In this document: in pieces, positions 1 through 64,000 of the stretch | Numbering within the stretch: position 1 is the first letter of the stretch | How the letters are laid out: each line of letters starts with the position of its first letter | Virus record (IMG/VR): IMGVR_UViG_3300029983_000007 | Span: 186,001-250,000 of that record | Strand: one strand, 5' to 3' | Length of the DNA stretch: 64,000 bases | Notes under the pieces: model-generated | Databases searched by the model: none | Seen by the model: the letters and a program-made list of their open reading frames with translations, nothing else | Told to the model about the DNA's origin: nothing | Made by a program: the position numbers and the translations under genes

Positions 1-46
1 ATTATTCATTATAGATATTATTGGTTTTTTACAATAATATAAATCA

Positions 47-346
47 TCAATCTTTGGATTCATTATCTAAATCACTTTTTAAATAATTAGCTAATCTTTG
101 AATTTTATATGCATCATCAGGATTAAAAATAAATTCATCAAATGCTCCATATTTGCACCTATATCCAAATATATATTTAACTCCGTGTTTTAATCTACTC
201 CAAAATGAACCTCTATTTAAAAGTACATGAGCATAGCACATTGGATAACTTTTACCAGTTTCATTTGTATCTTCATCATATAAGAACACAATTTGATGAT
301 CTGTTGAATGACAACTACAAATTAATATATCTTCTTTCTTTTTCAT
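47..346 (-). CDS. hypothetical phage protein
   Basis: 99-aa ORF with an N-terminal CSCH motif; no recognisable family. Confidence 0.6.
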   Translation of the reverse strand: MKKKEDILICSCHSTDHQIVFLYDEDTNETGKSYPMCYAHVLLNRGSFWSRLKHGVKYIFGYRCKYGAFDEFIFNPDDAYKIQRLANYLKSDLDNESKD

Positions 347-496
347 AATTTAATATTTTTTTTTAATAATTCTTCTAACTCGTTTATAGTATTTTCACAT
401 AATATAGTTTGTTCTCTTACTCTAAATCCTCTTGTCCACGAGTATTTTTTGTCTGTTAAATGTAATTGTTCTTTTCTTAATTCAATTAATCTATTT

Positions 497-1400
497 TCAA
501 TCAATTCTTCCATTATTTAATTTTTCTAATTTTCTTTTTCTATATCCTTGATGATCACTAAAATATTCAGAAAATAGATTGTTTTTTCTATCTGTTTCAA
601 GCCAAAATGCATACTTATCATCATCAGTATAATTTATTGATATTATAACTTCATCTGATTTGCTATCATTGTACATAGTTTTAGTAGCAGATTTTGTGTG
701 ATTAACAGTGTATATGTTATTTTCTTTGAATATTAATTTTTCATCAGATTTTCTATATACATCTTTTGTACAATAAACTTTATCTCCTGCGTTTAGTATT
801 TTTACTGACATTCTATAAATAATTTTTCTAATTTCATTTTTCTATATTCTTTTATGCTCATAAAATATTCATAATAATTCCATCCATATGCATTTTTTAG
901 ATTAAGAGTATAAAAAAACCCATTACTTTCAATTGAAACTAAACTTTCTATACCTTTCTGCTTATACACAAAATGAACAATGTATACATTGTTCATTTTC
1001 ATGACTAATGTATTATCAAAATCATAAAAATCATTTATGCAATAAACTTTATCTCCTTGCTTTGGTATTAACTTCATTGTTTCAATATATTTAATAATTT
1101 TCTTTTTCTTTTTTTACTAATCCATTTATTTCTATTAAAATCAAATACATTTTTTATAATATTGTCACTTGGATTATTTGTGACAGTTTTGCATTCTTTT
1201 AAATCAATCCAACAATGTGATATTCCATCTTCTGAAACATAACCATAAAAACCAGGTAGATAACAACGAGTATCATGATCTGGTATATCATATTCAGTAA
1301 TCAATTTAAATTCTTGAACCTTACCAATAGGTTCAACTGTTGAATTGAATGTAAAGTGAATAATATTACAATCTTTTATCCATTCTTCTATTTCTGTCAT
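497..1400 (-). CDS. three small overlapping ORFans with C-terminal RKxKL-type tail (497-811, 802-1077, 1074-1400)
   Basis: Overlapping stop/start junctions; tails GYRKRKLEKL, EYRKMKLEKL, KKRKRKLLNI; the first two start with GDKVYC like the 5.5-8.8 kb family. Confidence 0.75.
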
Positions 1401-1432
1401 ACTATATAAAGTTAATTAAAAATAATGAGATT

Positions 1433-1609
1433 TTACTCATTATTATCATTTTTTTTGTTATCTTTGTTTATTAAGTATGTAATATATTCTGATTTTGATA
1501 AATTATTTTCAATTAAATAAGTTTCTAATTTTTCATTTAACTCTTTGTCAATAGTAATACTCATCGTTGTTTTTTTATTTTCCTTTTTTGGTCTACCTAC
1601 GTCTGACAT
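1433..1609 (-). CDS. ribbon-helix-helix (CopG/Arc-like) DNA-binding protein
   Basis: Translated by hand (below ORF-track cut-off): MSDVGRPKKENKKTTMSITIDKELNEKLETYLIENNLSKSEYITYLINKD..., alternating beta strand then helix and SKSEYI helix, typical of RHH. Confidence 0.65.
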   Translation of the reverse strand: MSDVGRPKKENKKTTMSITIDKELNEKLETYLIENNLSKSEYITYLINKDNKKNDNNE

Positions 1610-1688
1610 ATTGTTTTTTATTTTTATAGTAAAATAGAAAAAAATGGTTTATTTTTATTTATATATAACAATAAAATAACAATTTAAT

Positions 1689-1853
1689 ATGAAGAAAATT
1701 AAAACTAAAGTAGCAATATCAATCGCAATAGATAAAGGAATGAATGAATATCTATCAGAAAACTTTGAAAATAAGTCAAAATATATTGAGCATTTGATAT
1801 ATAAAGATTTAGTTGAAAATAATATAATAGAAGAAAATAAATATAAAATGTAA
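1689..1853 (+). CDS. ribbon-helix-helix DNA-binding protein
   Basis: 54 aa MKKIKTKVAISIAIDKGMNEYLSENFENKSKYIEHLIYKDL...; its TAA overlaps the ATG of the endonuclease (TAATG). Confidence 0.65.
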   Translation: MKKIKTKVAISIAIDKGMNEYLSENFENKSKYIEHLIYKDLVENNIIEENKYKM

Positions 1854-3151
1854 TGGGTAAAAAATCAAAAAATGATGTTTTTATTAAAAAGGCAATAGAG
1901 GTACATGGTAATAAATATGACTATAGTTTAGTAGAATATAAACATAATCAAACAAATGTTGAAATTGTGTGTAATGATTGCGGATATAAGTTTCTAAGGA
2001 CTCCACATTATCATCTAAAAAGAAATATTAACAATGGTTGTAAAAATTGTTATTCATTAGCAAGAATATTAACTACTGATATCTTTATTGAAAAAGCAAT
2101 AGAGGTACATGGGAATAAATATGATTATTCTTTAGTTAAATATGAAAAATCGAAGACTAAAATTAAAATTATTTGTCCAATTCACGGAGAGTTTGAACAA
2201 ATACCGAATTCTCATTTATCTGGACATGGGTGCGACAAATGTGGAAGTTTTTCGACAACATATAATTTTATAATAACAGCAAAAGAAATTCATTGTGGTA
2301 AGTATGATTATTCTTTAGTTAATTATATAGATAATAAAACTAAAGTAAAAATTATTTGTCCAACTCATGGTATATTTGAACAAACTCCAGGTGGACATTT
2401 ATTTGGTAGAGGATGTGAAAAATGTGCATTTGATGGTAGAAGAATATTATTAGAAGATTTTATAAAAAGATCAAAAAAAATACATAATGATAAATACGAT
2501 TATTCTTTAGTTGAATATTGTTATTCAACGGAAAAAGTAAAAATTATTTGTCCAACTCATGGTATATTTGAACAAACTCCAAGTGGACATTTAGTAGGAA
2601 AAGGATGTTCAAAATGTAAATTTGATAAACATAGATTATCTACTGATGAATTTATAAAAAGATCAAAAAAAATACATGAAGATAAATATGATTATTCTTT
2701 AATTGATTATATAGATGTTCATAATAAAGTAAAAATTGTTTGTCCAACACATGGTATATTTGAACAAAAGGCAAATTCTCATTTACATAATCATGGATGT
2801 CCGTATTGTAATGAAAGCTTTGGAGAGAAAAAAATAAATAGTTTTTTAAAAAATAAAAAAATATCATACATCAGAGAATTCTCATTCGATGATTGTGTAG
2901 GTAAAAATAATGTTAAATTAAGATTTGATTTTTATCTTATTAAATATAATATTTGTATTGAATTTGATGGTAAACAACATTTTATTGCGCCTGAACAATG
3001 GGGAGGAGATGAATATTTATTACATTCTAAAAAATTAGATAAAATAAAAAATGAATATTGTAAAAATAACAATATTCATTTATTAAGGATAAAATATACA
3101 AAAATTAATTATATTGATATAATATTATCTAGACTTTTAAAACTTTTATAG
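1853..3151 (+). CDS. homing-type endonuclease with about six Zn-binding repeats and a C-terminal Vsr/PD-(D/E)xK-like domain
   Basis: Repeats HGNKYDYSLV-Y...KVKIICPTHGIFEQTP..HL.G.GC.KC; C-terminal RFDFYL..YNICIEFDGKQHF...DKIKNEYC. Confidence 0.8.
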   Translation: MGKKSKNDVFIKKAIEVHGNKYDYSLVEYKHNQTNVEIVCNDCGYKFLRTPHYHLKRNINNGCKNCYSLARILTTDIFIEKAIEVHGNKYDYSLVKYEKSKTKIKIICPIHGEFEQIPNSHLSGHGCDKCGSFSTTYNFIITAKEIHCGKYDYSLVNYIDNKTKVKIICPTHGIFEQTPGGHLFGRGCEKCAFDGRRILLEDFIKRSKKIHNDKYDYSLVEYCYSTEKVKIICPTHGIFEQTPSGHLVGKGCSKCKFDKHRLSTDEFIKRSKKIHEDKYDYSLIDYIDVHNKVKIVCPTHGIFEQKANSHLHNHGCPYCNESFGEKKINSFLKNKKISYIREFSFDDCVGKNNVKLRFDFYLIKYNICIEFDGKQHFIAPEQWGGDEYLLHSKKLDKIKNEYCKNNNIHLLRIKYTKINYIDIILSRLLKLL

Positions 3152-4763
3152 AATTAATAAAGTGATTAGGTAATATATTAGAATTATATTTCAATAAATC
3201 AGAAAAATTTGAATCTAATATGAAAGTTTGACAATAATCAGTTTCACTGCGAATTCCGCGGCCAACTTCTTGAATTGTGTTAACACAGGCATTCCAGGCA
3301 TACCATTCAGGCTTAATTTTTTGTCTAGCTTTAATTTTTTTAGAACCAAGATTTGCGAAACTAATTTTTAGCACTATTTGAAAACGAGCTAACTCATCGT
3401 CTAATGAAATTCCTTCCATCATTGATGGACTGACTAAAACTGTTGCAGTTGTGCTTGTTAAATGTTTTTCAAGTATTTCATTTCTATCTTCAGTTGTATG
3501 AAATAATAGTCTTTCGTCCATAATGGTTTCTTTTAACCATTCTGTTATTTCATAATTTGATGTGTGAATTATACCTTTTTTATCTTTATATTTTGCTAAT
3601 ATTTTTTTTATCCATGGTACTTGATTTTTGAATGTCTCTTCTTTACTATAAAAAGACATCTTACCAAGCTTCATATAAAATATTGGATGATTCTTCAATT
3701 CAAACGGAGATTCAACTTCATAATAGCTTGTTAAATCTTCATCCAGTCCATTAATGAAACCAAACATCTTAGGATCCAATATTGTTGCAGACATGAAAAT
3801 TATATGATCATATTTTGACCAAACATATTCATTAAGGTACTCATATACTAATATATGTTCAGTTACCAACTCTATCCCACTATAATTCTTTTCAGTTTTA
3901 GATTTATTGATATCAAGAACTACATTATCAGGATCATTTTTATATGACTCAAATAAATGTTTAAACGCCAACAATTTACTATCAATATTTTGTAAATATT
4001 TAGATAATTCAACTTTCTGTTTTTGTTTTGATGAACCAGCAATATCTGACTCAAATTGTGTTCTTTTTTTCTCTAACATTGGAATTAACTTTCTTTCTAA
4101 AAATTCTAAATATTTGTCTAAAAATTTAATTTTTGATATATATTTACTATCAATTTCATCAATTTCTTTTAAACCAAATCCGCATTTTTTTAATGTTTTT
4201 GAACTTAATTTTGATGATAAGTAGGATGAGAATGTTTCTTCGAAGGATTGACATTCATCAATTATAAGTACATTACCATCTCTTCGTTTTAGTGTTTCTG
4301 TTTGAAATAATGATAATGTGTCAAATAGATGAAAATTTGTTAAGCCAATATCTCCAGATATCCATGAATTTTTTGCAATATCATATGGACATGCATCACA
4401 ATGTTTTTTCATTATTGTACATAATTCTTTAGCTGTACCACAATCGCAATCAAAATCTTTACAATAATAGTTAGATTTGCCCTTGTAATTGTTAATAAAC
4501 GGAAAATCTTTTATGTACTGATCTTGAAGAATCTTAGAACCTGTCAAAACGTCGAATTTTGCATCAGTATTCACAAATCCCCTATACCAATTTGCAAACA
4601 TCATAACAAGAAACGATTTTCCTGTTCCAGTAGGTAAGTTGCTCAATATGAATCTTTTGCCATTAGTTATACTGTCTTTCATGAAGTTTAATGCCTCAAC
4701 TTGATACGTTTTTGGTTCATATTTCAGAGGGAAAAAAACTTTTTTATCGTCTACTTTAATCAT
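3129..4763 (-). CDS. DinG/Rad3-like SF2 DNA helicase
   Basis: Walker A LPTGTGKS, Walker B IIDECQ, SAT, Cys cluster C-x4-C..C..C...CPY, C-terminal QEVGRGIRSETD...ILDS. Confidence 0.85.
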   Translation of the reverse strand: MIKVDDKKVFFPLKYEPKTYQVEALNFMKDSITNGKRFILSNLPTGTGKSFLVMMFANWYRGFVNTDAKFDVLTGSKILQDQYIKDFPFINNYKGKSNYYCKDFDCDCGTAKELCTIMKKHCDACPYDIAKNSWISGDIGLTNFHLFDTLSLFQTETLKRRDGNVLIIDECQSFEETFSSYLSSKLSSKTLKKCGFGLKEIDEIDSKYISKIKFLDKYLEFLERKLIPMLEKKRTQFESDIAGSSKQKQKVELSKYLQNIDSKLLAFKHLFESYKNDPDNVVLDINKSKTEKNYSGIELVTEHILVYEYLNEYVWSKYDHIIFMSATILDPKMFGFINGLDEDLTSYYEVESPFELKNHPIFYMKLGKMSFYSKEETFKNQVPWIKKILAKYKDKKGIIHTSNYEITEWLKETIMDERLLFHTTEDRNEILEKHLTSTTATVLVSPSMMEGISLDDELARFQIVLKISFANLGSKKIKARQKIKPEWYAWNACVNTIQEVGRGIRSETDYCQTFILDSNFSDLLKYNSNILPNHFINSIKVLKV

Positions 4764-4968
4764 TTAAAGATATTTTTATTTAGTATAGGTGATTTCATGA
4801 TAATTGTTTTTGAAACTTTATAATAATTTGTATTTATAATAGCAATGAAAGAACAAAAAAAGCTTATTGATATAAAGTCGAAAAAGAAGTTGATTTCAGT
4901 AACTGAAAAAACATATGTTGGTTTTGATGTTATAGAATTTAAAAGTGGTAAATATTATAAATTGAAAT

Positions 4969-5452
4969 ATGAATGATAATAGATATTATTGTAAAAAAAA
5001 TTATTATAATAACTTCACAAAAGGATGTTATTATGATATTTGGATAGATCATAACAAGGATTCAAGTTATCTAATAAATTGGATAAATAATAATGTTTAT
5101 AATGTAAACACCATCTATGTTATATATGGATCTGAAATGGATAAAAATTTTAATAGCTATTTTATATTAGCTACTATTCATGATAGAAAAATAAAATTAA
5201 AAATATTAAATGAAGACTAAAAAATATTATTGTAAAAAATCATACGATAGCATTACTATAGGTAATTATTATGATTGTGGAACATCAACTAATGATTTAA
5301 TTTATGAAATTTCTGGAAAAAACAAAAAAGGTTTTGACTTTAATATGATATATGACAATAAATCTGATATTTATAAATATTTTAATGATTATTTAATATT
5401 AGCTATTATTCACGACAGAAAAATAAAACTAGAAAAAATTAGGTTATCTTAA
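4969..5452 (+). CDS. two paralogous small proteins with RKxKL-type tail (4969-5220, 5210-5452)
   Basis: Shared YYCKK...G.YYD...Y.ILA.IHDRKIKL. Confidence 0.75.
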
Positions 5453-5494
5453 TTTTTTTCATTATCTTAGTATTACAAAATATTAAATTTAAAA

Positions 5495-8400
5495 ATGGAT
5501 CAAAATATTAAAATAGGTGACAAATTTTTATGTAAAATGAATTATTGTTATATAATATTACAAAAATTTCATGAAGGTGTAGAATATGAAGTATATGATA
5601 TAAAAAAAATAGACAATGGCTGCGGTTTTTATTATTATTCCTATTCAATGATAGATAATGTTGACTTTAAGTTGTTATATGTGATTGAGTATGAATTAAA
5701 TAATATATTTTACTCTGGTAAAGAAATGAGAAAAATTAAATTAGAAAAATTGAATGAAAAATCATAATATTAAAATTGGTGATAAGTTATTATGTAAAGA
5801 TGATTGTTGGATTCCTAATATATGCTATCATAAAGGTAGAGAATATGAAGTATTTGATTTAAATAATTATTCGTACGTAATAATAGATAGAATTAACAAT
5901 GAGAGATTATTTATTGATGAATCAGAATTAAATTTAGTTTTTTATACTAATCAAGAAATGAGAAAAATTAAATTAGAAAAATTAAATGAAAAAATATAAT
6001 CTTAAAATAGGTGACATATTGTTATGTAAAAAAGATTATATTTATAGTAAAATCTCTTTTAGTATAAATAAAAAATATGAAATAATTCAAATTGTTTATA
6101 ACTCGCTTGAAAATAACAATAATTCGGTTTACTATTATGTATATGACGATAATAATAGTAGCATAGAAATTAGAAATGATGAAGATATGAATAGATATTT
6201 TTACACTAACCAAGAAGTCAGAAATATGAAATTAAAAAAAATTTATGAAGAATCAGAATCTTAATATTGGTGATAAATTATTATGTAAAAATTATTTAAA
6301 AACAGAATATTCTAGTTTAATAGAAGGTGATTATTATTTATTAGTTGATTTTGAGATATTTAATCATGAAGAATATTGTGATGTTAATTATACATTTTAT
6401 GATGAATATAATTATGATGATTATGTATATTATATAGATGATAATAATCATCACTCGTTTTCAATATTAGATGAAAAAGATTTATATAAGTATTTTTATA
6501 AAAAAAATGAGATTAGAAATATGAAATTAGAGAAATTAAAAAATGTTTAAGCAGAATCTTAAAATTGGTGATAAGTTGTTATGTAAGATAGATTATTGGA
6601 CAACAAAAATTTATTTTTTTGAAGGTAGAGAATATAATATATGTGACATAGAAATTGATTATGCAGATGAGAATGATTATGCATATTTTATAATGGATGA
6701 GAATAAAAACCGTGTGTTATTTATGATATTAGATGATTTAGATTCTTTTTTTTATACTAAGAAAGAAGTTAGAAATATCAAAATAAAAAAATTGAAAAAT
6801 GCATAATATTAAATTTAAAATAGGAGAAAGAATATTATGTAAATGCATTTTGCATCAAAACTTCGAATATTTTATGTTAAATAAATATTACACAATTTAT
6901 TCAATTGAAGTGTCAACCATAGGTAATTCATATTATCATATGACATTATAAAATAGCGATTTGCAGTCTATTTGTTCAGATGAATCTGTTTATAATTATT
7001 TTTATACTAACCAAGAAGTCAGGAATATGAAATTGAAAAAATTAAATGAAGAATCAAAATCTTAATAAAGGAGATAAAATATTATGTAAGAATGATATAC
7101 ATAATTCAAGAATTAATTTTACAAAAGGAATAGAATATTATATTGTAGCTATAGAACATAAAAATGATAATTATGATGATGATGGTAGTAATTATTACTA
7201 TTATATATCTGATGATAACTCTCAAATAATAGTTAGTGAAAATGAAAGATTATTTTATAATTATTTTTATACTAACCAAGAAGTCAGGAATATGAAATTA
7301 AAAAAAATAAATGATGATAAATAATTTTAAAGTTGGTGATAAGTTATTATGTAAAAAAGATTATATTACAAAATATTCAAGGTATAAAAAAAACAAATAT
7401 TATTATATTGAAGATATTGATGATCCTGTTTATGATTATGAAGAATATTCATATTATATAAATGATGATAATAATAATAATATTTATTTTTGGAAAGAAT
7501 ATGATTTATATGAATATTTTTATACTGCACAAGATGTACGAAAGCTTAAATTGAAAAATCTTTATGAAGAATCTGAATCTTAAAGTTGGTGACAAGTTAT
7601 TATGTAAAACTAACCTTTGTTCTTTGCTAGTTAATTACTTTAATAAGGATAAATATTATATTGTTTGGGATATTAAAAATTTTAAAGATTATTCTCAGAA
7701 TTGGACTTGGACTTGGTATTATATAATTGATGAAAGAGATTGTCCTTATTCTTTTAGTAAAATGGATGATGATTTATATGATATTTTTTATACTAAAAGT
7801 GAAATTAGAAAAATGAAATTGGAAAAATTGAAAAATGAAGAATATTAAAATAGGTGATAGATTATTATGTAAAAAAAGTCTATTTAACTCATCAATGACA
7901 TATTTTTATGCGAGAGAATATTACACTATTAATGAAATTCAATCAGAGAGTGATGGAGAATATTCATATTATATAATTGATAATAATGGCTATACTATGC
8001 CTTTTTCTTTTAATAATAACACTTTATATGCATATTTTTACACTAAACAAGAAATGAGACATATGAAATTAAAAAAAATTTATGAAGAAGCAGAATCTTA
8101 AAATAGGTGATAGATTATTATGTAAAGAAAGTTTTTTTGATTCAGATGATCCATATTTTCATGTAGATGATTATTGTATTATTTATTATATTCAAAAGTA
8201 TGTTACTAATGAATATTATTATTATATTTCAGATGAAAATAATAAACGATATCCTTTTAGATTTAGTCCTGATTTATTATTAACGTATTTTTATACTAAA
8301 CAAGAAATTAGAAATATGAAATTAAAAAAATTAGAAAAATATGAATAATTTTAATGACTATGATAACATATTATGTAAAAAAGATTTAATTGCTAATGGT

Positions 8401-8836
8401 CAGATATGTTTTATAAAAGATGAGTATTACATTTATCGTGAAAATTTAGGTAATGTTATTGATTTGTTTGGATGCTGTATTTATGGTGAAACTAGTGATA
8501 GATACCCATATTATTTAACTAAAAAAGATTTACTGGGTCATTTTTATACTAAAAATGAAATTAGAAAAATTAAATTGAATAAAATTTATGAAGAAGCAGA
8601 ATCTTAACACAGAAGATATATTATTGTGTAAAAAAGACTATTTAATATATTCTGTTGTTGTGTTTCATAAAAATAAATATTATTATAATAGATTTAATAA
8701 ATCTCATGTTTGTTGTACTATATGTGATGATGATTCATTTGAACATTTGCTTAGTTATGACGAGGTATCTGAGCATTTTTACACTAAACAAGAAGTTAGG
8801 AAAATTAAATTGAAAAAATTGAATGAATGTCAGTAA
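5495..8836 (+). repeat. tandem array of 13 paralogous ~81-101 aa genes (12 intact, 1 broken)
   Basis: Starts at 5495, 5754, 5986, 6245, 6543, 6799, 7046, 7311, 7564, 7835, 8082, 8341, 8588; N-terminal (K/N)(I/V)GD(K/R)(L/I)LCK is conserved (degenerate in the last two) and so is C-terminal FY(T/S/K)xxE/DxRxxKLxK[LI]; middles are divergent; successive genes overlap. Confidence 0.9.
6799..7065 (+). pseudogene. array member with an in-frame TAA at 6949-6951
   Basis: MHNIKFKIGERILCK...YYHMTL*NSDLQSICSDESVYNYFYTNQEVRNMKLKKLNEESKS*; both family ends are in one frame. Confidence 0.85.
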
Positions 8837-8957
8837 AGTTTATTTTTATTAATAACTATTAAAAAAATATAACACAAAAAACATTTTTATTTTAACTAAG
8901 TATATATTATATGAATAATAATTTCAATTTAGTTGTAAATAAAAATAATAAAAAATA

Positions 8958-9125
8958 ATGGAATCTGAAAAAGAACCGCTCACAGTATCTGAACAAAATC
9001 ACAGAATTATTTCATTACTGGAAAGTATTAAAGATCAACTCATCATTCTGACTGATGTAGAAAGAAATAAAGATACAAAGAATAGTGTGTTGGAATATAT
9101 TAGAAATAGAAAACAACAATACTAA
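8958..9125 (+). CDS. small hypothetical protein (55 aa)
   Basis: MESEKEPLTVSEQNHRIISLLESIKDQ...; A-rich upstream region, followed by a terminator. Confidence 0.55.
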   Translation: MESEKEPLTVSEQNHRIISLLESIKDQLIILTDVERNKDTKNSVLEYIRNRKQQY

Positions 9126-9156
9126 AAAAGAGAAGGTTAAAGCCTTCTCTTTTTTT
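9124..9156. terminator. intrinsic (probably bidirectional) terminator
   Basis: AAAAAAGAGAAGG-ttaaag-CCTTCTCTTTTTT hairpin with T tract. Confidence 0.8.
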
Positions 9157-9165
9157 GTTGTTTAA

Positions 9166-9197
9166 TTTGGTAGTTTAAAATATTTAGATTACTTTTG
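9166..9197 (+). promoter_or_regulatory. Bacteroidota sigma-A-type promoter for the cas7-cas5-cas6 operon
   Basis: TTTG (9166-9169), 20 nt, TACTTTTG (9190-9197); matches the TTTG-N19-21-TAnnTTTG consensus. Confidence 0.8.
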
Positions 9198-9237
9198 TTG
9201 TTGATAAAAACAATTATAAAAACATTAAAAAAATTAT

Positions 9238-10323
9238 ATGAAAAAAGTAAGAAGCATTTTATTTAAAATGGAATTAAAAGGCAACGGAGTTGTTAATTTT
9301 GATAGTAATGATCAAAAATATCTTTGGAATGAAAATACAAAAGGTACTGGTCAAGAAAGAGTTAATCACAATAATGTCAGCTTTGCTAAAAAACGTTGGT
9401 ATAAAAATGATGACGGTACAATTGATAAAAAATTGATTGTTTCAAGTAACTGTCTTAGGTATTCAATATTTTCTGATGATACTTTATTTCAATCACCAAA
9501 TATAATTAATAATAGTTTTTTACTAAATTCAATGATTGCCACTCCAGGTTTAATTTGTCGTGGATATATGTTTGCAGAAAAAGATCCATCAAAATCATAT
9601 AAACGATCTAGTGTATTGAATATTACAGATGCTGAACAAATAAATAATTCGATATCTACATTAGAAACTTTTAGTCGTAGTGGAGAAAAAATTGTTGATG
9701 AAAACAAATCTGACACAAGTTTCTTCAAAAAAGAAACAGTAGGTAATATTGTATATGAAGCGATAGGTAGTATTGATATGATGCAAATTCAATTTGTTAG
9801 TTGTGATCAACTATTTGATAGGATGGCATTAAATCCAGATATATTTCCAGATTATAAGAAATTTCTTTCTACTAAATTACCAAATTTCAATTCTGAACTT
9901 AGTTATTATCAAATTAAAGGTAGTGCTATTGAACTTCCTGAATATGGTTTTATGTTATCAAATGAAAATGTGATATTTTTAGTAAAGGATTTATTCACTA
10001 AAATGTTAAACTTAAAAATTCGAAAAGCATCTGCATTTGCTGAAGTTTCTTCTATCAAATATAAAATTGTTAATGATCCATTTGAAGATAAATTTAGTGA
10101 TGAAGACGGCTGGTTGGAATTGAATAAAAACGTTATTGAAACATTGAATTTTGATAATGAGGACTTCTATGAGAAATATGATTTTGATGCTGCTAAATCT
10201 TTAAGATTAGAATTAGAAGATGCTGCAAAAGCCAGAAAAGATGCTAATAAAGATGCTGCAAATTTAAAAAAAGAAGAAGCAAAATCTAAAAAAGAAAAAA
10301 AAGTAGAAGAAACTGAAGAATAA
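9238..10323 (+). CDS. cas7: CRISPR-associated Cas7-like backbone protein (divergent)
   Basis: N-terminal strand-G..N, VSSNCLRY (ISxxxlR-like), RGY...KRSS.L.ITDA, then ETFSR...DTSFF..E..G..Y...G.ID, the Cas7 RAMP pattern; first gene of an operon with cas6 beside an array; charged helical C-tail. Confidence 0.75.
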   Translation: MKKVRSILFKMELKGNGVVNFDSNDQKYLWNENTKGTGQERVNHNNVSFAKKRWYKNDDGTIDKKLIVSSNCLRYSIFSDDTLFQSPNIINNSFLLNSMIATPGLICRGYMFAEKDPSKSYKRSSVLNITDAEQINNSISTLETFSRSGEKIVDENKSDTSFFKKETVGNIVYEAIGSIDMMQIQFVSCDQLFDRMALNPDIFPDYKKFLSTKLPNFNSELSYYQIKGSAIELPEYGFMLSNENVIFLVKDLFTKMLNLKIRKASAFAEVSSIKYKIVNDPFEDKFSDEDGWLELNKNVIETLNFDNEDFYEKYDFDAAKSLRLELEDAAKARKDANKDAANLKKEEAKSKKEKKVEETEE

Positions 10324-10334
10324 TAAAAAATAGC

Positions 10335-11210
10335 ATGAAATATTTAAAGTTAAGTTTCAGAAATGCTGGCTTCTATACTGTTAATAAAAATACTAAAGAC
10401 TTTATGTTTGATATAAATGGTCAGCACAAAAGAAAAGATGTATTATATGGTAAACAGCAAAAAGTTAGTATTTCTGTTAATCAGATAAGTAATATGTTAC
10501 ATGTTTTAATGGGCGAAAGACCAAGTGCAACATATCGTGATACTTTAATAAATCCGATAAATTCTATTTTTCAAACTGCTAATAAATCATACATTAAGAT
10601 TTATACCTCATTTTTTATAAATAAAAATAAAAATGTGAAATATTATCCTTCTGAAAGTGTTACTATTAGAAAATCAGTTTGGAATAGTTTTAATCCTGCA
10701 CCAGATTTAGTTTATTGGAAAAGAGTTGAGAATTTTTTAACTAATGATATAGATAATTCATTATATCTTGAATTTGTAAAAATATTAAATTCTATATTAG
10801 AATATGATGTATTAAAAAAAACATTTTTAGATGTTATTGATGAATTGATAAAAAATCATAAAAATCATAGTTTAATTAACACTTTTAAATTAAAACTTAA
10901 AGAATCAATGAAAGTTCCAATGATTAAAATATTGGATGGTGAATATGATGGCACTATGAATAAAAATAGTAGAACAATGTTGACTACTAATTTTGGTGTT
11001 GATAAGATTACTAGATTGAGTGGTTCTATTATAATACCAGTTGAAGAATATGATATTGAAAAAATTAGGAATTCAAAAGGTTCTGTTACTTTATTAGACG
11101 GTGGAGTAGTGTGGATTGAAGATTTGATAAATGATTATGAATTTGGAGTTAGAGAACTTGAAGAATATTTACCTATTAATAAATTAGAAGAATATGAGAA
11201 TAATATTTGA
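10335..11210 (+). CDS. cas5: Cas5-like protein with large central helical insertion
   Basis: N-terminal MKYLKLSFRNAGFY...QISNMLHVLMGERP resembles the Cas5 first strand and 'sal.Gll.ailG' helix; C-terminal LSGSIIIP...VTLLDGG.V.I resembles the Cas5 RRM end; lies between cas7 and cas6. Confidence 0.55.
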   Translation: MKYLKLSFRNAGFYTVNKNTKDFMFDINGQHKRKDVLYGKQQKVSISVNQISNMLHVLMGERPSATYRDTLINPINSIFQTANKSYIKIYTSFFINKNKNVKYYPSESVTIRKSVWNSFNPAPDLVYWKRVENFLTNDIDNSLYLEFVKILNSILEYDVLKKTFLDVIDELIKNHKNHSLINTFKLKLKESMKVPMIKILDGEYDGTMNKNSRTMLTTNFGVDKITRLSGSIIIPVEEYDIEKIRNSKGSVTLLDGGVVWIEDLINDYEFGVRELEEYLPINKLEEYENNI

Positions 11211-11907
11211 ATTTACAGAAAATACATCATTAGTACCAATTAATAATCAGTCATATATGAATTATTATATTCAAAAATGTCTTGGCGACAATAATAAATA
11301 TCATGATTCTAAGAATGATTATTCTATTTCTTCATTATATGGAGGTAAGTTAACAGATGATGAATTACATTTATCTTTCAAAAATGGAGGCATTATTGTT
11401 GTAACTTCAAAAAATGAAGAATTCTTGAATACTTTGATATGTGGTGTGATGTCTAATAAAGAATTAAAATGGGGAATGAAATTTGATAAAATTAATTTCA
11501 TTTCTGAAATTTTTAGAAATGGCTGGAATCATTTTGCTACATTATCTCCTTTTATTATTAAAAAATATATTGATAAAAAGAATTATACCTTTTCAACTTT
11601 GAATGATTCTGATTTTGTAGATACTGTAAAAAAACATATTATAAAAAAATTGAGTAAAATTTATAATGGTATAAATTTAACAGATTTTGATGTTAAAATA
11701 ATCAATCATCCTTCTCATAAAGTAAAAAAAATAATGGTGAAGAATGTTAAAAATGAAGCTAATCAATGTCAAGTCAGTATATTCTGTTCATCAGATGTAG
11801 CAGAAAAAATTTACAATTTAGGTATAGGTCAATCAACTGGTTCAGGATTTGGAACAATTTATAAAACAGAAAATAGAGATAAATATAATTTAGAATTGAA
11901 AAAATGA
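11194..11907 (+). CDS. cas6: CRISPR-associated endoribonuclease Cas6
   Basis: YHD..N.YSIS.L.GG, TLSPFII, C-terminal Gly-rich loop GIGQSTGSGFGTI. Confidence 0.95.
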   Translation: MRIIFEFTENTSLVPINNQSYMNYYIQKCLGDNNKYHDSKNDYSISSLYGGKLTDDELHLSFKNGGIIVVTSKNEEFLNTLICGVMSNKELKWGMKFDKINFISEIFRNGWNHFATLSPFIIKKYIDKKNYTFSTLNDSDFVDTVKKHIIKKLSKIYNGINLTDFDVKIINHPSHKVKKIMVKNVKNEANQCQVSIFCSSDVAEKIYNLGIGQSTGSGFGTIYKTENRDKYNLELKK

Positions 11908-11999
11908 TTAATTTTAATCTAAATGATATTGTTACAAGTGATTTTTTAAATTATAAATCACTTGTAATGTTATGTATATCTGTCAATTATGAATAATGA
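11908..11999 (+). promoter_or_regulatory. CRISPR leader with a 13-bp inverted repeat
   Basis: AT-rich non-coding stretch next to the first perfect repeat; TTACAAGTGATTT (11932-11944) / AAATCACTTGTAA (11955-11967). Confidence 0.65.
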
Positions 12000-13222
12000 A
12001 CTGATACTTATATAATTCCGCAAGGGAATCACAACAATGTGGAATGTAACTGGAATTAATGTTTTACTGATACTTATATAATTCCGCAAGGGAATCACAA
12101 CGAATATGCAGAATATTCAAAAAAGAGAATAACTGATACTTATATAATTCCGCAAGGGAATCACAACACAACAGATAATGGAAATAAATTACAAGTTACT
12201 GATACTTATATAATTCCGCAAGGGAATCACAACTCTAGCAGTGCAATAGAGCCAGCCCAATCAACTGATACTTATATAATTCCGCAAGGGAATCACAACT
12301 ATAAATAACAAAGAACTAATGAAAAACTCACTGATACTTATATAATTCCGCAAGGGAATCACAACTCAGCCTGAATTTTACCTTTACCCATCATTACTGA
12401 TACTTATATAATTCCGCAAGGGAATCACAACTAAAAATAACCATCTAATAATTGAGACATAACTGATACTTATATAATTCCGCAAGGGAATCACAACTGA
12501 TGTGATGATATACAGAAAAAAAAATAACTGATACTTATATAATTCCGCAAGGGAATCACAACATCATTCTATTGATTGTTATATTTCTTCTAACTGATAC
12601 TTATATAATTCCGCAAGGGAATCACAACATCTTTTCTATATAATATATTTTCATATTTACTGATACTTATATAATTCCGCAAGGGAATCACAACATCAAA
12701 AAATGTAATTCTATATTTATAATTACTGATACTTATATAATTCCGCAAGGGAATCACAACATATATTTTCTTTAAACTGCTCAATGATGAACTGATACTT
12801 ATATAATTCCGCAAGGGAATCACAACATTGCGTACGACTCATATAATTCAACACAAACTGATACTTATATAATTCCGCAAGGGAATCACAACAGCCCATA
12901 TGTACACCCTATTTAGTGGTACACTGATACTTATATAATTCCGCAAGGGAATCACAACTGCGCTTGAGTTGTTGAATTTGCTGCAAAAACTGATACTTAT
13001 ATAATTCCGCAAGGGAATCACAACTTTAATGCTTTTGCAAATTTTGGCATAATAACTGATACTTATATAATTCCGCAAGGGAATCACAACATTGCAGTTT
13101 GATACATTTCAAAATAAGAAACTGATACTTATATAATTCCTTGATGGAATCACAATATTGAAAAAATAGAAAAGTTGATACAATAAACTAATAATTATAT
13201 CATTCCGTAAAGGAATTTAAAA
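12000..13222 (+). CRISPR. CRISPR array: 17 identical plus 2 degenerate 36-nt repeats, 18 spacers
   Basis: Repeat ACTGATACTTATATAATTCCGCAAGGGAATCACAAC at 12000, 12066, 12132, 12198, 12264, 12330, 12396, 12462, 12527, 12593, 12659, 12725, 12791, 12857, 12923, 12989, 13055; degenerate copies at 13121 and 13187; spacers all different, 30 nt (one 29 nt); internal hairpin ATTCC-GCAAG-GGAAT. Confidence 0.99.
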
Positions 13223-13234
13223 TATTAAAAATTA

Positions 13235-13266
13235 TTTGTATAATCAAATAAATAATAGTATATTTG
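13235..13266 (+). promoter_or_regulatory. Bacteroidota-type promoter for cas3
   Basis: TTTG (13235-13238), 20 nt, TATATTTG (13259-13266). Confidence 0.8.
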
Positions 13267-13290
13267 CATGTTATAAAAAATTATTAAAAT

Positions 13291-15564
13291 ATGATAGAAA
13301 CATTAGTGTCTAATAGTAATGGAGTATCTTTAAAAACTCACTCGTTAGCTGTTCAAAAAATAGCAGTTATAATGGCTGAAAGATTAGGATTACCAATTGA
13401 TATACAAAATGCTATATCAAAAGCTGCTTTGTTACATGACATTGGAAAATCTTATATTCCTTTTCAAAATTATGTATCAAAAAAAGTTGTATCTGAAGAG
13501 TTTACTAATAATAAAATATTTCATCATGAAATTTCATGGGCTATACTTAGATATCTTATGAATATTGATAAAGATTATAATTATAGTATTTTATATTCTA
13601 TATATTGGCATCATTCCAGAGATATGAGTAATAAAAATAAAGAATATGCATCATCGATATTAGAAAAATTAACAGATGATGATAAACAAAGAGTATTAAC
13701 TGTGTATAATGAATTAACTGGTGAAAATAAAGTTTTATCAGATCTTGATGTTAATATCATGAATGATAAAATTCCTGATTATTATATAAATAAAGATGAT
13801 AAAATTTGTTCATTGAATATTATTGTTATGTCTTGTGTAGTTTCTTCAGATAGATATGTATCATCAATAAATATAGACCAGAATAAAATTTTAATTGATG
13901 ATAATTATTGTAATGAAATTGTTGATTCTATAGATTATTCTCCTACAAAAAATTATATAACACCAAAAAATTATGATATTGATCGTTTTAATTATCAATT
14001 ATCTTGTGCTGGTGATATAAATAGTAATCAAACTTCTGAATTGAAAGCACCTGCTGGTTATGGTAAAACTATTAATGGCTTACTTGCTTGGATTAAATCT
14101 GGGAATAGAAAATTAATTTGGGTTTGTCCAAGAAATACAATAGCGGAAACTCTATTTGATGGTGTTAAAAATGAACTTAATGCATTAAGTATCAATAATA
14201 TTAGTGTTGAATTGTTTCTTACTGGAGAAAGACGTGATATTTATAATGAAAACAATAATATAGATTTCACATCGGATATTATAATCACTAATATTGATAA
14301 TTTTTTGACTCCTACCATTAATAATTTTGTTAGAGATAGAATGTACTCATTATTATCAAGTTATGTTATTTTTGATGAATTTCATGAATTAGTTGCGTCT
14401 GAGCCGTACTTTGCTTGTTTTGTTAATATCATGAATGTTAGACATAGATATACAAATAGTAAAACATTACTGATGAGTGCGACCCCTACAATGATGACAA
14501 ATTTATGGGATAACTCAATTAAAGGAACTGCTATTTTACCAAATGAAACTAATCATTATAATGCTGCTCATTCTAAGAAATTTAGAATAAATTTCTTAGA
14601 TGATATAACTTTAGTAAATCCTCAACTAAATAGTTTATTTATAACAAATTCAATAAAATCTTCTCAAACAAAAACTATTGATGACGATTATTCAGTTATA
14701 GCGCATAGTAAATATATGATTGATGACAGAAAGTGTATAATTGATAGTATATTTGATATGTATGGTAAAAATAAGAAGATTCAAAATAAATTAGATGTTA
14801 TATCTGCGCCATTGATTCAAGCTGCTATGGATTTATCTTTTGGTATTATGACTGAAATTCCTAAATCTCCAGAAGATACATTTCAAAGATTGGGTAGACT
14901 TAATAGATGGGGAGAATATGATGTAGTTGATTATAATATTTTAGTTAATATTAATGATAAAAAAATAAATTTAAGTGAATTAGCTTCAATTAATCTTACT
15001 TATGACATAAAATTAAATAAATTGTGGATTGATTATTTAAAAAATAATATTATTGATAAATATGAATATACATTAGATGAATTGTACATTAAATACAATG
15101 TTTTTAATTCAATGTATAAAAAAGAAATAAATGAATATATTAATGATAGATACATTAAAAGTAGAGAATCATTATCTAAATTATTTCCAAGAAAATATAT
15201 AAATAAAGATACAAAAAAAATAGTATCATCAGGTTCTAAACTTAGGGACAATGGATCAAATAATATTTATTGTATATATAAAATATATAATACTGATGAG
15301 TATACAGATGTATTTAGTATTGATTCTAATGGTTCAGATATGGATAAACATGAAGATAATACTACTCAAACTAATCAGATTCGTTCTATTAAGAAATTGT
15401 TAACTGATAGTAGATTTGAATATAATAAACATAGATTATTAACAGGTAACAAATTTACTAGTAATAAATTATTTGAATCTGCAAAAAATCCTAAGACTCC
15501 ATATATTTGTTACCATAAAGAATATCATCCAAAATTAGGGCTTATATCAATTTATTTATTATAA
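13291..15564 (+). CDS. cas3: CRISPR-associated HD nuclease/SF2 helicase Cas3
   Basis: HD domain: LKTH, ALLHDIGK, HHEIS, WHHS, SSDR; helicase: APAGYGKT, DEFH, SAT, QAAMDLS, QRLGRLNRWG. Confidence 0.95.
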   Translation: MIETLVSNSNGVSLKTHSLAVQKIAVIMAERLGLPIDIQNAISKAALLHDIGKSYIPFQNYVSKKVVSEEFTNNKIFHHEISWAILRYLMNIDKDYNYSILYSIYWHHSRDMSNKNKEYASSILEKLTDDDKQRVLTVYNELTGENKVLSDLDVNIMNDKIPDYYINKDDKICSLNIIVMSCVVSSDRYVSSINIDQNKILIDDNYCNEIVDSIDYSPTKNYITPKNYDIDRFNYQLSCAGDINSNQTSELKAPAGYGKTINGLLAWIKSGNRKLIWVCPRNTIAETLFDGVKNELNALSINNISVELFLTGERRDIYNENNNIDFTSDIIITNIDNFLTPTINNFVRDRMYSLLSSYVIFDEFHELVASEPYFACFVNIMNVRHRYTNSKTLLMSATPTMMTNLWDNSIKGTAILPNETNHYNAAHSKKFRINFLDDITLVNPQLNSLFITNSIKSSQTKTIDDDYSVIAHSKYMIDDRKCIIDSIFDMYGKNKKIQNKLDVISAPLIQAAMDLSFGIMTEIPKSPEDTFQRLGRLNRWGEYDVVDYNILVNINDKKINLSELASINLTYDIKLNKLWIDYLKNNIIDKYEYTLDELYIKYNVFNSMYKKEINEYINDRYIKSRESLSKLFPRKYINKDTKKIVSSGSKLRDNGSNNIYCIYKIYNTDEYTDVFSIDSNGSDMDKHEDNTTQTNQIRSIKKLLTDSRFEYNKHRLLTGNKFTSNKLFESAKNPKTPYICYHKEYHPKLGLISIYLL

Positions 15565-15636
15565 TTTGATTAATACAATTATTACCCTCATCTTTGTACA
15601 CAATATTTTTAATAACTCACACTAAATAGTAAAATT

Positions 15637-15873
15637 ATGGGTAAAACACATAAAACATTAGTAAAAGCTAGTTATTTTTTAGAAAGAAAACTGGTAAAAT
15701 ACATTTCAAATCCAATAGTATATATTGAAGAAGATGGTATTAATGAGAAGAGTTTAAAGATACATTTAGATAATCCAAGCACAAGTTTAATTCATAATAT
15801 TAATGAATGTGCGAATGAGACATATTTAAGATTTGGAATTAAGACAGTAATAAGAAAATACATAACTAATTAA
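15637..15873 (+). CDS. small hypothetical protein
   Basis: 78 aa; own promoter-like TTTG(15565)-N20-CATCTTTG and a downstream terminator. Confidence 0.6.
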   Translation: MGKTHKTLVKASYFLERKLVKYISNPIVYIEEDGINEKSLKIHLDNPSTSLIHNINECANETYLRFGIKTVIRKYITN

Positions 15874-15905
15874 AAAAGAGAAGAGTTAAATCTTCTCTTT
15901 TTTTT
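15872..15905. terminator. intrinsic terminator closing the cas3/ORF78 region
   Basis: AAAAAAGAGAAGA-gttaaa-TCTTCTCTTTTTT. Confidence 0.8.
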
Positions 15906-15956
15906 GTTTGTGTCAAATATTATCCTTACATTTGTAAATAATTTTAAATAAATATC

Positions 15957-17921
15957 ATGACAAAAAGTAATAATATCAATAATGTTAAACATCCCATTAT
16001 TAGAACAAAAAGTTTACGTAATGGTTCTGTAACAAAAAACAACAAGTCATATATAAGAACATATGATTTAAGTCGTTATAGTAATGATCAGTTAGTGAAT
16101 GCATTATATAGCAAAAAGTGGAACACAAACAGAAGAAGATTTATTGCTGATATATACTATTTATTAGATGAAAGGATTGCAGCAGGAAAATGTACTAAAT
16201 ATGAAATTGACAATTTGAAATATTTAGCTAATATAAAAAAGCATAATATAGTAAAATCTGTCAATAATAATAGTAGAACAACTACCACAAATACTACAAT
16301 TCCAGTCTCTAATAGTTTAGTTAGTTTAAAATATCGTATCAATAGTTTATCAAATGAAATATTTCGTATTACTGGTGCTAGATTTAAAAAGCTAAACAGG
16401 ACTGATGATGTATCAGATAAAGCACATGTATTTTATGATCAGATTTTTGCTTCATTACATTGTATACATAATATGTTGATGGCAAAAGATAATTATAAAC
16501 ATAGTAGATATAATATGTTAACTGCAGAAACTCAAGCAGGAAAAACAGGAGTTGTTCGTAATGTAATATTTTTATTGGAAACTTATCCTAAATTGAGAGA
16601 ATATCTTGGTTTAGAATTTGGAGGTAGCGTAATAATAACTCCAATGTGTGACAATGCAAATAAAGAACAATTAAAAACTGATATTTCACATGGCGAATGC
16701 AGACAAGACAATCAAAAACTTTTAAAGTCAAAAGGAATCATGCATAATCCAGATATGCTTAGTTGGTCAAGAAATAATCAATATGGAAACTTGCATGACT
16801 GTATTATATTTGTAGATGAATCTCACTTAGCATCAGGTGTTAGTGGTGCTATGAATAGTTATCTTCAAAAAAATAATATAAATTTGAATGGCTCTACTAA
16901 TTTATCTAAAAATAACATTTTTTTATTCACAATATCAGCTACTCCATATGAAGAGCATGTTGGTAATTTGTTATTTAAAAAAAAGAATACAATAGAGTTA
17001 GCTCATGGACCTAATTATAAAGGATTGGATTATTTTTTGAAAAACAATTTTTTTAGACAATCATTTGATTTGTCAACTACTGAAGGTGAGAATCATTTTA
17101 AGAATGAAGTAGAAAGTTTCAATCATAAAATTGGTTATTATATTGTCAGAATAAATATTAGTACAGATACTGATAATTTGATACCAGAAGGATTTTCAAC
17201 TTTAACATATTTTGAGAAAGATAAAGAAGTTATTAATGAAACATTGAGAAAAATACCTGATACACCTACTCTTATATTTGTAAAAGAGAAAATGAAACAA
17301 TCATATCAATTAGATAAACAAAATATTGTAATGATGTTTGATAGATCAGTTGTTCATGATTCTGATTATAGAACAAGTTTTATTGTACAAAGTTTTGCAG
17401 GTAGATTTTGTGGATATCATAATTATAATGCTATTATATACACAGAAATAAATGATGTGAAACTTCATTTAGATTATTTAAAAAATAAAAATCATGTACC
17501 ACACTGTAAGCGTGTTAATAATGATAAGAAATTTTCATTCAAGGAAAAAAATAAATCACAGCAGTCATCATATAGTAATAAAAATGACTTATCATATGCA
17601 AATAACTTTACATTAAAGATTGGATATAAAACACAGAATGATGGTTATATAACATTAAACAATAATATCATAACAATATATTTAGATAATAAGAGGAATT
17701 TAGTATTATCTAAAAAATCAAAAGTTGAAACAGAATTTCTTTCTTCTTATATTGAAGACTATGTTGTTTGCTCAGATATTAAAACACCTTGTAATTCATT
17801 TTTAGATGCTAAGAATGCACTTGAATCGTATTGTAAGATAGTATCATCAAAAACAAAAATTGATGATGTGAAAACAAAAAATGGTAAAAAATTCATTGAA
17901 TTATTGGAGTTTAATTTTTGA
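15957..17921 (+). CDS. SF2 helicase-like ATPase (DExH), reminiscent of Z1-domain/restriction-associated helicases
   Basis: AETQAGKTG, IFVDESH, ISATP, QSFAGRFCGY; basic N-terminal extension; promoter TTTG(15903)-N20-TACATTTG. Confidence 0.65.
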   Translation: MTKSNNINNVKHPIIRTKSLRNGSVTKNNKSYIRTYDLSRYSNDQLVNALYSKKWNTNRRRFIADIYYLLDERIAAGKCTKYEIDNLKYLANIKKHNIVKSVNNNSRTTTTNTTIPVSNSLVSLKYRINSLSNEIFRITGARFKKLNRTDDVSDKAHVFYDQIFASLHCIHNMLMAKDNYKHSRYNMLTAETQAGKTGVVRNVIFLLETYPKLREYLGLEFGGSVIITPMCDNANKEQLKTDISHGECRQDNQKLLKSKGIMHNPDMLSWSRNNQYGNLHDCIIFVDESHLASGVSGAMNSYLQKNNINLNGSTNLSKNNIFLFTISATPYEEHVGNLLFKKKNTIELAHGPNYKGLDYFLKNNFFRQSFDLSTTEGENHFKNEVESFNHKIGYYIVRINISTDTDNLIPEGFSTLTYFEKDKEVINETLRKIPDTPTLIFVKEKMKQSYQLDKQNIVMMFDRSVVHDSDYRTSFIVQSFAGRFCGYHNYNAIIYTEINDVKLHLDYLKNKNHVPHCKRVNNDKKFSFKEKNKSQQSSYSNKNDLSYANNFTLKIGYKTQNDGYITLNNNIITIYLDNKRNLVLSKKSKVETEFLSSYIEDYVVCSDIKTPCNSFLDAKNALESYCKIVSSKTKIDDVKTKNGKKFIELLEFNF

Positions 17922-18048
17922 TTTTTTATTAACTACTATTAACAAAAAAATATAAATTTATATTGTATATTTTTTGCTTATTTAAATAATTTTTAGTATC
18001 TTCGATAGAAAGATATTAATTATTAATTTAAAAATTTAAAAATATAGC

Positions 18049-18825
18049 ATGAATTTATTGAATATTGAGCAAAACGTTGAAAAACAAGTAGTAAAATGTG
18101 AACACATAGTAGGAGCAAAGATTAAAACTAAATGGACTAAAAATGATGTTATTATAGCTTTTCTTTATACAAAATTTACATTAAGAAAAGTTGGAGTTAC
18201 AGATGAAGCTACACAACTTGAGAATTTTGTTAATGAATATATTGGTTCTATTTCGAACTCATTGAAAATGGAATCACTGAATATTAAATATTTATTGTGT
18301 TTAAAACATAATGAGCAACCAGAAGGATTAGAACATTATTCAAAAACACAGGAACTTGTTGTTAATGAATATGATAAATATAGTGAGAATGAATTATCAG
18401 AAATTGTAAACTTAATATTAGACAGTATGACTGAAGAAGAAAAATTGAAAAACATGGAAATGGCGGATGGAGTTAATGCAGAGATTAATGCAGAGAAAGA
18501 AAAACATCGTTTAGAAGTTCTTGCAAAAAAAGAAGAGAAAGCAAGATTAGCTCTTGTTAAAAAAACTCAGAAAGAAAAATACACAACCACATCAACAGAT
18601 TATAAGCCAATGACATTTAAGCAGATGAATCCATCCAAGAAAAAATATGTTGCTAGCATTGTGAGTAATGTATTTGCAAATATTGGAGATGTTCTTGATC
18701 ACAAAAAATATGGCAAAGGCTCTGTTAAAGATATAGTTGGAGACAGAATTACAATTAACTTTCGTGATAAAGCAGTAGGAAGTAAAATTTTATTGTTTGA
18801 TGAAAAGTTTTTCAATTTAGTTTAA
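18049..18825 (+). CDS. helical N-domain plus coiled coil plus C-terminal PcrA/UvrD-like Tudor (SH3-fold) domain
   Basis: KWTKNDVIIA...SLKMESLNIKY shared with 23223-23972; C-terminal IGDVLDHKKYGKGSVKDIVGDRITINF. Confidence 0.55.
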   Translation: MNLLNIEQNVEKQVVKCEHIVGAKIKTKWTKNDVIIAFLYTKFTLRKVGVTDEATQLENFVNEYIGSISNSLKMESLNIKYLLCLKHNEQPEGLEHYSKTQELVVNEYDKYSENELSEIVNLILDSMTEEEKLKNMEMADGVNAEINAEKEKHRLEVLAKKEEKARLALVKKTQKEKYTTTSTDYKPMTFKQMNPSKKKYVASIVSNVFANIGDVLDHKKYGKGSVKDIVGDRITINFRDKAVGSKILLFDEKFFNLV

Positions 18826-18926
18826 ATAATATTAAATGCAAGAAAACACCAGATTTAATCTTGTGTTTTTCTTGCATAATTGAATTATTATTAGTATATT
18901 TGTATATAAAATAATAATAATAAAAT

Positions 18927-19304
18927 ATGATTTATAGAAAAATAATATTAATATTAATCTGTGTTATTTTTAGTATATCATGTACAAGTAAAAAAGACAG
19001 AAGAACTGAAAAATATATTGAAAGTAGTCTAATATCAAAAATATCTGAATATCAAAAAAACAATAATATTTATGCTACATATACATATGATGAAATGAAA
19101 TCATCTATTGTTAATGATAGTATAAGTTTTTATGTTTTAAATTATGATATTACTGATATGTATGGTATAAAAAGAAAATCTTTTGTTTATGGATATTTCA
19201 ATATGAATACTGGATATGATGTGACAGATGAAGATGGTTATAATGATGATAGTGATGATAGTTATGATAGTTATGATAGATTTATGAATACCCAAATTTT
19301 TTAA
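18927..19304 (+). CDS. putative lipoprotein
   Basis: Basic N-terminus, hydrophobic stretch, lipobox-like FSISC. Confidence 0.55.
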   Translation: MIYRKIILILICVIFSISCTSKKDRRTEKYIESSLISKISEYQKNNNIYATYTYDEMKSSIVNDSISFYVLNYDITDMYGIKRKSFVYGYFNMNTGYDVTDEDGYNDDSDDSYDSYDRFMNTQIF

Positions 19305-19308
19305 TGTT

Positions 19309-19677
19309 ATGGTGCTTGGTAAATTATATCGTAAAGATTTAAATAAAAATGAAAAACAAGTTTATGATCATGTTAAAAAATTGAGACACGGTGAACTTGT
19401 TGGATTCACAATAGGTAATAAAAATGGTGATGATTCTTTTATTTGGAAACTAAATTTTAATGGAATAGAAAAATGTGAATTATATGGCAAATCACTCTAT
19501 GATAATAAACAATATTCTTTTAAATTTGTAACTGAATATGATGGTTACACAAGTAAATTGTCTAATTTTGATTATATGCTAATATATGTAATGAATTGGT
19601 ATTATAATTGTATTGATGAATATTTGATAATATCTTCACGTAGGAAAAAATTAATTCAAATTAATAACAAACTATAA
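19309..19677 (+). CDS. hypothetical protein with RKxKL-type tail
   Basis: C-terminal SRRKKLIQI. Confidence 0.6.
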   Translation: MVLGKLYRKDLNKNEKQVYDHVKKLRHGELVGFTIGNKNGDDSFIWKLNFNGIEKCELYGKSLYDNKQYSFKFVTEYDGYTSKLSNFDYMLIYVMNWYYNCIDEYLIISSRRKKLIQINNKL

Positions 19678-19731
19678 TATTTACAACTATTTAAAAACCT
19701 CATACTGATTAGGTTAAGTGTAATTTTAATT

Positions 19732-20241
19732 ATGAAAAAAATTGGAATATTTTTGTTGTGTATTTTATTTTTAGTGTCATGTCAACTAAATGATTCAAAA
19801 AAAACGGAAGAATGTAAAGTTGAAAAACAAAATTTTAAAGGTTTTTGTGATTTAATGATTGGTTCAGATTTCAAATCTATACCATCATATAATAAATTTA
19901 AAAAAACGAATGAAGATTTGTATTATGCTGATACATATGAATTATCTAAAGATATTGGTTGTGTTTCTTTTGTTCGTGTTATGCTGAAAAATGGTAGAAT
20001 AAAGGATGTAGGATTTACAAGCAGCAGCATATCAAATAAAAATAAATTAGATTCATGCTTTAAATCATATAATTCAATCTATTTAAATCTTTCACCTTCT
20101 AATAAAAATAGAAAAGACTATAAATCAAATGATGATGTCATAATAACAACATTAATATTAAATAGTGAATATTTATATCATATGTATGGTCATAATCCAA
20201 TTAATTATTTTTATTTTGATTCAACTGGATTAGGTATCTGA
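19732..20241 (+). CDS. putative lipoprotein
   Basis: MKKIGIFLLCILFLVSC signal peptidase II-type signal. Confidence 0.65.
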   Translation: MKKIGIFLLCILFLVSCQLNDSKKTEECKVEKQNFKGFCDLMIGSDFKSIPSYNKFKKTNEDLYYADTYELSKDIGCVSFVRVMLKNGRIKDVGFTSSSISNKNKLDSCFKSYNSIYLNLSPSNKNRKDYKSNDDVIITTLILNSEYLYHMYGHNPINYFYFDSTGLGI

Positions 20242-20312
20242 TTAATATCTGGTAATAAAAAAGAGAATATTTTAATATTCTCTTTTTTTTATATATACAA
20301 CAAAAAAATCTC

Positions 20313-20573
20313 ATGAAAATATATAATTGTTTAAAAAAGGTAAATACTGAGGTTGAACCAACTGAAGTTGAATGTAGTCAAGCTGAATATTGTCCAACAT
20401 ATTTAGCATATTTAGGTAAATATGGTGAAGGATCAAAAGAAATTAAAATATGCAAAAATTCAGATTCTGGATATTGTACTAAATATCATCTCATAAATCA
20501 ATATAAATGGAATGAATTGACTGATGAAGAAAAAATAAAATTGGTAAAAAATATTATCATAAAGGAAGAATAA
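20313..20573 (+). CDS. small Cys-containing hypothetical protein
   Basis: 86 aa ORF after a TTTTTTTATATATA motif. Confidence 0.55.
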   Translation: MKIYNCLKKVNTEVEPTEVECSQAEYCPTYLAYLGKYGEGSKEIKICKNSDSGYCTKYHLINQYKWNELTDEEKIKLVKNIIIKEE

Positions 20574-20574
20574 T

Positions 20575-20829
20575 TTAATATTCTAAATCATTAGAGTTTA
20601 ATTTGTCAATTTTGTCTTTTCTATCTTTTAATAAGAAATATTTATTCTCATCTACAAATAATCTACAAGATATACTATCATTAACTATATCATTAAAATA
20701 TGGACTATTTAAATTGTCACATGTTGTGTGAGTACTCTCATTATTATTAAATTCTTTACATAAATCATCTAGTAATATTGAAGTGTGTGAGTATTTTGAA
20801 TACATACAGTTTAAGCAGTTATCATTCAT
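20575..20829 (-). CDS. small Cys-rich protein with RKxKL-type tail
   Basis: CLNC...C...C...SC; tail DRKDKIDKL. Confidence 0.6.
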   Translation of the reverse strand: MNDNCLNCMYSKYSHTSILLDDLCKEFNNNESTHTTCDNLNSPYFNDIVNDSISCRLFVDENKYFLLKDRKDKIDKLNSNDLEY

Positions 20830-20842
20830 GTGTTGTTTTTTA

Positions 20843-22015
20843 TTATAGGTTAAATTTACTTGTATTTATTAAATAATCAAATTCTTTCTCTATTTTAGGA
20901 TTTAAAATGTCTTTAATATATTTTAAATTATCTATGTTGTCATCTAATATTGTTTTCTGATAGTCATATGATTTTAATATACTAATATCCATATGTCTTA
21001 ATTTTGATATGATAGATGGATATTGTTTCATTTTATTAATCCAAAAATCCTCATTGTAATTAGTTATGAATTCAGTAGTGAATGAATTTTCATATTTACC
21101 ATCATAATTACTTATAATCCAATATGCTAATTCTAAATACTTTGTACTTAAAATTTTACCATTTCTATAATACTTAAAAGGTAATCCTTGTATTATAGAA
21201 TAACCTTTATCTTTTACTTTATCAAGTATAACTCTTACAAATCTATCTAATTTTTCACTTATCATTAATGAAATCAAGTTATCTAATCTATATTGATATT
21301 TATCTTCTGAATGTGTAGCATATGAAGAAAATGAATAATCTTCCTCAATATTTTTAGAGTTAACTAAAAATGATACCGCATCTAAATTACCTTTATGAAT
21401 AACATTATAAATATGCCTATATGTTACTGGTACTCCTAAATTGATTAGATATTTTATAACATCAGGTTTGTCGTTGTATTTTGTTGCATAATCTATACAA
21501 TTTTCTGGTGCTCGTGAAAATGTAGCATCTTTCTTTTTATTCGGATCTAATCCTGTGCTAATTAAAAACTTAACAATATCTAATTTTCCTTTAAAACAAG
21601 CAGTCATTAATAAATCTTGATTGAAAGTTACTCCTAAATCTTTTAATAATTTGAATTTTTTGACATCTGAATTATGGTATACAAGATTATTTAAAAATTC
21701 TGGTTCTTTAATTAATGCTTTATAAATATTATCATTTTTTAATATAGATTTGAAATAAATATAAGGTAGTTCACAAACTGCTGTGTTATTTTTTGAAAAT
21801 TTTTTTGCTGGTACATAATCAACTAATTTGACTGCTAATTCTGGAAGCTCTCTACAAGCAAAATAGAATAATCTATCTTCTTCGTATTCTGTTATATTCT
21901 TTGTGTTGATAATATTTATATAATGATTAACATCAATAATAGATTTAAAATCTTCATAAAAGCTATAAAATACTGGCTTTGTCTTTTTCTCATATATTTT
22001 AAAATTTGTTATCAT
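20843..22015 (-). CDS. ankyrin-repeat protein with KFNL tail
   Basis: LMTACFKGKLDIVKFLISTGLDPN, CIDYA...VIKYLINLG, IHKGNLDAVSFLV; likely start MITNFKIYE at 22015; ends TSKFNL. Confidence 0.7.
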   Translation of the reverse strand: MITNFKIYEKKTKPVFYSFYEDFKSIIDVNHYINIINTKNITEYEEDRLFYFACRELPELAVKLVDYVPAKKFSKNNTAVCELPYIYFKSILKNDNIYKALIKEPEFLNNLVYHNSDVKKFKLLKDLGVTFNQDLLMTACFKGKLDIVKFLISTGLDPNKKKDATFSRAPENCIDYATKYNDKPDVIKYLINLGVPVTYRHIYNVIHKGNLDAVSFLVNSKNIEEDYSFSSYATHSEDKYQYRLDNLISLMISEKLDRFVRVILDKVKDKGYSIIQGLPFKYYRNGKILSTKYLELAYWIISNYDGKYENSFTTEFITNYNEDFWINKMKQYPSIISKLRHMDISILKSYDYQKTILDDNIDNLKYIKDILNPKIEKEFDYLINTSKFNL

Positions 22016-22037
22016 ATCATTATATATAAAAAACAAT

Positions 22038-23094
22038 TTAAAATTTTCTTTCGGTTTCCATTCTTTTCAATGTTTCATATGGTGTTTCTCCTTTTTTCAT
22101 TGTGTAGCTACATCCAGTTGTACCTCCTTTCCAGGTACCTTTTCTTTCACCTATATCATCACTAAATTCTATTTCAATGTCTTTCCTTATTAATCTAATA
22201 TACTTCAACCAAGTGAGCCATTTCCATCTCCATTCTCTTTCTTCTACTCTAATAGTTGCTAAACAATTTTGTTCTTCACCATATTTTGTTGTATATTTGT
22301 AAGTATATGTTTCAGAAAAAATAATATCTTTCCATTTTGGATGATTCCAAAACTCCATATTCCTTGATTTTCTTGTTTCACTAAGCCAAGTACCATCTTT
22401 GACTAGACAGCTTGTTCTTATCCATTCCCAATGCCAAGGTAGATAAAAAGATTTGTATGTATAACCATAATTTACACTAAATTGCTTATCAGAAAAAGAT
22501 ATACCATATGTTGGTGGAGTAGATTCATCATATAGATTCTTAGTGTATTTTATTTCTATTTTTGATTTTTTATCAGACAATGTTGATAATTTATCTTTTC
22601 TAATATCTTTAATACTTTTTTTTATTTTAATTTTTTTATAATGTCTCCATGGTAGATTTATAAACAATTTCCCCCATATAAAATATATTTGAAGATTTGG
22701 ACTTGGATCAAAATATCCTGCTATATGGTATTTTAAACTAAAACCACTCCAATCAGGAGTAAATTCAATATATTTATTTTTAAATGGTTTCAACTTCAAG
22801 TCTTGTTAATTTTATTATTCTTTTAACTAATATAATATTCTCTGGTAATTTTATGTTGTATAATTTTGTTAATGTGTCTTGTTTGAAATGAAATCCGTGA
22901 TCATAATCATATGCAATTTTTGCAAATTCGTCACCAGCATTCATCCAATCCATCCATTCAACTCCGCTATTATCTAAGCCATATGAAACACATTGTTTAT
23001 ATAGTTTCAATATTGCTGTTCTATTTTTTATAAATTTAGAGTAGTTGGTTTCTCTTTCGTCGTATTCCATGTTCATATTAGTATAAAATATCAA
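22038..23094 (-). CDS. two hypothetical proteins (22038-22799, 22780-23094)
   Basis: Overlapping ORFs of 253 and 104 aa; no family recognised. Confidence 0.6.
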
Positions 23095-23222
23095 ATATGT
23101 TTTTAAATCTGATATATTTAATAGTAAAGATAGTAAAGATAGTAAAAATAATTTGAATTAAAAACACAAAAATTAAATATGTTTTTCAAAAAATTATATA
23201 TACTGAAAAATAACAGTTAAAT

Positions 23223-23972
23223 ATGAGAAATTTGAAGAGTTTTAACCAAATGTTTGAATATGCCACAGGTAATAAATTGAAAAATAGATGGACAAAAAAT
23301 GATGTAATTATTGCATTATATTATGAAAAATTTGGATTGAGTAAAATTGGCATTGAAGATAGTAAAGTTGAAACCTTTGTGAATAAATATATTGGTTCAA
23401 ATGAACCGTCATTAAAGATGGAAGCACTAAATATAAGATATGCATTAGGAATAAAACATAATGAAGAACCAGAAGGATTATCAAGATATTCAAAAACTTG
23501 TATGGTAGTAGTAGATGAATATGATAGTTACACTGAATCAGAATTGAGAGAAATAGTAGAAGATATTATAGACAATACTACAGAAGAACAAATAGCTATA
23601 AATGTATCACAGGCTGAAAATCAAAGAGAAGAAGTTCTTAAAAGAAGAGAAGCAAAAAGAAAAGAAAAAGAACTTAATCCAAGTAGAAGAAGAGGAAGAC
23701 CAAGTCTTAGTGATGTTGAGATGAAACCTATGCCTAATGATGATTCAACTGATTCATATGGTAGACCAATATCTAAACTTGATAATATACAAACAGATGA
23801 ACAATCATTTGTTCAAGTTGGAGATGTACTTAATCATATTAAATTTGGTAGAGGTGAAGTAATGTCAGTAAATGGTAATTTGATTGAATTGGATTTCTTT
23901 GAAAATGATTTAGGATTAAAAAAAGTAGTATTTAAACCTGAATTATTTAAATGGACACCTGATTCATTCTAA
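23223..23972 (+). CDS. paralog of 18049-18825 with AT-hook-like motif and C-terminal Tudor-like domain
   Basis: RWTKNDVIIA, SLKMEALNIRY, RRRGRPS, VGDVLNHIKFGRGEVMSVNGNLIELDF. Confidence 0.55.
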   Translation: MRNLKSFNQMFEYATGNKLKNRWTKNDVIIALYYEKFGLSKIGIEDSKVETFVNKYIGSNEPSLKMEALNIRYALGIKHNEEPEGLSRYSKTCMVVVDEYDSYTESELREIVEDIIDNTTEEQIAINVSQAENQREEVLKRREAKRKEKELNPSRRRGRPSLSDVEMKPMPNDDSTDSYGRPISKLDNIQTDEQSFVQVGDVLNHIKFGRGEVMSVNGNLIELDFFENDLGLKKVVFKPELFKWTPDSF

Positions 23973-24027
23973 ATGAACCTTTAAAAATAAATATATAAAT
24001 AAAAATTCAAAAAACAAAAGAATTATT

Positions 24028-25362
24028 ATGACGCAAATAATCAAACTAAACAATCAACCTGAAAACTTAATCAGTCAATTAAAAGACAAAGAATTATTAA
24101 TATATGAAGATATTCAAGGCTCTCAAATATTTGTAAAATGGGATGGTACAAAATTCTTAATAAGACCAAAATCAATTAGTAACACAGATCTAAATTTTGT
24201 AGATCTGGCTATTCAAAAGTATTATAATAATGTATTTCAATATATTTATACCCTTCCCGATTTTGTAACTAATTTACTATCAAAGAATTGGTGGTTCTGT
24301 TTTGAGTATTTTCCAGATAATCAACCAGGTAACATAGAATATAAAAAAATTCCAAAGAACAATCTAATTTTAACTTGTATAGTTAAAGGTACAAAATATA
24401 AATATAATTATAATGAGATATTAGAATACTCTAAATTATTTAATGTAGATTCTTTACCAGTGATATTTAAAGGTAAATTGAACGATAAACAGTTAGAAGT
24501 GATAAACTTGTTCTTACATACATCAGAAGAAGATTTGGAGTATGTTTATGGTGAGTCTAACTTTGCATATTTTTTCTATAAGATATTAAATCCTCAATTA
24601 AATAATTCATTTTTAATGGATGGCTTCAATGACAATTTGGAAAAAATAATAGTTAGAATAAATGGTGATGATGAATTTTCATTTGAGATATTAAATCCAT
24701 CTTATGAAAGAATGAATCTTGATAGTAAAACAGATTACTTAGAAAATTATTCATTAATATTGCTAAATTTTTTAGAATTCATACAACTAATAAGTTTTGA
24801 GAAAGTTAAGCTTAAAGAAATAACAAAAGAAGAATTATATATTGAATTAATTTCAGCTATATTTAATGATTATGTTGAAAATATTACTAAAGAAATAAAG
24901 GATTGGAATTTAGCTATTCCTACATTTTTCTCAGAAGATAAATTTAAAATTAATACATTTTTGTTGAAAAATGATAAAACTATTGATTATATAAAATCTG
25001 ATGATAAAATTGAGTATATTTTTAAACTTATTTTGAGTTCATTTAATAAGAAATTGAAGAAGCCTATTGGCATTTTTAATGATAAAACACTAGAATTGTT
25101 TAATAGTGACGTAGATAAAATATCTATTTATTTAGATAATATATTAAAAGTAAATCGTGAATATTTACTTAAAAATAATGATTTGTTGAATTTTAAGGAT
25201 TATTTCAATGTTAATTTCAACACTGATTATAATGATATGATTTATCCAGATGTTTCAAAATTAGGTGCAGAAATACCATCAGGAGGAGAAAAAAAGAAAG
25301 AAAATCCAAAAGACACATTAAAAGGTGGTATACCAATTGATTTAAAGAAAGGTAAATTCTAA
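24028..25362 (+). CDS. possible RNA/ATP-dependent ligase-fold protein (degenerate)
   Basis: YEDIQGSQIFV resembles ligase motif I (KxDG) but lacks the Lys; FCFEYF resembles motif III; EKIIVR resembles motif IV. Confidence 0.35.
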   Translation: MTQIIKLNNQPENLISQLKDKELLIYEDIQGSQIFVKWDGTKFLIRPKSISNTDLNFVDLAIQKYYNNVFQYIYTLPDFVTNLLSKNWWFCFEYFPDNQPGNIEYKKIPKNNLILTCIVKGTKYKYNYNEILEYSKLFNVDSLPVIFKGKLNDKQLEVINLFLHTSEEDLEYVYGESNFAYFFYKILNPQLNNSFLMDGFNDNLEKIIVRINGDDEFSFEILNPSYERMNLDSKTDYLENYSLILLNFLEFIQLISFEKVKLKEITKEELYIELISAIFNDYVENITKEIKDWNLAIPTFFSEDKFKINTFLLKNDKTIDYIKSDDKIEYIFKLILSSFNKKLKKPIGIFNDKTLELFNSDVDKISIYLDNILKVNREYLLKNNDLLNFKDYFNVNFNTDYNDMIYPDVSKLGAEIPSGGEKKKENPKDTLKGGIPIDLKKGKF

Positions 25363-26356
25363 TTTATAATAGACAATAATTCAGAATAATCTTTGTTTAT
25401 AACAAATATAAAATTAAAGCCATTATTTATAGTGGCTTCTTTTTTAGCTTCATTTTTTTCTTTTTCAAGTTCGTAAGTATAACTACTTTTAATTTCAACT
25501 ATCAAATTATAATTAGGTAAATAAAAATCAGGATAATATTTTTTATTTTTATTATCAAAAATATAATCAATATATTTAGCATTTTCTATTTTATAATCAT
25601 CACTAAAATTAATAAGAAAGTCTAACTCATAAGTTCCTCTATATAAATATTGCTTATATTCTTTTAATTGAAATGCTGATTTTTGAGACTTTTTAAAAAT
25701 TTCATAATTTTGTATAGGATATTCTACGCCATATCGTTCTAAATTTATATTTTTAATTTTTTCTTTAATTTCATAATTTTGTATAGGATATTCTACGCCA
25801 TAATCAGCAAGACTTTTTTTATTTTCTTATTTTTTATTTCTTGATTTTGTGAATTATGTTCAACCCCATATCGTTCTAAATTTGTTTTCTTACTTTTTTC
25901 ATTAATTTCATAATTTTGTAAAGCACACACCGTGCCATATTTTTTAAAATTTGTTTTTTTAATTTTTTTATAAAATTCAATATTTTGTGTTGGATATTCT
26001 ACACCATATTTTTCTAAATTTGTTTTTTTGCATTTTTCATTATATTCTTTTGTTTTTGAATAATTATAGACACCATATTTATTTAACATTATTATTTTAA
26101 CTTTTTCTTGACCACACGCACTTGAGCATGAATAGAAATTGCATTTTATGAAACTTTTATAATAAAATCTATATTCCATTATTTTTTCATTACCACATAC
26201 ATCACATTTAACAACAATTTTTTGACTACTACCTTTAGATAAATCTTCTGTATTTATTTCAATGATATCTTTTAATTTGCACTTATATCCTTTTAATATT
26301 AACTCATAAATATTTTTTTTATTGACTTTAATTATAATTTTATTAGTTAATATCAT
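25359..26356 (-). pseudogene. repeat-containing PD-(D/E)xK endonuclease split by a -1 frameshift
   Basis: 5' ORF has CKC, CDVC, CSSAC and KYGVEYPTQN repeats; the -1 frame past the A7 run (about 25814-25820) continues ...DYGVEYPIQN..RYGVEYPIQN...YYPDFYLPNYNLIVEIKSSYT...* (TAG at 25359-25361). Confidence 0.8.
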
Positions 26357-26535
26357 AATATTATCATTTTTTTCTGAAGTTCTTCTTTGATTGTAGAACT
26401 TTTACATAATTCAGATATTATACAATTCTCTAAGAATTTAGAACGGTTAGAAACTGTGTTATTTATAGTTTCTAATAATTCAGGATTTAATGATATTGAT
26501 ATTATAATTTTTTTATTCTTAACTTTCATAATCAT
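26353..26535 (-). CDS. ribbon-helix-helix DNA-binding protein
   Basis: KKIIISISLNPELLETINNTVSNRSKFLENCI; similar to 1689-1853; overlaps the endonuclease start. Confidence 0.65.
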   Translation of the reverse strand: MIMKVKNKKIIISISLNPELLETINNTVSNRSKFLENCIISELCKSSTIKEELQKKMIIL

Positions 26536-26642
26536 TTAGTATTTTTATTGTATATATTAATAAAATAAAGTCTAAAAATGCTAATAAAATAGCATTTTTT
26601 GTTAAAGTTATAATATTCAGAACATTAATAAAATAAACTTTT

Positions 26643-26834
26643 TTGAATTTTATTTATATTAGAATAAAAAATATAATGCGTAAAAAAGTGTCTGATGAAA
26701 ATAAAAGAAAGCATGTTTCATTCTCAATTGATCCAGAAGTTTATGAATTATGGAAGAAATATTGTGAAGATAATGATATTGAGAATTATTCTGAATATAT
26801 TGAGAAAATTATAGTTGAAAAAATGAAAAAATGA
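26643..26834 (+). CDS. ribbon-helix-helix DNA-binding protein
   Basis: ENKRKHVSFSIDPEVYELWKKYCEDNDIENYSEYIEKII; similar to 1433-1609; real start is probably the ATG near 26677. Confidence 0.65.
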   Translation: MNFIYIRIKNIMRKKVSDENKRKHVSFSIDPEVYELWKKYCEDNDIENYSEYIEKIIVEKMKK

Positions 26835-27109
26835 AAATAGAAGAATTAAAAATTAACCAAACAATAAAATACAAAAAAGAAATACCAGATGTTTTATCAA
26901 TAGATAAAGAATATATTATTACATATAGTAGTTATCTTGGTACTGATATTGTGTCTATTAATAGGAAAAAACGAAAATCTATGAATATTATTGCAATAAA
27001 ATGTGATGATGACGAAATTCATGATTTTTTTCAGAATGAATTTGAAGAATATTTTTATACTGAAAAAGATTATAGGAAAGAGAAAATAATTAAATTGAAT
27101 TATATTTAA
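26831..27109 (+). CDS. small protein with RKxKL-type tail
   Basis: YFYTEKDYRKEKIIKL. Confidence 0.65.
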   Translation: MKIEELKINQTIKYKKEIPDVLSIDKEYIITYSSYLGTDIVSINRKKRKSMNIIAIKCDDDEIHDFFQNEFEEYFYTEKDYRKEKIIKLNYI

Positions 27110-27165
27110 TTTAGTATTATCATATAAAAATGCACCATTATCAATAGTATCGATAATGGTGCATT

Positions 27166-27980
27166 TTATATGTTAAATTTATTTGTTATTATTCTAATTT
27201 CTGATATAAATCTATATGCAAGCCAGTCCTCTAAAATTGCGCCAGTTTCAATATCTTTAACATCAACACAAAAATCATCAATATCTTCTATTGTTAAGTA
27301 TTGATGCTCAATCATAATAGTTTCTTTTTGGTGCTCACTATCTTCATTATAAATTCTTAATACTAAGTATTTTTTACCTTTTTGTGGTTCACTATACATA
27401 TTATCATATCCACCATGAATACAAGTGACTTCATCTCCTAATGAGAAATATATATCATTATAATGTTCGAATATTTTAAAGTCTTTTATCATAAGTTAAA
27501 TTTGTTTGCTGTTTTATTCAATTTAAATTCTTCGAATTCTTCTGGTGTTAATACTCCAGTTGTTTTAAATATTACATATCCTTCGTTTTTTAAATCTTCT
27601 GTGAAATCTTTAATTTGATAATTTGGATAATAAAATACTTCAGACCAATCTTCATTACCTTCATCTGTATATTCACCTTCATCACTAAAATAATATCCTA
27701 TTGTAATACCAGGTGATTCACTCATAAATCCAAGTTGAGAAATATCACTAAATAATACTATTGATGAATTTGATACAATATCATCAAACAAATTTAAATA
27801 ATCACTTTCAACTTCATAATCAGAGTTATTAATTTCTTCTTTTCCTTCTTCTGTTAATGATATTTTTAAATTACCATTTTCTAATCTTTTCAATGTTAAA
27901 TATTCACCATTTCTTAATTCACTATCATCAAGTGATATCATATTTTCGTTTACATTAAATTTATTAAATTTTGTTATCAT
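27166..27980 (-). CDS. two FE/KFN-tagged proteins (27166-27492, 27489-27980)
   Basis: MIKDFKIFE...TNKFNI; MITKFNKFNVNE...ANKFNL. Confidence 0.75.
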
Positions 27981-28078
27981 ATATTAAATTTTTTTGTATC
28001 AAAATGTAGTTTCATTTTTTCTATGAAATCAGACATTACAATTTTTGGATTTTTCTTTATTTCTTCTAGATATATATT

Positions 28079-29004
28079 GAAGTCGTCTTGACTTTTTGAG
28101 GAGGGAAACAATATTTAAAAGAAGGGAACGTTTTGTATGCGACAAAACAACAATAACATTCCCTTCATGGTGTACCAAGTACTTGACAAAGATACAATAA
28201 GAATTGAAATACTGCCTCATTTATCGGTAGCAAAAAGAGGTTTTAAGACCACAAGTTGTCTGATTGAAGTAGTAAATAGCATTTTATATAAGCTGAAAAC
28301 AGGCTGTCAATGGTATCTGTTGCCAGTAAGAAGTTTGTTCTCAGATGTAGTCTTAAGCCATAAAACCATTTTTGGTCATTTTCGCAAATGGTGTAAGAGT
28401 GGTGAGTGGGAATACTGTTGGACGAAAATACTGGAAAAATACAAGTCGTTCTTGGATTTATCTAGTGCCGACTTGGATGGTAGTCATGCCACAGCACTTC
28501 GCGGAGGCGAAGAAGTGGCTTATCAGGGTAGGAAGAAAAGGAAAACGACAAATTCTTTGTTTCTTTCTGACCGACAGGGTTTACCTTTAGCTTTATCAAA
28601 TCCAATTGCAGGTAACCATAATGATTTATATGCAATTGAGAAATCCTCAGAAGAACTATTTTCAACTTTAGGGGAGGCAAAGATTAGTACAGATGGTCTT
28701 TTTATTAATGCTGATTCTGGTTTTGATTCAAAAAACTTTCGATCGATTTGTGAAAAATGGGGAGTAATTCCCAATGTTGCTTTCAACTATCGCAATGGTG
28801 AAAACAAAGATGAGTATTTATTAGATGATTTACTTTACAAACAAAGATACGTCATTGAAAGAACAAATGCTTGGATGGACAGTTTCAGATCGCTGCTTAA
28901 TAGATTTGATTATACGGTTTCAAGCTGGAAAAGCTTCAATTACATAGCTTTTATGATTATATTATTCAAGAAAATTAAAACTAACAAAAAGTCAAGATGA
29001 CTTC
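28079..29004 (+). mobile_element. IS5-family insertion sequence, 926 bp
   Basis: 19-bp terminal inverted repeats GAAGTCGTCTTGACTTTTT / AAAAAGTCAAGATGACTTC (1 mismatch), 3-bp direct repeat ATT on both sides, GC content above the flanks. Confidence 0.92.
28137..29000 (+). CDS. tnp: IS5-family DDE transposase
   Basis: LYKLKTGCQWYLLP, FRKWCKSG, LDGSH, GNHND, ADSGFD, RYVIERTNAWM. Confidence 0.95.
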   Translation: MRQNNNNIPFMVYQVLDKDTIRIEILPHLSVAKRGFKTTSCLIEVVNSILYKLKTGCQWYLLPVRSLFSDVVLSHKTIFGHFRKWCKSGEWEYCWTKILEKYKSFLDLSSADLDGSHATALRGGEEVAYQGRKKRKTTNSLFLSDRQGLPLALSNPIAGNHNDLYAIEKSSEELFSTLGEAKISTDGLFINADSGFDSKNFRSICEKWGVIPNVAFNYRNGENKDEYLLDDLLYKQRYVIERTNAWMDSFRSLLNRFDYTVSSWKSFNYIAFMIILFKKIKTNKKSR

Positions 29005-30061
29005 ATTATATGATTCACTTATATCATCTCCTGAAACACCATCATTATTATATTCTGATATTTTATCAGATAATCTTTCATTGAAAGTTTCATTTAGATC
29101 TTTTGTGCTTCCATTGTAACCATAGTAAGGTTGTGAATAATCAATGACATCATCTTGATAACTATCATCATATTTTTTTATGATAAATTTAGCTTTATAT
29201 GCATCAGTTTTTGTGTCAAATTTTAACCATAACATTGGTTCTTTACTGTTGTTATAATTATTCCATTTTATAGAATCTCTTGATACTCCAAAAAACGAAT
29301 ATGCCTTACCAATTATATCACTCCAAGCTTCTGCTTCATCTGCTGCTTCATGTCCTGAGCGAATACAATCTAATAACATTCCTTTAAGTTCATCCATATC
29401 ATATTCTTCTATTATATCAACTATATCAGAGTAATCAGAAATATTGTCAATATCTTCAATATCAATATCAATATTATTATTAATTAGTTCAAGAGTGAGT
29501 AATACCTTAATTATATCTATATTTTCTTTATCCAAAGTCATGTTATCATTAATACTAAAACTTGAGTCGTTATATTGAAATAAATCATATGCGTCACCAG
29601 ATAACATTGTTGAGATAAAATTATCTGATGTATTATCACCAATCTTAAAATAGTCAGAAAAAAAAGGAAAATCTTTAACAACTAGCCAATAATCATCATC
29701 ATCTTTTACTATCTCTTTACATTTTAGATTTTCTCCATAATAATTCAACAACTCAACATTGTCTTCGATTGTTTCTTTCAAATCAATATTATCATCTTCT
29801 AATGTATAAAAATCTCCTCTATAAAAATCAAATACCATTTTATCATCATTTTTGTTATTTGTATTTAAAAAAATGTTAGAAAAATTCCCTTTATATGAAT
29901 CCATATTAATATTACCATCTTTTGACCATTCAGTTAATGCATCAAATGAGTTTGCTTTTTCTATTTTCCAATTTTCATTTTCGAATAGTATTGTGAAATC
30001 TCTATTAGATTGCTCTAAATTTGAATCATTTATTTCCTTGAAATAATATAAATGTTTCATG

Positions 30062-30935
30062 TTATATGTTGTATTTTTTTGTTGTTTTATATATTTCTAT
30101 TCCACCAACCTGATAAATACAATTTAATAAATAAGAAATACTATCTACATCACCAATGAATCCTGGATTTGAATCGTCATCAAGATTATTTATTGGAAAT
30201 CCTTCAATAAATAATGATTCATCTAATCCTCCTGATTGCGCACCACTATTCCAAATTGTATATCTTACACCAAATATTTTAACTAATGCATAAGCACCTT
30301 GATATAAATCATGCACCCTGATATCATCAATTTTTAATATGTTATCATTGTATAATTGAGATATTATTTCAGTTAAACTCTCTTGTAAATAATAAATCAA
30401 TGTTGATTCTTCACTGTCATCGTCAGGATTGTCTTTAACATATTTCCAATTAATATGTCTGTTCAATTCACCTGATTCATATATTTTTAAGTGTTTCATA
30501 TTTTTATATGTTAAATTTTTTTGAAGAAAGATATATTTCTATACCACCAGATTTATAAATATCATTTAATAAATCTGATATTTCTTCAACATCTCCTTTA
30601 TAGCCAGGTATTTCATCTTCATCCATATTATTTATAGGAAATTTTCCAATGTATAAATAATCTAATGAATATATTTCACTTATTCTATAGTTTTTGTTAA
30701 ATATTCTAACTATAGCATAAGCGCCTTGAGATAAATCAAATCCTCTGATATTTATTATTTCTACTATATTATCATTATCTAATAAAGATACAACTTCTTC
30801 TATTTTATTTTGTAAATCTTTAATTAAACTAGCTTCATCACTATCATCATCAGGATTGTTTTTGACATAATTCCAATCAATATCTTTACTCCATTCACCA
30901 GTTTCATAGATTTTATATGATTTTATGTGTTTCAT
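30062..30935 (-). CDS. tandem paralog pair with FE/KFN tags (30062-30499, 30504-30935)
   Basis: Shared W.YVK.NPDDDS.E..LI..LQ...QGAYA...FPINN...GGIEIY..KK(Y/F)NI. Confidence 0.8.
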
Positions 30936-30965
30936 TAAAATATTTTTTATTTATATATAAAAAAA

Positions 30966-30997
30966 CTTGCACAATAAAAAAATTTATATTATCTTTG
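30966..30997 (+). promoter_or_regulatory. Bacteroidota-type promoter upstream of the small ORF and tRNA cluster
   Basis: CTTG, 20 nt, TATCTTTG. Confidence 0.65.
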
Positions 30998-31116
30998 TAT
31001 TGGTTTTTAATGTCTATTACTTGTTGTGAAACAAATGACGTTTAATTTTAATTTCATAATTAAAAAAACTCTCACTGATGAAAATTCAGTGAGAGTTTTG
31101 AAAAATTAAAAATATA

Positions 31117-31320
31117 ATGAAAGAGTTGATAGATGATAGTTTAGTTCCAGGTAGAGGATATTATTATTTACTAGATTGGAATGAATCTGATAGATGGGAA
31201 ACAATGTTCAGACTATTCGAAAAAACCAGACTGTGTGATTTAGAATTACATGAATACATACAGTTGCTTGAAATTGCAACAAAAAAAGATTTAGAAGCAT
31301 TAAAAATAGAAAAAACTTAA
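31117..31320 (+). CDS. small hypothetical protein
   Basis: 67 aa ORF with A-rich upstream region. Confidence 0.5.
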   Translation: MKELIDDSLVPGRGYYYLLDWNESDRWETMFRLFEKTRLCDLELHEYIQLLEIATKKDLEALKIEKT

Positions 31321-31513
31321 TAAAATTATATTACTATATACATTACAATAAAAAATTAAAATTCTTATGAATAACAATATCTCAAATATGATTCAGCAAC
31401 AACAACAAACTTACGTTTGATTGGGTTAGCATCATGTTTGTTTTTCACCCAATCCTGAAATGGTTTGGGTTTTTTTGTGCCCAACTTTTTAAGTTGGGTT
31501 TTTTGTTAAATAC

Positions 31514-31584
31514 TGCTCTATGTTGTAATGATAGCAATCAGGAATTTGGATCCTGCAGATTAGGTTTGAGTCCTAATAGAGCAA
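31514..31584 (+). tRNA. trnQ: tRNA-Gln(UUG), atypical
   Basis: Acceptor TGCTCTA/TAGAGCA, anticodon arm CAGGA-ATTTGGA-TCCTG, T arm TTAGG-TTTGAGT-CCTAA; A19/U56 compensatory pair; no encoded CCA. Confidence 0.8.
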
Positions 31585-31598
31585 CAACACAATGTCAC

Positions 31599-31683
31599 TG
31601 CCTTGTGATGGAATTGGTTAAACATGTCAGTCTTTGAAACTGATGCTCATATGAGCTTGTGGGTTCGAATCCCACTAAGGCGA
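31599..31683 (+). tRNA. class II-like (long variable arm) tRNA with Gln anticodon UUG
   Basis: Acceptor TGCCTTG/TAAGGCG, D loop AATTGGTTAAA, anticodon arm TCAGT-CTTTGAA-ACTGA, variable hairpin GCTC-ATAT-GAGC, T arm GTGGG-TTCGAAT-CCCAC. Confidence 0.85.
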
Positions 31684-31693
31684 CAAATTATAT

Positions 31694-31766
31694 TGTTCAT
31701 TAGCGCAATTGGTAGAGCGTCAGATTCTGGATCTGAAGGTTGAAAGTCCGAATCTTTCATGAATAA
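31694..31766 (+). tRNA. trnQ: tRNA-Gln(CUG)
   Basis: Acceptor TGTTCAT/ATGAATA, D arm GCGC-AATTGGTA-GAGC, anticodon arm TCAGA-TTCTGGA-TCTGA, T arm GAAAG-TCCGAAT-CTTTC. Confidence 0.8.
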
Positions 31767-31775
31767 CAAATACAT

Positions 31776-31847
31776 TCTCATATTGTATAACGGCTATTAC
31801 ATTTGTTTTTGGAACAAATAATCTAGGTTCAACTCCTAGTGTGAGAA
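31776..31847 (+). tRNA. trnQ: tRNA-Gln(UUG)
   Basis: Acceptor TCTCATA/TGTGAGA, anticodon arm TTTGT-TTTTGGA-ACAAA, T arm CTAGG-TTCAACT-CCTAG. Confidence 0.8.
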
Positions 31848-31885
31848 CAAAAAACTCTGAAATTTAAATTTCAGAGTTTTTTTTA
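31848..31885. terminator. bidirectional terminator after the tRNA cluster
   Basis: AAAAACTCTGAAATTT/AAATTTCAGAGTTTTT inverted repeat. Confidence 0.75.
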
Positions 31886-32142
31886 TAATCATTGTACTTT
31901 TTTAAGAATTCCTCATCATTTGATTTATTAAATTTCATTTGATATTGTAATATTTGACCTAATTCTATTCCAGATAATTCACCTGAATCAAAGCCAAGTT
32001 CTTTTATTATTTGAAATATTGTTTTGTTTTTCATATCTTCTTTACTTGTTGTTCTGAATTTGAATTCTAATTCCATTGCTAATTTTTTAATTTTTTCAGG
32101 AATATCATATTCAAAAAATTCATAAACTTTAATATGCTTCAT
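31864..32142 (-). CDS. small protein with N-terminal FE tag
   Basis: MKHIKVYEFFE; TTTTTTTATATATA upstream. Confidence 0.6.
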   Translation of the reverse strand: MKHIKVYEFFEYDIPEKIKKLAMELEFKFRTTSKEDMKNKTIFQIIKELGFDSGELSGIELGQILQYQMKFNKSNDEEFLKKYNDYKKNSEI

Positions 32143-32251
32143 ATGTTATTTTTTATGATATATATAAAAAAAATAAGTGCTATAATTTGTGTTTAGATCT
32201 TCACAGACATATTCACATAGCACTTATTACCAATAATCATTTATGACGACA

Positions 32252-35200
32252 TTAAATTTTTATGTTGTATATTTCAAGTATAGTTTTTATGTCAAGTTTG
32301 AGAAATTCCTCAAAATCTTTTTCTATGACATCATATTTTTTGCATTTAGTTGTTAAAGATTTATATATGTTTGTAACTATTTTATCTGAATTTTGAGTTT
32401 TGTTGATATCAGATAATGATTTTGATAATCCTTCTAAGAAGATAACAAGTTTTTCTTTTTCTGAATATTGTGTAAATTTTCTAATATTTCCAGTTTCAAT
32501 TTGAATTCCATTAATATTATCTAATTTTAATTTTCTTTGCTCACTTATAGAAATCTCATCAAATTGATATGAATACATATTTTTATTTATTCCTCTTAAT
32601 TTTAGATAGTGATAATCAAATGTATATCCTCTTTGACGTTTCTTAAATTGCAATTCTACATAATAAATTGCTCCTTCTTTTGTTTGAATTGAGCTACTGC
32701 GATTACATCTAACATATTGTCCAGTATAGTCTATATTATCAGTATCTAATGTTTTTGATTTTACTATGAAAGTATCATGTACATACAAATAATCACCATT
32801 TTCTAATTTAAAATTAATAGCTGAATAATATGTTAAGCCTTTTATTAAAACTCGTTTTTCTTTATTTGTACTTGCTCCAGTATCATATAATTCAATAGCA
32901 TAATATTCTCCACCTTTTATTAATTTTATTGAACTTTTTGGGTATACACAAATAACTTTCAATGGTGATTTTAATATTGTAGTGTGGTCCATTTATTATT
33001 TTTATTTATGTTTTAATCCAAATGTTATACCTATCTGCATTCCAGATAAATATGATTTTATCATTTCATTTGTATTATTACCTTGAGTAGAATATCTAAG
33101 ATCATTGTCAATTAATACTATTCCAGTATTACCTGTAATTATTACATTTATTGACGGTATTATATTTTTGATATCACGTATCATGAATTCAATATCTATA
33201 TTTAGTAGCATAATTTTTAGAATATGATATTATATATGTTTGTTAATAATAATATATCTGGAATTTTGTAAAATAACAAATTTATTATTATTATAGTTAA
33301 AATTGGAATTGAAAAAAATGAGTCAAAAAATATAAATGCTTTTATAAAAATTTTATTTTTTATGTATTTGAATACAATAGTTTTTATAAATGACATACAT
33401 ATTAACACTAAAAATAAATTTGAATTTATTGTAAATAAGCCAATAAGTGTTAATAATGTATAGATAATATCTATTAGTGTCATTTTAGAAAAAAATAATA
33501 ATATATTAGAATTCAGTTTTTTAGTAATATTTTTACCATAATAAACTGATATCATATTAATTCTATAAAACATTTTAAATTTTATACTTTTGTGAATTTC
33601 AAATGAAAGACACATTCCTATCAGCAATATAAATATTAAATTAATCATAAATTTTTTCCTCTATATGGTTCAATACTTGGTCCTGTACTAAATCCCCGTT
33701 CTAATATTGTACCCATGTACTTGTATTCTTCATTTTTGCTCATGTCGTTGAAATCTTTTTCTGATGCGCACCATACTAAGGTGTCTCCGTATAAAAATAG
33801 ATAGTAATTCATATTATTTATTTATTAATTAATTTGTTAATTTATTAATTTTTTGCTTTCTTATATCCTTTATATCATCTAATATGACTTCAACTGAGTC
33901 ATCCATTGATGATTTTGAAATAGATGAGTCAACAGTGTAATTACTTTTGTCCTTTTGAGCTTTCCAAAATTCATGTCTTATGACTTGTATGATATCATAC
34001 GCTTCTCTGCATGTTTCATCAACTTGTTTACTGTGAATACCAAAATATGCACTATAAAAAGTACTATCACCAGTAATTAAATATTTTATTTCACTTAATC
34101 TAGTTTTTATTTCTCTTGTTCTATCATGAAGTTTTGCCCAATCTGGAGATAATTTCAAATTTTTGACATCTTTCCATTTTTTTACTTCATTACCATTACC
34201 CCAACTACCTTCTGTTTTTATATAACTTTTACCAATCTCTACAATTTTTCCTCTCATTGTTTCATCACCAACTTCAAGTTGTTTTTTATCTGTAAATTGT
34301 TCAGTTATAGAATTATCAATTGTTGGATGATTTAAAACTTCATCTAATTGAAGCATTCCAATTCTCGAATATAAATCAAGAGATTTTTGAATTAATCTTA
34401 GTTGTTTGTTTGATAATTTTATGATTGCCATTAGTTATTTGATGTATACTAAGTATGTAATTGTTTTGTCTTTGTAAGGTGAGACTTGAAAACGAAATCT
34501 ACTGTCATCGTTTTTATCTTTCTCTGTGATGTACATATAATGTTCAGAGTTCATGTTAGTCCAATCATCAAATTGTTCTTTTGTATCAAATTCTGGTTCC
34601 ATGCCACCATGAAATTCATCAGAAATAGCTTCTTTAATAGCAATAAAACAATCATCAGGAATAGGATTTGACTTATCAACGCCTGATTTGTCTAATATAG
34701 TACCGATAACTCCTACCATTTGATTAAAGTAAAGATATTTACATTTTGATAATTCATCTAGTGCAATAGCACTAACTTTTTGATAACTTACTTTCATGAT
34801 TTTAATAATTTATGAATAATGAATAAACTGTTTTATTTCCTATTTCTTCTTTATAATCTTCTATGAATTTTTCAACCCAATATTGAAAAGTTGTAACATC
34901 TTTTTCTCCTAATTCAATTAATGGATAAGCTATTGGAGTTTCAAACATATCTGAATGTCTATAATCTTTTTCCATGTCACAAACGTCATCCCAATCCCAT
35001 CCAGAATTTTGAGATACATAGTCTATTAATATAGAGTTATCAATGCATAAATCAAATTCAAAATTTATTTTCATGATACTAAATATTTATTATTGTAAAT
35101 AGTTTCAATATCAATACATTTTATTTTTATAAATGATTTAATTCTATCTATTCTTCCTGATGAAACTTCTGTTTGGTTAGATATGTTAAATAGAATATAA

Positions 35201-35794
35201 GATTTATCAAATCCCATAACAACAAGTCTTAAGTCATATTTTTTTTGTTCATATATAACAGACTCTTTCAATTCTTTTAGTAGAATTGTTTTTTGATCTG
35301 ACAAATCAATTACTTGTTGTATTTTATCTTCTGTTTTCATAATGCAAAGATATACATAATTTTTGACACAAAAAAAAGTTAACCAAAAATTAATAACTTT
35401 TTAAGATTATTTAATAGTTCGGTAAAAATGATGAAAAATAATGAAATCATTCATAGTTTATTTTTTATTTATTTATAGAATTGTAATAATTCCAAAATAA
35501 TTTATTATCACGTGATAATATAGACATATGTTCTTCCCATGAATAATGTTCCTCTTCAGATTTTTCAAATTTTGTTTCAATATATCGTTCTAGATTATTT
35601 GATGCTGATTTATAAAATTTATCAAAATATTTACATTTTTCTTTATCTGTAAATTCAGATAATTCTTTGATTGCAGATTTTTTTTCACCTAATTTTTCTT
35701 TTAAATCTAATTGTTCAAGTTCTTTTGTCTTTGATTCAATTTCTTTGATTAGTTTTTCTCTTGTATTTTCTGCGTCTGTTTTAATTTTTTTCAT
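32252..35794 (-). CDS. run of co-oriented hypothetical genes (32252-32992, 33002-33211, 33217-33648 membrane protein, 33829-34431, 34435-34797, 34802-35074, 35071-35340, 35465-35794)
   Basis: Closely packed ORFs with A-rich starts; 33217-33648 has four hydrophobic segments; 33829-34431 ends DIRKQKINKL. Confidence 0.7.
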
Positions 35795-35803
35795 ATTTAT
35801 TTT

Positions 35804-36580
35804 TTAAAATGGATAATCATTTTTAATATCAGATTTATAATATTTTTCATATTCATCATCAGTCCATATTTTATAATTATAGTTAGGTTTTAATTCTAAT
35901 GATAATATTTTCATCATTCTTTCAATTTTAATTTTTTTATTATTAATTAAATTGGTTATTCGTATATAATAAGATGGTTCTAAATTAGTCCAGCCTCTTT
36001 TAGTTAACTTATTCTCTCTGAAATTTGTTCTCTCTATATTGTATAATGTTGCCCAGTTATTAACTTGAAATGTTTTTGATAAACATTGAATTATAGCATC
36101 TTTACAAGATTCTTTAAGTAATATTATATCATAACATTTTTCAATAAAAACACCACAGCAGGACAAATCAACATTTTTAATTAGAGAATAATATGCATTT
36201 TTATAAAGTTTATATGCATCAAGTTTCCTTACGTCTCCAAATGATGGTCTGATTATTTGAATAATTTTATTGTTTTTATTTATTAATGTCCAAGGATCTT
36301 GAATAATTGATATTCCTTTATACATATTTAATGTATCTATATCATACAAATCTATAATTTTATAATCTTTACAATTAATTAAAAATGTTCTTAGTATTTC
36401 TGCAGATTTAGGCATACAAAGAATATCCACATCGTGAATATCAAGTCCTGCTATACTATCTCTAACCGCTCCTCCATATATGGTGATACAATCTGATTGA
36501 TTAAATAATTCCTTTATATCGAATTCAATATATTCTGTAATTTTTTTTGTAATATTATTTGTAATTTCTTCTAATTTCAT
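35804..36580 (-). CDS. Pol-beta-family nucleotidyltransferase (CCA-adding/poly(A) polymerase head-like)
   Basis: YGGAVRD..AG..IHDVDI motif; later DLSC.G equivalent to DFTIN. Confidence 0.7.
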   Translation of the reverse strand: MKLEEITNNITKKITEYIEFDIKELFNQSDCITIYGGAVRDSIAGLDIHDVDILCMPKSAEILRTFLINCKDYKIIDLYDIDTLNMYKGISIIQDPWTLINKNNKIIQIIRPSFGDVRKLDAYKLYKNAYYSLIKNVDLSCCGVFIEKCYDIILLKESCKDAIIQCLSKTFQVNNWATLYNIERTNFRENKLTKRGWTNLEPSYYIRITNLINNKKIKIERMMKILSLELKPNYNYKIWTDDEYEKYYKSDIKNDYPF

Positions 36581-36583
36581 ATT

Positions 36584-37135
36584 TTAATAATAACCATTGT
36601 TCCATTTAAATATATTTTTTGAATTAAAGTCAACAATAGGATTTGAATCAATTTTATAAGATTCTATAACTAAGTCAACAAAAAAATCATCATCTATATT
36701 TTCTGCTATTGTTTTTGCGAATTTTTTATTTGAATCATCAATATCTTTCAAACTGCAACTGATACAATTATCTATAGCTTCATCATATTCAGAAATTATC
36801 ATTCCTGTGCAAGCATATGGAATTTTATATCTTCTGAAAAACTGATCAGCATAACACCATATTCCTACACACTGTTTATCTCTAATAAATTGAACCATAC
36901 TTGAATCTATGATAAGACTTTTTTTATCAGCAGATAATAGCCCGTTAGAACAGCCATGACCCATCATAATAATTCTATCATGAGATTTTATTAATCTCTT
37001 GAGTTTAGATTTTGATGGTAATGATCTAATAACTGTCCAATCTTTATTTTTATAAATTTCAGATAATGAATCAGTTGTTCTATCTATTGGATGAATGACC
37101 AAAGTTTTCATGTTCTTCATATAAACTTTCTCCAT
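36584..37135 (-). CDS. alpha/beta protein, possible clan CD (caspase/CHAT-like) peptidase fold
   Basis: RIIMMGHG followed about 35 aa later by VGIWC. Confidence 0.35.
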   Translation of the reverse strand: MEKVYMKNMKTLVIHPIDRTTDSLSEIYKNKDWTVIRSLPSKSKLKRLIKSHDRIIMMGHGCSNGLLSADKKSLIIDSSMVQFIRDKQCVGIWCYADQFFRRYKIPYACTGMIISEYDEAIDNCISCSLKDIDDSNKKFAKTIAENIDDDFFVDLVIESYKIDSNPIVDFNSKNIFKWNNGYY

Positions 37136-37395
37136 GAGTGATTGATTTTAATATTGTGATAAATATAATATCTAATAATATACCTGATAAAAAGCCTAGT
37201 AATGCACCAGTATATGACCAAAAAAATGATCCTATTAAACAAAATATGATAGGATATCCAATGATAACAGAGATTGTAATTATTGCTTTCTTTTTCATGA
37301 TTTTTTATTTGATGATTAGAGTATTATATTTTAGACAAAGATACAATAATATTTTTGAATAAAAAAACTATAGTATAAAAATTATATATAATGAT

Positions 37396-38578
37396 ATGAA
37401 AATTTTAAAATTTTATGAAAGTTTAACAGATGACGTAAAAATAGGAGATTATGCATTGATGAAAATTGCTGTTTATAATAGTTTTGTGACTAGCGATAAG
37501 ATATACTATAAATATATAAATACAACAATTGGTAAGATATGTAACATACGTAAATATAATGGAATTAATATTTCATATGAAAATGTTCCTTATGAAATTA
37601 AAGGTTATTTTTGTAACAATTCTGATGGTTTATATGAAAGAAATTTTAGTAATGATGAACTATTCGAATATGGTAAAACAATAGAGGAATTACAACTGAA
37701 ATTACAAACAAAAAAATTTAATATATGAAATATTTGAAATATTATGAAAGTTTAACAGATAATTTAAATGTTGGTGATTATGTATTGATTAAAATTAACA
37801 TATCTAAATATAATCAAAAACAAATAGAAACAGAAAATTTTATAAATAGTACTATTGGCAAAATATATAGTATTGATAATAGATACATAAATACTGATAT
37901 TCGTGTATTATATGACGATGTACCTGAAAGTATCAAAAGTTATTTTAATATTAAAAATGGTTTATGTATAAGAAGTTTTGATATTGATAGAATAGTTGAT
38001 CATAGTAAAACAATAGAAGAATTAAAAATGAAAATAGAAACAAATAAATTTAATATATGAAATATTTAAAAAATTTTGAAGGAAGAGAATCTGATTATAG
38101 TAAAAAGGATAAATATCAATATTTAGAAATAGAAGAAGAAAAAATGATTAGTGATTTTATCACTGATTATATAAAAAACTTGAATATTTTAGATAAAATT
38201 GATAAATTAACATTATCTGAATTAGAATCAGATAGATTTGAATATAGAACAATATTCAATAATCTTATTGGAATAAACAACTCATATACTGAGCCTAATA
38301 GTTTTTATAGAAATATAGACAATTTTATTAAAGAACATAAAATTGAATCATCTATTACTACTAACCGTAATACTGTGTTTAAAATTGAAGATAAAATGTA
38401 TAAATACTACAAACCTGAATTTATTAAAAAAGTAGACAATAGAATAATTGAATTTGTGTCTAATATAACAGATTTAGCTAAATTTAAAAAATATTATGAG
38501 AAATATTCAAACAATTTTAGTTCTAAGGTAAAAGGAGCTTTTGATTTTATGTTTAACGCTGATAAATTCAATTTGTGA
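37396..38578 (+). CDS. three FE/KFN-tagged proteins (37396-37728, 37725-38060, 38057-38578)
   Basis: MKILKFYE..TKKFNI; MKYLKYYE..TNKFNI; MKYLKNFE..ADKFNL; ATGA overlaps; the first two share the GDY-hydrophobic..IGKI..Y.NVP.E core. Confidence 0.8.
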
Positions 38579-38622
38579 AAATTTATATATAGTTTATAAA
38601 ATAAAAATAAAAATAAAAAATT

Positions 38623-39135
38623 ATGAAAAAAATTAAATATTTCGAATCATTTGTATCAGAAAATATTGTATCAGAAAATATTGTATCAGAAAATGTTAAA
38701 GATAAAGTAAATGAAGATGTTGAAGATAAAGTAAATGAAAATATATGGGCTGAGTTATTTTCTAATGTATCATCATTGAGTTCAATTGAACAAGTTTATT
38801 ATTGGCTAGGTATTTCAATTGATGCTGTTGCTGTAGGTTTAATAGGAAAAAATATTGCATCAGTAGCTACTAGTGGTGTAGTTGAATTGTTGAAAAATAA
38901 CAAATTAGGTGAACGTGGTAAGGAGTTTGCTGAAATGATTACAAGACTAGGACAAAAAGGCGCTTCATTATTTAAAAGAAAAGATGTTGATGAAGAAGTT
39001 GTGGAAGAAGTTAATATTGAATTAGCACATTACAACGATATTATAGACAGATTAAAACAAGGTGAATTGGGAATAGAAGGTGTTAATCTTGCTAAAAAAG
39101 TAGAAAATGCACAAGAAGCTGCTGAAGAAGTATAA
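38623..39135 (+). CDS. acidic protein with N-terminal FE tag and VSENI repeats
   Basis: MKKIKYFESFVSENIVSENIVSENV. Confidence 0.65.
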   Translation: MKKIKYFESFVSENIVSENIVSENVKDKVNEDVEDKVNENIWAELFSNVSSLSSIEQVYYWLGISIDAVAVGLIGKNIASVATSGVVELLKNNKLGERGKEFAEMITRLGQKGASLFKRKDVDEEVVEEVNIELAHYNDIIDRLKQGELGIEGVNLAKKVENAQEAAEEV

Positions 39136-39536
39136 TAAAATATTATTTAATAACATGAAAAAAGTCATTCTTATATTTAAGAATGACTTTTTAATTTTTT
39201 TTGCTTTTTTGGCTTATCTATTATATTTTATATTTTATATTTTATCTATTATATTTTATATGTTATTATCTCGGTGGTGAGTTACAACTATTTTTCATAT
39301 TATCTATCTTTATTATTATATCTATTTTTGATTTATCTATTTTATATATTTTATATGTTAGTTTATTGGCGGTGAATTACAACTTTTTTCCATATTAAAC
39401 AATTTTGTTAGAGTGAATATATTTAGTTTTAATTACAGTACAAAGATACTTAGTTTTTTTGATATATGAAAATTATATTATAATTATAATAATAATTTAG
39501 TATCTTTTAATATAAATATATTATTTATGACACTAA

Positions 39537-40560
39537 TCAATTATTATCATTTTTTTTATATTTATCAGGATTACGTTTTTTATCATTAATAATGAAAGAT
39601 GATATTTTATATACTTCTGATATAATATTTTTATTACCTGGTAATTTTAAATATTTAATCTTTACTTTATTATCTGGATTTAAAATCTCATCTTCAATTA
39701 ATTCCATTGCAATTGATAAACAAAAAATATGAAGATCTCTAATATCTTCATTTTCTTTTTCATATTTACAAGCATAATCATAACTTATTGGCTCAGAAAC
39801 ATCAATATTATTAATCTTGTTGAGTTTACATTTTCTGATTAATTTGTTAGATGAACTTATTTTATTAATAGTTACTTTCATATTCTGTTGAGTTTAATTC
39901 TCCAATTTTCAACATCCTGATTAACAAATTTGAATCTTTAAATGAGTGTGTAGAATATCTAACTCTTTTGTTAATAAATGTTTTGTTAGATGTAAAATAA
40001 GATATACCAGAGCAACTAACATTAATTTTACTACCACATTTTTTATTCATTGAGAATACACCAGGTGTTTTTATATAATTAATTTCTGGTTTTGATAAAA
40101 TACATTTTTTATATAATGTATAGTTTTCACTCCTGAATTTTTGCTGCCATACAATATAAATTTCATCTTCATTAAAATTTATATTATCTAAAAAAGATTC
40201 TAGTTCTGTGCTAGATGTAATGATCAAATCAAATCCTTTTTCAGTTTGATTAACCATTTTGAAGATGTCTTTATCTTTTTGATTGATTGTTATAAATTTT
40301 TTCATTATTATATGTTTTAAAATTTAATGCAAAGATAATACATTTTTTTAAATACACAAAATAATAATATATTTTTATTTGGATAATATTGGAGTGTTCA
40401 ATAAAGCATATGATAGTGTAATGACAAATAATATAGTTATAATTATCAATCCAGATATTTTATATGCTGCTGATTTATTACCAAGTTTAATGTTGAATAA
40501 AACTAAAATCATCATTATTACTAAATATAGAATGTTTGTTATAAATATAAATGAATTCAT
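39537..40560 (-). CDS. three small hypothetical genes (39537-39881, 39865-40305, 40375-40560 membrane protein)
   Basis: ORF track; minus-strand promoter TTTG-N19-TATCTTTG at 40330-40360 precedes 40305. Confidence 0.6.
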
Positions 40561-40701
40561 TTATTATCAATTGTTTTTTATTTGTATTTTATTTATTATT
40601 AAAAGTTTATATATTATTTAAAATATGTATATTTAAATAAAAAAATAATTAATGAAACAAAGGTGTTCAAATCGTCTATATTAAAGAAAAAATAATATTA
40701 A

Positions 40702-41886
40702 GTGGTTTCAAAATCTAGTGATTATATTTGGCAATTTGTTTCAAAGGATTTTCAGTATTTAACGCAAATAAAAAAATTAGAATATAAAGGTGTGAACTTA
40801 CAATGCTCATATCTTATCAATATCGTACATGAACTTATTATCAAATATTATTTTAGTAATAATACAGATTCTAAGTTTAAATTATCATCACTCATATTGA
40901 AAAAAAGGTATGGAGAATATTATAATTATTACATAAATTATTTATGTGAGCAAGGATTCATGGTAATGGTTTCTAATTATTGTGTTGGTAAAAAAACTAA
41001 GACATATAAATTAAATATTGATTATACATATGATGTATTAAGATGGAAAAATTATGATACAAAATTATTAAAAAAAATAAATAATAGATACGAAACATCT
41101 ATAACTGAGATGAGTTTTAGCTCTATCCAAGTAGGTATAAGGAGTAAGATAATAGAATCATTAACCAAGATTGATATTGATTATAAAGGAGCTTTAAAAC
41201 TACTTAATGATAGAAGGAATAGTGGTGAGATGTGTGAGCCAAAATATCAAAAGAATTTAATATCAGTTGAAAATATAAATTCAAAAAGTATATATTTTAA
41301 TTTTGATGATTATGGCAGATTTCATACAAATTTTACAATTCTTAAGAAAGAAATTCGTAATCAATATTTAAGTATTGATAATGAGATGATTTCTGAAATT
41401 GATATTAAGAATTCTCAGCCATTATTCTTTGCTGTTCTATTAAAAAAAGAACTGCCACATATAAATGGTGATACTAAAAGGTATTTTGATTTGGTGAAAG
41501 AAGGTTTAATTTATGAAGATATTATTAATAATTCAAAATTAACTGAAAGGTATGAGGCTAAAGAACTTATGTACAAAGTTTTATTTGGTAATAATTTAAA
41601 AACTAATAAAAAATTGAATAAAATATTTCAGAAATTATATCCATCTGTTTATGAGTATATTTTAGAATTTAAAGATAAAAAAAACAATTATAAAGAATTA
41701 TCTCATGAACTTCAAAAAATGGAGAGTGATTTTGTGTTTAATACCGTATTAAAAGAAATTTATGAAACATATCCTGATATTATATTGTTTACTGTTCATG
41801 ATTCAATAGTATGCTCTAATTCTAATTATAATAAAGTTAAAGTAATATTTGATAAACATTTTAAAGAATTGATTAAAAATTTATAA
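40702..41886 (+). CDS. minimal family-A-related polymerase (TV-Pol/PolA palm-fingers only)
   Basis: GRFH, motif A EIDIKNSQP, motif B R..AK..MYKVLFG, LQKMES, motif C TVHDSI; no exonuclease domain. Confidence 0.7.
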   Translation: MVSKSSDYIWQFVSKDFQYLTQIKKLEYKGVNLQCSYLINIVHELIIKYYFSNNTDSKFKLSSLILKKRYGEYYNYYINYLCEQGFMVMVSNYCVGKKTKTYKLNIDYTYDVLRWKNYDTKLLKKINNRYETSITEMSFSSIQVGIRSKIIESLTKIDIDYKGALKLLNDRRNSGEMCEPKYQKNLISVENINSKSIYFNFDDYGRFHTNFTILKKEIRNQYLSIDNEMISEIDIKNSQPLFFAVLLKKELPHINGDTKRYFDLVKEGLIYEDIINNSKLTERYEAKELMYKVLFGNNLKTNKKLNKIFQKLYPSVYEYILEFKDKKNNYKELSHELQKMESDFVFNTVLKEIYETYPDIILFTVHDSIVCSNSNYNKVKVIFDKHFKELIKNL

Positions 41887-41902
41887 TTTTTAATCAATTT
41901 AT

Positions 41903-42568
41903 TTATATGTTAAACTTTTTTGTGTTGTATATCATATTAACACTTTTAAATTCATTGCACAATTCTTCTATTATTTTAAGATTTGATTTTTTCATCAAAT
42001 GATATATAAAATCATATCCTTTATTGTCTTTTATTTCTATATTTGGTTCTTCTTTGAGAAGATTTTTTATCATTTTCAAAGAAACATTGATATCTATTCT
42101 TATCTCTGAATTTTCTGCAACTTTAATTAATGGAGTTCTATTAAAAATGTCTGTTTGTTTATTTAAATCTGTTAAAGGTATTAGTATATGTAAGAAACTC
42201 CAGAATTTATTTATATAATCTGTTGACTGATGTTCTAATCCTTGTAATTTATCTATCATTTTAAACATTGCAGAGTCATTATCAAATGGAAATTTTCCAA
42301 GTTCTGGTGTATAAGAAAATATATTTGAATCTGCTCCTTTATCTAAAAGTATTTTACCAAATTCAAATCCACTGTTATTAATAGCAATTAATAATGGAGT
42401 CCAACCATTATCAATTTCTTGATAATTGATATTCACGTCTGGATGTTCATCAAGAAATTCTATAAATTTTGGTAGCATAAATTGATTTTCATGATAGCAT
42501 AAACTTATAAGCCTTTTTTCGTCCTCATTATTATTTATGATATTTTCAAAATATTTTAAATGCTTCAT
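41903..42568 (-). CDS. ankyrin-repeat protein with FE/KFN tags
   Basis: GWTPLLIAINNSGFEFGKILLDKGADSN, RTPLIKVA..IKNLL..PNIEIKDNKG; MKHLKYFE...TKKFNI. Confidence 0.75.
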   Translation of the reverse strand: MKHLKYFENIINNNEDEKRLISLCYHENQFMLPKFIEFLDEHPDVNINYQEIDNGWTPLLIAINNSGFEFGKILLDKGADSNIFSYTPELGKFPFDNDSAMFKMIDKLQGLEHQSTDYINKFWSFLHILIPLTDLNKQTDIFNRTPLIKVAENSEIRIDINVSLKMIKNLLKEEPNIEIKDNKGYDFIYHLMKKSNLKIIEELCNEFKSVNMIYNTKKFNI

Positions 42569-42569
42569 A

Positions 42570-45500
42570 TTATAAGTTAAATTTGTTTGTTGTGTTTTTA
42601 AACTCCCAATCTACTATCCATTTATCAAGTTCAACTTCTTCGTTCAATTCACAATAAACTAAATCAATTTTTATTGATCTATTTCTAGCACAGAACGCCT
42701 CATATAAGTCATTAAGATTATCCATTGCACTAAATTCTCTTAACATATCGTTATTGAATTTATCATCATCTCCATGATTATGATATACTTCATATATTAA
42801 ATTTTTAAGATGAATAAATCCTTGAAGTTCATTATTACAAAGATATACTTCTGGATTATCATTATTATCATTACTTATAATTGTGCAATAATTACTCCAT
42901 TCCTCATTATTTATTTCTTCAAATATTTTAGTGTATTTTCCATTATTATAAGTTAAATTTTGACAAGTCATTTCTTCTTTGTTTAGCATTTGTATATGAT
43001 TGCTTACCTTGTTCATCTCCACCTTGTCTTTTATTTTTATCAATCAAACCTACTAGCCAAGATTCCATTGAACTTGAACTTTTACCTTCAATATCTTCTC
43101 TTGCTTCTTTTGGTAGCCATATATTATACATTTTTATTTCTGGTTGAAATCTTGATCTTATTTCTAAACCTGCCATTGATGATAGACTATGAAGATCTGG
43201 TGTAATTCTAACCATATTTTCAATATCTAACTCCTTTTTGTATAATCCTCCTTTTGTTTCTTTAAATTTGTCTGATGCAAGGAAAACATAAAAATCGTGT
43301 GTTTCATAGTCAGGATTTTCACTTAATAAATCTCCTAGAATGTCAACTTTTTCTTGTTCTTTCTTAATCTGTTCTTCATCTTTAGCTTCGTAAGTTTTCA
43401 TGTGTTTCATATTTTTAATTTGTTTATTTTATATGTTAAATTTATCTAAATTTATAAACATAGATACATCTATATTATCTGATAATGAATCATAAATTTT
43501 TTTTATAAGTTTTAAACTAATTCCATTTGGAATGCCAGAAAACTCATGTTTTTTCAATGATTTCATTGTTTTAAGTACTAAGTTATTTTTAATAATATAG
43601 TCTTTAATATTAATATTAAGAGGAGTAAATTTCAACCAATTTGTCCATTCAATTAAATAATAAAAATCTTTTGTGTTTCTATTATCATGAAATAATAAAA
43701 ATACTAAATTATATTTTGAATTCTTATTGTCACCTATGTAACAGCAAATTGTTTCATCTTGTATATACATTTGTCCTGGTATCAAATTTGGATATCCAAT
43801 CATATTGTCATACTTGTTTTCAAATTCTTTAATATGTATCATATATTAAATTTTTTTGATAATAATGCTATTTCAATATCTTCTTTGTTTTCAGAATTCA
43901 CTATTATTGTTCCATACCTGGTTCTTTTGAATATTTTACCAGTTTCTTCATCAAATCTAAACCATGGGTGCTGTATTTCATATGGTACATTTTCATACTC
44001 TATAGATACGTTATCAAATATTTTCTTAGGATCTTCTATTTCTATAATTCTACCGATATTATTATTTATAAAATACATAAATTCTTTTGAACCCATACCT
44101 CTGTATCCATGAATATTAGCTAATGCATAATCTCCAATTTTTATATCCTTTTTATTGTAATTTTCAACTGATTTTAAGTGTTTCATAAGTTAAATTTTTC
44201 TGCTTTTAATGTTGCATTAAAACTATCTTCTAAATTAGTCAATAATGACTCTATTTCATTTGATGGTATAATATAGTTACAATATCCATGTGTAGAATTA
44301 TCTATTATATAATTATAAAATATTGTTTTTATCAAATCAAATAGTATATAGTCGTTTGCTGTTTTGCTTTGTATTACAGTAGCTAATCTATAGTTATTGT
44401 CATAATCTAAATTTAATACAATTTCAAATAAACAATAAGAATAATAAGAATAATCTATAATTATCTTATCATGAGAATCAACTTTCATCTTTAGTGTTGT
44501 TTTATTCTCTTCTGTGATATCTAATTTTTTAATTAATGATAACAGTTTTTTAAATCTATCACCTATATTATATAATGTATTATTTAATGTTTTTAAATCT
44601 CCATTTTTGACTACTTTTTTATATCTGTGAATATATTTCATATTATAAATTAAATTTATTTGAATCAATATATACTCTCAATTCATCTTCACTATCAGAC
44701 CAATATTTTAGTTCTGACATTGGAAATTCCGCAGTACATCCTATTGATTTACAATATATTAAAAAATGAGATTCATCTACAATAGAATCAATTTTAAATA
44801 TGCTACTTTTTGATTCTTCGTAAAAATCTAGATTGCTTGTTATATATCGTTCAGATTTTATTATTACATAATCTCCTTCTTTTGGATATGTGTGAACCAT
44901 TTCATATGTTTTAAGATATTTCATTTAAATGTTAAATTTTTTTGACAATAATAATGCTTCCAAATCTTCTTTATATTTAGATTCATGAGTGATTTCATAA
45001 TTTCTAGTACTATAGGTACTATCTTTTCCTAATATGACATTAAAAGGTATTATTTCTTTATCATATTGTACTTTTATTGAGTTTTCATTTCCTATCGGAT
45101 TTATATGTATTGCAACTATTTGTCCAATATTATTATTAAAAAATTTTCTTTCATTAGGAGTAACAGAACAAGGATATATTATTACATAATTTCCTATTCT
45201 TTCTTTTTCCTCTGATGTTAATTGTTTTTCAAATGATTTTAAATATCTCATAAATCCATCAATCTGTTTGTGTAAAGATAATAACAAAAAGCAGTAAATA
45301 TCTTATCTCTTGAATAATTTTCAACTAAAATAGGAATATTTAAATATTCTTTATATTTATCAGATATACCATCTTCAAAATTAACTATAAAATCATCAAA
45401 TATGGTGAGTGAATTGTCCATTATAATCTTAGAATAAATTTTATAAGGATCTTTATCTTTTGACTTTTGTTTAAATTCATCTGCTGTTTTTGCTCTTTCT

Positions 45501-46485
45501 ACATTTATAAATAATATTTCACGAATTTCATCTGCACTTATATTTGATTGAACATTTTTTAAATGATTTACAATAATATCTGATATAATATTTGCTTTTT
45601 TGCCATACATATTTTTAACAATTCTTGTGAAGTTTTCTGCAAAATCTATTTTAAATTGATTTGTGAATTTATCGAATTCTACTTCAGACTTTTTTATTTT
45701 TCTTTCTGCTGAATAGTCAGATAACCAACCACCTGATACAATAACATATGATTTACATCCCCTTTTAATTTTACTTAAAATATCAGTTATTGTTGTTTTT
45801 ACTCTATCTACTTTTTTCCAATCTTCGTTTCCAAAATCATCTCTTTCTATCAATTCAAATGTTTCAATATAATATTCTGATTCATGTGAGAATGACACAA
45901 ATATTTTATCCTTGCAAATGGATATTATCAAATTATTTGTTGGTTCTGTTAAATATTTGATTATTTCTTTTTTAACTTTCAATGATTTCCATTCTGCATC
46001 ACTTGAAATTTCATAATTTCTTTGCATACTTTTCATTACAGAATTTGGTACTCCTATATTAGTAAGAGATGTCTTTTCGAAAATTTTATATGTTTTTATG
46101 TGTATCATATGTTAAATTTATTTGTATCAAGTTTTATTTTTAAAATTTCTTTATTTTTATCGAATGAAATTTCATTGTTAATACTCTGTATATTAAAATC
46201 AACTGTGAATGTTGCAATTGCATAGTTTTCATTATAATTAAATTTTCTAAATTTAGATAATATATTTTTTGGTATATTATCATATTTAATATGTAAAATC
46301 CAAATGTTATTCAAGCATTCACATTTATTTATCATTACACCTATATTATTGTCAATGAAATTTTTTGCGTCATCAGTATATATAGTTGTATGGTCTTCAT
46401 CTAAATATTTAGATGATATTATAATATAATTATTATAATTTGGTATTTCATTTTTATTCTCAAATATTTTAAAAATTGTAATCAT
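42570..46485 (-). CDS. operon of nine FE/KFN-tagged small proteins (42570, 42946, 43429, 43839, 44183, 44643, 44925, 45248, 46105)
   Basis: N-termini such as MKHMKTYE, MIHIKEFE, MKHLKSVE, MKYLKTYE, MRYLKSFE, MIHIKTYKIFE, MITIFKIFE; eight end in KFN[IL]; overlapping junctions; (TA)n run upstream near 46508-46523. Confidence 0.8.
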
Positions 46486-46619
46486 AAAAAATTAATTTTC
46501 AATTTTAATATATATATATATATTAAATTTGAAAGTAGAATTTTTAAAATTAATTAATTAAAAAATCATTTTTTTTATTTAATATATAATACAAATAATA
46601 AAAAAAACAAATTAAAAAT

Positions 46620-46982
46620 ATGAAAAGAACGAAAATTATAGATGGCGCATTTTTTAGCTACCAACCAACTGGAAACACAGCACCTTGGGGTGAAGGATAT
46701 GAATTTCATGATGATGAATCAGAAATTTTAAATTATCCAGGTTTTGAAATAACAGGTATGAGAACTATTACAGATCATTTTATTACAGGAACTACTACAT
46801 TAGTTGATAATGATGTTTATGTTGATTACAAATATTTGTCTGGTGTTACTGTTGTAACAGGTACTGTTAGTATTTATGAATACCCTACAACAACTACAAC
46901 AACTACAACTGTTGTGCCAACAACTACAACAACTACAACTGTTGCGCCAACAACTACAACTACTACGACTGTTGCACCATAA
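46620..46982 (+). CDS. putative virion protein with Thr-rich C-terminal repeats
   Basis: PTTTTTTTV(V/A) three times; TTTAATATATAA upstream. Confidence 0.55.
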   Translation: MKRTKIIDGAFFSYQPTGNTAPWGEGYEFHDDESEILNYPGFEITGMRTITDHFITGTTTLVDNDVYVDYKYLSGVTVVTGTVSIYEYPTTTTTTTTVVPTTTTTTTVAPTTTTTTTVAP

Positions 46983-47044
46983 ATTAGTTAAATAGGTTTT
47001 TGATATAATGTAACTAAAAATATTAATATATAAAAGAAAACGTT

Positions 47045-47284
47045 ATGTTAGAAAAAATCAAATTATTTTTTAAAAAAGTTGGAGAGGTATCTGTATCTTT
47101 GTTTAATAAGTTTATAATATGGTTTAAGACAAATTGGTTTATGATTGTTAATTATATCATAATAGTGGTATCTTATTCTATTATTTATGGTAATGATGCT
47201 GCTATTTTTGCTGAAACTTTATTAGGACTTTGGATATTTGTTTCAATTGCTTATGGAGGATATAAAATATTCATTAAGAAATAA
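47045..47284 (+). CDS. small two-TM membrane protein
   Basis: Two hydrophobic segments, basic C-terminus. Confidence 0.55.
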   Translation: MLEKIKLFFKKVGEVSVSLFNKFIIWFKTNWFMIVNYIIIVVSYSIIYGNDAAIFAETLLGLWIFVSIAYGGYKIFIKK

Positions 47285-47339
47285 AAAAAAGCCACTGAAT
47301 TTTATTCAGTGGCTTTTTTATAATTAATATAACTATATT

Positions 47340-48311
47340 TTATTCTTCACTATCAATATCAAAGAAATTATTAGCATCATCATCATCTCCTCCAAAAGTA
47401 TCTTCGTTGTTTTTAACATTTTTTGATTCTTTTGTTGAAACATTGTCATTAGATGAGCTTTCTGCTTCTTTTTTAGCAAAAGATGTTTCATTACCAGAAA
47501 TAATGTCAAGTATTTGAGATACTTTATATTTATCTTCAGCTAACCATTCTTTTGGTTGATGATCTTCAAGATCTACTGTACGTTCTTTCAAAAACGACAT
47601 AACTTTTTCTTTAACTTTAGGATTTGTGATTTTATTCTTTCCTGTTTTTTCGTCAATTTCAACTGGAACCTTAGCTAATCCCTTTGGTGTCATAATTTTG
47701 ATAGGAGATACTTCTAAGAAAGTACTTGAGTCATAATTAGGATATTCACCAAGTTGCTTCATAACCAATTTAAAATCCCTTCCGTTTGCGAGATCGAAAA
47801 CATTGCATGGATCACCAGAAATACCATCTTTTTGATCTTTGATTTTTTCTTTGATTTTGTAACCATAAGGATAGATTAAAATCTTACCTTCTGCATCACG
47901 ATTTTGTTCATCTTCAACAACTAAAATATAAGAATAATATTTAGTACTTCTACTAATTAATTCTGCTTTTTCAACTTCAGATGCGTTTTTTGAGTTCTTC
48001 AATTTCCAATACATTGTACAGATATCACATTTGTCTGTGAAATTTTTCATACAATCATAGTAACCTTGAAGTTCTGGATGATTTTTAAAATCAACATAGT
48101 GTTGATGTTTTTCGATTGCAGATAATGATACTTTACCATCTTTTGTAAGATTAGGTAAAAACCTAATGGTTGCAACATAACCTTTCTTTTTGTCAGTAAT
48201 TTTTGGACGATAAATACCATCTAAACTACCACCTTTTTTTTCTAGAAAATCTAGTGTTTCGCTTTGTGCGTCAATTGAGTCGAATAAATCGACATTTTCA
48301 AATTCTTTCAT
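47340..48311 (-). CDS. T4 gp32-like single-stranded DNA-binding protein
   Basis: IRFLP, C.IC, S.KYYSYILVV.D, G..FKL, YPNYDSS.F, acidic C-tail DDDDANNFFDIDSEE. Confidence 0.85.
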   Translation of the reverse strand: MKEFENVDLFDSIDAQSETLDFLEKKGGSLDGIYRPKITDKKKGYVATIRFLPNLTKDGKVSLSAIEKHQHYVDFKNHPELQGYYDCMKNFTDKCDICTMYWKLKNSKNASEVEKAELISRSTKYYSYILVVEDEQNRDAEGKILIYPYGYKIKEKIKDQKDGISGDPCNVFDLANGRDFKLVMKQLGEYPNYDSSTFLEVSPIKIMTPKGLAKVPVEIDEKTGKNKITNPKVKEKVMSFLKERTVDLEDHQPKEWLAEDKYKVSQILDIISGNETSFAKKEAESSSNDNVSTKESKNVKNNEDTFGGDDDDANNFFDIDSEE

Positions 48312-48415
48312 GCCTTTAATTTTTTTTTTTATAGCCTTTTAGCTTTAAATATTCCAAACCTATTAAAGTTTGAAACATTTATAATTTATATATGAGAATA
48401 TATAAAAAGTTTGAT

Positions 48416-48760
48416 TTAATTTTTAAAAATATATTTAATCCAAGAAAAACATTTCCTATTTTTTAAATAATTTGAATTTTTACTATTTGAATAAGCTTCT
48501 CTTTCAAATGATATATTTCTGTATGCATCTTTATAAAAAAACATCTTTATGAACCATTCAATTAAATAGAACAAATAAAATATTATTATTAACATTTCTA
48601 TTTGTTGTCTCCAATGAATTTTTTCATGATCAATTGTGTCTTTATCTTCAATGTTTTTAACAAAAATACCAAATGGACATAGTGTTATTCCAACAACGTT
48701 ATTTCCTATTAAATGTATTAAAAATTTTGTAAATAGTTTAATTTTTGGTTCAAAAATCAT
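48416..48760 (-). CDS. small zincin-like HExxH protein
   Basis: GITLCPFGIF, IDHEKIHWRQQ, ISFEREAY. Confidence 0.6.
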   Translation of the reverse strand: MIFEPKIKLFTKFLIHLIGNNVVGITLCPFGIFVKNIEDKDTIDHEKIHWRQQIEMLIIIFYLFYLIEWFIKMFFYKDAYRNISFEREAYSNSKNSNYLKNRKCFSWIKYIFKN

Positions 48761-48769
48761 AATTATTGA

Positions 48770-49198
48770 TTAAATTAAAAAAATGTTTATACTCATCTCT
48801 TTATCTTTATTATAAATATCATCATAATTATATCCAAGAGATTCAAGTTTTATTGATAACATATTTTTTAAATTGTATAAATTAAATATCCAAAAGTTTG
48901 AATAAAACGAATCATATTCATCATAATTAAATATGTCAACATTCTCAATTTCTTTTAGTGTTTGTTCTAAAAAGTCAACACAGAATTCATCATATGAATA
49001 TTGATATTTTATTTCATTATCATACAATTCTTTGTTAATTAAGCATATGGTGTTTTTATATGACTTGTAATCCTCAACAAATGAATTAACTAATGCTTCT
49101 TTTATTACCTTTTTTCTTTCATAAATTCTCATATTTTTATATATTATTATTTTTATTTGTAAGTTGGTAATTTTTATATATAATAATGAAAAAAGCAT
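48770..49198 (-). CDS. hypothetical protein
   Basis: ORF track; probable start MRIYE at about 49132. Confidence 0.5.
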   Translation of the reverse strand: MLFSLLYIKITNLQIKIIIYKNMRIYERKKVIKEALVNSFVEDYKSYKNTICLINKELYDNEIKYQYSYDEFCVDFLEQTLKEIENVDIFNYDEYDSFYSNFWIFNLYNLKNMLSIKLESLGYNYDDIYNKDKEMSINIFLI

Positions 49199-49207
49199 CT
49201 AAATTAA

Positions 49208-51592
49208 ATGAACGTAACTCAAGGAGTTTTTAAAAATACTAGTATCTATGGAATGACATTTATAGATAAATACTCAGGAATAAAATCAATTATAACAAGT
49301 GAAGGCTATATGTCTAAATTTTTAGATAAGGCAAATACTAATACATCTCAAACATCTACTATTTTATCAGATGATAATACTTATTATAACATAGTTGAAG
49401 ATTGCACTTTAAATAATTGTAATATTGAGACTGGTAGATTTATTAATTGTATTATAACTGGAAATAATGATATGTCAAATTATATAAAAAACGGATATTT
49501 TAGTGGCTGTACATTTTATAATTATGTTATTGATGACGGTAAATTTGTTGGCTGTTCAATGGATGATACTAATATTTTCAATAATGGTTTTTGGGATAAT
49601 GAAAATTCTGATTTTTCATGGACAAAACCATGGACAAGTGGAGTATGGAATAGTGGTAAATTTGATAATCCTTATGGCTGGTATGGTGGAACATTTAATG
49701 GTGGAACATTTGAGAATAGTTATTGGTCAGGAGGTACTGCCAACGGAGGTACATTTATTGGTATAAAATGGCATGATGGACTAGTACGTTATGCTGATTT
49801 TATTGATGAATGTATATTCGAAAATGGTGTGTTTAATAATGGAACATTTACAGATAGTTCATTTAATGGAGGTTATTTTAATGGAGGTACAATGAAGAAT
49901 TCAAATATTTATGGTAGTTCAGTGAAGTCTGTTATAAATGGAGGAATAATTTTTAATTGTAATATTGATGGAGATGTTGATATTAATGGTGGATATTTTG
50001 AAAATGATTCAAATTTATATTCAATATATAATGCAAATGTATACAATTCAAATATGTCAAATTTAAATGTCATAGGTGGTAATTTTTATAATGGAAATTA
50101 TAAAAATATAATTTTTTATGGAGGTGATATATTTAACGGTTTCTATTATAATATAAATTCATCAGTATTAAAAATGCTAAGTGAAGATGGAAATTTTTTA
50201 ATAATGGAAGATGGTAGTAATGCATTATTTGAAGAAAGTGCAAATGAATTATTATTTGGATTAACTATTCATAATGGAACATTTAGAAATAGTATATTTG
50301 AAGATACAAATATAAAAAATGGAAATTTTACTAATTGTTATTCAAAAAATAGTCTTTTTGAATATAGTGTATATACTGATGGAAATATGCTTGATTGTGT
50401 TTGGAGAGATGGATATTGGAATGATGGAGCATTTATTACTACTATGATAAATTCAGGATCATCAAATTCATTAGCAATAAATGTAAATGCAACAACAACA
50501 TCAACTACTACAATTTATTCTAGTCCAACCACCACTACAACTACTACTTACTCTGGTTTAACTACTACAACCACCACTACAATGTTAGGTACATTTATAA
50601 TAAATAGTATTAATTATAGTGAATTGTTTGATAATTCTGTCGATATTAAATTTAGTGGAGTACCATCAGGATCAACAACTATCATAATTTATTGCTCATC
50701 AGATGGAATAAATTACGATTTTAGTTCAGCAGGTAATGTAGTTTCTCCTAGAAAATTTAGTTTAAATGGCAAGCCAAATACTACATTAACATTTAAATTG
50801 ACAGCATTAGGAGGTATTAGTCCAGTAGATTCAAATATTTACTTATTTAATAATGTAAATACAACTACAACTACTACATCTTCATATAATCCTATATCTT
50901 CTGTAGATTTAACTGAAAAATCTATGTATTCATTATATATGTTTATTTATGGTGGAGTTCCTCCATATACATATACATTTTCAGCATATCCTGAAACTTG
51001 TGGATCATTGTCAATAAGTCCTGGTACAACAAACATAAATAGTAACACACTATCATATACAGCTGGAAATTATATCGGCGCGATATATCATGTTGTTGCA
51101 TCTGTTCATGACTCAGTAAACACATTACATAATGTATATTCTAATGAGTTGATAGTAACTATGACATGTTTAGTTCCTAATACATTAATTACAATGTTTG
51201 ATAATTCAACTAAGTTATTAAGTGATATTAATATTGGAGATAAGTTGTTATCAATTTCTAATGATGCATATGTTGAATCCAATGTTACTAGTAAGTCAAC
51301 ACATCTTGTTTTTAGTATAGTTAACATTAATCAAGGTTTATTAGAATCATCAGAAGGACATGTACATTTAATTAAAATTGAAGATTCAATAATTGAAATA
51401 GATGCAATAAATCTTAAAGTTGGTGACATTTTAATAAATAAAGATAAGCAAGAAGTTCCAATAACAAGCATATCGATAGTAAATATGGAGCAATTAGTTA
51501 TAAATATATCGACTGATTTAGGTACATATATAGCGAACAATATACTAACACATAATAAATCTATTTGTCGTGAGCAAATTCAATTGATTTAA
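49208..51592 (+). CDS. large virion-type protein: Gly/Asn beta-helix repeats, Thr linkers, Ig-like modules, C-terminal Hint domain
   Basis: GGTFNGGTFENSYWSGG repeats; C-terminal TCLVPNTLITM..K..SDINIGD..L...GH...LKVGD.L...VINIST...TYIANNILTHNK matches Hint blocks A, B, F and G. Confidence 0.7.
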   Translation: MNVTQGVFKNTSIYGMTFIDKYSGIKSIITSEGYMSKFLDKANTNTSQTSTILSDDNTYYNIVEDCTLNNCNIETGRFINCIITGNNDMSNYIKNGYFSGCTFYNYVIDDGKFVGCSMDDTNIFNNGFWDNENSDFSWTKPWTSGVWNSGKFDNPYGWYGGTFNGGTFENSYWSGGTANGGTFIGIKWHDGLVRYADFIDECIFENGVFNNGTFTDSSFNGGYFNGGTMKNSNIYGSSVKSVINGGIIFNCNIDGDVDINGGYFENDSNLYSIYNANVYNSNMSNLNVIGGNFYNGNYKNIIFYGGDIFNGFYYNINSSVLKMLSEDGNFLIMEDGSNALFEESANELLFGLTIHNGTFRNSIFEDTNIKNGNFTNCYSKNSLFEYSVYTDGNMLDCVWRDGYWNDGAFITTMINSGSSNSLAINVNATTTSTTTIYSSPTTTTTTTYSGLTTTTTTTMLGTFIINSINYSELFDNSVDIKFSGVPSGSTTIIIYCSSDGINYDFSSAGNVVSPRKFSLNGKPNTTLTFKLTALGGISPVDSNIYLFNNVNTTTTTTSSYNPISSVDLTEKSMYSLYMFIYGGVPPYTYTFSAYPETCGSLSISPGTTNINSNTLSYTAGNYIGAIYHVVASVHDSVNTLHNVYSNELIVTMTCLVPNTLITMFDNSTKLLSDINIGDKLLSISNDAYVESNVTSKSTHLVFSIVNINQGLLESSEGHVHLIKIEDSIIEIDAINLKVGDILINKDKQEVPITSISIVNMEQLVINISTDLGTYIANNILTHNKSICREQIQLI

Positions 51593-51627
51593 TAATACAT
51601 TAAATTATAAAATAAAATAAAATAAAT

Positions 51628-51999
51628 ATGCCAATAACATCTTCTGTAATTATAGATAGATATCCAAATGGAGATATTGCATCAGGACAGTTAGTTGATT
51701 TTTTTATAACTAGCGGTTACACATCATATTCCACATATAAATGGTATTTAATATCAGGTAGTACAAGTACTTTAATTAGTACTCAAAGCGGTTGTACTGT
51801 ATTATTTAGTGATATCGGAAATTTTTCAGTGAATTTAGAATTATCTAATTATCCAGAATCTTGGACTGGAGGACATTTCTATGGTGGAGATTTTGAAGGA
51901 TTTTTTGGAGGAGGCACATTTAATTATGGTAAATTAAATGGCTATGATATTAATAAAATAAACACTAACAATAAAATATTTATTGAAAAAATAATTTAA
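51628..51999 (+). CDS. putative virion accessory protein (PKD/Ig-like plus GGxF repeat)
   Basis: YSTYKWY, GNFSVNLELS, WTGGHFYGGDFEG.F.GG.F.YG. Confidence 0.45.
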   Translation: MPITSSVIIDRYPNGDIASGQLVDFFITSGYTSYSTYKWYLISGSTSTLISTQSGCTVLFSDIGNFSVNLELSNYPESWTGGHFYGGDFEGFFGGGTFNYGKLNGYDINKINTNNKIFIEKII

Positions 52000-52044
52000 A
52001 TTAAACTTATAATTTTTTTAATAATAAAAATAAATAAAAATTAA

Positions 52045-52851
52045 ATGGAAAAAAATTTAGAATTTATAAAAAAATACTATCCTTTATTGTTTTTTGTTAT
52101 GATTGTATTGTTGTCAGTGGTTCTTTTTCAAACTTGTTCGAATCTAAGTAAAGAAAAAGCAAATAATGAATTTCAATCTAAATTATATACACAAAATATT
52201 AGAGCAATGACTGATAGCGTATCAAAAGAATATAATAAAAAATTAGATGCTTATGAGTTTACAAAAGATAACTTAGTTTTAAATAAATTATCAGATTTGG
52301 AACAATATAACAAATCGTTGTCAGACCAATTAAAAAATGTAAAAGGAGATGTATTATCTGCTATACAATCAAATGTTGAAGGAAATCTTGGAGGTATACA
52401 AGGTTCAAACAATTTAGCAGTTTTAGATAGTGCATCAAATCATTATGGGTTAAAGTTTTCAACTAATTATGTTGATAGTGGATTTAGACAAAAAATTGTT
52501 GGAACAAGTAAATTTTATGCTATTCCAAATGAAAGTACAAAGAAATGGAATATTAAGCCTGACGTTACTGTTCTTGATACAAATTTGACTAGTATTAGCG
52601 TAACTTATGGATTTAAAGACTTGAAAAATAAATATCAAGTATTTGCAATATCTAAATCACCAAAAGTTCAAGTGACAGATTTAACTGGCGGATATTTTAT
52701 TGATAAGCAAATTGTACCACCTGCAAAACCAAAAAAATGGGGAATTGGACCTTATGGAGGATTTGGATTAAACACAGCACCTAATTTAGGTAATCCACAA
52801 TTTGGTTGGAGTATAGGATTTGGCTTACATTATAATATTTTACAGTGGTAA
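52045..52851 (+). CDS. membrane-anchored coiled-coil protein (spanin/lysis-accessory-like)
   Basis: N-terminal TM, coiled coil, C-terminal KKWGIGPYGGFG...W.IGFGLHYN. Confidence 0.4.
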   Translation: MEKNLEFIKKYYPLLFFVMIVLLSVVLFQTCSNLSKEKANNEFQSKLYTQNIRAMTDSVSKEYNKKLDAYEFTKDNLVLNKLSDLEQYNKSLSDQLKNVKGDVLSAIQSNVEGNLGGIQGSNNLAVLDSASNHYGLKFSTNYVDSGFRQKIVGTSKFYAIPNESTKKWNIKPDVTVLDTNLTSISVTYGFKDLKNKYQVFAISKSPKVQVTDLTGGYFIDKQIVPPAKPKKWGIGPYGGFGLNTAPNLGNPQFGWSIGFGLHYNILQW

Positions 52852-53509
52852 TATGAAAATAGATTTTAATATAAACGAAAAAAATTCTATAACAATAACA
52901 GTTATAGAATTATCAAACAACAGAAAACGCATTTCAGTGCCATTGGATACTTTAAGTCGTAAAAAAACAAAAATGGCTATAGATATATTAAGAAATATTG
53001 ATAATAATTGGCTAAATAAACAAATTTATATTAAAAAACGTGAAAATCGTAAAAATAAATTAACTGAAATATGGAAAATATGATACCAAATAAAAATGGA
53101 AGAATTTATCCTAAAGAATTATTTGAAAAATACTTAGATGAATATAATAGAACTATATTTAAGCAATTAATAAAATCAGAAAGAAAAACTAAATTAAAAA
53201 AAATAGAAAATGTACAATTCAGAAATGACTGAATGGGATAATATAAAAGAATTCGTTAATTTACATATTAAATTTACTAGAAGAGATTTATATGTTTATG
53301 GATTTTCTAGAACAGGAGAGCAATATATTTTACTTTTGAAGCATGTTGGATTTGTAAATAAAGTAGATATTGCTAAATATGAGAGATTGTGTAAAATTCC
53401 TGATACATTATCATCAACTAAAATATCTAATTTGGTAAAAAACAAATATAATTGTGTAAAATATATTAGAAAAATTAAATTAATAAATATTAAAACTCTT
53501 TACGATTAA
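52820..53509 (+). CDS. three small RKxKL-tailed proteins (52820-53083, 53080-53232, 53210-53509)
   Basis: Tails ENRKNKLTEI, ERKTKLKKI, YIRKIKLINI; 53080-53232 translated by hand: MIPNKNGRIYPKELFEKYLDEY... Confidence 0.65.
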
Positions 53510-53523
53510 GTAAAGAGTTTTTT

Positions 53524-54816
53524 TTATATGACATTCATTATAATTGTGTTGCTAACATAAATACCACTCATTACACATAAAACTTCAGCATCGTTTGGTA
53601 TTGAATAAGGTGAAGATGTATATAAATTATTATTTGTACCTACTAAAAATCCATTAACATACCATTGAAATGACGGATTTACATAGCAAGACGAAAATGC
53701 ATAAAAATTAGCACTATCATAATTATGAATAGTAGTAAAATCAGTATTAATTTCAAATAATGGTGGAGTGACTTCTACAGTGATATTATTACTTGTATAA
53801 TTAATATTAAAATCATTATCTCTAACAACACAATAAACAACATCATCTGTGTTGAAGTTATTGTATGAAAAAATTTTATTATTTGTTCCTACAGAAAGTG
53901 AAATTCCATTTCTAATTATAAACCATTGATAATTAATATTTTGAGAATATCCTAAATTTGTTGATGTAAAAATTATAGAATTATTCGAGCAAATAGGTAC
54001 TTTATTATTAACAAAATTAATTGGAATATTAGAAGATATAGTTATATTATTATTACCTGAAATTAGTGATATATTTTGAGTTTTTTTCTCATCTGAATTT
54101 ATATGTACTGTAACATTATTTATAATATAGCCATCTTTATAGCTCTTTATTATATTATCACCTTTCACTGAATTTAAAATATAATATCCATTTGAATCTG
54201 TTGTGTGTATTCGTTTTGATCCTGATAATGTTACCATTACACCTGGTGTTGGAATTCCATTTATACTAACAATACCACTTATTGTTGAGAATCCAACATT
54301 TAGAATGTTGCAATTATAGAATACAACTCCATCAGATACTGATTTATATAAATAGCCTCCTCTGCATGATATTTTACTAATTTGTTGATATTTTAATGAA
54401 TATCCAGATGGTATGTCATTATAATGTCTATTTATTACAATTTCATTTTTTGATTGATTTACATATAATATTTTATATCCTAAATAATATCTATTGCTAC
54501 CCTCATCAGGAACAGACGGATTTTCAAGATTGAAAATGTTTGACATTGATTTAGTTGATGCATATGTAATATATGCAGTATCTCCTACAACGAAATTACT
54601 TTGAACTTCAGTGTAAATTTTTATATAACCGTTCCAATTTGAATAAATTTCTAATATATTAACAGCATTCTTGATATTAATATAGTCATTAGTTTTTTGT
54701 GCTACTTGAGATTTTATTAAATTTATGTTACCATTCAATGATGACGATACATTTGATGATGTTACTCCAGATGTATTTACTGTTATTCTATTTGTTGATA
54801 ATTTTATTGTTGGCAC
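53524..54816 (-). CDS. putative virion/tail protein with Ig-like (carboxypeptidase-regulatory-like) domains
   Basis: ISGIV...GVMVTL....TTDSNGYY.L...GDN.I...KDGY; repeated YQW...G..VGTNN modules. Confidence 0.55.
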   Translation of the reverse strand: MPTIKLSTNRITVNTSGVTSSNVSSSLNGNINLIKSQVAQKTNDYINIKNAVNILEIYSNWNGYIKIYTEVQSNFVVGDTAYITYASTKSMSNIFNLENPSVPDEGSNRYYLGYKILYVNQSKNEIVINRHYNDIPSGYSLKYQQISKISCRGGYLYKSVSDGVVFYNCNILNVGFSTISGIVSINGIPTPGVMVTLSGSKRIHTTDSNGYYILNSVKGDNIIKSYKDGYIINNVTVHINSDEKKTQNISLISGNNNITISSNIPINFVNNKVPICSNNSIIFTSTNLGYSQNINYQWFIIRNGISLSVGTNNKIFSYNNFNTDDVVYCVVRDNDFNINYTSNNITVEVTPPLFEINTDFTTIHNYDSANFYAFSSCYVNPSFQWYVNGFLVGTNNNLYTSSPYSIPNDAEVLCVMSGIYVSNTIIMNVI

Positions 54817-54941
54817 GATACTAACTATTATTTTTCTTATATATAAAAAATATTAATTTCAATTAATAATAGTGTATATATTTGGTAATATATTTATAAG
54901 TAACTATCTTTATATAATTAATCAATTAAAAATTAAATACT

Positions 54942-56078
54942 ATGTGGATAAAAATTAATGATGTACCTTTACATATGAGTTTAATCATAAACATTAGTAA
55001 AATTGAAAAAATAAATAGTGATAATATTAATCAATTCTTTGATAGATTTCGTACATTTGATTTATCAAATGTACGTCATAGAAATAGTATTGATATTGTT
55101 GAACGTGGGTTTAAATTAGAACGTGTATATAATCATTCTAAACAAAACAGTATAGGTGAGCTATGTCATTATGAAAAAGGTAATTTTCCTGGTGAAATTA
55201 TTATAAAAGAATCAAATTTTAAAATGAATAGTGACAAATATTTATTTGAAGTTAATTATAAAAAAATGAATGATGATGAAATATATAAAATATCATCAGA
55301 AATATATGACACATTTGAAGATGCAGAAAAAACACAAGACTTTTTATTATCAAAAATGAACGATATTGAAATGTCAGTAAGTAATATTAAAATATAATAA
55401 TATAAAAATGTGGATAAAAATTAATGGATTACCAATACAAGTCAGTTCAATTAAAAACATAAGTAAAATTGAACAAATATCAGAAGATATGATAATTAAA
55501 TACTATAATAAAAGTTCAAGAAACAGGTTTTATAGTTCAGATGATATTAGTGAAAGCAGTAAAATTCAATATGTTAATAAATATATTACGTCAAATAACA
55601 AATCAACTGGAAACGTAATTAATTATTTAAAAAAAGAAGATGGTTCAGATGATTATGACCATATTATAAAATCCACATTTAAATTGAATTGTGACATATT
55701 TATATTTTATATTTGTGCAGAAGAAATATCATATTCTGAAGGTAAATGTAATTTATTTAATAATAATATTTATTCAAAAATTTTTGATACAATTGAAGAA
55801 GCGCAAGTTGTTCACAATAACTTATTGACAAAATTAAATGAAATTGAAATGTCACTTGTCAATATTGAAATATAAAAATGAATTATAATGATATTTATAA
55901 GATTCCAAATATATCTGAGCTAGATAATTTAGCATATAGATTATATTGGAATGATAATCGTACATGTTTTGAAGGAAATGTAAATTTTTTAAAAAACCGT
56001 ATTAAATATATTAAATATTATGACTCAGCAAATCTATATTTAAGGAAAGAAAAAATAAAAAAACTCAGTAAGATTTGA
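54942..56078 (+). CDS. paralog pair MWIKIN... (54942-55397, 55408-55875) plus a small RKxKL-tailed ORF (55878-56078)
   Basis: Shared MWIKIN..P...S.I.NISKIE.I and S.I.DT.E.A......LL.K.N.IEMS..NI.I. Confidence 0.75.
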
Positions 56079-56095
56079 TTCTTACTGAGTTTTTT

Positions 56096-56935
56096 TTAAT
56101 AGTTCATTACAATTATTTCAACTGATGTTTTTTTACCATTCTTTGAAATTTTATCATAATCAAAATTGAGTTCTTTATATCTAAATCCATCTCTTATTAA
56201 TTGATTTAATAACCAAGATTTTTTATTGTTGTGTTCTAGTAATCCACTAATCATAAATGTAGAACCATCTTTGCTCAAATTTAAAAGATAATCGTGTAAT
56301 TGAATATCCATCTCTTGTTGATATACAACATTGTACCCAGCCTCTGAGATTTGATTTTTTGATATGTTTCCATTGGTATCTTCACAGTACCCATATGGCG
56401 GATCAGCATATATAAAAGATGGCTTTAATATTTTAATATCATTGAAATTTTTATTACTAAAAACAATTTTATCTTTATATTTTCTTATATGTTCAGTGAA
56501 CTCAATTACTTTTTTTTCTGTGCTATTATTCCATGAGCGATTTCCCCACGTCTGATTAAAGTCACCTGACTTGTTAAATCTCATCAAATTAGAGTTACAA
56601 CATAACATCAAAGCCCATAATCCTTCAGGCGTTTTATTTTTATTGTAATCTTCCCTTAGTTTTATGTAATCATCTTGATTTTCTTTATTAGGACATAACA
56701 TTTTAGTTTTTTTAATTATATCATCAGATTCAAGTAATCCTTTATGTATTCCTATTAAATCTGATATTATATCATTAGCTAGTACTTTTATATATTTGTC
56801 TACAACATTTGTATATATTGACCCACCTCCGCAGAAAAGGTCAATAAAATAATCTTTAGTATAATCCATCTCTGGTATTAATTGATCAAGAAGTTTGTAT
56901 TTGCTTCCAGTATACGAAAATGGTGTATTTATCAT
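56096..56935 (-). CDS. DNA N6-adenine methyltransferase (Dam/D12 class)
   Basis: PFSYTGSKYKL, DLFCGGGSI, ANDI, F.YADPPY. Confidence 0.9.
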   Translation of the reverse strand: MINTPFSYTGSKYKLLDQLIPEMDYTKDYFIDLFCGGGSIYTNVVDKYIKVLANDIISDLIGIHKGLLESDDIIKKTKMLCPNKENQDDYIKLREDYNKNKTPEGLWALMLCCNSNLMRFNKSGDFNQTWGNRSWNNSTEKKVIEFTEHIRKYKDKIVFSNKNFNDIKILKPSFIYADPPYGYCEDTNGNISKNQISEAGYNVVYQQEMDIQLHDYLLNLSKDGSTFMISGLLEHNNKKSWLLNQLIRDGFRYKELNFDYDKISKNGKKTSVEIIVMNY

Positions 56936-57189
56936 TTGTTGTTAGATTTGTTGTTAGTTTTTGATGATGTGCACTTATTAGTTTTTGATGATGTATTAAC
57001 ATTTAAACTTTTAATTATTAATAATTTACTTCTTCTTTCTTTTTTCAAAAAAGAATCTTTAATTGCTTTTGATGTTTTAACTGATGCGATAATATAAGAC
57101 TAGTCATTGGATACTATCATTCTATTTTCTTCCAAATATGAATCACTATATATGATAATCCCTTGTAAAGTAAAATATTTATTCAGCAT
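56932..57189 (-). pseudogene. RKxKL-family gene with an in-frame TAG (57100-57102)
   Basis: MLNKYFTLQG...VSND*SYIIASVK...KKERRSKLLIIK...NK*; start and stop overlap the neighbouring genes. Confidence 0.6.
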
Positions 57190-60100
57190 TGTATTTTAGT
57201 ATTTCTATTATTTTATTATTTCTTTGTTCTTTAATGTTTATAAAATATTTATCAATATCACATTTAAGCCAAATTGAACATTCTTTTTTTATTGTTTTTT
57301 GTTTTTCATCAAATGTAGAAACTGTATCATTATTTAAGTGTTCTATTACGTTTTTAATTTTGTTATTTTCTATATAATAATATTTTTCTTTAATATAAAA
57401 TATTTTATATTTTTCATTAAAAGTATATTTTTCTGATGTAAAATGATTACTCATATTAATATCCTTCACTAAAATCAAAATATCTCCAATTTTATACATT
57501 TTAATTTTTAATTAAAAATAAATCAAATTTACTTGCTACTTCTTTTAATCTATTATTAATGTCTTCAACTACATCATCATACTTATCAATAGTATTTTTA
57601 TTATCCATAAAATACACTTCCCAAAGCCAACCTCTTAGCTCTTGTAAATCACTAAAAGTTTCTATTAATTCTGATGCTTTAATAGGGTCATCTGAATATA
57701 ATTTTATAAGTAATTCAGAATAAGGCTCTATGCAAACAACTGAACTTATTTCTATATAATTATCTTTTTTATATACTTCTATATCAACTATAGATATTTT
57801 TTTATATTTTAATCTAAAATTCATTTTATAATTTTTTATTTTAATATTTTCCATTTATTTATTTTATTTAGTCTAGTTAATTTATTTAAACGTATAATTT
57901 TATCAGTATATCTATATTCACAATTATAATCCCAATTAGTATATGCTAAAAAAATTCCCAAGAAATGAATATTTAAGTCAAAACAGGTGTCTTCCTTACG
58001 TCCTTTCTTTGCTCCATTTGTACTACAATGAAAAAGTTTCCAGTGTTTTTTGTGATAACTTATTGATATTGATTTGCTACAATATCGTTTCTTACCATTA
58101 ATTTTTTTATTAAACCAGATTGTCATTTTATGTCATTAGTTTTCTTTGATAATTACTTAAATATTTTTCATTTGTGTGAGGATCACCATATTTGTCAATT
58201 GGAATTTTTTGTTATAATCCTTTCCAACTATTTCCAACTGTAAAATTTCTAACTGTTAATAGATTATTTTTGCTTAATGCAGTGAAGAAATCTCTTGAGT
58301 GAGCATTATATACAGTTTGTCCTACAAAAACTTGTGCTTGATTTTATAAAATAATTATCCATTTAATTTTATTATTTTTTTCTTTCTAGTAATTTTTTTA
58401 AGTAATTCTATCTCATCTAAAAATAATTTATCTGGATTATTTATATCATCACTATAAGTAACAATTTTTTCGTCATTAAGATATATACATTTAAATATAT
58501 ATGGACCGTTATTACCTTGAAGATAATTTATTTCTAGTCTTAAAATATCCTTTGTGTATGTTGTAATATCATACTCAAATAAATCTTTCTTCTTAATTAA
58601 CAAATGATTATATTTTTTACCAATAATAACAATTTTGTTATTATATTCTATACAGCAATAATTTTCACGCTTTTTTATTCTGTTTGAATTTATGTAAACG
58701 CCAAAAGTGTAACCAGAACCATTTAAAATATAAGATTCATAGATATAATATTCTTTATTTTCTATTATAATTGAATATTCATTTTCGATAAATTCAAGTT
58801 TAAATTCACTCTTCATATAATTTGTTTAATTTTCTCAATTTGAATTTTCTGATTTTATTTTTATATTTTGGATCATATTTTTCCCAATGAGAATAAAATT
58901 TATTTAATAGTATATTTAAATCAATTTTATCTCCATTCTTTTTTTGATGGTAATACATTAATATTATAGATGATATATCATCAGGATGATCTATAAAATA
59001 ATTATCAATAAACCAGTTTTTCAATTCGCTTTTTTCTTCCCATAATTTAAAATTATTTCTTACCCACATACCTAACCCCATATGTGAAATTGATATTGAC
59101 TCTTCTTCATTTGTTTTTAGCCAATCTTTTTTTCCAACAATGTCTAAATTGTCAATAATTTTATATGTTTCTTCTAAGTTATTTGGAATTTCAAATTTGA
59201 TCATTTATACTATAGTTTATTTTTTTGATTTTTTCTCTTCTATAATCTGATAGACTTTGTGTGTGTAGTGTGAGATATTGAGATTCTACAGTAGAACCAA
59301 TTGGAACAATTGTATAATGAAATGTATATTTTGTTTCTATTGGAGTTTCAATTTTATCAAATACAATATTTTTTTGTTCATCTACGAATACAAAACAATG
59401 CACACCAACACCATCATTATGAATTTGATTTGTACGTCCTAATATAACACAATCCTCTTTTAATGAATTATCTATTTCGTATTTAACTCGATTAAGATCA
59501 TAGATATATTTGTATAAAAAATTTTTAGTTTTAGAATTTGATACATAAAAATTAGGTGGTCCAATTCTGCCTGCCACTGCTATGTAGCTACCTGCTGCTG
59601 TGATTCTACTACAAATATTATTTTTTATTTTTTTTGGTTTATCAGAATAGGATTCTTGACTATATTTTTTATCAATTTCTTCTAATATAATATCATAAAT
59701 ATCAATTTTTTTAATATCATTTTTTAAATTTTCTCTGTTTTTGTTACCTAATTCTAAAATAATAGGTATAAATTTACTTCTCATTTCATTGTTTATAATA
59801 GATTTAATATGTATAGTTAATTGTTCATCTGTATATATATTATTAGTAATAGTGAAGTTAAATTTGTTAAGATTTATATTTTTACTACACATATTAACAG
59901 CAAATGTATTTGGATATATAGATTCATTGATTGCTCCCATTGTTGAACTTGATGGAGTTGTCATATTTGAAAAATTTGTGTCCAGATAACTAATCTGTGG
60001 CATTAAACTATTAACTGGAAATATTGTGAACATATCATTCTCTAATTCTGATAAATTAATTTTTTTATTCATTCTGATTTATTATTTTTTTCAATTTAAA

Positions 60101-60514
60101 TTTTCTTAATTTACTAGGATTAAAAAATTTTTGTAAATATTCTGCATATGCTACTATACTCAATAAATATTCTTCTTTATTATAAATAATATTATTTATA
60201 TACAAAATTGAGTCATTATATTCTTTTTCAGAGAATTTTTCAAAGTTACATTTTTTTAAATGTTCAAAATTTTCAGTATATTTTTCTAATTGATTAATAG
60301 TTTCCATGTTATATTTTTTTTGTTCTTTTGCTATTGATAATAAATATTCAGAGTAACTTATAGTATTTTTGTCTCCTATCATTATAATAGTTTTAAAAAA
60401 AATAATCATATTATAATATTCTAAATAAGATAAACCATATCTTGTAATAAAAAAATTATCATTCATTATAACTGCATATTTTTCTAATTGTTTACTGATT
60501 TTATTATTTTTCAT
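57179..60514 (-). CDS. operon of mostly RKxKL-tailed genes (57179, 57501, 57836, 58355, 58806, 59191, 60065)
   Basis: Tails EQRNNKIIEI, IIRLNKLTRL, ITRKKKIIKL, KIRKFKLRKL, YRREKIKKI, KLRKFKLKKI; 58806-59204 has HMGLGMWVRNNFKLW..HPDDISSII (DUF6794-like from memory). Confidence 0.7.
59191..60072 (-). CDS. degenerate T4 gp23/gp24-like (HK97-fold) capsid-protein-related protein
   Basis: RITAAGSYIAVAGRIGPPNFYVSN resembles the gp23 'EA..IA..T.RG.GNFIIAS' segment; IFPVNSLMPQISY resembles VQPM.GP.G.IF. Confidence 0.35.
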   Translation of the reverse strand: MNKKINLSELENDMFTIFPVNSLMPQISYLDTNFSNMTTPSSSTMGAINESIYPNTFAVNMCSKNINLNKFNFTITNNIYTDEQLTIHIKSIINNEMRSKFIPIILELGNKNRENLKNDIKKIDIYDIILEEIDKKYSQESYSDKPKKIKNNICSRITAAGSYIAVAGRIGPPNFYVSNSKTKNFLYKYIYDLNRVKYEIDNSLKEDCVILGRTNQIHNDGVGVHCFVFVDEQKNIVFDKIETPIETKYTFHYTIVPIGSTVESQYLTLHTQSLSDYRREKIKKINYSINDQI

Positions 60515-60592
60515 TAATAAGAATTTATTTTTATTTTTTATAGAAAGAAAAAAGCTTTTAGTTTTTTAATATATAAAGAAAAAAGAATTTTA

Positions 60593-61174
60593 ATGGAAAA
60601 ATTTACACAGATAAAAGATAAGCCAGTTATACCAGATGAAGAAACGTTATTTGATGGTAAATATTTAGATGTGATTCAATATAAGGAGACTGAAATACTA
60701 AAAGGGCACGATTGTGTTGCCATATTGCCATATTTCAGGGATGAGGCTACATTTCTTATGAGATTAGAATATCTTCCTGCATATCAATATAAAAATAAAG
60801 AAATTCCAAATCTTAGAAATGTGACTAATTATTTGACTGTTATTACTGGAGGAATTGAAGAAAATGAAACACCAGAACAAACAATAAGAAGAGAATTATA
60901 TGAAGAAGGAGGTATAGTTTTAAATAATTTGTATCAATTTGATGTTGAAGGTCCATTCTTCACTGATAAATATAGTACAACTCAATTATATCTTTGCTTT
61001 TTAGAATTACCAGTTAATACTTATCGTCAAATGAAACCACCTACTGATGGCTCTAAAAATGAAAAATTATCTAAATGTATAAGAGTTTCTATATCAGATG
61101 TTAATCAAATAGTAAATAATGATTTAGTTACTAAATGTTTAATTACAAAATTATTAAAAAGAATTGAATCATAA
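60593..61174 (+). CDS. NUDIX hydrolase
   Basis: Nudix box GGIEENETPEQTIRRELYEEGG. Confidence 0.9.
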   Translation: MEKFTQIKDKPVIPDEETLFDGKYLDVIQYKETEILKGHDCVAILPYFRDEATFLMRLEYLPAYQYKNKEIPNLRNVTNYLTVITGGIEENETPEQTIRRELYEEGGIVLNNLYQFDVEGPFFTDKYSTTQLYLCFLELPVNTYRQMKPPTDGSKNEKLSKCIRVSISDVNQIVNNDLVTKCLITKLLKRIES

Positions 61175-64000
61175 TGAATCATTTGAAAACATTTGAAAAA
61201 TTGAATGAAAATGAGCCAGAAGTTGGTGATTATATACTTGCAAAATGGAAAAATGCTGCTGATGATCATCCTGCTAATATTTTTGTAGCAAATAATATAG
61301 GTAAATTGATAAAAATTGAAATTGATAAATATGATGTTGTATTTTTTTTAGTAAAATATAATAATATACCAAAAGAGTTAGAATTATATAAATCTATGAA
61401 TAATAATACTTCTTTTGAATTAAAAAAAGAAGATTTAATAAAATGGAGTAAAAATGAAGAAGATTTAGAAATGATATTACAATCAAACAAATTTAACTTA
61501 TGATTACAAAATTTAAAATATTTGAAAATGTCAATGAAAATGAGCCAGAAGTAGGTGATTATGTGATTGCATCTTCAAATGATTTTCTTATTGATTTAAA
61601 TGAATTCACGAAAAATAGAATTGGTAGATTATATAACATATTTAAGCCTTTGTATGTAGATGATTTATCATACACTGTCATATATGATAATATACCAAAA
61701 GAGTTAGATTGTTATACATTTAAAGTATATGATGAAGAAGCAATATCATTAGACAAAGAAGATATAAAATATTGGTCTAAAGATAAAGAAGATTTAGAAA
61801 AAATATTAATGACAAATAAATTTAACTTATGAAACACATTAAAGAATATAAAATATTTGAAGGAGAATACTACACAGATTATGAATTACAAGAATTTAAA
61901 AATAAATTGCCAAAATTTGCAAGATTTATTAGGAGATTCATAATTCAATTTGGTTATGATTGTGTTGATATGAGTGAAGGAGATGATATTCAATTTTCAT
62001 TTTATGCTAAAAATACTAATAAAGTATTATTTTCTATAATGACTGGAAATGATGAGTATTTTGTATTAGATTCATTTAGAAATAGTAATAATATTATAGT
62101 ATCAGAAATACCTGAATACTTAAAAACAATAAACGGAATTAGATTTAATAAACAAATATTAAATTCTGATGAATATGAATATTATATCACAGGTGATGTT
62201 GATGATGTTATCAATCAAATAGGCAAAGATAAATTAATTATGTTTGCAAGCGCAAAAAAATTTAATGTGTAATGAAGTATTTAAAAACATTTGAAAATAT
62301 TAAAAAAAGTCTTAATTTAGGAGATTATGTAATATGTGAAGAGATACCATCTAATGGATTAGAAAAAAGAAATTTCAAAGATGTTATTGAATTTGAGAGA
62401 TACAACATTGGTAAATATGTAAAGAGTATTAATGGAAATGGGAAATTCAAATATGCAATTTATTATGATAATATACCTCAAAAATTTAAAGATAAATTTT
62501 TTATGAGAGAAGGTGATATAGATAAATATTGTAGAGTAATGTCTAGAAAAGAAATAATTTTTAATTCAAAAAATAAAGAAGAATTAGAAGCAATAATTAA
62601 TGCAAATAAATTTAACATATGAAATATTTAAAAACATTTGAAAAAAAATCTAAAAATATTAGTAATGTTGATGATATTAAAAAATTGTTAAGTCATTTAA
62701 TTGAGATTTTCACATATTATGGTATTGATTATTCAAACTACTATGAAAATAGAAAATATGAAACAGAGTTTCATTCTTCTGGTACAACACTGTTTGAAGT
62801 TTCAGTTGATACTGTTCTTGGTAGTCACTTATCTATTCATATATTCAATGGTGATCCATTTTATATCTTTCTGTTGTTTTATTTTAAAAACATTAAAGAG
62901 TTAAAAATTGATTTTGAAAGTAACACTAAGATAGTATTTGATATAATAGGAGATGTGGATAATATTATTGAACAAATAACAAATGATGACATTGATTCTA
63001 ATTTTAAATTACATAATTCAGTAAATAAATTTAACTTATGAAGTATATAAAGAAATATGAAAAAATTGTAGAATATGATGATATAGAAATATCAGAAGGA
63101 TCATATTGGATTATTTATGGAAGTGTATATGATGCAATATTAATTCTTAAAAAATTCAAAAAGTTATTTCCAAGTGATGAATATGAACTTGATATAAATA
63201 GAACAATAAATAGATTATATAAAGATAAAGGAAGAAATATTATTGGAGTGTATTGTTATTTTAGTTCATATGATTTTTCTTATTCATTATTAAAAAATGA
63301 AGAAGATAAAATTAGAATATATAATAATTGGCTAAAAGTTGATGTATATGACTTTAAAGGTGAACTAAAACTAGTTAATCATGAATTAGTATTAGATGAT
63401 TCTGAGAAAATAATGCTTGATAATATAAACAAATTTAATATATGAAATACATTAAAACATTTGAAAAAGTTATTTATCCATTACTATATAAAGAAGGAGA
63501 TTATGTTTTATTAGACACGGAGAAAATAAATAAAAATAATAAATCTAATAATTATACTGATCAAAATATTAATTATGATAATAGATTTGGAATTATAAAC
63601 ACACAAGAATTTGATGATAGTTTTCCATTTCCGTATTTGGTTAAAACATATGCAGCAGGAGAAGATGAAGAAGGACTAAATACCTCAGATAGTGAAATAG
63701 TAAGATTAATGACGCCAGAAGAAATTAAAAATTTCAAAATAAAAATTGATGCAAATAAATTCAATATATGAAATACATTAAAACATTTGAAAATAAAAAT
63801 AAAGTATTTAAAGTAGGACAATATGTAATTGCTGAAAATATACCATATAAACCAAATCTTAAAAGTTTTTTTAATGATAATATAGGATTAATTATTAAAA
63901 AAGAAAAATATACTAATAGTATTAATGTAAAAATCACAGAATACATTGTAAAATACGAAAATATTCCAGATAATATAGAAACATATTTCATGAAAAACTC
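61174..64000 (+). CDS. operon of FE/KFN-tagged small proteins (61174, 61500, 61829, 62272, 62619, 63038, 63442, and 63768 truncated by the window end)
   Basis: MNHLKTFE, MITKFKIFE, MKHIKEYKIFE, MKYLKTFE (x2), MKYIKKYE, MKYIKTFE (x2); seven complete members end in KFN[ILV]; overlapping junctions. Confidence 0.85.

What the first reader, a model, noticed from the sequence alone, without database searches (positions are those of the whole stretch)
497..60514. A C-terminal R-x-x-K-[LI]-x-x-[LI] tag on more than 30 otherwise unrelated small proteins
Seen: the motif ends proteins at 497, 802, 1074, 4969, 5210, all 13 array members, 19309, 20575, 26831, 33829, 52820, 53080, 53210, 55878, 57179, 57836, 58355, 58806, 59191 and 60065. 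Codons vary (AGA/AGG/CGA/CGT; TTA/TTG/CTT), which indicates protein-level selection. It is never combined with the KFN tail. Inference: an amphipathic basic helix acting as a shared docking, localisation or degradation signal, so that diverse cargo domains plug into one hub such as RNAP, the ribosome, membrane, DNA or a phage compartment.
Basis: partly seen in the sequence, partly recalled or inferred. Interest (0 to 1): 0.72.

Follow-up and report, generated by a model that had tools for sequence, protein, structure and literature searches.

The report
Shared C-terminal helix tag on phage proteins
About one protein in six of this very large peat-soil phage ends in the same short basic helix (R-K-x-K-L-x-K-L), attached to otherwise different small proteins and strictly kept in related phages; it looks like a shared docking label whose partner is still unknown.

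Summary
In the window, 33 of 116 ORFs carry R..K[LI]..[LI] in their last 20 residues (0.5 expected from shuffled tails). In the 330-kb contig it is 92 of 563 (2.2 expected), 55 times the internal rate. The full consensus is [LI]-R-K-x-K-L-x-K-[LI]-N. R and K are not interchangeable and the spacing is fixed.

Selection acts on the protein. Codon use at tag positions equals genome usage. Codons drift synonymously between homologues while the residues stay. About 31 tagged genes have no downstream start nearby.

"Otherwise unrelated" is half right. About 30 of the 92 belong to one SH3-like superfamily. The other 62 are diverse, including Tad3, DUF6794 and eight different PHROGs.

The tag is kept in 53 of 53 and 13 of 13 homologues in two related phage contigs. 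It covers 70-80% of ORFs on two unrelated metagenomic contigs. It is absent from the nearest GenBank huge phages (1 of 528 ORFs in LR756501) and from 185,579 bacterial and archaeal species genomes. It never co-occurs with the KFN tail.

Best reading: a modular, helical C-terminal docking motif for one common partner. The partner and the purpose are not identified. No curated family or paper found here describes it.

The parts
497..811 (-). tagged ORF, 104 aa, SH3-like superfamily
   Evidence: tag RKRKLEKL at 518-541, 6 residues follow
802..1077 (-). tagged ORF, 91 aa, SH3-like superfamily
   Evidence: tag RKMKLEKL at 820-843
1074..1400 (-). tagged ORF, 108 aa, body not in the superfamily
   Evidence: tag RKRKLLNI at 1086-1109; the homologue in L016 keeps the tag
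4969..5220 (+). tagged ORF, 83 aa
   Evidence: tag RKIKLKIL at 5185-5208
5210..5452 (+). tagged ORF, 80 aa
   Evidence: tag RKIKLEKI at 5417-5440
5495..6806 (+). first five members of the tandem array (5495-5767, 5754-5999, 5986-6264, 6245-6550, 6543-6806): SH3-like barrel plus tag helix
   Evidence: tags at 5729-5752, 5961-5984, 6220-6243, 6515-6538, 6771-6794; alignment A1; AF2 model of 5495-5767 has a barrel at 1-64 and the tag helix at 75-89
6799..7049 (+). 13th array member, interrupted by an in-frame TAA at 6949-6951
   Evidence: the same frame continues to ...YFYTNQEVRNMKLKKLNE; tag remnant at 7022-7045, AGG codon for R
7046..8836 (+). last seven members of the tandem array (7046-7324, 7311-7583, 7564-7848, 7835-8101, 8082-8348, 8341-8607, 8588-8836)
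   Evidence: tags at 7286-7309, 7539-7562, 7807-7830, 8057-8080, 8310-8333, 8563-8586, 8798-8821
19309..19677 (+). tagged ORF, 122 aa
   Evidence: tag RRKKLIQI at 19639-19662
20575..20829 (-). tagged ORF, 84 aa, convergent downstream neighbour
   Evidence: tag RKDKIDKL at 20599-20622
   Evidence: tag RIIKLTRL at 22798-22821
26831..27109 (+). tagged ORF, 92 aa, distant array relative, convergent neighbour
   Evidence: tag RKEKIIKL at 27074-27097, preceded by YFYT
33829..34431 (-). tagged ORF, 200 aa
   Evidence: tag RKQKINKL at 33838-33861
39865..40305 (-). regex hit, 146 aa; probably chance
   Evidence: RMLKIGEL at 39895-39918, lacks K at positions 1 and 6; not among the listed matches of the tag model (which leaves 109 matches unlisted)
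52853..53083 (+). tagged ORF, 76 aa from the first ATG (87 aa from TTG at 52820)
   Evidence: tag RKNKLTEI at 53048-53071
53071..53232 (+). tagged ORF, 53 aa
   Evidence: tag RKTKLKKI at 53182-53205
53210..53509 (+). tagged ORF, 99 aa
   Evidence: tag RKIKLINI at 53468-53491
55878..56078 (+). tagged ORF, 66 aa, convergent neighbour
   Evidence: tag RKEKIKKL at 56043-56066
57179..57499 (-). tagged ORF, 106 aa
   Evidence: tag RNNKIIEI at 57200-57223
57836..58126 (-). tagged ORF, 96 aa
   Evidence: tag RLNKLTRL at 57869-57892
58355..58816 (-). tagged ORF, 153 aa
   Evidence: tag RKKKIIKL at 58364-58387
58806..59204 (-). DUF6794 domain (aa 6-88) plus a 44-aa extension ending in the tag
   Evidence: PF20594 match 1e-19 at G000 244941-245189; tag RKFKLRKL at 58827-58850; five homologues keep it; all-alpha AF2 model with the tag region at pLDDT below 50
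59191..60072 (-). tagged ORF, 293 aa, the longest tagged protein
   Evidence: tag RREKIKKI at 59218-59241
60065..60514 (-). tagged ORF, 149 aa
   Evidence: tag RKFKLKKI at 60083-60106

Best explanation
The tag is a modular piece of protein about 12-16 residues long, [LI]-R-K-x-K-L-x-K-[LI]-N-x-[IL]. It forms a short amphipathic helix close to the C-terminus of many small accessory proteins of a clade of roughly 700-kb peat phages. It most likely works as a docking motif: the conserved face (Arg 0, Lys 3, Leu 4, Leu/Ile 7, flanked by Lys 1, Lys 6 and Asn 8) fits one common partner, and the variable N-terminal body supplies the individual function.

Shown: the enrichment, the C-terminal position, the strict residue identity and spacing, protein-level purifying selection, the presence on different folds and families, retention in homologues, and restriction to this clade.

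Inferred: that the helix binds a shared partner rather than acting by itself. Neither the partner (phage or host protein) nor the outcome (recruitment, localisation, packaging or turnover) is known.
For: 1. Enrichment. 92 of 563 ORFs are tagged against 2.2 in shuffled tails, and the C-terminal rate is 55 times the internal rate. The window alone has 33 against 0.5. A related AT-rich huge phage serves as a negative control, with 1 of 528 ORFs.

2. Specific recognition rather than general charge. R..K occurs 92 times. K..K occurs 22 times, though most of these are read as hits inside the same tags, which was not counted. This is despite Lys being four times commoner than Arg. R..R occurs 0 times. 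V, M or F at the Leu positions occur at most twice, and shifted spacings 2-10 times. Positions the regex does not require are also conserved: K1 in 66 of 92, K6 in 55, N8 in 41. At 100 degrees per residue the variable positions 2, 5 and 9 fall in one arc of about 80 degrees and the conserved ones fill the rest (geometry applied).

3. Protein-level selection. Codon use at the tag equals genome usage. In 53 homologue pairs with G001, R0, L4 and L7 show 13, 13 and 17 synonymous codon changes, while positions 2, 5 and 8 show 22-33 amino-acid changes.

4. Not a signal for the next gene. 12 tagged genes have a convergent neighbour and 19 have no start within 40 nt. The distance from the tag to the next ATG ranges from -1 to 439 nt with no fixed spacing. 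Asn at +8 coincides with an overlapping ATG in only 10 of 41 cases.

5. Modularity. With the tag trimmed, the bodies form 72 BLAST components, 63 of them singletons. They include Tad3 (matches PDB 9b7d over aa 3-167 of 194, tag beyond that), DUF6794 (aa 6-88 of 132), ResIII and eight different PHROGs. In phrog_2164 the match ends at aa 129 and the tag starts at aa 146. An SH3-like all-beta model contrasts with an all-alpha model. Foldseek matches to SH3 domains mostly end by residue 75 and leave the tag helix outside, although several AlphaFold DB hits run to residue 88-90.

6. Retention. The best homologues are tagged in 53 of 53 cases (median identity 51%) and 13 of 13 (37%), with no switch to the KFN tail. 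The tag model finds 84, 86, 66 and 23 matches in four related records and only 0-2 weak ones in five other large phages.

7. Spread. A profile of the array family finds 1040 cluster representatives, and 143 of the best 150 are tagged. On two metagenomic contigs, 49 of 62 and 42 of 59 ORFs are tagged, including Cys-rich bodies.
Against: - No partner was found.
- The only complex prediction (SH3-tag protein against DUF6794-tag protein) returned 'no answer' and counts neither way.
- About a third of the tagged proteins are one superfamily in which the helix is an integral part of the family. Part of the signal is therefore common descent.
- The 62 'diverse' bodies are small, fast-evolving ORFans, so very distant homology cannot be excluded.
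- The confident helix comes from one model. In the DUF6794 model the tag region has pLDDT below 50.
- There are no expression or proteomic data; no RNA run was listed.
Confidence: 0.5

Rival explanations
1. Common descent only. All tagged proteins are remnants of one enormously expanded and diverged paralogue family, and the C-terminal helix is simply its best conserved element, for example a structural cap or a self-association helix. There is no shared external partner.
For: - Iterative HMM search on tag-trimmed bodies joins 19 R-tagged proteins, and an N-terminal GDxxxC-type pattern brings the total to about 30 of 92.
- The family is huge in metagenomes and nearly always tagged.
- Members lie in tandem arrays that expand by duplication.
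- An SH3-like barrel followed by a C-terminal helix is a known architecture (Sso7d, chromo-like; from my own knowledge, with Foldseek leads).
Against: - Complete, independent domains (Tad3, DUF6794) and eight different PHROGs carry the tag beyond their homologous regions.
- An all-alpha model contrasts with an all-beta model.
- Tagged proteins range from 53 to 293 aa.
- A purely structural or self-associating helix would be expected to drift, not to keep R, K, K, L, K, L, N identical across bodies.
Confidence: 0.2
2. A generic basic amphipathic helix that binds membrane phospholipid or nucleic acid rather than a specific protein. It would act as a membrane-targeting sequence, or as a tail that keeps the proteins on DNA or RNA (including co-packaging with DNA).
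For: - The tag has a net charge of about +4 with three or four aliphatic residues in a helical pattern.
- It is C-terminal, like the MinD and FtsA membrane-targeting helices (my own knowledge).
- The small SH3-like, Lys-rich bodies resemble chromatin proteins of the Sso7d type (my own knowledge; Foldseek SH3 hits).
Against: - Arg and Lys are not interchangeable and neither are the spacings, which generic electrostatic binding would tolerate.
- An invariant Arg sits in the middle of the apolar face (geometry applied).
- There are no aromatic or bulky residues within the core.
- Asn at +8 is conserved.
Confidence: 0.12
3. A processing or turnover signal. The tag would be recognised by a protease or unfoldase, either as a degron that limits the life of accessory proteins or as a cleavage or packaging signal used during head assembly. 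This is a special case of docking in which the partner is proteolytic machinery.
For: - The tag is C-terminal, basic and hydrophobic, like the MuA-type ClpX signal and the SspB tethering tail (my own knowledge).
- A ClpP-like gene lies in the related contig G002 at 130534-131052, E 3.7e-55.
- The tagged set consists of small accessory proteins, including an anti-defence homologue, Tad3.
Against: - One to twelve variable residues follow the tag, so it is not at the extreme C-terminus as known ClpX and tail-specific protease signals are.
- No S41 protease was found in the three contigs, although they are fragments.
- ClpP-like genes in phages are often head-maturation proteases.
- No proteomic evidence exists.
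Confidence: 0.1
4. A nucleic-acid-level element that happens to be translated. It would be a translation-initiation, coupling or promoter signal for the next gene, or a recombination site for shuffling gene cassettes.
For: - In 53 of 92 cases the next start codon lies within 15 nt of the tag, often overlapping the tail.
- The A-rich tag RNA would suit initiation without a Shine-Dalgarno sequence.
- In arrays the post-tag tail is the out-of-frame N-terminus of the next gene.
Against: - Synonymous codons vary at genome-wide rates while the residues stay fixed.
- Leu and Ile interchange through different codons.
- 31 tagged genes have no start within 40 nt or face a convergent gene.
- There is no fixed spacing to the next ATG.
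- The strict motif occurs 47 times in six frames, 45 of them within 12 codons of a stop.
Confidence: 0.03

Closest known systems
C-terminal helical docking motifs, for example MIM1 of ESCRT-III proteins binding MIT domains (my own knowledge)
   Same: A short amphipathic helix at or near the C-terminus with Leu at i and i+3/4 and basic residues. One conserved face. Shared by several proteins that converge on one partner.
   Different: The MIM1 consensus is (D/E)xxLxxRLxxL(K/R), not RKxKLxKL. MIM1 belongs to one protein family in eukaryotes and archaea. No MIT-domain partner was sought or found here.
Adaptor and effector families with a constant C-terminal recruiting element: poxvirus ankyrin proteins with a PRANC/F-box, the SspB tail that tethers to ClpX, and the positively charged C-terminal signals of type IV secretion substrates (my own knowledge)
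   Same: A variable N-terminal body plus a constant C-terminal element on many proteins of one genome. Basic character. Large, fast-evolving gene sets.
   Different: There is no sequence resemblance. PRANC is a domain of about 40 residues, the SspB tail is at the extreme C-terminus, and type IV signals are loose charge patterns. Here the motif is strict, 1-12 residues follow it, and no machinery has been identified.
Capsid-targeting sequence of phage T4 internal proteins (my own knowledge)
   Same: A short peptide shared by unrelated small phage proteins, some of them anti-defence, that routes them to one destination.
   Different: The T4 signal is N-terminal, about 10 residues long and removed by the head protease. 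It marks a handful of proteins, not 16-25% of the ORFs. There are no virion data here.
The KFN[IL] tail family in the same genome
   Same: A second terminal signature on small proteins in the same gene-dense arrays. It is conserved in the same relatives, under protein-level constraint and mutually exclusive with this tag.
   Different: KFN[IL] is the exact C-terminus and comes with a conserved N-terminus, MKY[IL]KxFE. Its genes mostly follow a TATATAWA upstream motif (80 of 102), and none follow TATCTTTG.

Membership tests
Any curated protein family covering the tag (Pfam-A, PHROGs) | A significant profile match that includes the C-terminal motif | tested here: not met
   Pfam on 92 and 129 tagged proteins gives only Tad3, DUF6794, ResIII and two marginal hits, none covering the tag. 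PHROGs gives eight single-member hits of unknown function. Genes on L065-L067 have almost no precomputed Pfam hit, only 4HBT and a weak Hydrolase_6.
MIM1 / MIT-interacting motif | Consensus (D/E)xxLxxRLxxL(K/R) in a C-terminal helix | tested here: not met
   The position profile shows R-K-x-K-L-x-K-[LI]-N, with no RLxxL core and no leading acidic residue.
MIM1 / MIT-interacting motif | An MIT-domain partner encoded by the phage or host | not tested
   No search for MIT domains was run. The contig is about 46% of the genome and the host is unknown.
ClpX-type C-terminal degron or SspB-like tethering tail | The signal lies at the extreme C-terminus | tested here: not met
   One to twelve residues (mode 3-6) follow the motif, and they vary.
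ClpX-type C-terminal degron or SspB-like tethering tail | A cognate Clp machine is present | tested here: inconclusive
   A ClpP-like ORF is found in G002 only. G000 and G001 are fragments. ClpX was not searched.
Membrane-targeting amphipathic helix (MinD or FtsA type) | An amphipathic helix whose function tolerates Lys/Arg exchange and depends on bulky apolar residues | tested here: not met
   R at 0 and K at 3 are not interchangeable, and only L or I is accepted at positions 4 and 7. Actual membrane binding cannot be tested with these tools.
T4-type capsid-targeting sequence | An N-terminal position followed by a head-protease cleavage site | tested here: not met
   The motif is C-terminal in 92 of the 110 occurrences.
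T4-type capsid-targeting sequence | The tagged proteins are present in virions | not testable with these tools
   No proteome data exist for this uncultured phage.
SH3-like / chromo-like barrel with a C-terminal helix (array family only) | A five- or six-stranded barrel matching SH3-like folds | tested here: inconclusive
   The AF2 model has pLDDT 86. Foldseek finds SH3 domains at probability 0.97-1.0, but with E 0.04-0.2 and TM 0.35-0.68.
Translation-initiation or coupling element for the downstream gene | Fixed spacing to the next start codon, and presence only where a downstream gene follows | tested here: not met
   Distances range from -1 to 439 nt. There are 12 convergent neighbours and 19 genes with no start within 40 nt.

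The most novel reading that the evidence does not exclude
These roughly 700-kb peat phages run a proteome-wide address system. Two mutually exclusive terminal labels, the R-K-x-K-L-x-K-L helix and the KFN[IL] end, mark a third or more of all ORFs. They would route two pools of small, fast-evolving accessory proteins to different phage-specified destinations or machines, for example virion cargo for injection versus an intracellular assembly or a protease. This would be a protein-sorting code of a kind not described for any bacteriophage.
Probability: 0.2. Interest if true: 0.9.

Novelty: new variant of a known kind. Interest (0 to 1): 0.77.

Why it matters
Huge phages carry hundreds of small genes of unknown function, and nothing organises them at present. 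A strict C-terminal label on 16-25% of the ORFs, and on more than 1000 protein clusters in metagenomes, sorts a large part of that dark matter into one functional class. It also gives an experimental handle: one peptide should identify the partner for all of them. If the partner is a host or phage hub, the tagged proteins form a natural library of variable binding domains wired to one output. If it is a packaging or degradation machine, this would be a new sorting signal in phage biology. The strict tag also marks this phage clade in metagenomes.

Tried and rejected
- **Complex prediction.** The SH3-like tagged protein against the DUF6794 tagged protein, to test tag-tag or tag-SH3 association, gave 'no answer'. 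It counts neither way.
- **Pfam, PHROGs and PADLOC scans** of tagged proteins found no family that covers the tag.
- **ESM Atlas search** with the tag region alone gave only unnamed clusters below the trust level.
- **tblastn of an array member** against 50,697 GenBank phage records found no match. BLAST's low-complexity filter may mask the tag.
- **Scan of 185,579 species genomes** for the array family found none.
- **RNA sequencing runs.** None was listed, so expression could not be examined and read laying was not used.
- **Phylogenetic profiling for a hub.** G002 shares almost no untagged genes with G000, apart from homing endonucleases and a 794-aa pentapeptide-repeat protein. The contigs are too fragmentary.
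- **hhalign of the R-tag SH3-like bodies against the largest KFN family** gave probability 5.5%. Homology of the two body sets is not supported.
- **Literature.** 'megaphage' with 'C-terminal motif' gave 0 papers, and none of the 9 listed of the 11 'Mahaphage' papers addresses such a tag by title or abstract start.
- **RBS, promoter or recombination-site reading.** Rejected on codon, context and spacing evidence.

Full report
**Where the window lies.** The window is bases 186001-250000 of a 330,208-bp IMG/VR virus record. The record has 24% G+C and is 90% coding under the standard bacterial code. CheckV rates it 46% complete. One of its proteins is found letter for letter on a 711,471-bp contig. 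Many peat metagenomes hold the DNA.

The closest GenBank relatives of a 1059-aa protein are the 634-735-kb uncultured huge phages LR745206 and LR756501-4, at about 36% identity. Lak phages, Sphingomonas phage PAU and Tenacibaculum phages follow. A 13-fold enriched upstream motif, TATCTTTG, lies about 25 nt before start codons. It fits the Bacteroidota -7 promoter consensus TAnnTTTG, which I know from memory, and so hints at a Bacteroidota host.

**Checking the observation.** I called ORFs mechanically and kept a greedy non-overlapping set.
- In the window, 33 of 116 ORFs have R..K[LI]..[LI] in the last 20 residues. Shuffling each tail gives 0.5 on average and never more than 4.
- In the whole contig, 92 of 563 are tagged, against 2.2 expected and at most 8.
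- The motif is 55 times more frequent near the C-terminus than inside proteins. Internal hits are only slightly above chance, 18 against 7.2.
Its coordinates are the lower ORF boundaries.
- The array has 12 intact members. A 13th is broken by an in-frame TAA at 6949-6951 but still encodes the tag.
- As a negative control, the first 400 kb of the related huge phage LR756501 (32% G+C) has 1 tagged ORF in 528 and no dominant C-terminal motif at all.

**Anatomy of the tag.** Aligned on the Arg, the consensus is [LI]-R-K-x-K-L-x-K-[LI]-N-[KN]-[IL], and 1-12 residues follow it, mostly 3-6. This holds in the 62 proteins outside the main superfamily.

The motif is strict.
- R..K occurs 92 times. K..K occurs 22 times, and I read most of those as hits inside the same tags, without counting them. 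Lys is four times commoner than Arg.
- R..R occurs 0 times.
- Val, Met or Phe at the Leu positions occur at most twice.
- Altered spacings occur 2-10 times.

On a helical wheel the variable positions 2, 5 and 9 fall in one narrow arc, and the conserved residues, with Arg 0 among the leucines, fill the rest. That is my inference from the profile.

An AlphaFold2 model of the array member at 5495-5767 (pLDDT 86) shows a six-stranded barrel at residues 10-64, a short helix, and the tag as helix 75-89. Foldseek matches SH3-like domains, mostly ending by residue 75, although several AlphaFold DB hits run to residue 88-90.

**Protein or nucleic acid.**
- Codon use at the tag positions mirrors the genome. 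Arg is AGA 78, AGG 6, CGT 5 and CGA 3, and the Leu codons occur in genome proportions.
- In 53 homologue pairs with the related contig G001, R0, L4 and L7 have 13, 13 and 17 synonymous codon changes while the residue is kept. Positions 2, 5 and 8 have 22-33 amino-acid changes.
- Twelve tagged genes face a convergent neighbour, and 19 more have no downstream start within 40 nt. The distance to the next ATG has no fixed value.
- Asn +8 is explained by an overlapping ATG in only 10 of 41 cases.

Selection therefore acts on the peptide. In arrays, the few residues after the tag are simply the out-of-frame reading of the next gene's N-terminus, MK..GD.

**Are the bodies unrelated?** Partly.
- With the tag region trimmed, BLASTP gives 72 components for 92 proteins, 63 of them singletons.
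- Iterative HMM searches join 19 into the array's SH3-like superfamily, and an N-terminal GDxxxC-type pattern raises this to about 30. In the window that is 16 of 33.
- In that superfamily the tag is an integral part. A profile finds 1040 cluster representatives among 1.84 billion proteins, and 143 of the best 150 carry the strict tag.
- The remaining 62 proteins, 53-293 aa, are diverse. One is a Tad3 homologue (anti-Thoeris; PDB 9b7d aligns to residues 3-167 of 194, with the tag beyond).
- One is a full DUF6794 domain, residues 6-88 of 132, with a 44-residue extension that ends in the tag and is kept in five homologues. One has a ResIII match.
- Eight hit eight different PHROGs. In phrog_2164 the match ends 17 residues before the tag.
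- The DUF6794 protein models as all-alpha, with low confidence, and its tag region has pLDDT below 50. That contrasts with the all-beta array member.

**Conservation and spread.**
- IMG/VR holds two related lineages. One is syntenic (helicase 88% identical) and the other distant.
- Read in full, G001 has 105 R-tagged and 75 KFN-tailed ORFs of 416, and G002 has 73 and 41 of 388. No ORF has both.
- The best homologue of every tagged protein that has one is itself tagged: 53 of 53 at a median 51% identity and 13 of 13 at 37%. There is no switch between the two tails.
- A 19-position model of the tag finds 84, 86, 66 and 23 matches in the four related records. It finds 0-2 weak ones in LR756501, LR756500, Lak-A2, PAU and PTm5.
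- Two distant family members lie on metagenomic contigs with 25% and 30% G+C, where 49 of 62 and 42 of 59 ORFs are tagged, including Cys-rich bodies.
- No relative was found in GenBank phages or in 185,579 species genomes.

**How it most likely works.** The evidence fits a modular helical docking motif: strict residue identity, one variable face, position near but not at the C-terminus, appearance on different folds, and perfect retention. I give this 0.5.

I cannot name the partner. The single complex prediction gave no answer, and the contigs are too fragmentary for profiling. The rivals are:
- common descent with a self-contained helix (0.2);
- generic membrane or nucleic-acid binding, disfavoured by the Arg/Lys strictness (0.12);
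- a degron or processing signal, a special case of docking. A ClpP-like gene exists in G002, but the tag is not at the extreme end (0.1);
- a nucleic-acid-level element (0.03).

**Comparison with what is known.** No Pfam or PHROG family covers the tag, and my literature searches found no description. It works like known C-terminal docking or sorting peptides, such as MIM1, the SspB tail, PRANC, type IV secretion signals and the T4 capsid-targeting sequence. It fails the defining sequence or position features of each, so it is not a member of any.

I rate it a new variant of a known kind (a short linear docking or sorting motif). Its scale, a sixth to a quarter of a phage's ORFs, is to my knowledge without precedent in phages. 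The mutually exclusive KFN label makes it more unusual still.

Noticed in passing
window 20843-22036, 27166-27980, 30062-30935, 37396-38578, 41903-46485, 61174-63771, and genome-wide: The KFN[IL] tail is the exact C-terminus of 102 of 563 ORFs. It comes with a conserved N-terminus, MKY[IL]KxFE, around highly variable middles that include ankyrin and LRR-like proteins. The genes mostly sit in arrays with ATGA stop-start overlaps. The tail also occurs at convergent gene ends and is kept in relatives (75 ORFs in G001, 41 in G002).
   Followed up: partly
window 9238-15564: A phage-encoded CRISPR-Cas locus. Cas7fv-like gene at 9238-10323 (E 7e-24), two unassigned genes, an array of about 18 identical 36-nt repeats with 29-30-nt spacers at 12000-13190, and a Cas3fv-like HD helicase at 13291-15564 (E 1e-61). 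The tagged array lies directly upstream.
   Followed up: partly
window 31514-31848: Four tandem tRNA-Gln genes, three with anticodon TTG and one with CTG.
   Followed up: no
G000 intergenic regions: There are two upstream motifs. TATCTTTG occurs in 26 regions, is 13-fold enriched, lies about 25 nt before the ATG and fits the Bacteroidota -7 box TAnnTTTG. TATATAWA occurs in 79 regions. 80 of the 102 KFN genes lie in runs behind TATATAWA and none behind TATCTTTG. R-tagged genes follow both (15 and 24). The two tag classes may therefore be transcribed differently.
   Followed up: partly
G000 92930-93514 (outside the window; L027:16930-17511): A Tad3 (type I Thoeris inhibitor) homologue, Pfam E 3e-34 and PDB 9b7d E 6e-24. 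It carries a weak form of the tag (IRLQKLKAL) at its end. It is the only tagged protein with a known function.
   Followed up: partly
window 6799-7049: One array member is interrupted by an in-frame TAA at 6949-6951. The downstream part, including the tag, is otherwise intact.
   Followed up: yes
window array 5495-8836; L065: The residues after the tag (NEKS, YEESES, NENRR and similar) are the +1-frame reading of the next gene's N-terminus (MKN.., MKIGD..). Adjacent genes overlap by 8-23 nt, so the tail itself is probably not selected.
   Followed up: partly
G002 130534-131052 (L059): A ClpP-like ORF of 252 aa, E 3.7e-55, in the distant tag-bearing relative. It could be a head-maturation protease or a true Clp subunit.
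   Followed up: no
window 46620-46982: An ORF ending in Thr-rich repeats (TTTTTTTVAP units).
   Followed up: no
G000 22003-23529, 32349-33935 and about 7 more: Many copies of a homing/HNH endonuclease family (phrog_3339, E 1e-105). These are the main untagged genes shared with G001 and G002.
   Followed up: no

What the first reader, a model, noticed from the sequence alone, without database searches (positions are those of the whole stretch)
5495..8836. Thirteen-copy gene accordion with conserved junctions and hypervariable cores
Seen: each unit has a GDxLLCK start, a divergent Tyr/Asp-rich middle and an FYTxxExRxxKLxKL end. The DNA across junctions is near-identical (TTTTATACTAAnnAAGAAnTnAGAAAnATGAAATTnAAAAAAnTnnATGAAGAAnCAGAATCTTAA), with the same 20-nt two-frame overlap (YEESES* / MKNQNL) reused several times. 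Inference: the junction blocks act as recombination handles for expansion, contraction and shuffling of a diversified host-interaction repertoire, placed directly upstream of the CRISPR island.
Basis: partly seen in the sequence, partly recalled or inferred. Interest (0 to 1): 0.68.

Follow-up and report, generated by a model that had tools for sequence, protein, structure and literature searches.

The report
Megaphage tandem family of small barrel proteins
A giant peat-bog phage carries a row of 13 to 19 overlapping genes for small barrel-shaped proteins of unknown function, with conserved ends and fast-changing middles, and the row gains, loses and reshuffles copies over evolutionary time rather than acting as a rapid accordion.

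Summary
Window 5495-8836 carries 13 head-to-tail paralogous genes of 81-101 aa. One of them (6799-7065) has an in-frame TAA. Every junction overlaps by 8, 14 or 20 nt. Two distant paralogs lie upstream, and about 15 more are scattered over the 330-kb record, which is a fragment of a roughly 0.7-Mb megaphage from peat.

AlphaFold models (pLDDT 86-87) show an SH3-like barrel, a C-terminal helix and a variable hairpin loop that is acidic and rich in Tyr. No Pfam or PHROG family matches, yet 2,619 metagenomic cluster representatives do.

Four related lineages carry 13, 15, 16 and 17 or 19 units at the same locus, always next to a CRISPR-Cas operon, which is of two different types.

- **Cores:** they track orthologs across lineages and evolve fast (dN/dS about 0.6, against 0.1 for the neighbouring helicase).
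- **Ends:** heads and tails cluster by genome, mostly with neighbouring units, which points to local duplication or gene conversion.
- **Junction DNA:** it is about 80% identical, not near-identical. Protein conservation and AT-biased codon use explain most of that.
- **Stability:** the array is invariant in every sample that holds this phage.

My verdict is a birth-and-death multigene family of probable binding proteins, not a poxvirus-style accordion. Its function is unknown.

The parts
4845..4976 (+). 43-aa leader ORF at the head of the operon, conserved in all four lineages
   Evidence: Amino-acid identity is 86% between W and T and 79% between W and G. No Pfam hit.
4969..5220 (+). Distant paralog Wu1, of the YYCKK ... 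IHDRKIKL type
   Evidence: Aligns with the family. Profile E 7e-14. Forms a separate clade with Wu2.
5210..5452 (+). Distant paralog Wu2
5495..5767 (+). Unit W01 (90 aa). Modelled as an SH3-like barrel plus a C-terminal helix
   Evidence: pLDDT 87.2.
5754..5999 (+). Unit W02 (81 aa). Overlaps W01 by 14 nt
5986..6264 (+). Unit W03 (92 aa). Its core ortholog is T_07
6245..6550 (+). Unit W04 (101 aa). It has the longest acidic, Tyr-rich insert; core charge is -14
   Evidence: In the model the insert (residues 40-58) has pLDDT of about 60.
6543..6806 (+). Unit W05 (87 aa). Closest cross-lineage pair is G_02, at 66%
6799..7065 (+). Unit W06, with an in-frame TAA at 6949-6951 (probable pseudogene). 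Its ortholog R05 is intact
   Evidence: The same stop is present in L019, L020 and L035.
7046..7324 (+). Unit W07 (92 aa)
   Evidence: Shares a 46-nt exact tail match with W06.
7311..7583 (+). Unit W08 (90 aa)
7564..7848 (+). Unit W09 (94 aa)
7835..8101 (+). Unit W10 (88 aa)
8082..8348 (+). Unit W11 (88 aa)
8341..8607 (+). Unit W12 (88 aa). Clear orthologs are R10/R12 and T_16
8588..8836 (+). Unit W13 (82 aa), the last unit. It keeps the conserved tail although no family gene follows it
8958..9125 (+). 55-aa ORF of unknown function between the array and the terminator
9124..9155 (.). Two-way terminator-like hairpin. It is the only one in 4600-9400 and closes the array operon ahead of the cas genes
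   Evidence: 2 found, against 0.1 expected.
497..1077 (-). Two further, more distant family members (497-811 and 802-1077)
9238..15564 (+). Context: the CRISPR-Cas island. Cas7fv-like 9238-10323, putative Cas5 10335-11210, Cas6 11194-11907, repeat array about 12000-13171, HD-helicase Cas3 13291-15564

Best explanation
This is a tandem multigene family in an AT-rich megaphage of about 0.7 Mb from peat, whose genes lack Shine-Dalgarno sites.

Each unit encodes a stand-alone protein of about 90 aa with three parts:
- a conserved N-terminal strand (IGDKLLCK) that opens an SH3-like beta-barrel;
- a beta-hairpin whose tip loop varies in length and sequence and is acidic and Tyr-rich;
- a conserved basic C-terminal helix (FYTxxExRKxKLxKL).

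Shown here:
- The genes form one tightly packed run with 8-20-nt overlaps and no internal terminator.
- The [N/Y]-E codons of each tail supply the ATG of the next gene.
- The codons of the tail helix make the A-rich leader that this genome's genes typically have upstream.
- Copy number, content and partly order differ between lineages (13-19 units).
- One unit is a pseudogene.
- Cores follow orthology and diverge fast.
- Heads and tails resemble those of neighbouring units in the same genome.

Inferred:
- The run is one polycistronic, translationally coupled operon.
- The family evolves by birth and death, through tandem duplication and unequal crossing-over plus short gene-conversion tracts. 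These events use whatever identity the conserved ends, and sometimes the conserved core strands, provide.
- Selection on the proteins keeps the scaffold and tail and lets the loop change.
- The proteins are a diversified set of binders on one scaffold, made together early in infection to engage varied host or competitor targets, with anti-defence or host take-over as the likeliest role.
- The shared tail is a common functional module for docking, tagging or oligomerisation.

The function is not shown.
For: Anatomy:
- ORFs, overlaps and frame cycling. The same design appears in R, T and G.
- The only terminator lies at 9124-9155.
- The genome lacks Shine-Dalgarno sites: 7 of 209 long ORFs have an SD-like motif. 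Positions -17 to -9 are 60-69% A, and the array's upstream regions are 62% A.

Fold:
- Two AlphaFold models, pLDDT 87.2 and 85.7.
- The best solved match both times is the RecD2 SH3 domain (Z 7.3 and 7.4, rmsd 1.9-2.6 over 58-62 residues). Dozens of SH3, Tudor, KOW and FeoA barrels follow at Z 5-7.
- In the ESM Atlas, TM 0.60-0.67 over 80-88 residues to the C-terminal part of Dda/RecD-like phage helicases.
- Length variation maps to the hairpin tip after residue 42, where the W04 model has pLDDT of about 60.

Family:
- No Pfam, PHROG or PDB sequence hit and no match in GenBank phage records.
- 66 hits by word search and 2,619 by the full profile search, nearly all stand-alone proteins of 80-120 aa.
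- A run with at least 22 members in another phage contig.

Evolution:
- Unit counts are 13, 15, 16 and 17 or 19.
- The helicase is 77-91% identical between lineages, while the best unit pairs reach 40-66%.
- dN/dS is 0.58 for cores, 0.23 for heads and 0.08-0.14 for the helicase.
- The nearest neighbour lies in the same genome for 38 of 62 tails and 29 of 62 heads (chance about 15; the highest of 1,000 shuffles gave 27 and 28). For cores the count is 13 of 62.
- 26 of the 38 same-genome tail neighbours lie within two units. Synonymous codon identity in tails is 0.793 within genomes and 0.740 between them.
- G36 and G37 are identical in every unit except one core patch and a 2-unit indel with a mosaic head.

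Composition: Tyr is enriched 2.8-fold and the cores are acidic.
Against: - No expression, binding or phenotype data exist. The homodimer prediction gave no verdict.
- The dN/dS values are crude: Nei-Gojobori on short, AT-rich, partly saturated pairs of uncertain orthology.
- Same-genome clustering of the ends could come from recent local duplication followed by fast core divergence, without gene conversion. It could also come from lineage-specific co-adaptation of the tail to a shared partner.
- The copy-number variants rest on metagenome assemblies (scaffolds L036 and L037; short contigs L028 and L030), where repeats can mis-assemble.
- The junction join seen in L028 was absent from the k=31 contigs of four other runs.
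- The fold matches have Z below 8, which the tool itself calls middling.
Confidence: 0.6

Rival explanations
1. A true gene accordion. The junction blocks are kept as DNA-level recombination handles, and copy number and order change quickly in populations under selection.
For: - Ends cluster by genome.
- The tails of G37_13 and G37_15 share about 62 nt and flank a 2-unit difference between near-clonal scaffolds.
- L028 joins the head of unit 8 to the body of unit 2 exactly at a shared 23-mer.
- L030 lacks unit R08.
Against: - The array is 100% identical, or differs at 1 nt, in all contigs of this phage. The eight R contigs are also identical.
- Contigs from four further runs tile the reference order with no alternative join of good support.
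- There are no near-identical copies. The best pair in the window is 55% identical.
- The ends are conserved in singletons and in distant phages.
- The excess of synonymous identity is small.
- L028 and L030 are short, low-coverage MEGAHIT contigs that could be chimeras at repeats.
Confidence: 0.15
2. The conserved ends are explained by protein function and translation alone. The tail helix and head strand are structural or functional motifs, and the tail codons double as the start region of the next gene. The apparent concerted evolution only reflects recent local duplications whose cores then diverged. Recombination plays no special role beyond ordinary tandem duplication.
For: - The motifs are conserved across the whole family.
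- The tail is kept in last units and in singletons.
- The A-rich leader matches the rest of the genome.
- Neighbouring units with similar tails often also have related cores, for example G37_14/15 and G37_16/17.
- Synonymous identity is close to expectation.
Against: - There are mosaic units whose head and body have different nearest relatives: G37_16 against G37_14 and G36_14.
- The core patch in unit 10 of G36 resembles unit 8.
- Orthologous cores carry lineage-specific tails: W03 and W07 share NQEVRNMKLKK, while their orthologs T_07 and T_08 share MKLKKLNNEKSK.
Confidence: 0.25
3. The units are virion-associated or injected cargo proteins, and the shared C-terminal tail is a packaging or targeting tag.
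For: - The tail motif lies within 15 aa of the C-terminus in 30 ORFs of the record, against 2 occurrences elsewhere. Five or six of those ORFs have N-terminal parts that the family profile does not match.
- Other contigs hold proteins that share only the tail.
Against: - No structural genes are adjacent. The neighbours are a helicase, a DUF723 protein and the cas genes.
- No proteomics is available.
- The known capsid-targeting signal of T4 internal proteins is N-terminal and is cleaved off (from my own knowledge, not tested here).
Confidence: 0.1

Closest known systems
Multigene families of large eukaryotic DNA viruses (ASFV MGF110/360/505; poxvirus host-range gene families)
   Same: These are tandem runs of diverged paralogs in a variable region of a very large virus genome. 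They show lineage-specific gain and loss, pseudogenes and faster evolution than flanking core genes. All of this matches the birth-and-death pattern seen here.
   Different: The host domain, fold and size differ: here the proteins are 90-aa SH3-like proteins in a phage. Here almost every gene overlaps the next, and the ends evolve in concert. The comparison rests on my own knowledge of those families, not on a test.
Poxvirus gene accordion (K3L amplification)
   Same: A tandem array in a large dsDNA virus whose copy number can change by recombination between repeats.
   Different: Accordion copies are recent and near-identical, and copy number is polymorphic within populations. Here copies share 30-55% of residues, and the array is invariant in every sample of this phage.
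SH3 domain inserted in SF1B helicases (RecD2, Dda, Pif1, TraI)
   Same: It is the best structural match for two independent unit models (Z 7.3 and 7.4). Atlas matches cover the barrel plus the following helix (TM 0.60-0.67).
   Different: There is no sequence similarity and there are no helicase motifs. The units are stand-alone proteins. No UvrD_C_2 domain was found in the 330-kb record.
Tudor-like RNA-polymerase-interacting domains (CarD N-terminal domain, PcrA/UvrD C-terminal domain)
   Same: The same small-barrel fold, at Z 5.4-7.0. These are examples of such barrels acting as protein-docking modules.
   Different: The link is by fold only, with no sequence relationship. Binding to RNA polymerase was not tested.
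Phage anti-CRISPR and anti-defence gene clusters
   Same: Small, acidic, fast-evolving proteins without annotated domains, arranged in an operon and lying next to defence-related genes.
   Different: Known clusters mix unrelated families rather than holding 13-19 paralogs. No inhibitor activity was tested. The putative regulator (an RHH-looking ORF) has no Pfam support.

Membership tests
SH3-like small beta-barrel fold | A five- or six-stranded small barrel that superposes on solved SH3, Tudor or KOW domains | tested here: met
   Two models (pLDDT 87.2 and 85.7). There are 102 and 60 chains with Z of 5 or more, dominated by SH3, Tudor, KOW and FeoA barrels. The top Z values are 7.3 and 7.4 at rmsd 1.9-2.6 over 58-62 residues. 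Z is below 8, so this supports the fold only.
Pfam SH3, KOW or Tudor families (membership by sequence) | A profile match above the gathering score | tested here: not met
   No such hit for any of the 54 members at E up to 1. No PDB sequence hit at E up to 10.
SF1B helicase (RecD/Dda) | Helicase motifs, or the AAA_30 and UvrD_C_2 domains | tested here: not met
   The units are 81-101 aa with no helicase domain. PF13538 is absent from the record.
Poxvirus-type gene accordion | Recent, near-identical tandem copies | tested here: not met
   Within the window the best pair shares 55% of residues, and the longest exact DNA match is 46 nt.
Poxvirus-type gene accordion | Copy number polymorphic within a population | tested here: inconclusive
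   W is invariant and so is R. G has 17 against 19 units in sister samples. L028 and L030 are variants on short contigs. All of this rests on assemblies; raw reads were not available.
Birth-and-death multigene family | Lineage-specific gains and losses, with some orthologs retained | tested here: met
   Unit counts are 13, 15, 16 and 17 or 19. Retained ortholog pairs include W06-R05, W12-R12-T16, W05-G02 and W04-G13. Many units have no clear partner.
Birth-and-death multigene family | Pseudogenes within the array | tested here: met
   W06 has an in-frame TAA. A remnant reading ...HDRKIKLE lies upstream of R01.
Concerted evolution by gene conversion or unequal crossing-over | Paralogous segments within a genome are more alike than orthologous segments between genomes | tested here: met
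   This holds for tails (38 of 62) and heads (29 of 62), above all 1,000 label shuffles. It does not hold for cores (13 of 62).
Concerted evolution by gene conversion or unequal crossing-over | The excess similarity extends to synonymous sites | tested here: inconclusive
   In tails, synonymous codon identity is 0.793 within genomes and 0.740 between them. Within W, the ends give 0.79-0.80, the core 0.75 and the expectation is 0.69. The effect is small and no formal test was run.
Anti-CRISPR or anti-defence operon | Demonstrated inhibition of a defence system | not testable with these tools
   This needs experiments.
Anti-CRISPR or anti-defence operon | An associated HTH or RHH regulator (Aca-like) | tested here: inconclusive
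   Small ORFs with an RHH-looking pattern lie at window 1689-1853, L011 6164-6319 and L036 3699-3857. None has a Pfam hit at a meaningful score.
Diversity-generating retroelement | A reverse transcriptase with a template and variable repeat pair | tested here: not met
   No RVT_1 match in the 330-kb record. The record is only about 46% of the genome.

The most novel reading that the evidence does not exclude
The array is a phage-encoded repertoire of binders built on one SH3-like scaffold. The acidic, Tyr-rich hairpin loops have diversified to neutralise many different host defence or rival-phage proteins, some perhaps by mimicking DNA. The shared C-terminal helix is a common module that docks every member, and some unrelated proteins, to one partner or compartment. 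The conserved position beside a swappable CRISPR-Cas operon would then mark a combined offence and defence island of megaphages.
Probability: 0.2. Interest if true: 0.8.

Novelty: new variant of a known kind. Interest (0 to 1): 0.55.

Why it matters
Megaphages carry hundreds of genes of unknown function. This locus is a large family of small proteins with no annotation: 2,619 cluster representatives and about 30 copies in half of one genome. It has a confident fold and a clear split between scaffold and variable loop, and its evolutionary behaviour can be measured.

If the units are binders aimed at host or rival targets, they would form a new class of phage counter-defence or take-over proteins and a natural miniature binder scaffold.

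Two further features suggest rules of gene organisation in phages whose hosts do not use Shine-Dalgarno sites, and both can be tested directly. The tail-coding DNA appears to serve three roles: protein helix, start context for the next gene and recombination substrate. The same C-terminal tail also recurs on proteins that are otherwise unrelated.

Tried and rejected
- **Family scans.** Pfam, PHROGs and PDB sequence searches of single units and of a 54-member alignment found nothing meaningful.
- **GenBank phages.** Searches by DNA and by protein found no match.
- **Rfam.** No hit on 4500-13500.
- **Promoter scan.** Uninformative in this AT-rich DNA: 58 sites found, 58.5 expected.
- **Foldseek.** Against PDB and BFVD it gave only weak SH3-like rows, with E above 0.01.
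- **Homodimer prediction for W01.** No verdict (score 0.41, mark 0.42). This is no evidence either way.
- **Laying public runs on the array.**
  - All four runs were Logan contigs, not raw reads.
  - The contigs tile the reference order with no differences.
  - The listed joints have sides under 31 letters and probably come from paralogs or other phages.
  - The test therefore cannot rule out rare variants.
- **L029.** It looked like a recombinant between the T and W lineages. It switches abruptly from about 70% to 100% identity in the middle of W03. More than 24 genuine T contigs carry a different unit there, so I treat it as a probable assembly chimera.
- **L028.** It joins the head of unit 8 to the body of unit 2 at a shared 23-mer. 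It may be a rare duplication or a MEGAHIT chimera. It is not counted as evidence.
- **Whole-unit tree.** It is nearly a star, with only 5 of 27 branches supported. Orthology was therefore judged on cores and on reciprocal best hits.
- **DGR.** No reverse transcriptase was found.
- **Literature.** Four searches found no description of such arrays in huge phages.
  - No genetic code other than table 11 was used or needed.
  - Read laying was given 3,501 letters.
Full report
**What is there**

The window is bases 186001-250000 of a 330,208-bp IMG/VR virus record. CheckV rates the record 46% complete. The same proteins occur on a contig of 711,471 bp, so this is a megaphage. Its GC content is 24%. 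The runs that hold it are peat metagenomes.

Between 5495 and 8836 on the + strand lie 13 head-to-tail ORFs of 81-101 aa. They share three parts:
- an N-terminal M-x3-N-x-K-I-G-D-K-L-L-C-K;
- a divergent middle;
- a C-terminal F-Y-T-x-x-E-x-R-x-x-K-L-x-K-L.

Unit 6 (6799-7065) carries an in-frame TAA at 6949-6951. The same stop is present in every other contig of this phage.

All 12 junctions overlap: 20 nt at five junctions, 14 nt at four and 8 nt at three. Each overlap is 2 mod 3, so the frame advances by one at every junction. The ATG of each gene is made by the [N/Y]-E codons of the preceding tail.

The run starts earlier than the finding says. A conserved 43-aa ORF (4845-4976) and two distant paralogs (4969-5220 and 5210-5452) precede it. 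A profile finds 26-30 members in the record, including 497-811 and 802-1077 on the - strand of the window.

The only terminator-like hairpin in 4600-9400 is at 9124-9155. It follows a 55-aa ORF and precedes the cas genes.

**Is it more than chance and AT bias?**

Yes. Profile E-values for the units run from 1e-23 to 1e-33. Tyr makes up 16.4% of the cores, against 5.9% in the phage's long ORFs. Asp is enriched 1.6-fold, and core net charge runs from -2 to -14.

The claim that the junction DNA is near-identical is overstated. Head and tail segments are about 80-82% identical, and the barely alignable cores about 67%. The longest exact matches between units are mostly 11-31 nt, with one of 46 nt.

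I looked at pairs of units that carry the same amino acid at a position and asked how often they use the same codon. The fractions were 0.80 in heads, 0.75 in cores and 0.79 in tails. The genome's codon usage predicts 0.69. Most of the DNA similarity at the junctions therefore follows from conserved residues written in a very biased code.

**The protein**

Two AlphaFold models, W01 with 14 sequences and W04 with 61, have pLDDT 87.2 and 85.7. Both show a small all-beta barrel, then a short helix and a long C-terminal helix.

Exhaustive structure alignment puts the SH3 domain of RecD2 first for both models (Z 7.3 and 7.4, rmsd 1.9-2.6 over 58-62 residues). SH3, CarD and PcrA Tudor-like, EF-P and NusG KOW, FeoA, Pif1 and TraI barrels follow at Z 5-7. 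Atlas matches to Dda/RecD-like phage helicases cover the barrel plus the helix (TM 0.60-0.67 over 80-88 residues). These Z values support the fold, not a function.

Length variation is concentrated after residue 42, at the tip of the long hairpin. In W04 this is a 19-residue acidic, Tyr-rich insert with pLDDT of about 60.

No Pfam, PHROG or PDB sequence relative exists, and no GenBank phage record matches. The family is nevertheless large. The word search found 66 hits, and the full profile search found 2,619 cluster representatives at E of 0.001 or better. Almost all are stand-alone proteins of 80-120 aa. Another phage contig holds at least 22 members in a run of 37 small genes.

**Relatives of the locus**

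Four lineages share the neighbourhood. In each, a 544-aa SF2 helicase on the - strand (with a DUF723 gene beside it in W, R and G) is followed by the array and then by a cas operon.

| Lineage | Source | Units | cas operon downstream |
|---|---|---|---|
| W | the window | 13 plus 2 distant paralogs | Cas7fv-like, putative Cas5, Cas6, then Cas3 |
| R | L011-L018 | 15 | same type as W |
| T | L031-L034 | 16 plus 2 distant paralogs | Cas6, a 551-aa protein, Cas7, Cas5d, Cas3 |
| G | L036 and L037 | 17 and 19 (the first unit is of the distant YYCKK type) | as T, plus Cas4 and Cas1 |

The position beside CRISPR-Cas is therefore conserved while the Cas type is not.

Nearly all junctions overlap in every lineage, by 4, 8, 11, 14 or 20 nt.

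The helicase is 88%, 91% and 77% identical between W and R, G and T. The best unit pairs across lineages reach only 40-66%. Some orthologs are clear: W06-R05, W12-R12-T16, W05-G02, W04-G13 and W03-T07. W and T are roughly collinear for such pairs. W04 and W05 are neighbours in W, but their partners sit at positions 13 and 2 in G. Many units have no clear partner.

Crude Nei-Gojobori estimates give dN/dS of 0.08-0.14 for the helicase. For 12 putative ortholog pairs the pooled values are 0.58 for cores (range 0.29-1.44), 0.23 for heads and 0.52 for tails.

**Do the ends recombine?**

Over 62 units of four lineages I asked whether each segment's nearest neighbour lies in the same genome.

| Segment | Same-genome nearest neighbour | Highest of 1,000 label shuffles |
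|---|---|---|
| Tails | 38 of 62 | 27 |
| Heads | 29 of 62 | 28 |
| Cores | 13 of 62 | 32 |

Chance gives about 15. Of the 38 same-genome tail neighbours, 26 lie within two units. Tails also share synonymous codons slightly more often within a genome (0.793) than between genomes (0.740).

Lineage-specific tail variants sit on unrelated cores. Examples are KQEERKIKLEKLYEE in R07-R14 and IKLNKLINE in G06-G12. W03, W06 and W07 share NQEVRNMKLKK, while the core orthologs of W03 and W07 (T_07 and T_08) share MKLKKLNNEKSK.

The scaffolds L036 and L037 come from sister samples. Away from the array their flanks are 99.7-100% identical, apart from a difference in repeat number inside the DUF723 gene. 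Every shared unit has zero differences except in two places:
- a short core patch in unit 10, which in L036 resembles unit 8;
- a 2-unit insertion or deletion bounded by tails that share about 62 nt, together with a unit whose first 30 codons equal those of another unit.

This fits unequal crossing-over and short conversion tracts. The breakpoints lie both at the ends and inside cores.

**Evidence against a rapidly changing accordion**

- All contigs of the W phage are identical over the array or differ at one base.
- The eight R contigs are identical over 16 kb.
- The k=31 contigs of four further runs tile the reference order with no differences and no well-supported alternative join.
- No two units are recent copies.

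The short MEGAHIT contigs L028 and L030, and the T/W hybrid L029, may be rare variants or chimeras at repeats. I do not count them. Raw reads were not available, so rare variants are not excluded.

**Why the ends are conserved**

The head and tail motifs are conserved across the whole family. That includes last units, which have no downstream partner, as well as singletons and distant contigs.

The tail motif R-x-x-K-[LIM]-x-x-[LI] lies within 15 residues of the C-terminus in 30 ORFs of the record and occurs only twice elsewhere in 115,000 residues. Five or six of those ORFs have N-terminal parts that the family profile does not match (the same is seen in L041). The tail is therefore a protein module in its own right.

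The phage also lacks Shine-Dalgarno sites (7 of 209 long ORFs), and its genes have A-rich leaders (60-69% A at positions -17 to -9). The tail-helix codons provide just such a leader for the next gene (62% A). That the tail DNA also acts as the start region is an inference.

**Most likely account**

This is a birth-and-death multigene family of small SH3-like proteins. It is probably expressed as one overlapping operon. Selection keeps the scaffold and the tail and lets the hairpin loop change. Recombination among the conserved segments duplicates, deletes and patches units locally.

The function is unknown. The acidic, Tyr-rich variable loop on a fixed scaffold, the fast core evolution, the small size and the position beside defence genes make a set of diversified binders the best guess, probably for anti-defence or host take-over. 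I put about 0.3 on that functional part and about 0.6 on the account as a whole.

**Comparison with known systems**

In its evolutionary behaviour the array resembles the multigene families of ASFV and poxviruses. It fails the defining features of a poxvirus gene accordion, namely recent identical copies and copy-number polymorphism within a population. It shares a fold, but no sequence, with the SH3 domains of SF1B helicases and with Tudor-like docking domains. It is not a DGR target, since no reverse transcriptase was found. Literature searches found no description of such arrays in huge phages.

Only genetic code 11 was used. Read laying received 3,501 letters. The large protein search was run only after the family scans and the word search had left the protein unexplained.

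Noticed in passing
G000 90528-91187(-), 182684-182983(-), 184548-184757(-), 276536-276832(-), 327522-327962(-); L041 447-755 and 1255-1497: Proteins whose N-terminal parts do not match the family profile still end in the same basic tail, R-x-x-K-L-x-K-[LI]. This suggests a modular C-terminal tag used across the phage's proteome. The motif is C-terminal in 30 ORFs and occurs only twice elsewhere.
   Followed up: partly
window 9238-15564; L031 11734-16330; L036 8597-16276: The cas operon directly downstream of the array differs in type between lineages. W and R have a Cas7fv-like gene, Cas5, Cas6 and Cas3. T and G have Cas6, a 551-aa protein, Cas7, Cas5d and Cas3, with Cas4 and Cas1 as well in G. 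The locus has swapped its CRISPR-Cas system.
   Followed up: partly
window 31514-31848: Four tRNA-Gln genes stand in a row, three with anticodon TTG and one with CTG. One of them is 86 nt long. None is a suppressor according to ARAGORN.
   Followed up: no
window 1853-3151 (repeat at 2267-2768); L036 2681-3361 against L037 1599-2867: The DUF723 / treble-clef gene has an internal 192-bp tandem repeat. Its homolog is 226 aa in one G scaffold and 422 aa in the other. This is a second repeat-number difference between those near-clonal scaffolds, or else an assembly collapse.
   Followed up: partly
window 1689-1853; L011 6164-6319; L036 3699-3857: These small ORFs have a strand-helix-helix pattern that looks like a ribbon-helix-helix regulator. 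In R and G the ORF sits at the head of the array operon. There is no Pfam support.
   Followed up: partly
whole record G000: Genes lack Shine-Dalgarno motifs (7 of 209 long ORFs) and have A-rich leaders. Stop codon use is TAA 153, TGA 47 and TAG 9. This pattern is typical of phages of Bacteroidota-like hosts, which is my inference.
   Followed up: partly
L038 3681-4648: In one G-lineage scaffold the Cas7 gene is split into pieces of 147 and 123 aa.
   Followed up: no
L029 (3408 bp): This contig follows the T lineage up to the middle of the W03 ortholog and is then 100% identical to the window. It is probably an assembly chimera between two phages that occur together, or less likely a recombinant between lineages.
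   Followed up: yes
L011 about 6560-6634: A remnant of a YYCKK-type unit, reading ...HDRKIKLE, lies upstream of the first R unit. It is a decayed copy.
   Followed up: no
window 25698-26042 and 39214-39397: There are further tandem repeats: period 69 with 5 copies, overlapping the ORF at 25793-26356(-), and period 95 with 1.9 copies in an intergenic AT-rich stretch. They were not examined.
   Followed up: no
L031 11667-11734: In the T lineage no terminator-like hairpin separates the array from cas6, and the gap is only 67 nt. In W the hairpin at 9124-9155 does separate them. The array may be co-transcribed with the cas genes in some lineages.
   Followed up: partly

What the first reader, a model, noticed from the sequence alone, without database searches (positions are those of the whole stretch)
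9166..15564. Phage-encoded minimal type I CRISPR-Cas system with no large subunit (Cas7-Cas5*-Cas6-array-Cas3)
Seen: a promoter-driven cas7/cas5-like/cas6 operon, a clean 19-repeat array and a cas3 with its own promoter and intact HD and helicase motifs, bounded by terminators and sitting in a jumbo-phage context. No ORF between the terminators at 9124 and 15872 has the size or features of Cas8, and there is no cas1/2/4. Established: canonical type I Cascades need Cas8 for PAM reading and Cas3 recruitment; the known exception, I-F2 (I-Fv), uses a Cas2-3 fusion and Cas6f. Here Cas6 is of the I-B/III-like kind (GIGQSTGSGFG) and Cas3 is stand-alone, with the array placed between the two modules. 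Inference: a compact Cas8-less variant (about 6.3 kb including the array) that may be undescribed and is probably used against competing phages or MGEs.
Basis: partly seen in the sequence, partly recalled or inferred. Interest (0 to 1): 0.93.

Follow-up and report, generated by a model that had tools for sequence, protein, structure and literature searches.

The report
Jumbo-phage Cas8-less type I CRISPR-Cas
A 330-kb phage carries a complete four-gene CRISPR weapon (Cas7, Cas5, Cas6, Cas3 and an 18-spacer array) that lacks the usual large subunit; it is a deep, previously unnamed relative of the rare I-F2 subtype, and two of its spacers match the tail tape-measure gene of another phage.

Summary
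Between two hairpin terminators lie cas7, a 291-aa gene, cas6, a 19-repeat array (17 identical repeats plus 2 degenerate ones) and a stand-alone cas3. All HD and helicase motifs of Cas3 are intact. The window lies in a 330-kb IMG/VR viral contig.

The system is not unrelated to I-F2. Cas7 and Cas3 match only the I-F2 proteins among solved structures. A high-confidence model of the 291-aa protein matches strongly only Cas5fv, the subunit that replaces Cas8 in I-F2.

It still fails most I-F2 membership tests:
- Cas7 scores below the equivalog cut-off.
- The Cas5 has no sequence similarity to Cas5fv.
- Cas6 is Cas6b-like, not Cas6f.
- Cas3 lacks the Cas2 domain.
- No cas1/2/4 was found, the repeat is 36 nt, and the protospacer flanks are not CC.

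The same four-gene set recurs in 14 IMG/VR contigs, several metagenome contigs and three MAG contigs. The Cas5 family has 502 clusters at 50% identity.

Spacers 6 and 16 match one tape-measure gene in three small viral contigs, which supports inter-phage warfare. Arrays are identical across assemblies, so no ongoing adaptation is visible.

Verdict: a new variant of a known kind, of moderately high interest.

The parts
9124..9155 (.). Bidirectional hairpin terminator that closes the upstream gene run and opens the CRISPR-Cas unit
   Evidence: 13-14 bp stem followed by a T run on both strands. It is 85% identical to the terminator at 15872 (D5).
9166..9197 (+). Bacteroidota-type promoter-like motif (TTTG-N-TAnnTTTG), 41 nt before the cas7 start
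   Evidence: There are 8 matches in the window against 4.8 expected, so the evidence is positional: three of them sit just upstream of cas7, cas3 and the next gene. Promoter function is inferred.
9238..10323 (+). cas7 (361 aa), a Cas7fv-like backbone subunit with a K/E-rich C-terminal tail
   Evidence: NCBIfam Cas7fv 9e-31, 107 bits, below the 200-bit cut-off. PADLOC Cas7fv 7e-24. The only credible PDB hits are 5o6u_C and 9g44_F. Precomputed Pfam PF28157 Cas7fv-like. Translation.
10335..11210 (+). cas5 (291 aa): RAMP core with a helical insert at about residues 128-210; proposed 5'-handle cap and PAM reader that stands in for Cas8
   Evidence: No Pfam, NCBIfam, PADLOC or PDB sequence hit. AF2 model has pLDDT 92.6. 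The only Foldseek hits at E<=0.001 are 9g44_B (8e-6) and 5o6u_F (2e-5), both Cas5fv. Weaker hits are Cas5e, Cas5d and other RAMP proteins.
11194..11907 (+). cas6 (237 aa), a Cas6b/TIGR01877-type repeat endoribonuclease; overlaps cas5 by 17 nt
   Evidence: TIGR01877 8e-21, above its cut-off. PADLOC Cas6b 1e-35. Pfam Cas_Cas6_C. PDB 5yi6. G-rich loop visible.
11908..11999 (+). AT-rich leader between cas6 and the first repeat, with no terminator; holds a 13-bp perfect inverted repeat at 11932-11967
   Evidence: The inverted repeat is not conserved in relatives.
12000..13223 (+). CRISPR array: 19 repeats of 36 nt (17 identical, the last two degenerate) and 18 spacers of 30 nt; each repeat folds into a 5-bp hairpin followed by CACAAC
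   Evidence: Hairpin MFE is -4.6 kcal/mol. Across 10 family repeats, 92% of stem cells are paired. No Rfam CRISPR-DR match.
12366..12395 (+). Spacer 6: 28/30 match to a tape-measure gene in three other viral contigs
   Evidence: L041, L042, L043. Target gene identified.
13025..13054 (+). Spacer 16: 24/30 match, same gene and same strand, 153 nt from the spacer-6 site
   Evidence: Mismatches fall at positions 12, 18, 24, 26, 27 and 29.
13235..13266 (+). Second Bacteroidota-type promoter-like motif, 25 nt before the cas3 start, next to the degenerate end of the array
   Evidence: Function is inferred.
13291..15564 (+). cas3 (757 aa): stand-alone HD nuclease plus SF2 helicase, with no Cas2 domain
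   Evidence: PADLOC Cas3fv 1.3e-61. The only PDB hit is 9g44_A at 9e-39. Invariant H17, H49-D50, H78, H107-H108, D187, GxGKT 256-260, DExH 362-365, SAT 396-398 and QxxGRxxR 532-539. Canonical I-F2 Cas2-3 carries about 105 extra N-terminal residues.
15637..15873 (+). 78-aa ORF inside the cas3 transcription unit; function unknown and not conserved in relatives
   Evidence: no family hit and no tblastn hit in relatives.
15872..15903 (.). Bidirectional hairpin terminator that closes the unit

Best explanation
This is a functional, self-contained type I interference module carried by a jumbo phage. It is a deep sister lineage of subtype I-F2.

Shown:
- The gene set, the array, intact catalytic motifs and conservation of the four-gene set across many loci.
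- Specific homology of Cas7 and Cas3 to the I-F2 proteins.
- Cas5fv as the nearest fold for the 291-aa protein.
- Two spacers matching another phage's tape-measure gene.

Inferred mechanism:
- cas7-cas5-cas6 and the array are transcribed from the promoter-like site at 9166, with no terminator before the array.
- Cas6 cuts each 36-nt repeat at the 3' side of the ATTCC-N5-GGAAT hairpin. This gives crRNAs with a handle of about 8 nt ending in CACAAC, a 30-nt guide and a 3' hairpin.
- Cas5 caps the handle and about six Cas7 coat the guide.
- The helical insert of Cas5 reads the PAM (tentatively 5'-TTCN) and opens the duplex, doing the job of Cas8 as Cas5fv does.
- The Cas7/Cas5 surface recruits Cas3, which nicks and shreds the displaced strand.

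The phage uses this against co-infecting phages. New spacers are not being added now. Past acquisition must have used an adaptation machinery encoded elsewhere.
For: Anatomy and significance.

Cas7 is Cas7fv-like.

Cas3 is I-F2-like with all motifs intact.

Cas5 fold: the models have pLDDT 79.8 and 92.6. Both give Cas5fv chains as the top two hits and the only ones at E<=0.001. Chain identity was checked.

No Cas8-sized partner: the 654-aa neighbour and the 88-aa paralogs are absent from L011, L012 and L013, so they are phage synteny and not system parts.

The same four genes occur in at least 10 diverged loci with unrelated flanks. These include a bacterial chromosome and 14 IMG/VR contigs of 66-362 kb.

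I-F2 works without Cas8: Cas5 reads the PAM and Cas7/Cas5 recruit Cas3 (PMC12956352, PMC4937334).

Targets: spacer 6 at 28/30 and spacer 16 at 24/30 lie in one tape-measure gene, on the same strand, 153 nt apart. The other 15 spacers tested reach at most 22/30 on those loci.

No adaptation: there is no cas1/2/4 in the loci or in the tested window ORFs, no Cas2 domain, and arrays are identical in all assemblies of each phage.
Against: - There is no expression, processing or interference data.
- The Cas5 assignment rests on a predicted structure. TM-scores are only 0.33-0.36, and there is no sequence signal to Cas5fv.
- Only 64 kb of the 330-kb genome was inspected, so cas1/2/4 or an accessory subunit could lie elsewhere.
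- Only 2 of 18 spacers have a target, and both targets are imperfect copies.
- The spacer-6 hit came from a pattern that allowed mismatches only at every sixth position. The mismatches at multiples of six are also third codon positions, so they do not prove Cascade-type pairing.
- The PAM rests on two flanks.
- The promoter motif is not enriched overall (8 found against 4.8 expected).
Confidence: 0.75

Rival explanations
1. It is simply an ordinary member of the already classified subtype I-F2 (I-Fv) that lost its adaptation genes on a phage. In that case nothing here is new beyond the host.
For: The best family matches are Cas7fv and Cas3fv. The only PDB relatives are I-F2 chains. Most relatives keep the I-F2 gene order cas3-cas7-cas5-cas6.
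Against: - Cas7 scores 107 bits against an equivalog cut-off of 200 and is 27-30% identical to real Cas7fv.
- The Cas5 HMM scores about 3 bits on real Cas5fv, and hhalign gives probability 0.3.
- Cas6 is not Cas6f.
- Cas3 lacks the Cas2 domain in all 10 members.
- The repeat is 36 nt rather than 28 nt.
- Branches of about 3 substitutions per site separate the family from plasmid I-F2 in the Cas7 and Cas3 trees.
Confidence: 0.12
2. The module is incomplete. It borrows a large subunit (for example Cas8b) and other parts from a host type I-B system, which the Cas6b-type nuclease would fit.
For: Cas6 is of the I-B/III kind. Many phage CRISPR loci lack parts and may use host proteins (PMC7162821). 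Most of the phage genome and the host were not inspected.
Against: - Cas7 and Cas3 are not I-B-like.
- I-F2 shows that this core needs no Cas8.
- The same four-gene set is kept in unrelated genomes, including a Verrucomicrobiota chromosome where the Cas6 is Cas6e-like.
- The 21-nt repeat core was found in metagenome contigs only next to this family's own genes or in bare arrays, never in a host-type locus.
Confidence: 0.07
3. The main job is counter-defence against the host (as in ICP1, which targets a host island) or host gene control, and not phage-phage competition.
For: 16 of 18 spacers have no known target. ICP1 sets the precedent (PMC10161043). The phage invests in counter-defence, since it carries an Acb3 homolog.
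Against: The only two identified targets lie in a structural gene of a tailed phage. No spacer hit was found in plasmid or phage isolate collections. No host genome was available to test.
Confidence: 0.2
4. It is a decaying or non-cleaving remnant, or a binding-only silencer.
For: There are no adaptation genes, arrays are frozen across samples, and two terminal repeats are degenerate. Some relatives have arrays with decayed repeat loops.
Against: - 17 repeats are perfectly identical.
- All HD and helicase motifs are invariant over sequences as little as 22-50% identical.
- All four ORFs are intact in many diverged copies.
Confidence: 0.05

Closest known systems
Type I-F2 (I-Fv) CRISPR-Cas of Shewanella putrefaciens CN-32 and of plasmid loci in Acinetobacter and Legionella (PDB 5O6U, 9G44)
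   Same: - No Cas8 and no Cas11.
- Homologous Cas7 backbone and homologous Cas3 helicase-nuclease.
- A Cas5 with a helical insert as the nearest fold.
- Most relatives share the order cas3-cas7-cas5-cas6-array.
   Different: - The Cas5 is unrecognisable by sequence and is shorter (291 aa against about 337).
- Cas6 is Cas6b-type, not Cas6f.
- Cas3 has no Cas2 domain (757 aa against 982-994).
- There is no cas1.
- The repeat is 36 nt and the spacers are 30 nt.
- Protospacer flanks read TTCN, not CC.
- It is borne by a jumbo phage, and here the array sits between cas6 and cas3.
- Total interference proteins come to 1,646 aa, against 1,840 aa in the Acinetobacter plasmid locus.
Vibrio phage ICP1 type I-F1 system
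   Same: A phage-encoded type I system with Cas3-dependent DNA destruction, used in a conflict between mobile elements (PMC10161043).
   Different: ICP1 keeps Csy1 (Cas8f), Cas1 and a Cas2/3 fusion, adapts on its own, and targets a host satellite. It sits on a phage of ordinary genome size.
Adaptation-less CRISPR loci of huge phages (Al-Shayeb et al. 2020, PMC7162821)
   Same: A huge-phage setting, no Cas1/2/4, and spacers against other phages.
   Different: The type I example described there is an I-C variant without Cas6 that carries a different helicase in place of Cas3. No Cas7fv-like system is mentioned.
Type I-B systems (Cas6b, Cas8b, Cas7b, Cas5b)
   Same: The Cas6 family, a long repeat of about 36 nt, and an 8-nt handle ending in AAC.
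   Different: No Cas8b is present, and Cas7 and Cas3 are of the I-F2 kind.

Membership tests
Type I CRISPR-Cas | Cas3 with an HD nuclease and an SF2 helicase | tested here: met
   TIGR01596 scores above its cut-off. HD, DEAD and Cas3 C-terminal Pfam domains are present. All catalytic motifs are invariant.
Type I CRISPR-Cas | Multi-subunit effector genes (Cas7, Cas5, Cas6) next to a CRISPR array | tested here: met
Subtype I-F2 (I-Fv) | No large (Cas8) or small (Cas11) subunit gene | tested here: met
   None is present in the terminator-bounded unit, in the tested window ORFs, or in 10 related loci. The rest of the 330-kb genome was not examined.
Subtype I-F2 (I-Fv) | Cas7fv at equivalog level | tested here: not met
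   NF040577 scores 107 bits against a 200-bit cut-off. Identity to annotated Cas7fv is 27-30%. The protein is homologous but lies outside the equivalog.
Subtype I-F2 (I-Fv) | Cas5fv by sequence | tested here: not met
   No NCBIfam or PADLOC hit. hhalign against two Cas5fv gives probability 0.3. A 162-member HMM scores about 3 bits on Cas5fv.
Subtype I-F2 (I-Fv) | Cas5 fold with a helical PAM-reading insert | tested here: inconclusive
   Cas5fv chains are the only strong Foldseek hits (probability 1.00, E 8e-6 and 2e-5). TM-scores are only 0.33-0.36. A helical block at residues 128-210 is predicted. Its equivalence to the AH domain is inferred.
Subtype I-F2 (I-Fv) | Cas6f (Csy4) nuclease with a 28-nt I-F repeat | tested here: not met
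   The Cas6 matches TIGR01877 and Cas6b models, with no Cas6f hit. The repeat is 36 nt.
Subtype I-F2 (I-Fv) | Cas2-Cas3 fusion and cas1f | tested here: not met
   The first HD histidine is at residue 17, against 121-123 in plasmid I-F2 Cas2-3. No cas1 was found in the locus or window.
Subtype I-F2 (I-Fv) | GG (CC) PAM | tested here: inconclusive
   Two protospacer 5' flanks read TTCT and TTCA. This is n=2 on diverged targets.
Subtype I-B | Cas8b large subunit with Cas7b and Cas5b | tested here: not met
   No Cas8b hit. Cas7 matches Cas7fv, not Cas7b.
Type IV | Csf1-type subunit with DinG or another accessory, and no Cas3 | tested here: not met
   An HD-bearing Cas3 is present, and there are no Csf or DinG matches.
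Phage-borne, adaptation-less CRISPR-Cas | On a viral genome, without cas1/cas2/cas4 | tested here: met
   IMG/VR contig of 330,208 bp with phage genes. No adaptation genes in the 64-kb window. The remaining 266 kb were not tested.

The most novel reading that the evidence does not exclude
These loci form a new subtype-level lineage of Cas8-less type I systems, carried mainly by jumbo phages. They would be the smallest Cas3-dependent interference machine known (four proteins, 1,646 aa).

In this reading, a portable Cas3-Cas7-Cas5 core is re-paired with whichever Cas6 and repeat family is locally useful: Cas6f in I-F2, Cas6b-like here, Cas6e-like in a Verrucomicrobiota chromosome. Its arrays could then be filled in trans by a resident adaptation machinery.

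The PAM-reading helical insert of its Cas5 either diverged beyond recognition from Cas5fv or arose separately.
Probability: 0.3. Interest if true: 0.8.

Novelty: new variant of a known kind. Interest (0 to 1): 0.62.

Why it matters
Breadth of the Cas8-less design. Until now the Cas8-less type I design was known from a single narrow subtype, I-F2. This finding suggests it is a broad, old and mobile architecture. The Cas5 family alone has 502 clusters at 50% identity and matched no model in the Pfam, NCBIfam or PADLOC copies searched here, so annotation based on these libraries would leave the Cas5 unannotated.

A natural experiment. The locus tests which parts of a Cascade can be exchanged (Cas6 and the repeat) and which travel together (Cas7, Cas5, Cas3).

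Biology. It is a concrete case of a jumbo phage aiming a DNA-shredding system at a structural gene of another phage.

Practical use. A four-gene, 1,646-aa Cas3 system with a non-CC PAM would add to the compact long-range deletion tools already being built from I-Fv (PMC12714560).

Tried and rejected
- **654-aa ORF downstream (15957-17921) as a hidden large subunit.** Rejected. It has no family hit. It is conserved only in the syntenic phage L008 and is absent next to the system in L011, L012 and L013.
- **Tandem 88-aa paralogs upstream as system parts or as targets.** Rejected. They are absent from other loci. The partial spacer matches to them (24/30 and 22/30) are no better than those of shuffled spacers.
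- **Self-targeting or cross-targeting between the related CRISPR-bearing phages.** None was found in the loci held.
- **Protospacers in isolate phages and plasmids.** Only chance-level hits.
- **Exact scans of IMG/VR with spacers 4, 13, 14 and 15.** These returned only the array itself.
- **Sequence link between the 291-aa family and Cas5fv.** None by phmmer, by profile against PDB, by hhalign or by HMM.
- **Sigma-70 promoter scan.** No better than shuffles.
- **Rfam.** No CRISPR-DR family matches the repeat.
- **Similar DNA or Cas7 in GenBank phages.** None.
- **Literature.** No paper found couples I-F2/I-Fv with huge or jumbo phages, or describes this gene set. Makarova et al. 2025 mention only a variant intermediate between I-F1 and I-F2.
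- **Host arrays sharing the repeat.** The one metagenome scan found only this family's own loci.
- **Repeat hairpin covariation.** Weak: one compensatory pair, and 55 of 500 shuffles score as high.

Full report
**What is in the sequence**

Four co-oriented ORFs occupy the stated coordinates:
- cas7: 9238-10323, 361 aa
- a 291-aa gene: 10335-11210
- cas6: 11194-11907, 237 aa
- cas3: 13291-15564, 757 aa

Between cas6 and cas3 lies a CRISPR array with a 66-nt period. A 20-nt repeat core occurs 17 times against none in shuffles. The full 36-nt repeat is identical in 17 copies. Two degenerate copies follow at 13121-13156 and 13187-13223 and still keep the hairpin. That gives 19 repeats and 18 spacers of 30 nt (one of 29).

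The degenerate copies lie at the cas3 end, so the leader is the 92-nt stretch after cas6 and the array reads on the + strand.

Hairpin terminators at 9124-9155 and 15872-15903 bound the unit. They are 85% identical to each other.

A sigma-70 scan says nothing in this 23% GC DNA. The Bacteroidota-type motif TTTG-N19-TAnnTTTG sits at three telling places: 9166-9197 just after the first terminator and before cas7, 13235-13266 before cas3, and 15903-15934 just after the second terminator. The overall count is not significant (8 against 4.8 expected), so the evidence is positional. That this consensus is the Bacteroidota promoter is my own knowledge.

**Genomic setting**

The window is part of IMGVR_UViG_3300029983_000007, a 330,208-bp viral contig. 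The same locus is on a 326-kb JGI contig and on others. The window also encodes the following:
- a gp32-type SSB
- a phage helicase
- an HNH homing endonuclease
- an Acb3 anti-CBASS homolog
- ankyrin-repeat proteins
- four tRNA-Gln genes
- many small ORFs without family matches

No GenBank phage has similar DNA or a similar Cas7.

**The proteins**

*Cas7.* It matches the NCBIfam Cas7fv model at 9e-31, but at 107 bits against a 200-bit cut-off. It also matches PADLOC Cas7fv. In the PDB, its only credible hits are the Cas7 chains of the two I-F2 Cascade structures, 5O6U and 9G44. A newer Pfam family, PF28157 Cas7fv-like, is precomputed for it. So its kinship has been noticed at the family level.

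*Cas3.* Its best match is PADLOC Cas3fv at 1.3e-61. The I-F2 Cas3 of 9G44 is its only PDB relative at E<=0.001. An alignment with nine relatives and two plasmid I-F2 Cas2-3 proteins keeps every HD residue and helicase motifs I, II, III and VI invariant. The first HD histidine is at residue 17 here and at 4-32 in relatives, against 121-123 in real Cas2-3. The Cas2 domain is therefore missing in the whole family.

*Cas6.* It is an ordinary Cas6 of the TIGR01877/Cas6b kind with the G-rich loop. It is not Cas6f.

*The 291-aa protein.* This is the crux. It has no hit in Pfam, NCBIfam, PADLOC or PDB sequences, alone or as a profile.
- An AlphaFold model from 27 homologs had pLDDT 79.8. One from 150 homologs had pLDDT 92.6 and pTM 0.80.
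- Both models gave the same answer in Foldseek against the PDB. The only hits at E<=0.001 are 9g44_B and 5o6u_F (probability 1.00; E 8e-6 and 2e-5 with the better model). Cas5e, Cas5d, I-B Cas5 and other RAMP proteins follow far behind.
- A real Cas5fv from an Acinetobacter plasmid identifies those chains as Cas5fv.
- The model has a RAMP core interrupted by a helical block at about residues 128-210. This is the layout that lets Cas5fv read the PAM in place of Cas8 (PMC12956352).

Two caveats apply. TM-scores are only 0.33-0.36. There is also no sequence signal: hhalign gives probability 0.3, and a 162-member HMM scores about 3 bits on Cas5fv. No Cas8 structure appears among the hits, so the protein is not a Cas8 fragment.

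**Is a large subunit hiding nearby?**

The 654-aa ORF just past the second terminator, and the run of about 88-aa paralogs upstream, are shared only with the syntenic phage L008. They are absent from L011, L012 and L013. They belong to the phage backbone and not to the system.

**The family**

The 291-aa protein has 30 close homologs. A profile search found 502 representatives at 50% identity, 206 of them below 1e-30. Those that carry a source name are called hypothetical.

The four-gene set recurs in these places:
- a related jumbo phage, L008 and eight IMG/VR contigs
- other viral contigs of 66-362 kb: L032, L034, L035 and L037
- metagenome contigs L016 and L021
- a 92-kb contig
- Bacteroidota MAG scaffolds L011 and L012
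- a Terrimicrobiaceae chromosome, L013

In L013 the same Cas3-Cas7-Cas5 core is joined to a Cas6e-like nuclease and a GC-rich 32-nt repeat.

Most loci read cas3-cas7-cas5-cas6-array, as I-F2 does. Only the window, L008 and L011 have the array between cas6 and cas3. None of the flanks inspected holds cas1, cas2, cas4 or cas8.

In Cas7 and Cas3 trees the family is separated from plasmid I-F2 by about 3 substitutions per site.

**Mosaic history**

L008 shares flanking genes at 70-88% identity and Cas6 at 86%. Its Cas7, Cas5 and Cas3 are only 54%, 41% and 44% identical. In the Cas3 tree the window pairs with L011, whose flanks are unrelated. The interference core and the Cas6 have different histories.

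**The repeat**

The repeat folds into a 5-bp stem (ATTCC/GGAAT) with a 5-nt loop, followed by CACAAC. Across ten family repeats, 92% of stem cells pair, with one compensatory change and four G-U pairs. This is only weak covariation. In L021, L017 and L023 the loops vary freely while the stem and the tail stay fixed. No Rfam CRISPR-DR family matches.

**Targets**

Searches that found nothing meaningful:
- Isolate phage and plasmid collections gave only chance-level hits.
- Partial self or cross matches are no better than those of shuffled spacers.
- Exact IMG/VR scans with four spacers returned only the array.

Spacer 6 did find targets. It hit three other viral contigs (10-36 kb, 31-32% GC) at 28/30. 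BLAST of all spacers on those loci then showed spacer 16 at 24/30 on the same strand, 153 nt away. Every other spacer stays at 22/30 or below.

Both sites lie in a gene that matches tape-measure proteins: PHROG hit at 1.5e-34, and tblastn hits to 1,045 phage records.

Mismatches fall at positions 6 and 18 for spacer 6, and at 12, 18, 24, 26, 27 and 29 for spacer 16. The sixth-position pattern was imposed by my search for spacer 6. Those positions are also third codon positions, so the pattern is only suggestive.

The 5' flanks read TTCT and TTCA. That points to a tentative 5'-TTCN PAM, unlike the CC of I-F2 (n=2).

**Adaptation**

The arrays of this phage and of the L008-type phage are each identical in every assembly that holds them. 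No spacer turnover is visible.

**Comparison with the known**

The closest system is I-F2. It has the same Cas8-less principle, a homologous Cas7 and Cas3, and the nearest Cas5 fold. The locus still fails most membership tests for I-F2: the Cas7 equivalog score, Cas5fv sequence, Cas6f, the Cas2-3 fusion, cas1f and repeat length.

None of the papers I could search describes it. Al-Shayeb et al. 2020 report an I-C variant in huge phages. Makarova et al. 2025 list only a variant intermediate between I-F1 and I-F2. I could not read Al-Shayeb et al. 2022 (Cell), which surveyed phage-encoded systems, so prior mention there cannot be excluded.

**Verdict**

It is a new variant of a known kind, possibly at subtype level. 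There is direct sequence evidence for inter-phage targeting. Its function has not been tested.

Noticed in passing
window 22038-22799 (-): Homolog of the phage anti-CBASS protein Acb3 (Pfam PF25187, 1e-47). An ankyrin-repeat protein lies next to it at 20843-22036.
   Followed up: partly
window 7311-8836 (+), probably from about 4970: A run of overlapping paralogous genes of about 88 aa with no family match. The related phage L008 has 15 copies at the same place, upstream of its CRISPR-Cas locus. Other loci with the system lack them.
   Followed up: partly
window 28137-29000 (+): An IS4/IS5-family DDE transposase in a locally GC-richer stretch (0.30 against 0.23). It looks like an insertion sequence inside the phage genome.
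   Followed up: no
window 31514-31848 (+): Four tandem tRNA-Gln genes (three with anticodon TTG, one with CTG). One is unusually long at 86 nt.
   Followed up: no
window 9124-9155 and 15872-15903; 9166-9197, 13235-13266, 15903-15934: The two bidirectional terminators are near-copies of one sequence. Each is followed at once by a TTTG-N19-TAnnTTTG motif, which hints at a Bacteroidota host and a standard terminator-promoter cassette in this phage.
   Followed up: partly
window 11932-11967: A perfect 13-bp inverted repeat in the CRISPR leader. It is not conserved in L008 or L011.
   Followed up: partly
L008 compared with window 3129-17921: Mosaic divergence. Flanking genes and Cas6 are 70-88% identical, but Cas7, Cas5 and Cas3 are only 41-54%. 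The window's Cas3 pairs with L011 instead.
   Followed up: partly
L013 6482-12147: A Terrimicrobiaceae chromosome carries the same Cas3-Cas7-Cas5 core with a Cas6e-like nuclease and a 10-repeat GC-rich array. It lies beside PD-T4-5-like and SduA-like genes.
   Followed up: partly
L021 5346-6497, L017, L023: Arrays whose repeats keep the stem and the 3' tail but have freely varying loops. Spacers are shared, reordered and duplicated between contigs.
   Followed up: partly
metadata: The same Cas7, Cas5 and Cas3 proteins are recorded on a contig of 711,471 bp, more than twice the IMG/VR contig. This could be a larger genome, a concatemer or a misassembly.
   Followed up: no
L042 640-3429: In the targeted phage, the tape-measure region is split into several ORFs (640-1422, 1678-2895, 2926-3429). 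Possible causes are frameshifts, assembly errors or an alternative genetic code.
   Followed up: no
window 1853-3151 (+): An HNH/homing endonuclease gene containing a 192-nt tandem repeat (2267-2768).
   Followed up: no

What the first reader, a model, noticed from the sequence alone, without database searches (positions are those of the whole stretch)
10335..11210. Oversized Cas5 with a central helical insert that may replace Cas8
Seen: Cas5-like N- and C-terminal RRM halves flank a Leu/Ile/Lys-rich helical stretch of about 100 aa (DLVYWKRVENFL...SLYLEFVKILNSIL...FLDVIDELIKNH...FKLKLKESMKVPMIKIL). Established: Shewanella Cas5fv uses an inserted alpha-helical domain to read the PAM in place of Cas8. 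Inference: a convergent solution in a non-I-F lineage.
Basis: inference. Interest (0 to 1): 0.75.

Follow-up and report, generated by a model that had tools for sequence, protein, structure and literature searches.

The report
Phage Cas5 with helical insert
The gene encodes the Cas5 subunit of a four-gene CRISPR system that lacks Cas8 and is carried by a huge peat-soil phage; its helical insert is real, but the system is a distant relative of the known type I-F2 (I-Fv) system, not an independent invention.

Summary
ORF 10335-11210 (291 aa) folds as a Cas5-type RRM split by a helical insert of about 100 aa. It sits in an operon: cas7, this gene, cas6, an 18-repeat CRISPR array, then cas3. No Cas8, Cas11, Cas1 or Cas2 was found.

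The "convergent, non-I-F lineage" reading is not supported.
- The neighbouring Cas7 is a sequence homologue of Cas7fv (PDB 5O6U, E 8e-18).
- Cas3 matches the Cas3fv profile best (E 1e-61).
- The gene order is that of I-F2.
- Two independent fold searches rank Cas5fv/Cas5f2 first, ahead of about 15 other Cas5 subunits.
- The insert appears to lie at the same place in the fold as the Cas5fv helical domain.

The locus is still not a canonical I-F2 system. Cas6 is of the Cas6b type, repeats are 36 nt, and Cas3 has no Cas2 fusion. No Cas5, Cas5fv or PF20158 profile detects the protein.

The family is large (502 clusters at 50% identity), unnamed, and always linked to the same four genes, mostly on huge-phage contigs. 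By analogy, the insert most likely reads the PAM in place of Cas8, but this is untested. No protospacer was found, so the PAM is unknown. I rate it a new variant of a known kind, of moderate interest.

The parts
9238..10323 (+). cas7: Cas7fv-like backbone subunit (361 aa) with a K/E-rich C-terminal tail beyond about aa 300
   Evidence: NCBIfam cas_Cas7fv E 9.3e-31 (107 bits, below the 200-bit equivalog cut-off), PADLOC Cas7fv 7.4e-24 and Cas7f 3.5e-19. PDB 5o6u_C Cas7fv E 8e-18 over aa 4-274. tblastn finds annotated cas7fv genes on Acinetobacter and Legionella plasmids at 27-30% identity.
10335..11210 (+). cas5 (the finding): 291-aa Cas5 with a helical insert. It starts 11 nt after the cas7 stop and overlaps the cas6 start by 17 nt.
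10335..10679 (+). Cas5 N-terminal part of the RRM (aa 1-115), with the conserved helix motif I-S-N-M-L-H-V-L-x-G-E-R-P (aa 46-63)
   Evidence: Model strands 2-14, 23-32 and 86-114, helices 48-58 and 76-83. 26 columns are >=80% conserved. The only weak, collinear profile similarity to Cas5fv lies here (aa 4-109 vs 3-108, P 0.04; aa 39-62 vs 42-65).
10680..10985 (+). Helical insert (aa 116-217): five helices between two flexible linkers
   Evidence: Helices 128-135, 142-155, 164-175, 179-190 and 194-200; linkers 116-124 and 209-218 have pLDDT <50. Present in all 140 members, 87-152 aa long. It is the least conserved region (top-residue frequency 0.31 vs 0.50-0.52). W128 is the only position inside it conserved at >=80%. 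K113, just before it, is 97% K/R, and position 193 is 67% K/R.
10986..11207 (+). Cas5 C-terminal part (aa 218-291): beta-hairpin, helix, two strands, acidic tail
   Evidence: Strands 218-236, helix 238-246, strands 251-266. Invariant G230, L254 and G257.
11194..11907 (+). cas6: crRNA endoribonuclease of the Cas6/Cas6b type (237 aa), not Cas6f
   Evidence: TIGR01877 cas_cas6 E 8e-21 (above cut-off), Pfam Cas_Cas6_C 2e-10, PADLOC Cas6b 1e-35. Canonical Cas6f gives no tblastn match.
11908..11999 (+). Presumed CRISPR leader (AT-rich)
   Evidence: It lies between the cas6 stop and the first repeat. The degenerate repeat is at the far end of the array, which places the leader here. This is inference.
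12000..13156 (+). CRISPR array: 18 repeats of 36 nt (17 identical, the last degenerate) and 17 spacers of 29-30 nt
   Evidence: The repeat 3' half forms a 5-bp hairpin (positions 16-20 with 26-30) followed by CACAAC. Across nine related repeats the hairpin is 91% paired, with one compensatory C-G to U-A pair.
13291..15564 (+). cas3: HD nuclease plus SF2 helicase (757 aa), without a Cas2 domain
   Evidence: Pfam HD, DEAD, ResIII, Cas3-like_C_2 and Cas3_HD; TIGR01596 cas3_HD above cut-off; PADLOC Cas3fv 1.3e-61 as best hit. It is 23-25% identical to the Cas2-3 of I-Fv plasmids, with the match starting after their first ~110 aa. The Cas2 domain of those proteins has no match.

Best explanation
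ORF 10335-11210 is the Cas5 subunit of a minimal type I CRISPR interference module (Cas7, Cas5, Cas6, array, Cas3) that lacks both Cas8 and Cas11. The module is carried by a huge phage from peat, with about 24% GC. Its Cas7 and Cas3 are homologues of the type I-F2 (I-Fv) proteins, so the lineage is a distant sister of I-F2. It has a different Cas6 (Cas6b type, 36-nt repeats), no Cas2 fusion on Cas3, and no adaptation genes.

Proposed mechanism, inferred from I-F2:
1. Cas6 cuts the pre-crRNA at the base of the repeat hairpin and stays on the 3' hairpin.
2. Cas5 caps the conserved 5' handle (...AUCACAAC).
3. About six Cas7 copies coat the 30-nt spacer.
4. The helical domain inserted in the Cas5 RRM reaches over the DNA duplex next to the protospacer, reads the PAM and wedges the strands apart. 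In other type I systems Cas8 does this.
5. Cas3 docks on Cas7/Cas5 and degrades the displaced strand.

Shown here: the fold, the insert, the synteny, the homology of Cas7 and Cas3 to I-F2, and the absence of Cas8 from the conserved module. Inferred: RNA binding, PAM reading by the insert, and Cas3 recruitment.

For: Insert position: in canonical Cas5fv, PF20158 covers aa 110-266 of 337. A low-confidence model of Cas5fv gives strand, six helices, hairpin, helix, strands. This protein has the same order: strand 106-114, five helices, hairpin 218-236, helix, strands.

Context: Cas7 is a Cas7fv homologue. Cas3 matches Cas3fv best. The gene order is as in I-Fv.

Conserved module: Cas3, Cas7, this protein and Cas6 occur together in every sufficiently long related locus, and no further conserved large gene is present.

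Absences: no Cas1, Cas2, Cas8f or Cas8b in the 330 kb record.

Published mechanism of the I-F2 helical domain: Q113 in the entry linker and K253 in the last helix read a GG PAM (PMC6546366, PMC12956352). In this family the entry linker carries a 97% conserved K/R at position 113, and position 193, at the start of the insert's last helix, is 67% K/R.

Functional state: the array is intact with 17 identical repeats and a conserved hairpin. The genes are identical in several independent peat samples.
Against: No sequence or profile method links the protein to any Cas5 family or to Cas5fv. Pfam, NCBIfam and PADLOC give nothing. PDB profile search gives nothing. hhalign probability is below 2% for the whole protein, and the insert alone scores P 0.62. 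None of 143 family members hits PF20158.

The insert is shorter than in Cas5fv (about 100 vs about 157 aa, five vs six helices). It is the least conserved part of the protein, which could also mean weak constraint.

No protospacer was found, so neither the existence nor the identity of a PAM is shown.

The record covers only about 46% of the phage genome, so a distant Cas8 gene cannot be excluded.
Confidence: 0.65

Rival explanations
1. One reading: the helical insert was acquired independently of the Cas5fv helical domain. That would make it a convergent Cas8 replacement, even though the rest of the module is related to I-F2.
For: The insert shows no detectable sequence or profile similarity to PF20158 or Cas5fv. 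It differs in size and helix number (about 100 aa and five helices vs about 157 aa and six). Cas5 is the fastest-evolving of the four proteins (for example 40% identity where Cas6 keeps 85%), and modules have been reshuffled, since Cas6b-, Cas6e- and Cas6f-type Cas6 all occur with the same core.
Against: Cas7 and Cas3 of the same operon are clear I-F2 homologues. The insert appears to sit at the same point of the RRM. Cas5fv/Cas5f2 are the best structural matches, above all other Cas5. Every one of 140 diverse members has the insert, so it is ancestral to the family. One origin in a Cas8-less ancestor needs fewer events than two gains at the same site.
Confidence: 0.2
2. The insert does not read a PAM. 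It might serve as a docking surface for Cas3, stand in for Cas11 in holding the non-target strand, or act as a shield against anti-CRISPR proteins. PAM discrimination would then be relaxed, or done by other Cas5/Cas7 residues.
For: In I-F2, Cas3 contacts Cas5 and Cas7.1 directly (PMC12956352, section 18, seen). The insert is poorly conserved and roughly neutral in charge. A system without its own adaptation module may need less self/non-self discrimination. No PAM could be derived.
Against: The canonical PAM-reading helical domain is itself neutral to acidic (net -6 to +4), so charge does not argue against DNA reading. All characterised type I DNA-targeting Cascades need a PAM sensor and strand wedge, and in a Cas8-less complex Cas5 is the only subunit at that end (established knowledge; PMC6546366). 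The array repeat ends in ...CACAAC next to each spacer, so some discrimination against the phage's own array is still needed.
Confidence: 0.12
3. The locus is a decaying or non-functional remnant, and the ORF is a degenerate Cas5 with a meaningless low-complexity helical stretch.
For: No adaptation genes are present. No targets were found for any spacer. No RNA run was listed.
Against: There are 17 identical repeats and intact ORFs. HD, helicase and Cas6 profiles are matched. The four-gene module is conserved across proteins down to 22-40% identity on many large phage contigs. The insert is confidently modelled as packed helices (pLDDT 87-94 over aa 141-190).
Confidence: 0.03

Closest known systems
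Cas5fv / Cas5f2 of type I-F2 (I-Fv) Cascade, Shewanella putrefaciens CN-32 (PDB 5O6U, 5O7H, 9G44)
   Same: It is a Cas5 RRM interrupted, apparently at the same point, by an all-helical domain. It is encoded between a Cas7fv-type cas7 and cas6, in a system with neither Cas8 nor Cas11. It is the best structural match.
   Different: No sequence or profile similarity, and PF20158 and the NCBIfam Cas5fv model are not matched. The insert is about 100 aa with five helices, against about 157 aa with six. The protein is 291 aa against 333-337 aa. The PAM is unknown, whereas I-F2 uses GG. It is phage-borne.
Type I-F2 CRISPR-Cas locus (cas1f, cas2-3, cas7fv, cas5fv, cas6f; 28-nt repeats)
   Same: Homologous Cas7 and Cas3 helicase-nuclease, the same cas7-cas5-cas6 order, and no large or small subunit.
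   Different: Cas6 is of the Cas6b type (Cas6e type in relative L040) instead of Cas6f. Repeats are 36 nt ending in GGAATCACAAC instead of 28 nt ending in TTAGAAA. Cas3 has no Cas2 domain, and Cas1 is absent.
Phage-encoded compact type I systems (ICP1 type I-F; the type I-C variant of huge phages)
   Same: Carried by a phage. Like most huge-phage systems it lacks adaptation genes (PMC7162821). It is presumably used against competing elements or host defences.
   Different: ICP1 keeps Cas8f (Csy1), Cas1 and Cas2-3 (PMC10161043). The huge-phage I-C variant lacks Cas6 and uses a Cas5d-like protein (PMC7162821). Neither has a Cas5 with a helical insert.
Ordinary Cas5 subunits (Cas5e, Cas5a, Cas5b, Cas5c)
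   Different: They are 195-250 aa, have no helical insert, and work beside a Cas8 large subunit.

Membership tests
Cas5 (RAMP subunit of type I Cascade) | RRM / ferredoxin-like palm fold | tested here: met
   The top 16 VIA matches are Cas5 chains. Single RRM domains align over model residues 1-2 to about 264-275.
Cas5 (RAMP subunit of type I Cascade) | Match to a Cas5 sequence profile (Pfam, NCBIfam, PADLOC) | tested here: not met
   No family at E<=1 in any of the three libraries.
Cas5 (RAMP subunit of type I Cascade) | Encoded next to cas7 in a cas operon beside a CRISPR array | tested here: met
   cas7-cas5-cas6-array-cas3 in the window and in all related loci.
Cas5 (RAMP subunit of type I Cascade) | Binds the crRNA 5' handle and the first Cas7 | tested here: inconclusive
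   The protein-protein complex prediction gave 'no answer'. RNA binding cannot be tested with these tools.
Cas5fv / Cas5f2 (type I-F2) | All-helical domain inserted in the RRM after the strand near aa 105-115 | tested here: met
   Insert at aa 116-217 after strand 106-114. The canonical domain is at aa 110-266 (PF20158), and the order of secondary-structure elements is the same (low-confidence model).
Cas5fv / Cas5f2 (type I-F2) | Sequence membership: PF20158 Cas5fv_helical or the NCBIfam Cas5fv model | tested here: not met
   Zero of 143 family members hit PF20158. hhalign probability is below 2%.
Cas5fv / Cas5f2 (type I-F2) | PAM (GG) read by the entry-linker Gln and a Lys of the last helix | not testable with these tools
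   No protospacers were found. Only an analogy is available: position 113 is 97% K/R and position 193 is 67% K/R.
Type I-F2 (I-Fv) system | Cas7fv-type backbone protein | tested here: met
   NF040577 E 9e-31, below the equivalog cut-off (107 vs 200 bits), so a homologue rather than an equivalog. PDB Cas7fv E 8e-18.
Type I-F2 (I-Fv) system | Absence of Cas8 and Cas11 | tested here: met
   No such gene in the module in more than 30 loci. No Cas8f or Cas8b match in the 330 kb record. Caveats: the record is about 46% complete and Cas8 proteins are very divergent.
Type I-F2 (I-Fv) system | Cas2-Cas3 fusion and Cas1f | tested here: not met
   Cas3 is 757 aa and starts with the HD domain. There is no Cas1, Cas2 or Cas2-domain match.
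Type I-F2 (I-Fv) system | Cas6f (Csy4) and 28-nt I-F repeats | tested here: not met
   Cas6 matches Cas6/Cas6b profiles only. Repeats are 36 nt, against 28 nt in I-Fv loci. No Cas6f similarity.
Cas8 (large subunit) | Large multidomain protein (>400 aa) matching a Cas8 family or fold | tested here: not met
   The protein is 291 aa, and no Cas8 chain appears among the fold matches.

The most novel reading that the evidence does not exclude
This is a subtype-level, so far unnamed branch of Cas8-less type I systems, confined almost entirely to huge phages. Its Cas5 carries a fast-evolving helical PAM-sensing module that is either unrelated to, or diverged beyond recognition from, the Cas5fv helical domain. 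It may read a different PAM by a different geometry. That would make 'Cas5 takes over from Cas8' a recurrent or ancient and widespread design rather than a Shewanella/Acinetobacter oddity, and would supply a very compact set of effector genes.
Probability: 0.35. Interest if true: 0.7.

Novelty: new variant of a known kind. Interest (0 to 1): 0.5.

Why it matters
Type I-F2 has been treated as a single odd case in which Cas5 and Cas7 take over the roles of Cas8 and Cas11. This locus suggests the design belongs to a much wider clade.
- The Cas5 family has at least 502 clusters at 50% identity.
- The clade has exchanged its Cas6 and repeat type several times.
- It has dropped adaptation genes and lives mainly in huge phages.
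- Current Cas5 profiles miss the Cas5 subunit, so such loci are likely to be annotated as incomplete.

A profile for this Cas5 family would improve CRISPR typing of viral metagenomes. Comparing two very different helical inserts at the same Cas5 site would show what is really needed for PAM reading without Cas8. The four proteins total about 1650 aa, which is attractive for compact type I tools. The principle itself is already known, which limits the surprise.

Tried and rejected
- **Sequence and profile links to Cas5 or Cas5fv.** Pfam, NCBIfam, PADLOC, PDB phmmer and hmmsearch, and hhalign on the whole protein and on each domain all gave nothing significant.
- **ESM Atlas.** Its stored model is poor (pLDDT 0.37) and the matches are meaningless.
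- **BFVD viral structures.** Only one uncharacterised phage protein, at E 3.6e-3.
- **Cas7 plus Cas5 complex prediction.** 'No answer'; it counts neither for nor against binding.
- **PAM inference.** No self-targets in the 330 kb record. No credible match of the array in GenBank phages. Five spacers had no exact match in IMG/VR. Spacer 4 found only the array itself in metagenomes and nothing in species genomes. 178 spacers from related arrays had no target in the own genome or in any fetched locus.
- **A conserved extra large subunit.** The 654-aa ORF after cas3 is shared only with the closest phage group (70% identity in L004). It is unrelated to the large ORF next to the module in L007.
- **Expression evidence.** No RNA run was listed. 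DNA contigs only confirm that the genes are present unchanged in several peat samples.
- **Alternative genetic code.** Reading TAG or TGA as sense barely changes ORF coverage, so the standard code is kept.
- **Model of canonical Cas5fv.** It was redone with search-derived sequences only and gave a low-confidence model (pLDDT 53), used only for the order of secondary-structure elements.
- **Literature.** No paper in the library describes a phage-borne I-F2-like module with a Cas6b-type Cas6. The Cell 2022 survey of virus-encoded CRISPR systems is not in the library, so prior mention there cannot be excluded.

Full report
**1. Where the window comes from.** The window is part of a 330,208-bp linear IMG/VR virus record that CheckV estimates to be 46% complete. 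The identical protein also occurs on a 711-kb contig. GC content is about 24% and the standard genetic code fits. The window also encodes an HNH homing endonuclease, a phage-type DNA helicase and a gp32-like SSB. At least 13 peat-metagenome runs hold the locus. I therefore treat the element as a huge phage from peat.

**2. The observation.** The AlphaFold2 model, built on 27 homologues, has mean pLDDT 79.6. Its layout is:
- strands and helices at aa 2-114;
- a low-confidence linker at aa 116-124;
- five helices at aa 128-200, with pLDDT 87-94 in the core;
- a second linker at aa 209-218;
- a long beta-hairpin (218-236), a helix (238-246) and two strands (251-266).

Isolated RRM domains superpose across residues 1-2 to about 264-275.

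**3. What the protein is.** No sequence method names it. Pfam, NCBIfam and PADLOC give nothing at E<=1, and PDB sequence and profile searches give nothing. Structure does name it.
- Foldseek against PDB ranks the Cas5 of the type I-F2 complex first (9g44_B, E 1.3e-4, prob 0.99). The Shewanella Cas5fv is second (5o6u_F, E 1.9e-4). Both alignments are collinear over the full length.
- AFDB clusters give 'CRISPR-associated protein Cas5' (E 5e-5) and 'Cas5fv helical domain-containing protein'.

The scores are moderate (TM 0.29-0.33) because the match rests on the RRM core. The ranking is nevertheless consistent: this is a Cas5, and it is closest to Cas5fv.

**4. The locus.** Four genes and one array make up the module.
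- *Cas7* (9238-10323, upstream). It matches the NCBIfam Cas7fv model (E 9e-31, below the equivalog cut-off), PADLOC Cas7fv and Cas7f, and PDB Cas7fv (E 8e-18). By tblastn it finds only annotated cas7fv genes, on Acinetobacter and Legionella plasmids.
- *Cas6* (11194-11907, downstream, overlapping by 17 nt). It is of the general Cas6/Cas6b type.
- *The array* (12000-13156). It has 18 repeats of 36 nt and 17 spacers of 29-30 nt, and the degenerate repeat is at the distal end.
- *Cas3* (13291-15564). It has HD and helicase domains, and its best profile match by far is Cas3fv (E 1.3e-61, against 5e-33 for Cas3b). It lacks the Cas2 domain of I-F Cas2-3.

No Cas1, Cas2, Cas8f or Cas8b is detectable in the 330 kb record. 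Canonical I-Fv loci read cas1f, cas2-3, cas7fv, cas5fv, cas6f. The finding therefore occupies exactly the cas5fv slot.

**5. The family and its context.**
- *Size and annotation.* A profile of the family finds 502 representatives of 50%-identity clusters at E<=1e-3. All sampled members are unnamed or 'hypothetical'.
- *Where it occurs.* Relatives lie on 24 IMG/VR contigs, many of 100-362 kb. Only three MAG contigs among about 185,000 species genomes carry one.
- *Conserved module.* In every locus with enough sequence, the same four proteins occur together. The order is either cas7-cas5-cas6-array-cas3 or cas3-cas7-cas5-cas6. No other large gene is co-conserved.
- *Repeats.* They are 36 nt with a conserved 3' half ending in GGAATCACAAC. 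The hairpin is 91% paired across nine variants, with one compensatory pair.
- *Cas6 exchange.* One distant relative (L040) combines the Cas3fv-like, Cas7fv-like and Cas5 core with a Cas6e-type Cas6. Cas6 has therefore been exchanged repeatedly around a stable Cas8-less core.

**6. The insert.**
- *Presence and conservation.* All 140 diverse members have it (87-152 aa, median 101). It is the least conserved region, with a top-residue frequency of 0.31 against 0.50-0.52 for the RRM parts. W128 is the only position inside it conserved at >=80%.
- *Basic residues.* Position 113, in the entry linker, is 97% K/R. Position 193, at the start of the insert's last helix, is 67% K/R.
- *Position relative to Cas5fv.* In canonical Cas5fv the Pfam helical domain PF20158 spans aa 110-266 of 337. 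A low-confidence model of Cas5fv shows strand, six helices, hairpin, helix, strands. This protein has the same order of elements.
- *Published mechanism.* In I-F2 the helical domain extends across the PAM duplex, and Gln113 (entry linker) and Lys253 (last helix) read a GG PAM (PMC6546366; PMC12956352).
- *Charge.* The canonical domain is itself neutral to acidic. The neutral charge of this insert is therefore not evidence against DNA reading.
- *No sequence link.* Nothing ties the two inserts at the sequence level. hhalign gives P 0.62 for the insert, 0.04 for the N-terminal RRM part (collinear, aa 4-109 vs 3-108) and 0.1 for the C-terminal part. None of the 143 members tested hits PF20158.

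**7. Interpretation.** The protein is the Cas5 of a Cas8-less and Cas11-less Cascade related to I-F2.

The most likely mechanism follows I-F2. Cas6 processes the repeat hairpin. Cas5 caps the 5' handle. About six Cas7 copies cover the 30-nt spacer. The Cas5 helical insert senses the PAM and opens the duplex. Cas3 is then recruited through Cas7 and Cas5. Only the fold, the architecture and the homology of the neighbours are shown here; the functional steps are inferred.

Cas7 and Cas3 are I-F2 homologues. The insert appears to lie at the same site in the fold. The insert is ancestral to the whole family. Convergence cannot be excluded, because the inserts share no detectable sequence similarity and differ in size.

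The locus fails several defining features of subtype I-F: the Cas2-3 fusion, Cas6f, Cas1f and 28-nt repeats. I file it as a new variant related to I-F2, not as a member of I-F2.

**8. What did not work.**
- No protospacer was found in any collection searched, so the PAM and the targets remain unknown.
- The Cas7-Cas5 complex prediction returned no answer.
- No RNA run was listed.
- The literature library holds no description of such a phage module. It lacks at least one relevant survey, so prior mention elsewhere is possible.

**9. Verdict.** The functional idea (a helical insert standing in for Cas8) is plausible by analogy and is the best explanation. The evolutionary claim of convergence in a non-I-F lineage is not supported. 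This is a new variant of a known kind, of moderate interest. Its main value is in annotating viral CRISPR systems, in comparing ways of reading a PAM without Cas8, and as a compact effector.

Noticed in passing
window 4969-8836 (+): A run of at least 14 tandem, slightly overlapping paralogous small ORFs (80-101 aa) lies directly upstream of cas7. They share an N-terminal motif like NLKIGDKLLCKKDY and a C-terminal motif like YFYTKQEVRKIKLKKL (alignment A5). The related phage locus L004 has the same kind of run (about 15 ORFs of 83-107 aa) upstream of its cas7. Function unknown. Possibly a diversified anti-defence or regulatory gene family linked to the cas operon.
   Followed up: partly
window 10138-10323 (Cas7 aa ~300-361): The Cas7 carries a K/E-rich, probably helical C-terminal tail. 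Its matches to Cas7fv stop at aa 274-277, so the tail lies beyond the Cas7fv-like part. It might contribute to non-target-strand handling in the absence of Cas11; this is pure speculation.
   Followed up: no
window 15957-17921 (+): A 654-aa ORF just after cas3 has Walker-A-like (AGKTG) and DESH motifs and no match in Pfam, NCBIfam, PADLOC or PHROGs. It is 70% identical to the ORF in the same position in L004-type phages but absent from other related loci.
   Followed up: partly
window 31514-31848 (+): Four tandem tRNA-Gln genes (three with anticodon UUG, one with CUG), one of them 86 nt long.
   Followed up: no
window 13190-13225: A further degenerate repeat-like remnant (…TCATTCCGTAAAGGAATTTAAAAT) lies about 35 nt beyond the last, degenerate repeat of the array. 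It suggests an older decayed array end.
   Followed up: no
window 12099-12130, runs X1, X5, X8: Short assembly contigs from three peat samples join this spacer-repeat segment to flanking sequences that differ from the window. This may reflect array variants in the phage population, or a related array with the same repeat. The cas genes themselves are identical in these samples.
   Followed up: no
L040:4482-9396: A 325-kb contig binned to a Terrimicrobiaceae MAG carries Cas3fv-like, Cas7fv-like and a 298-aa member of this Cas5 family, followed by a Cas6e-type Cas6 instead of a Cas6b type. Cas6 has been swapped around the same Cas8-less core.
   Followed up: partly
window 1853-3151 (+), tandem repeat 2267-2768: An HNH/homing-endonuclease ORF (phrog_559, E 1e-93) contains a 192-bp tandem repeat in 2.6 copies, that is, an internally repeated domain.
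   Followed up: no
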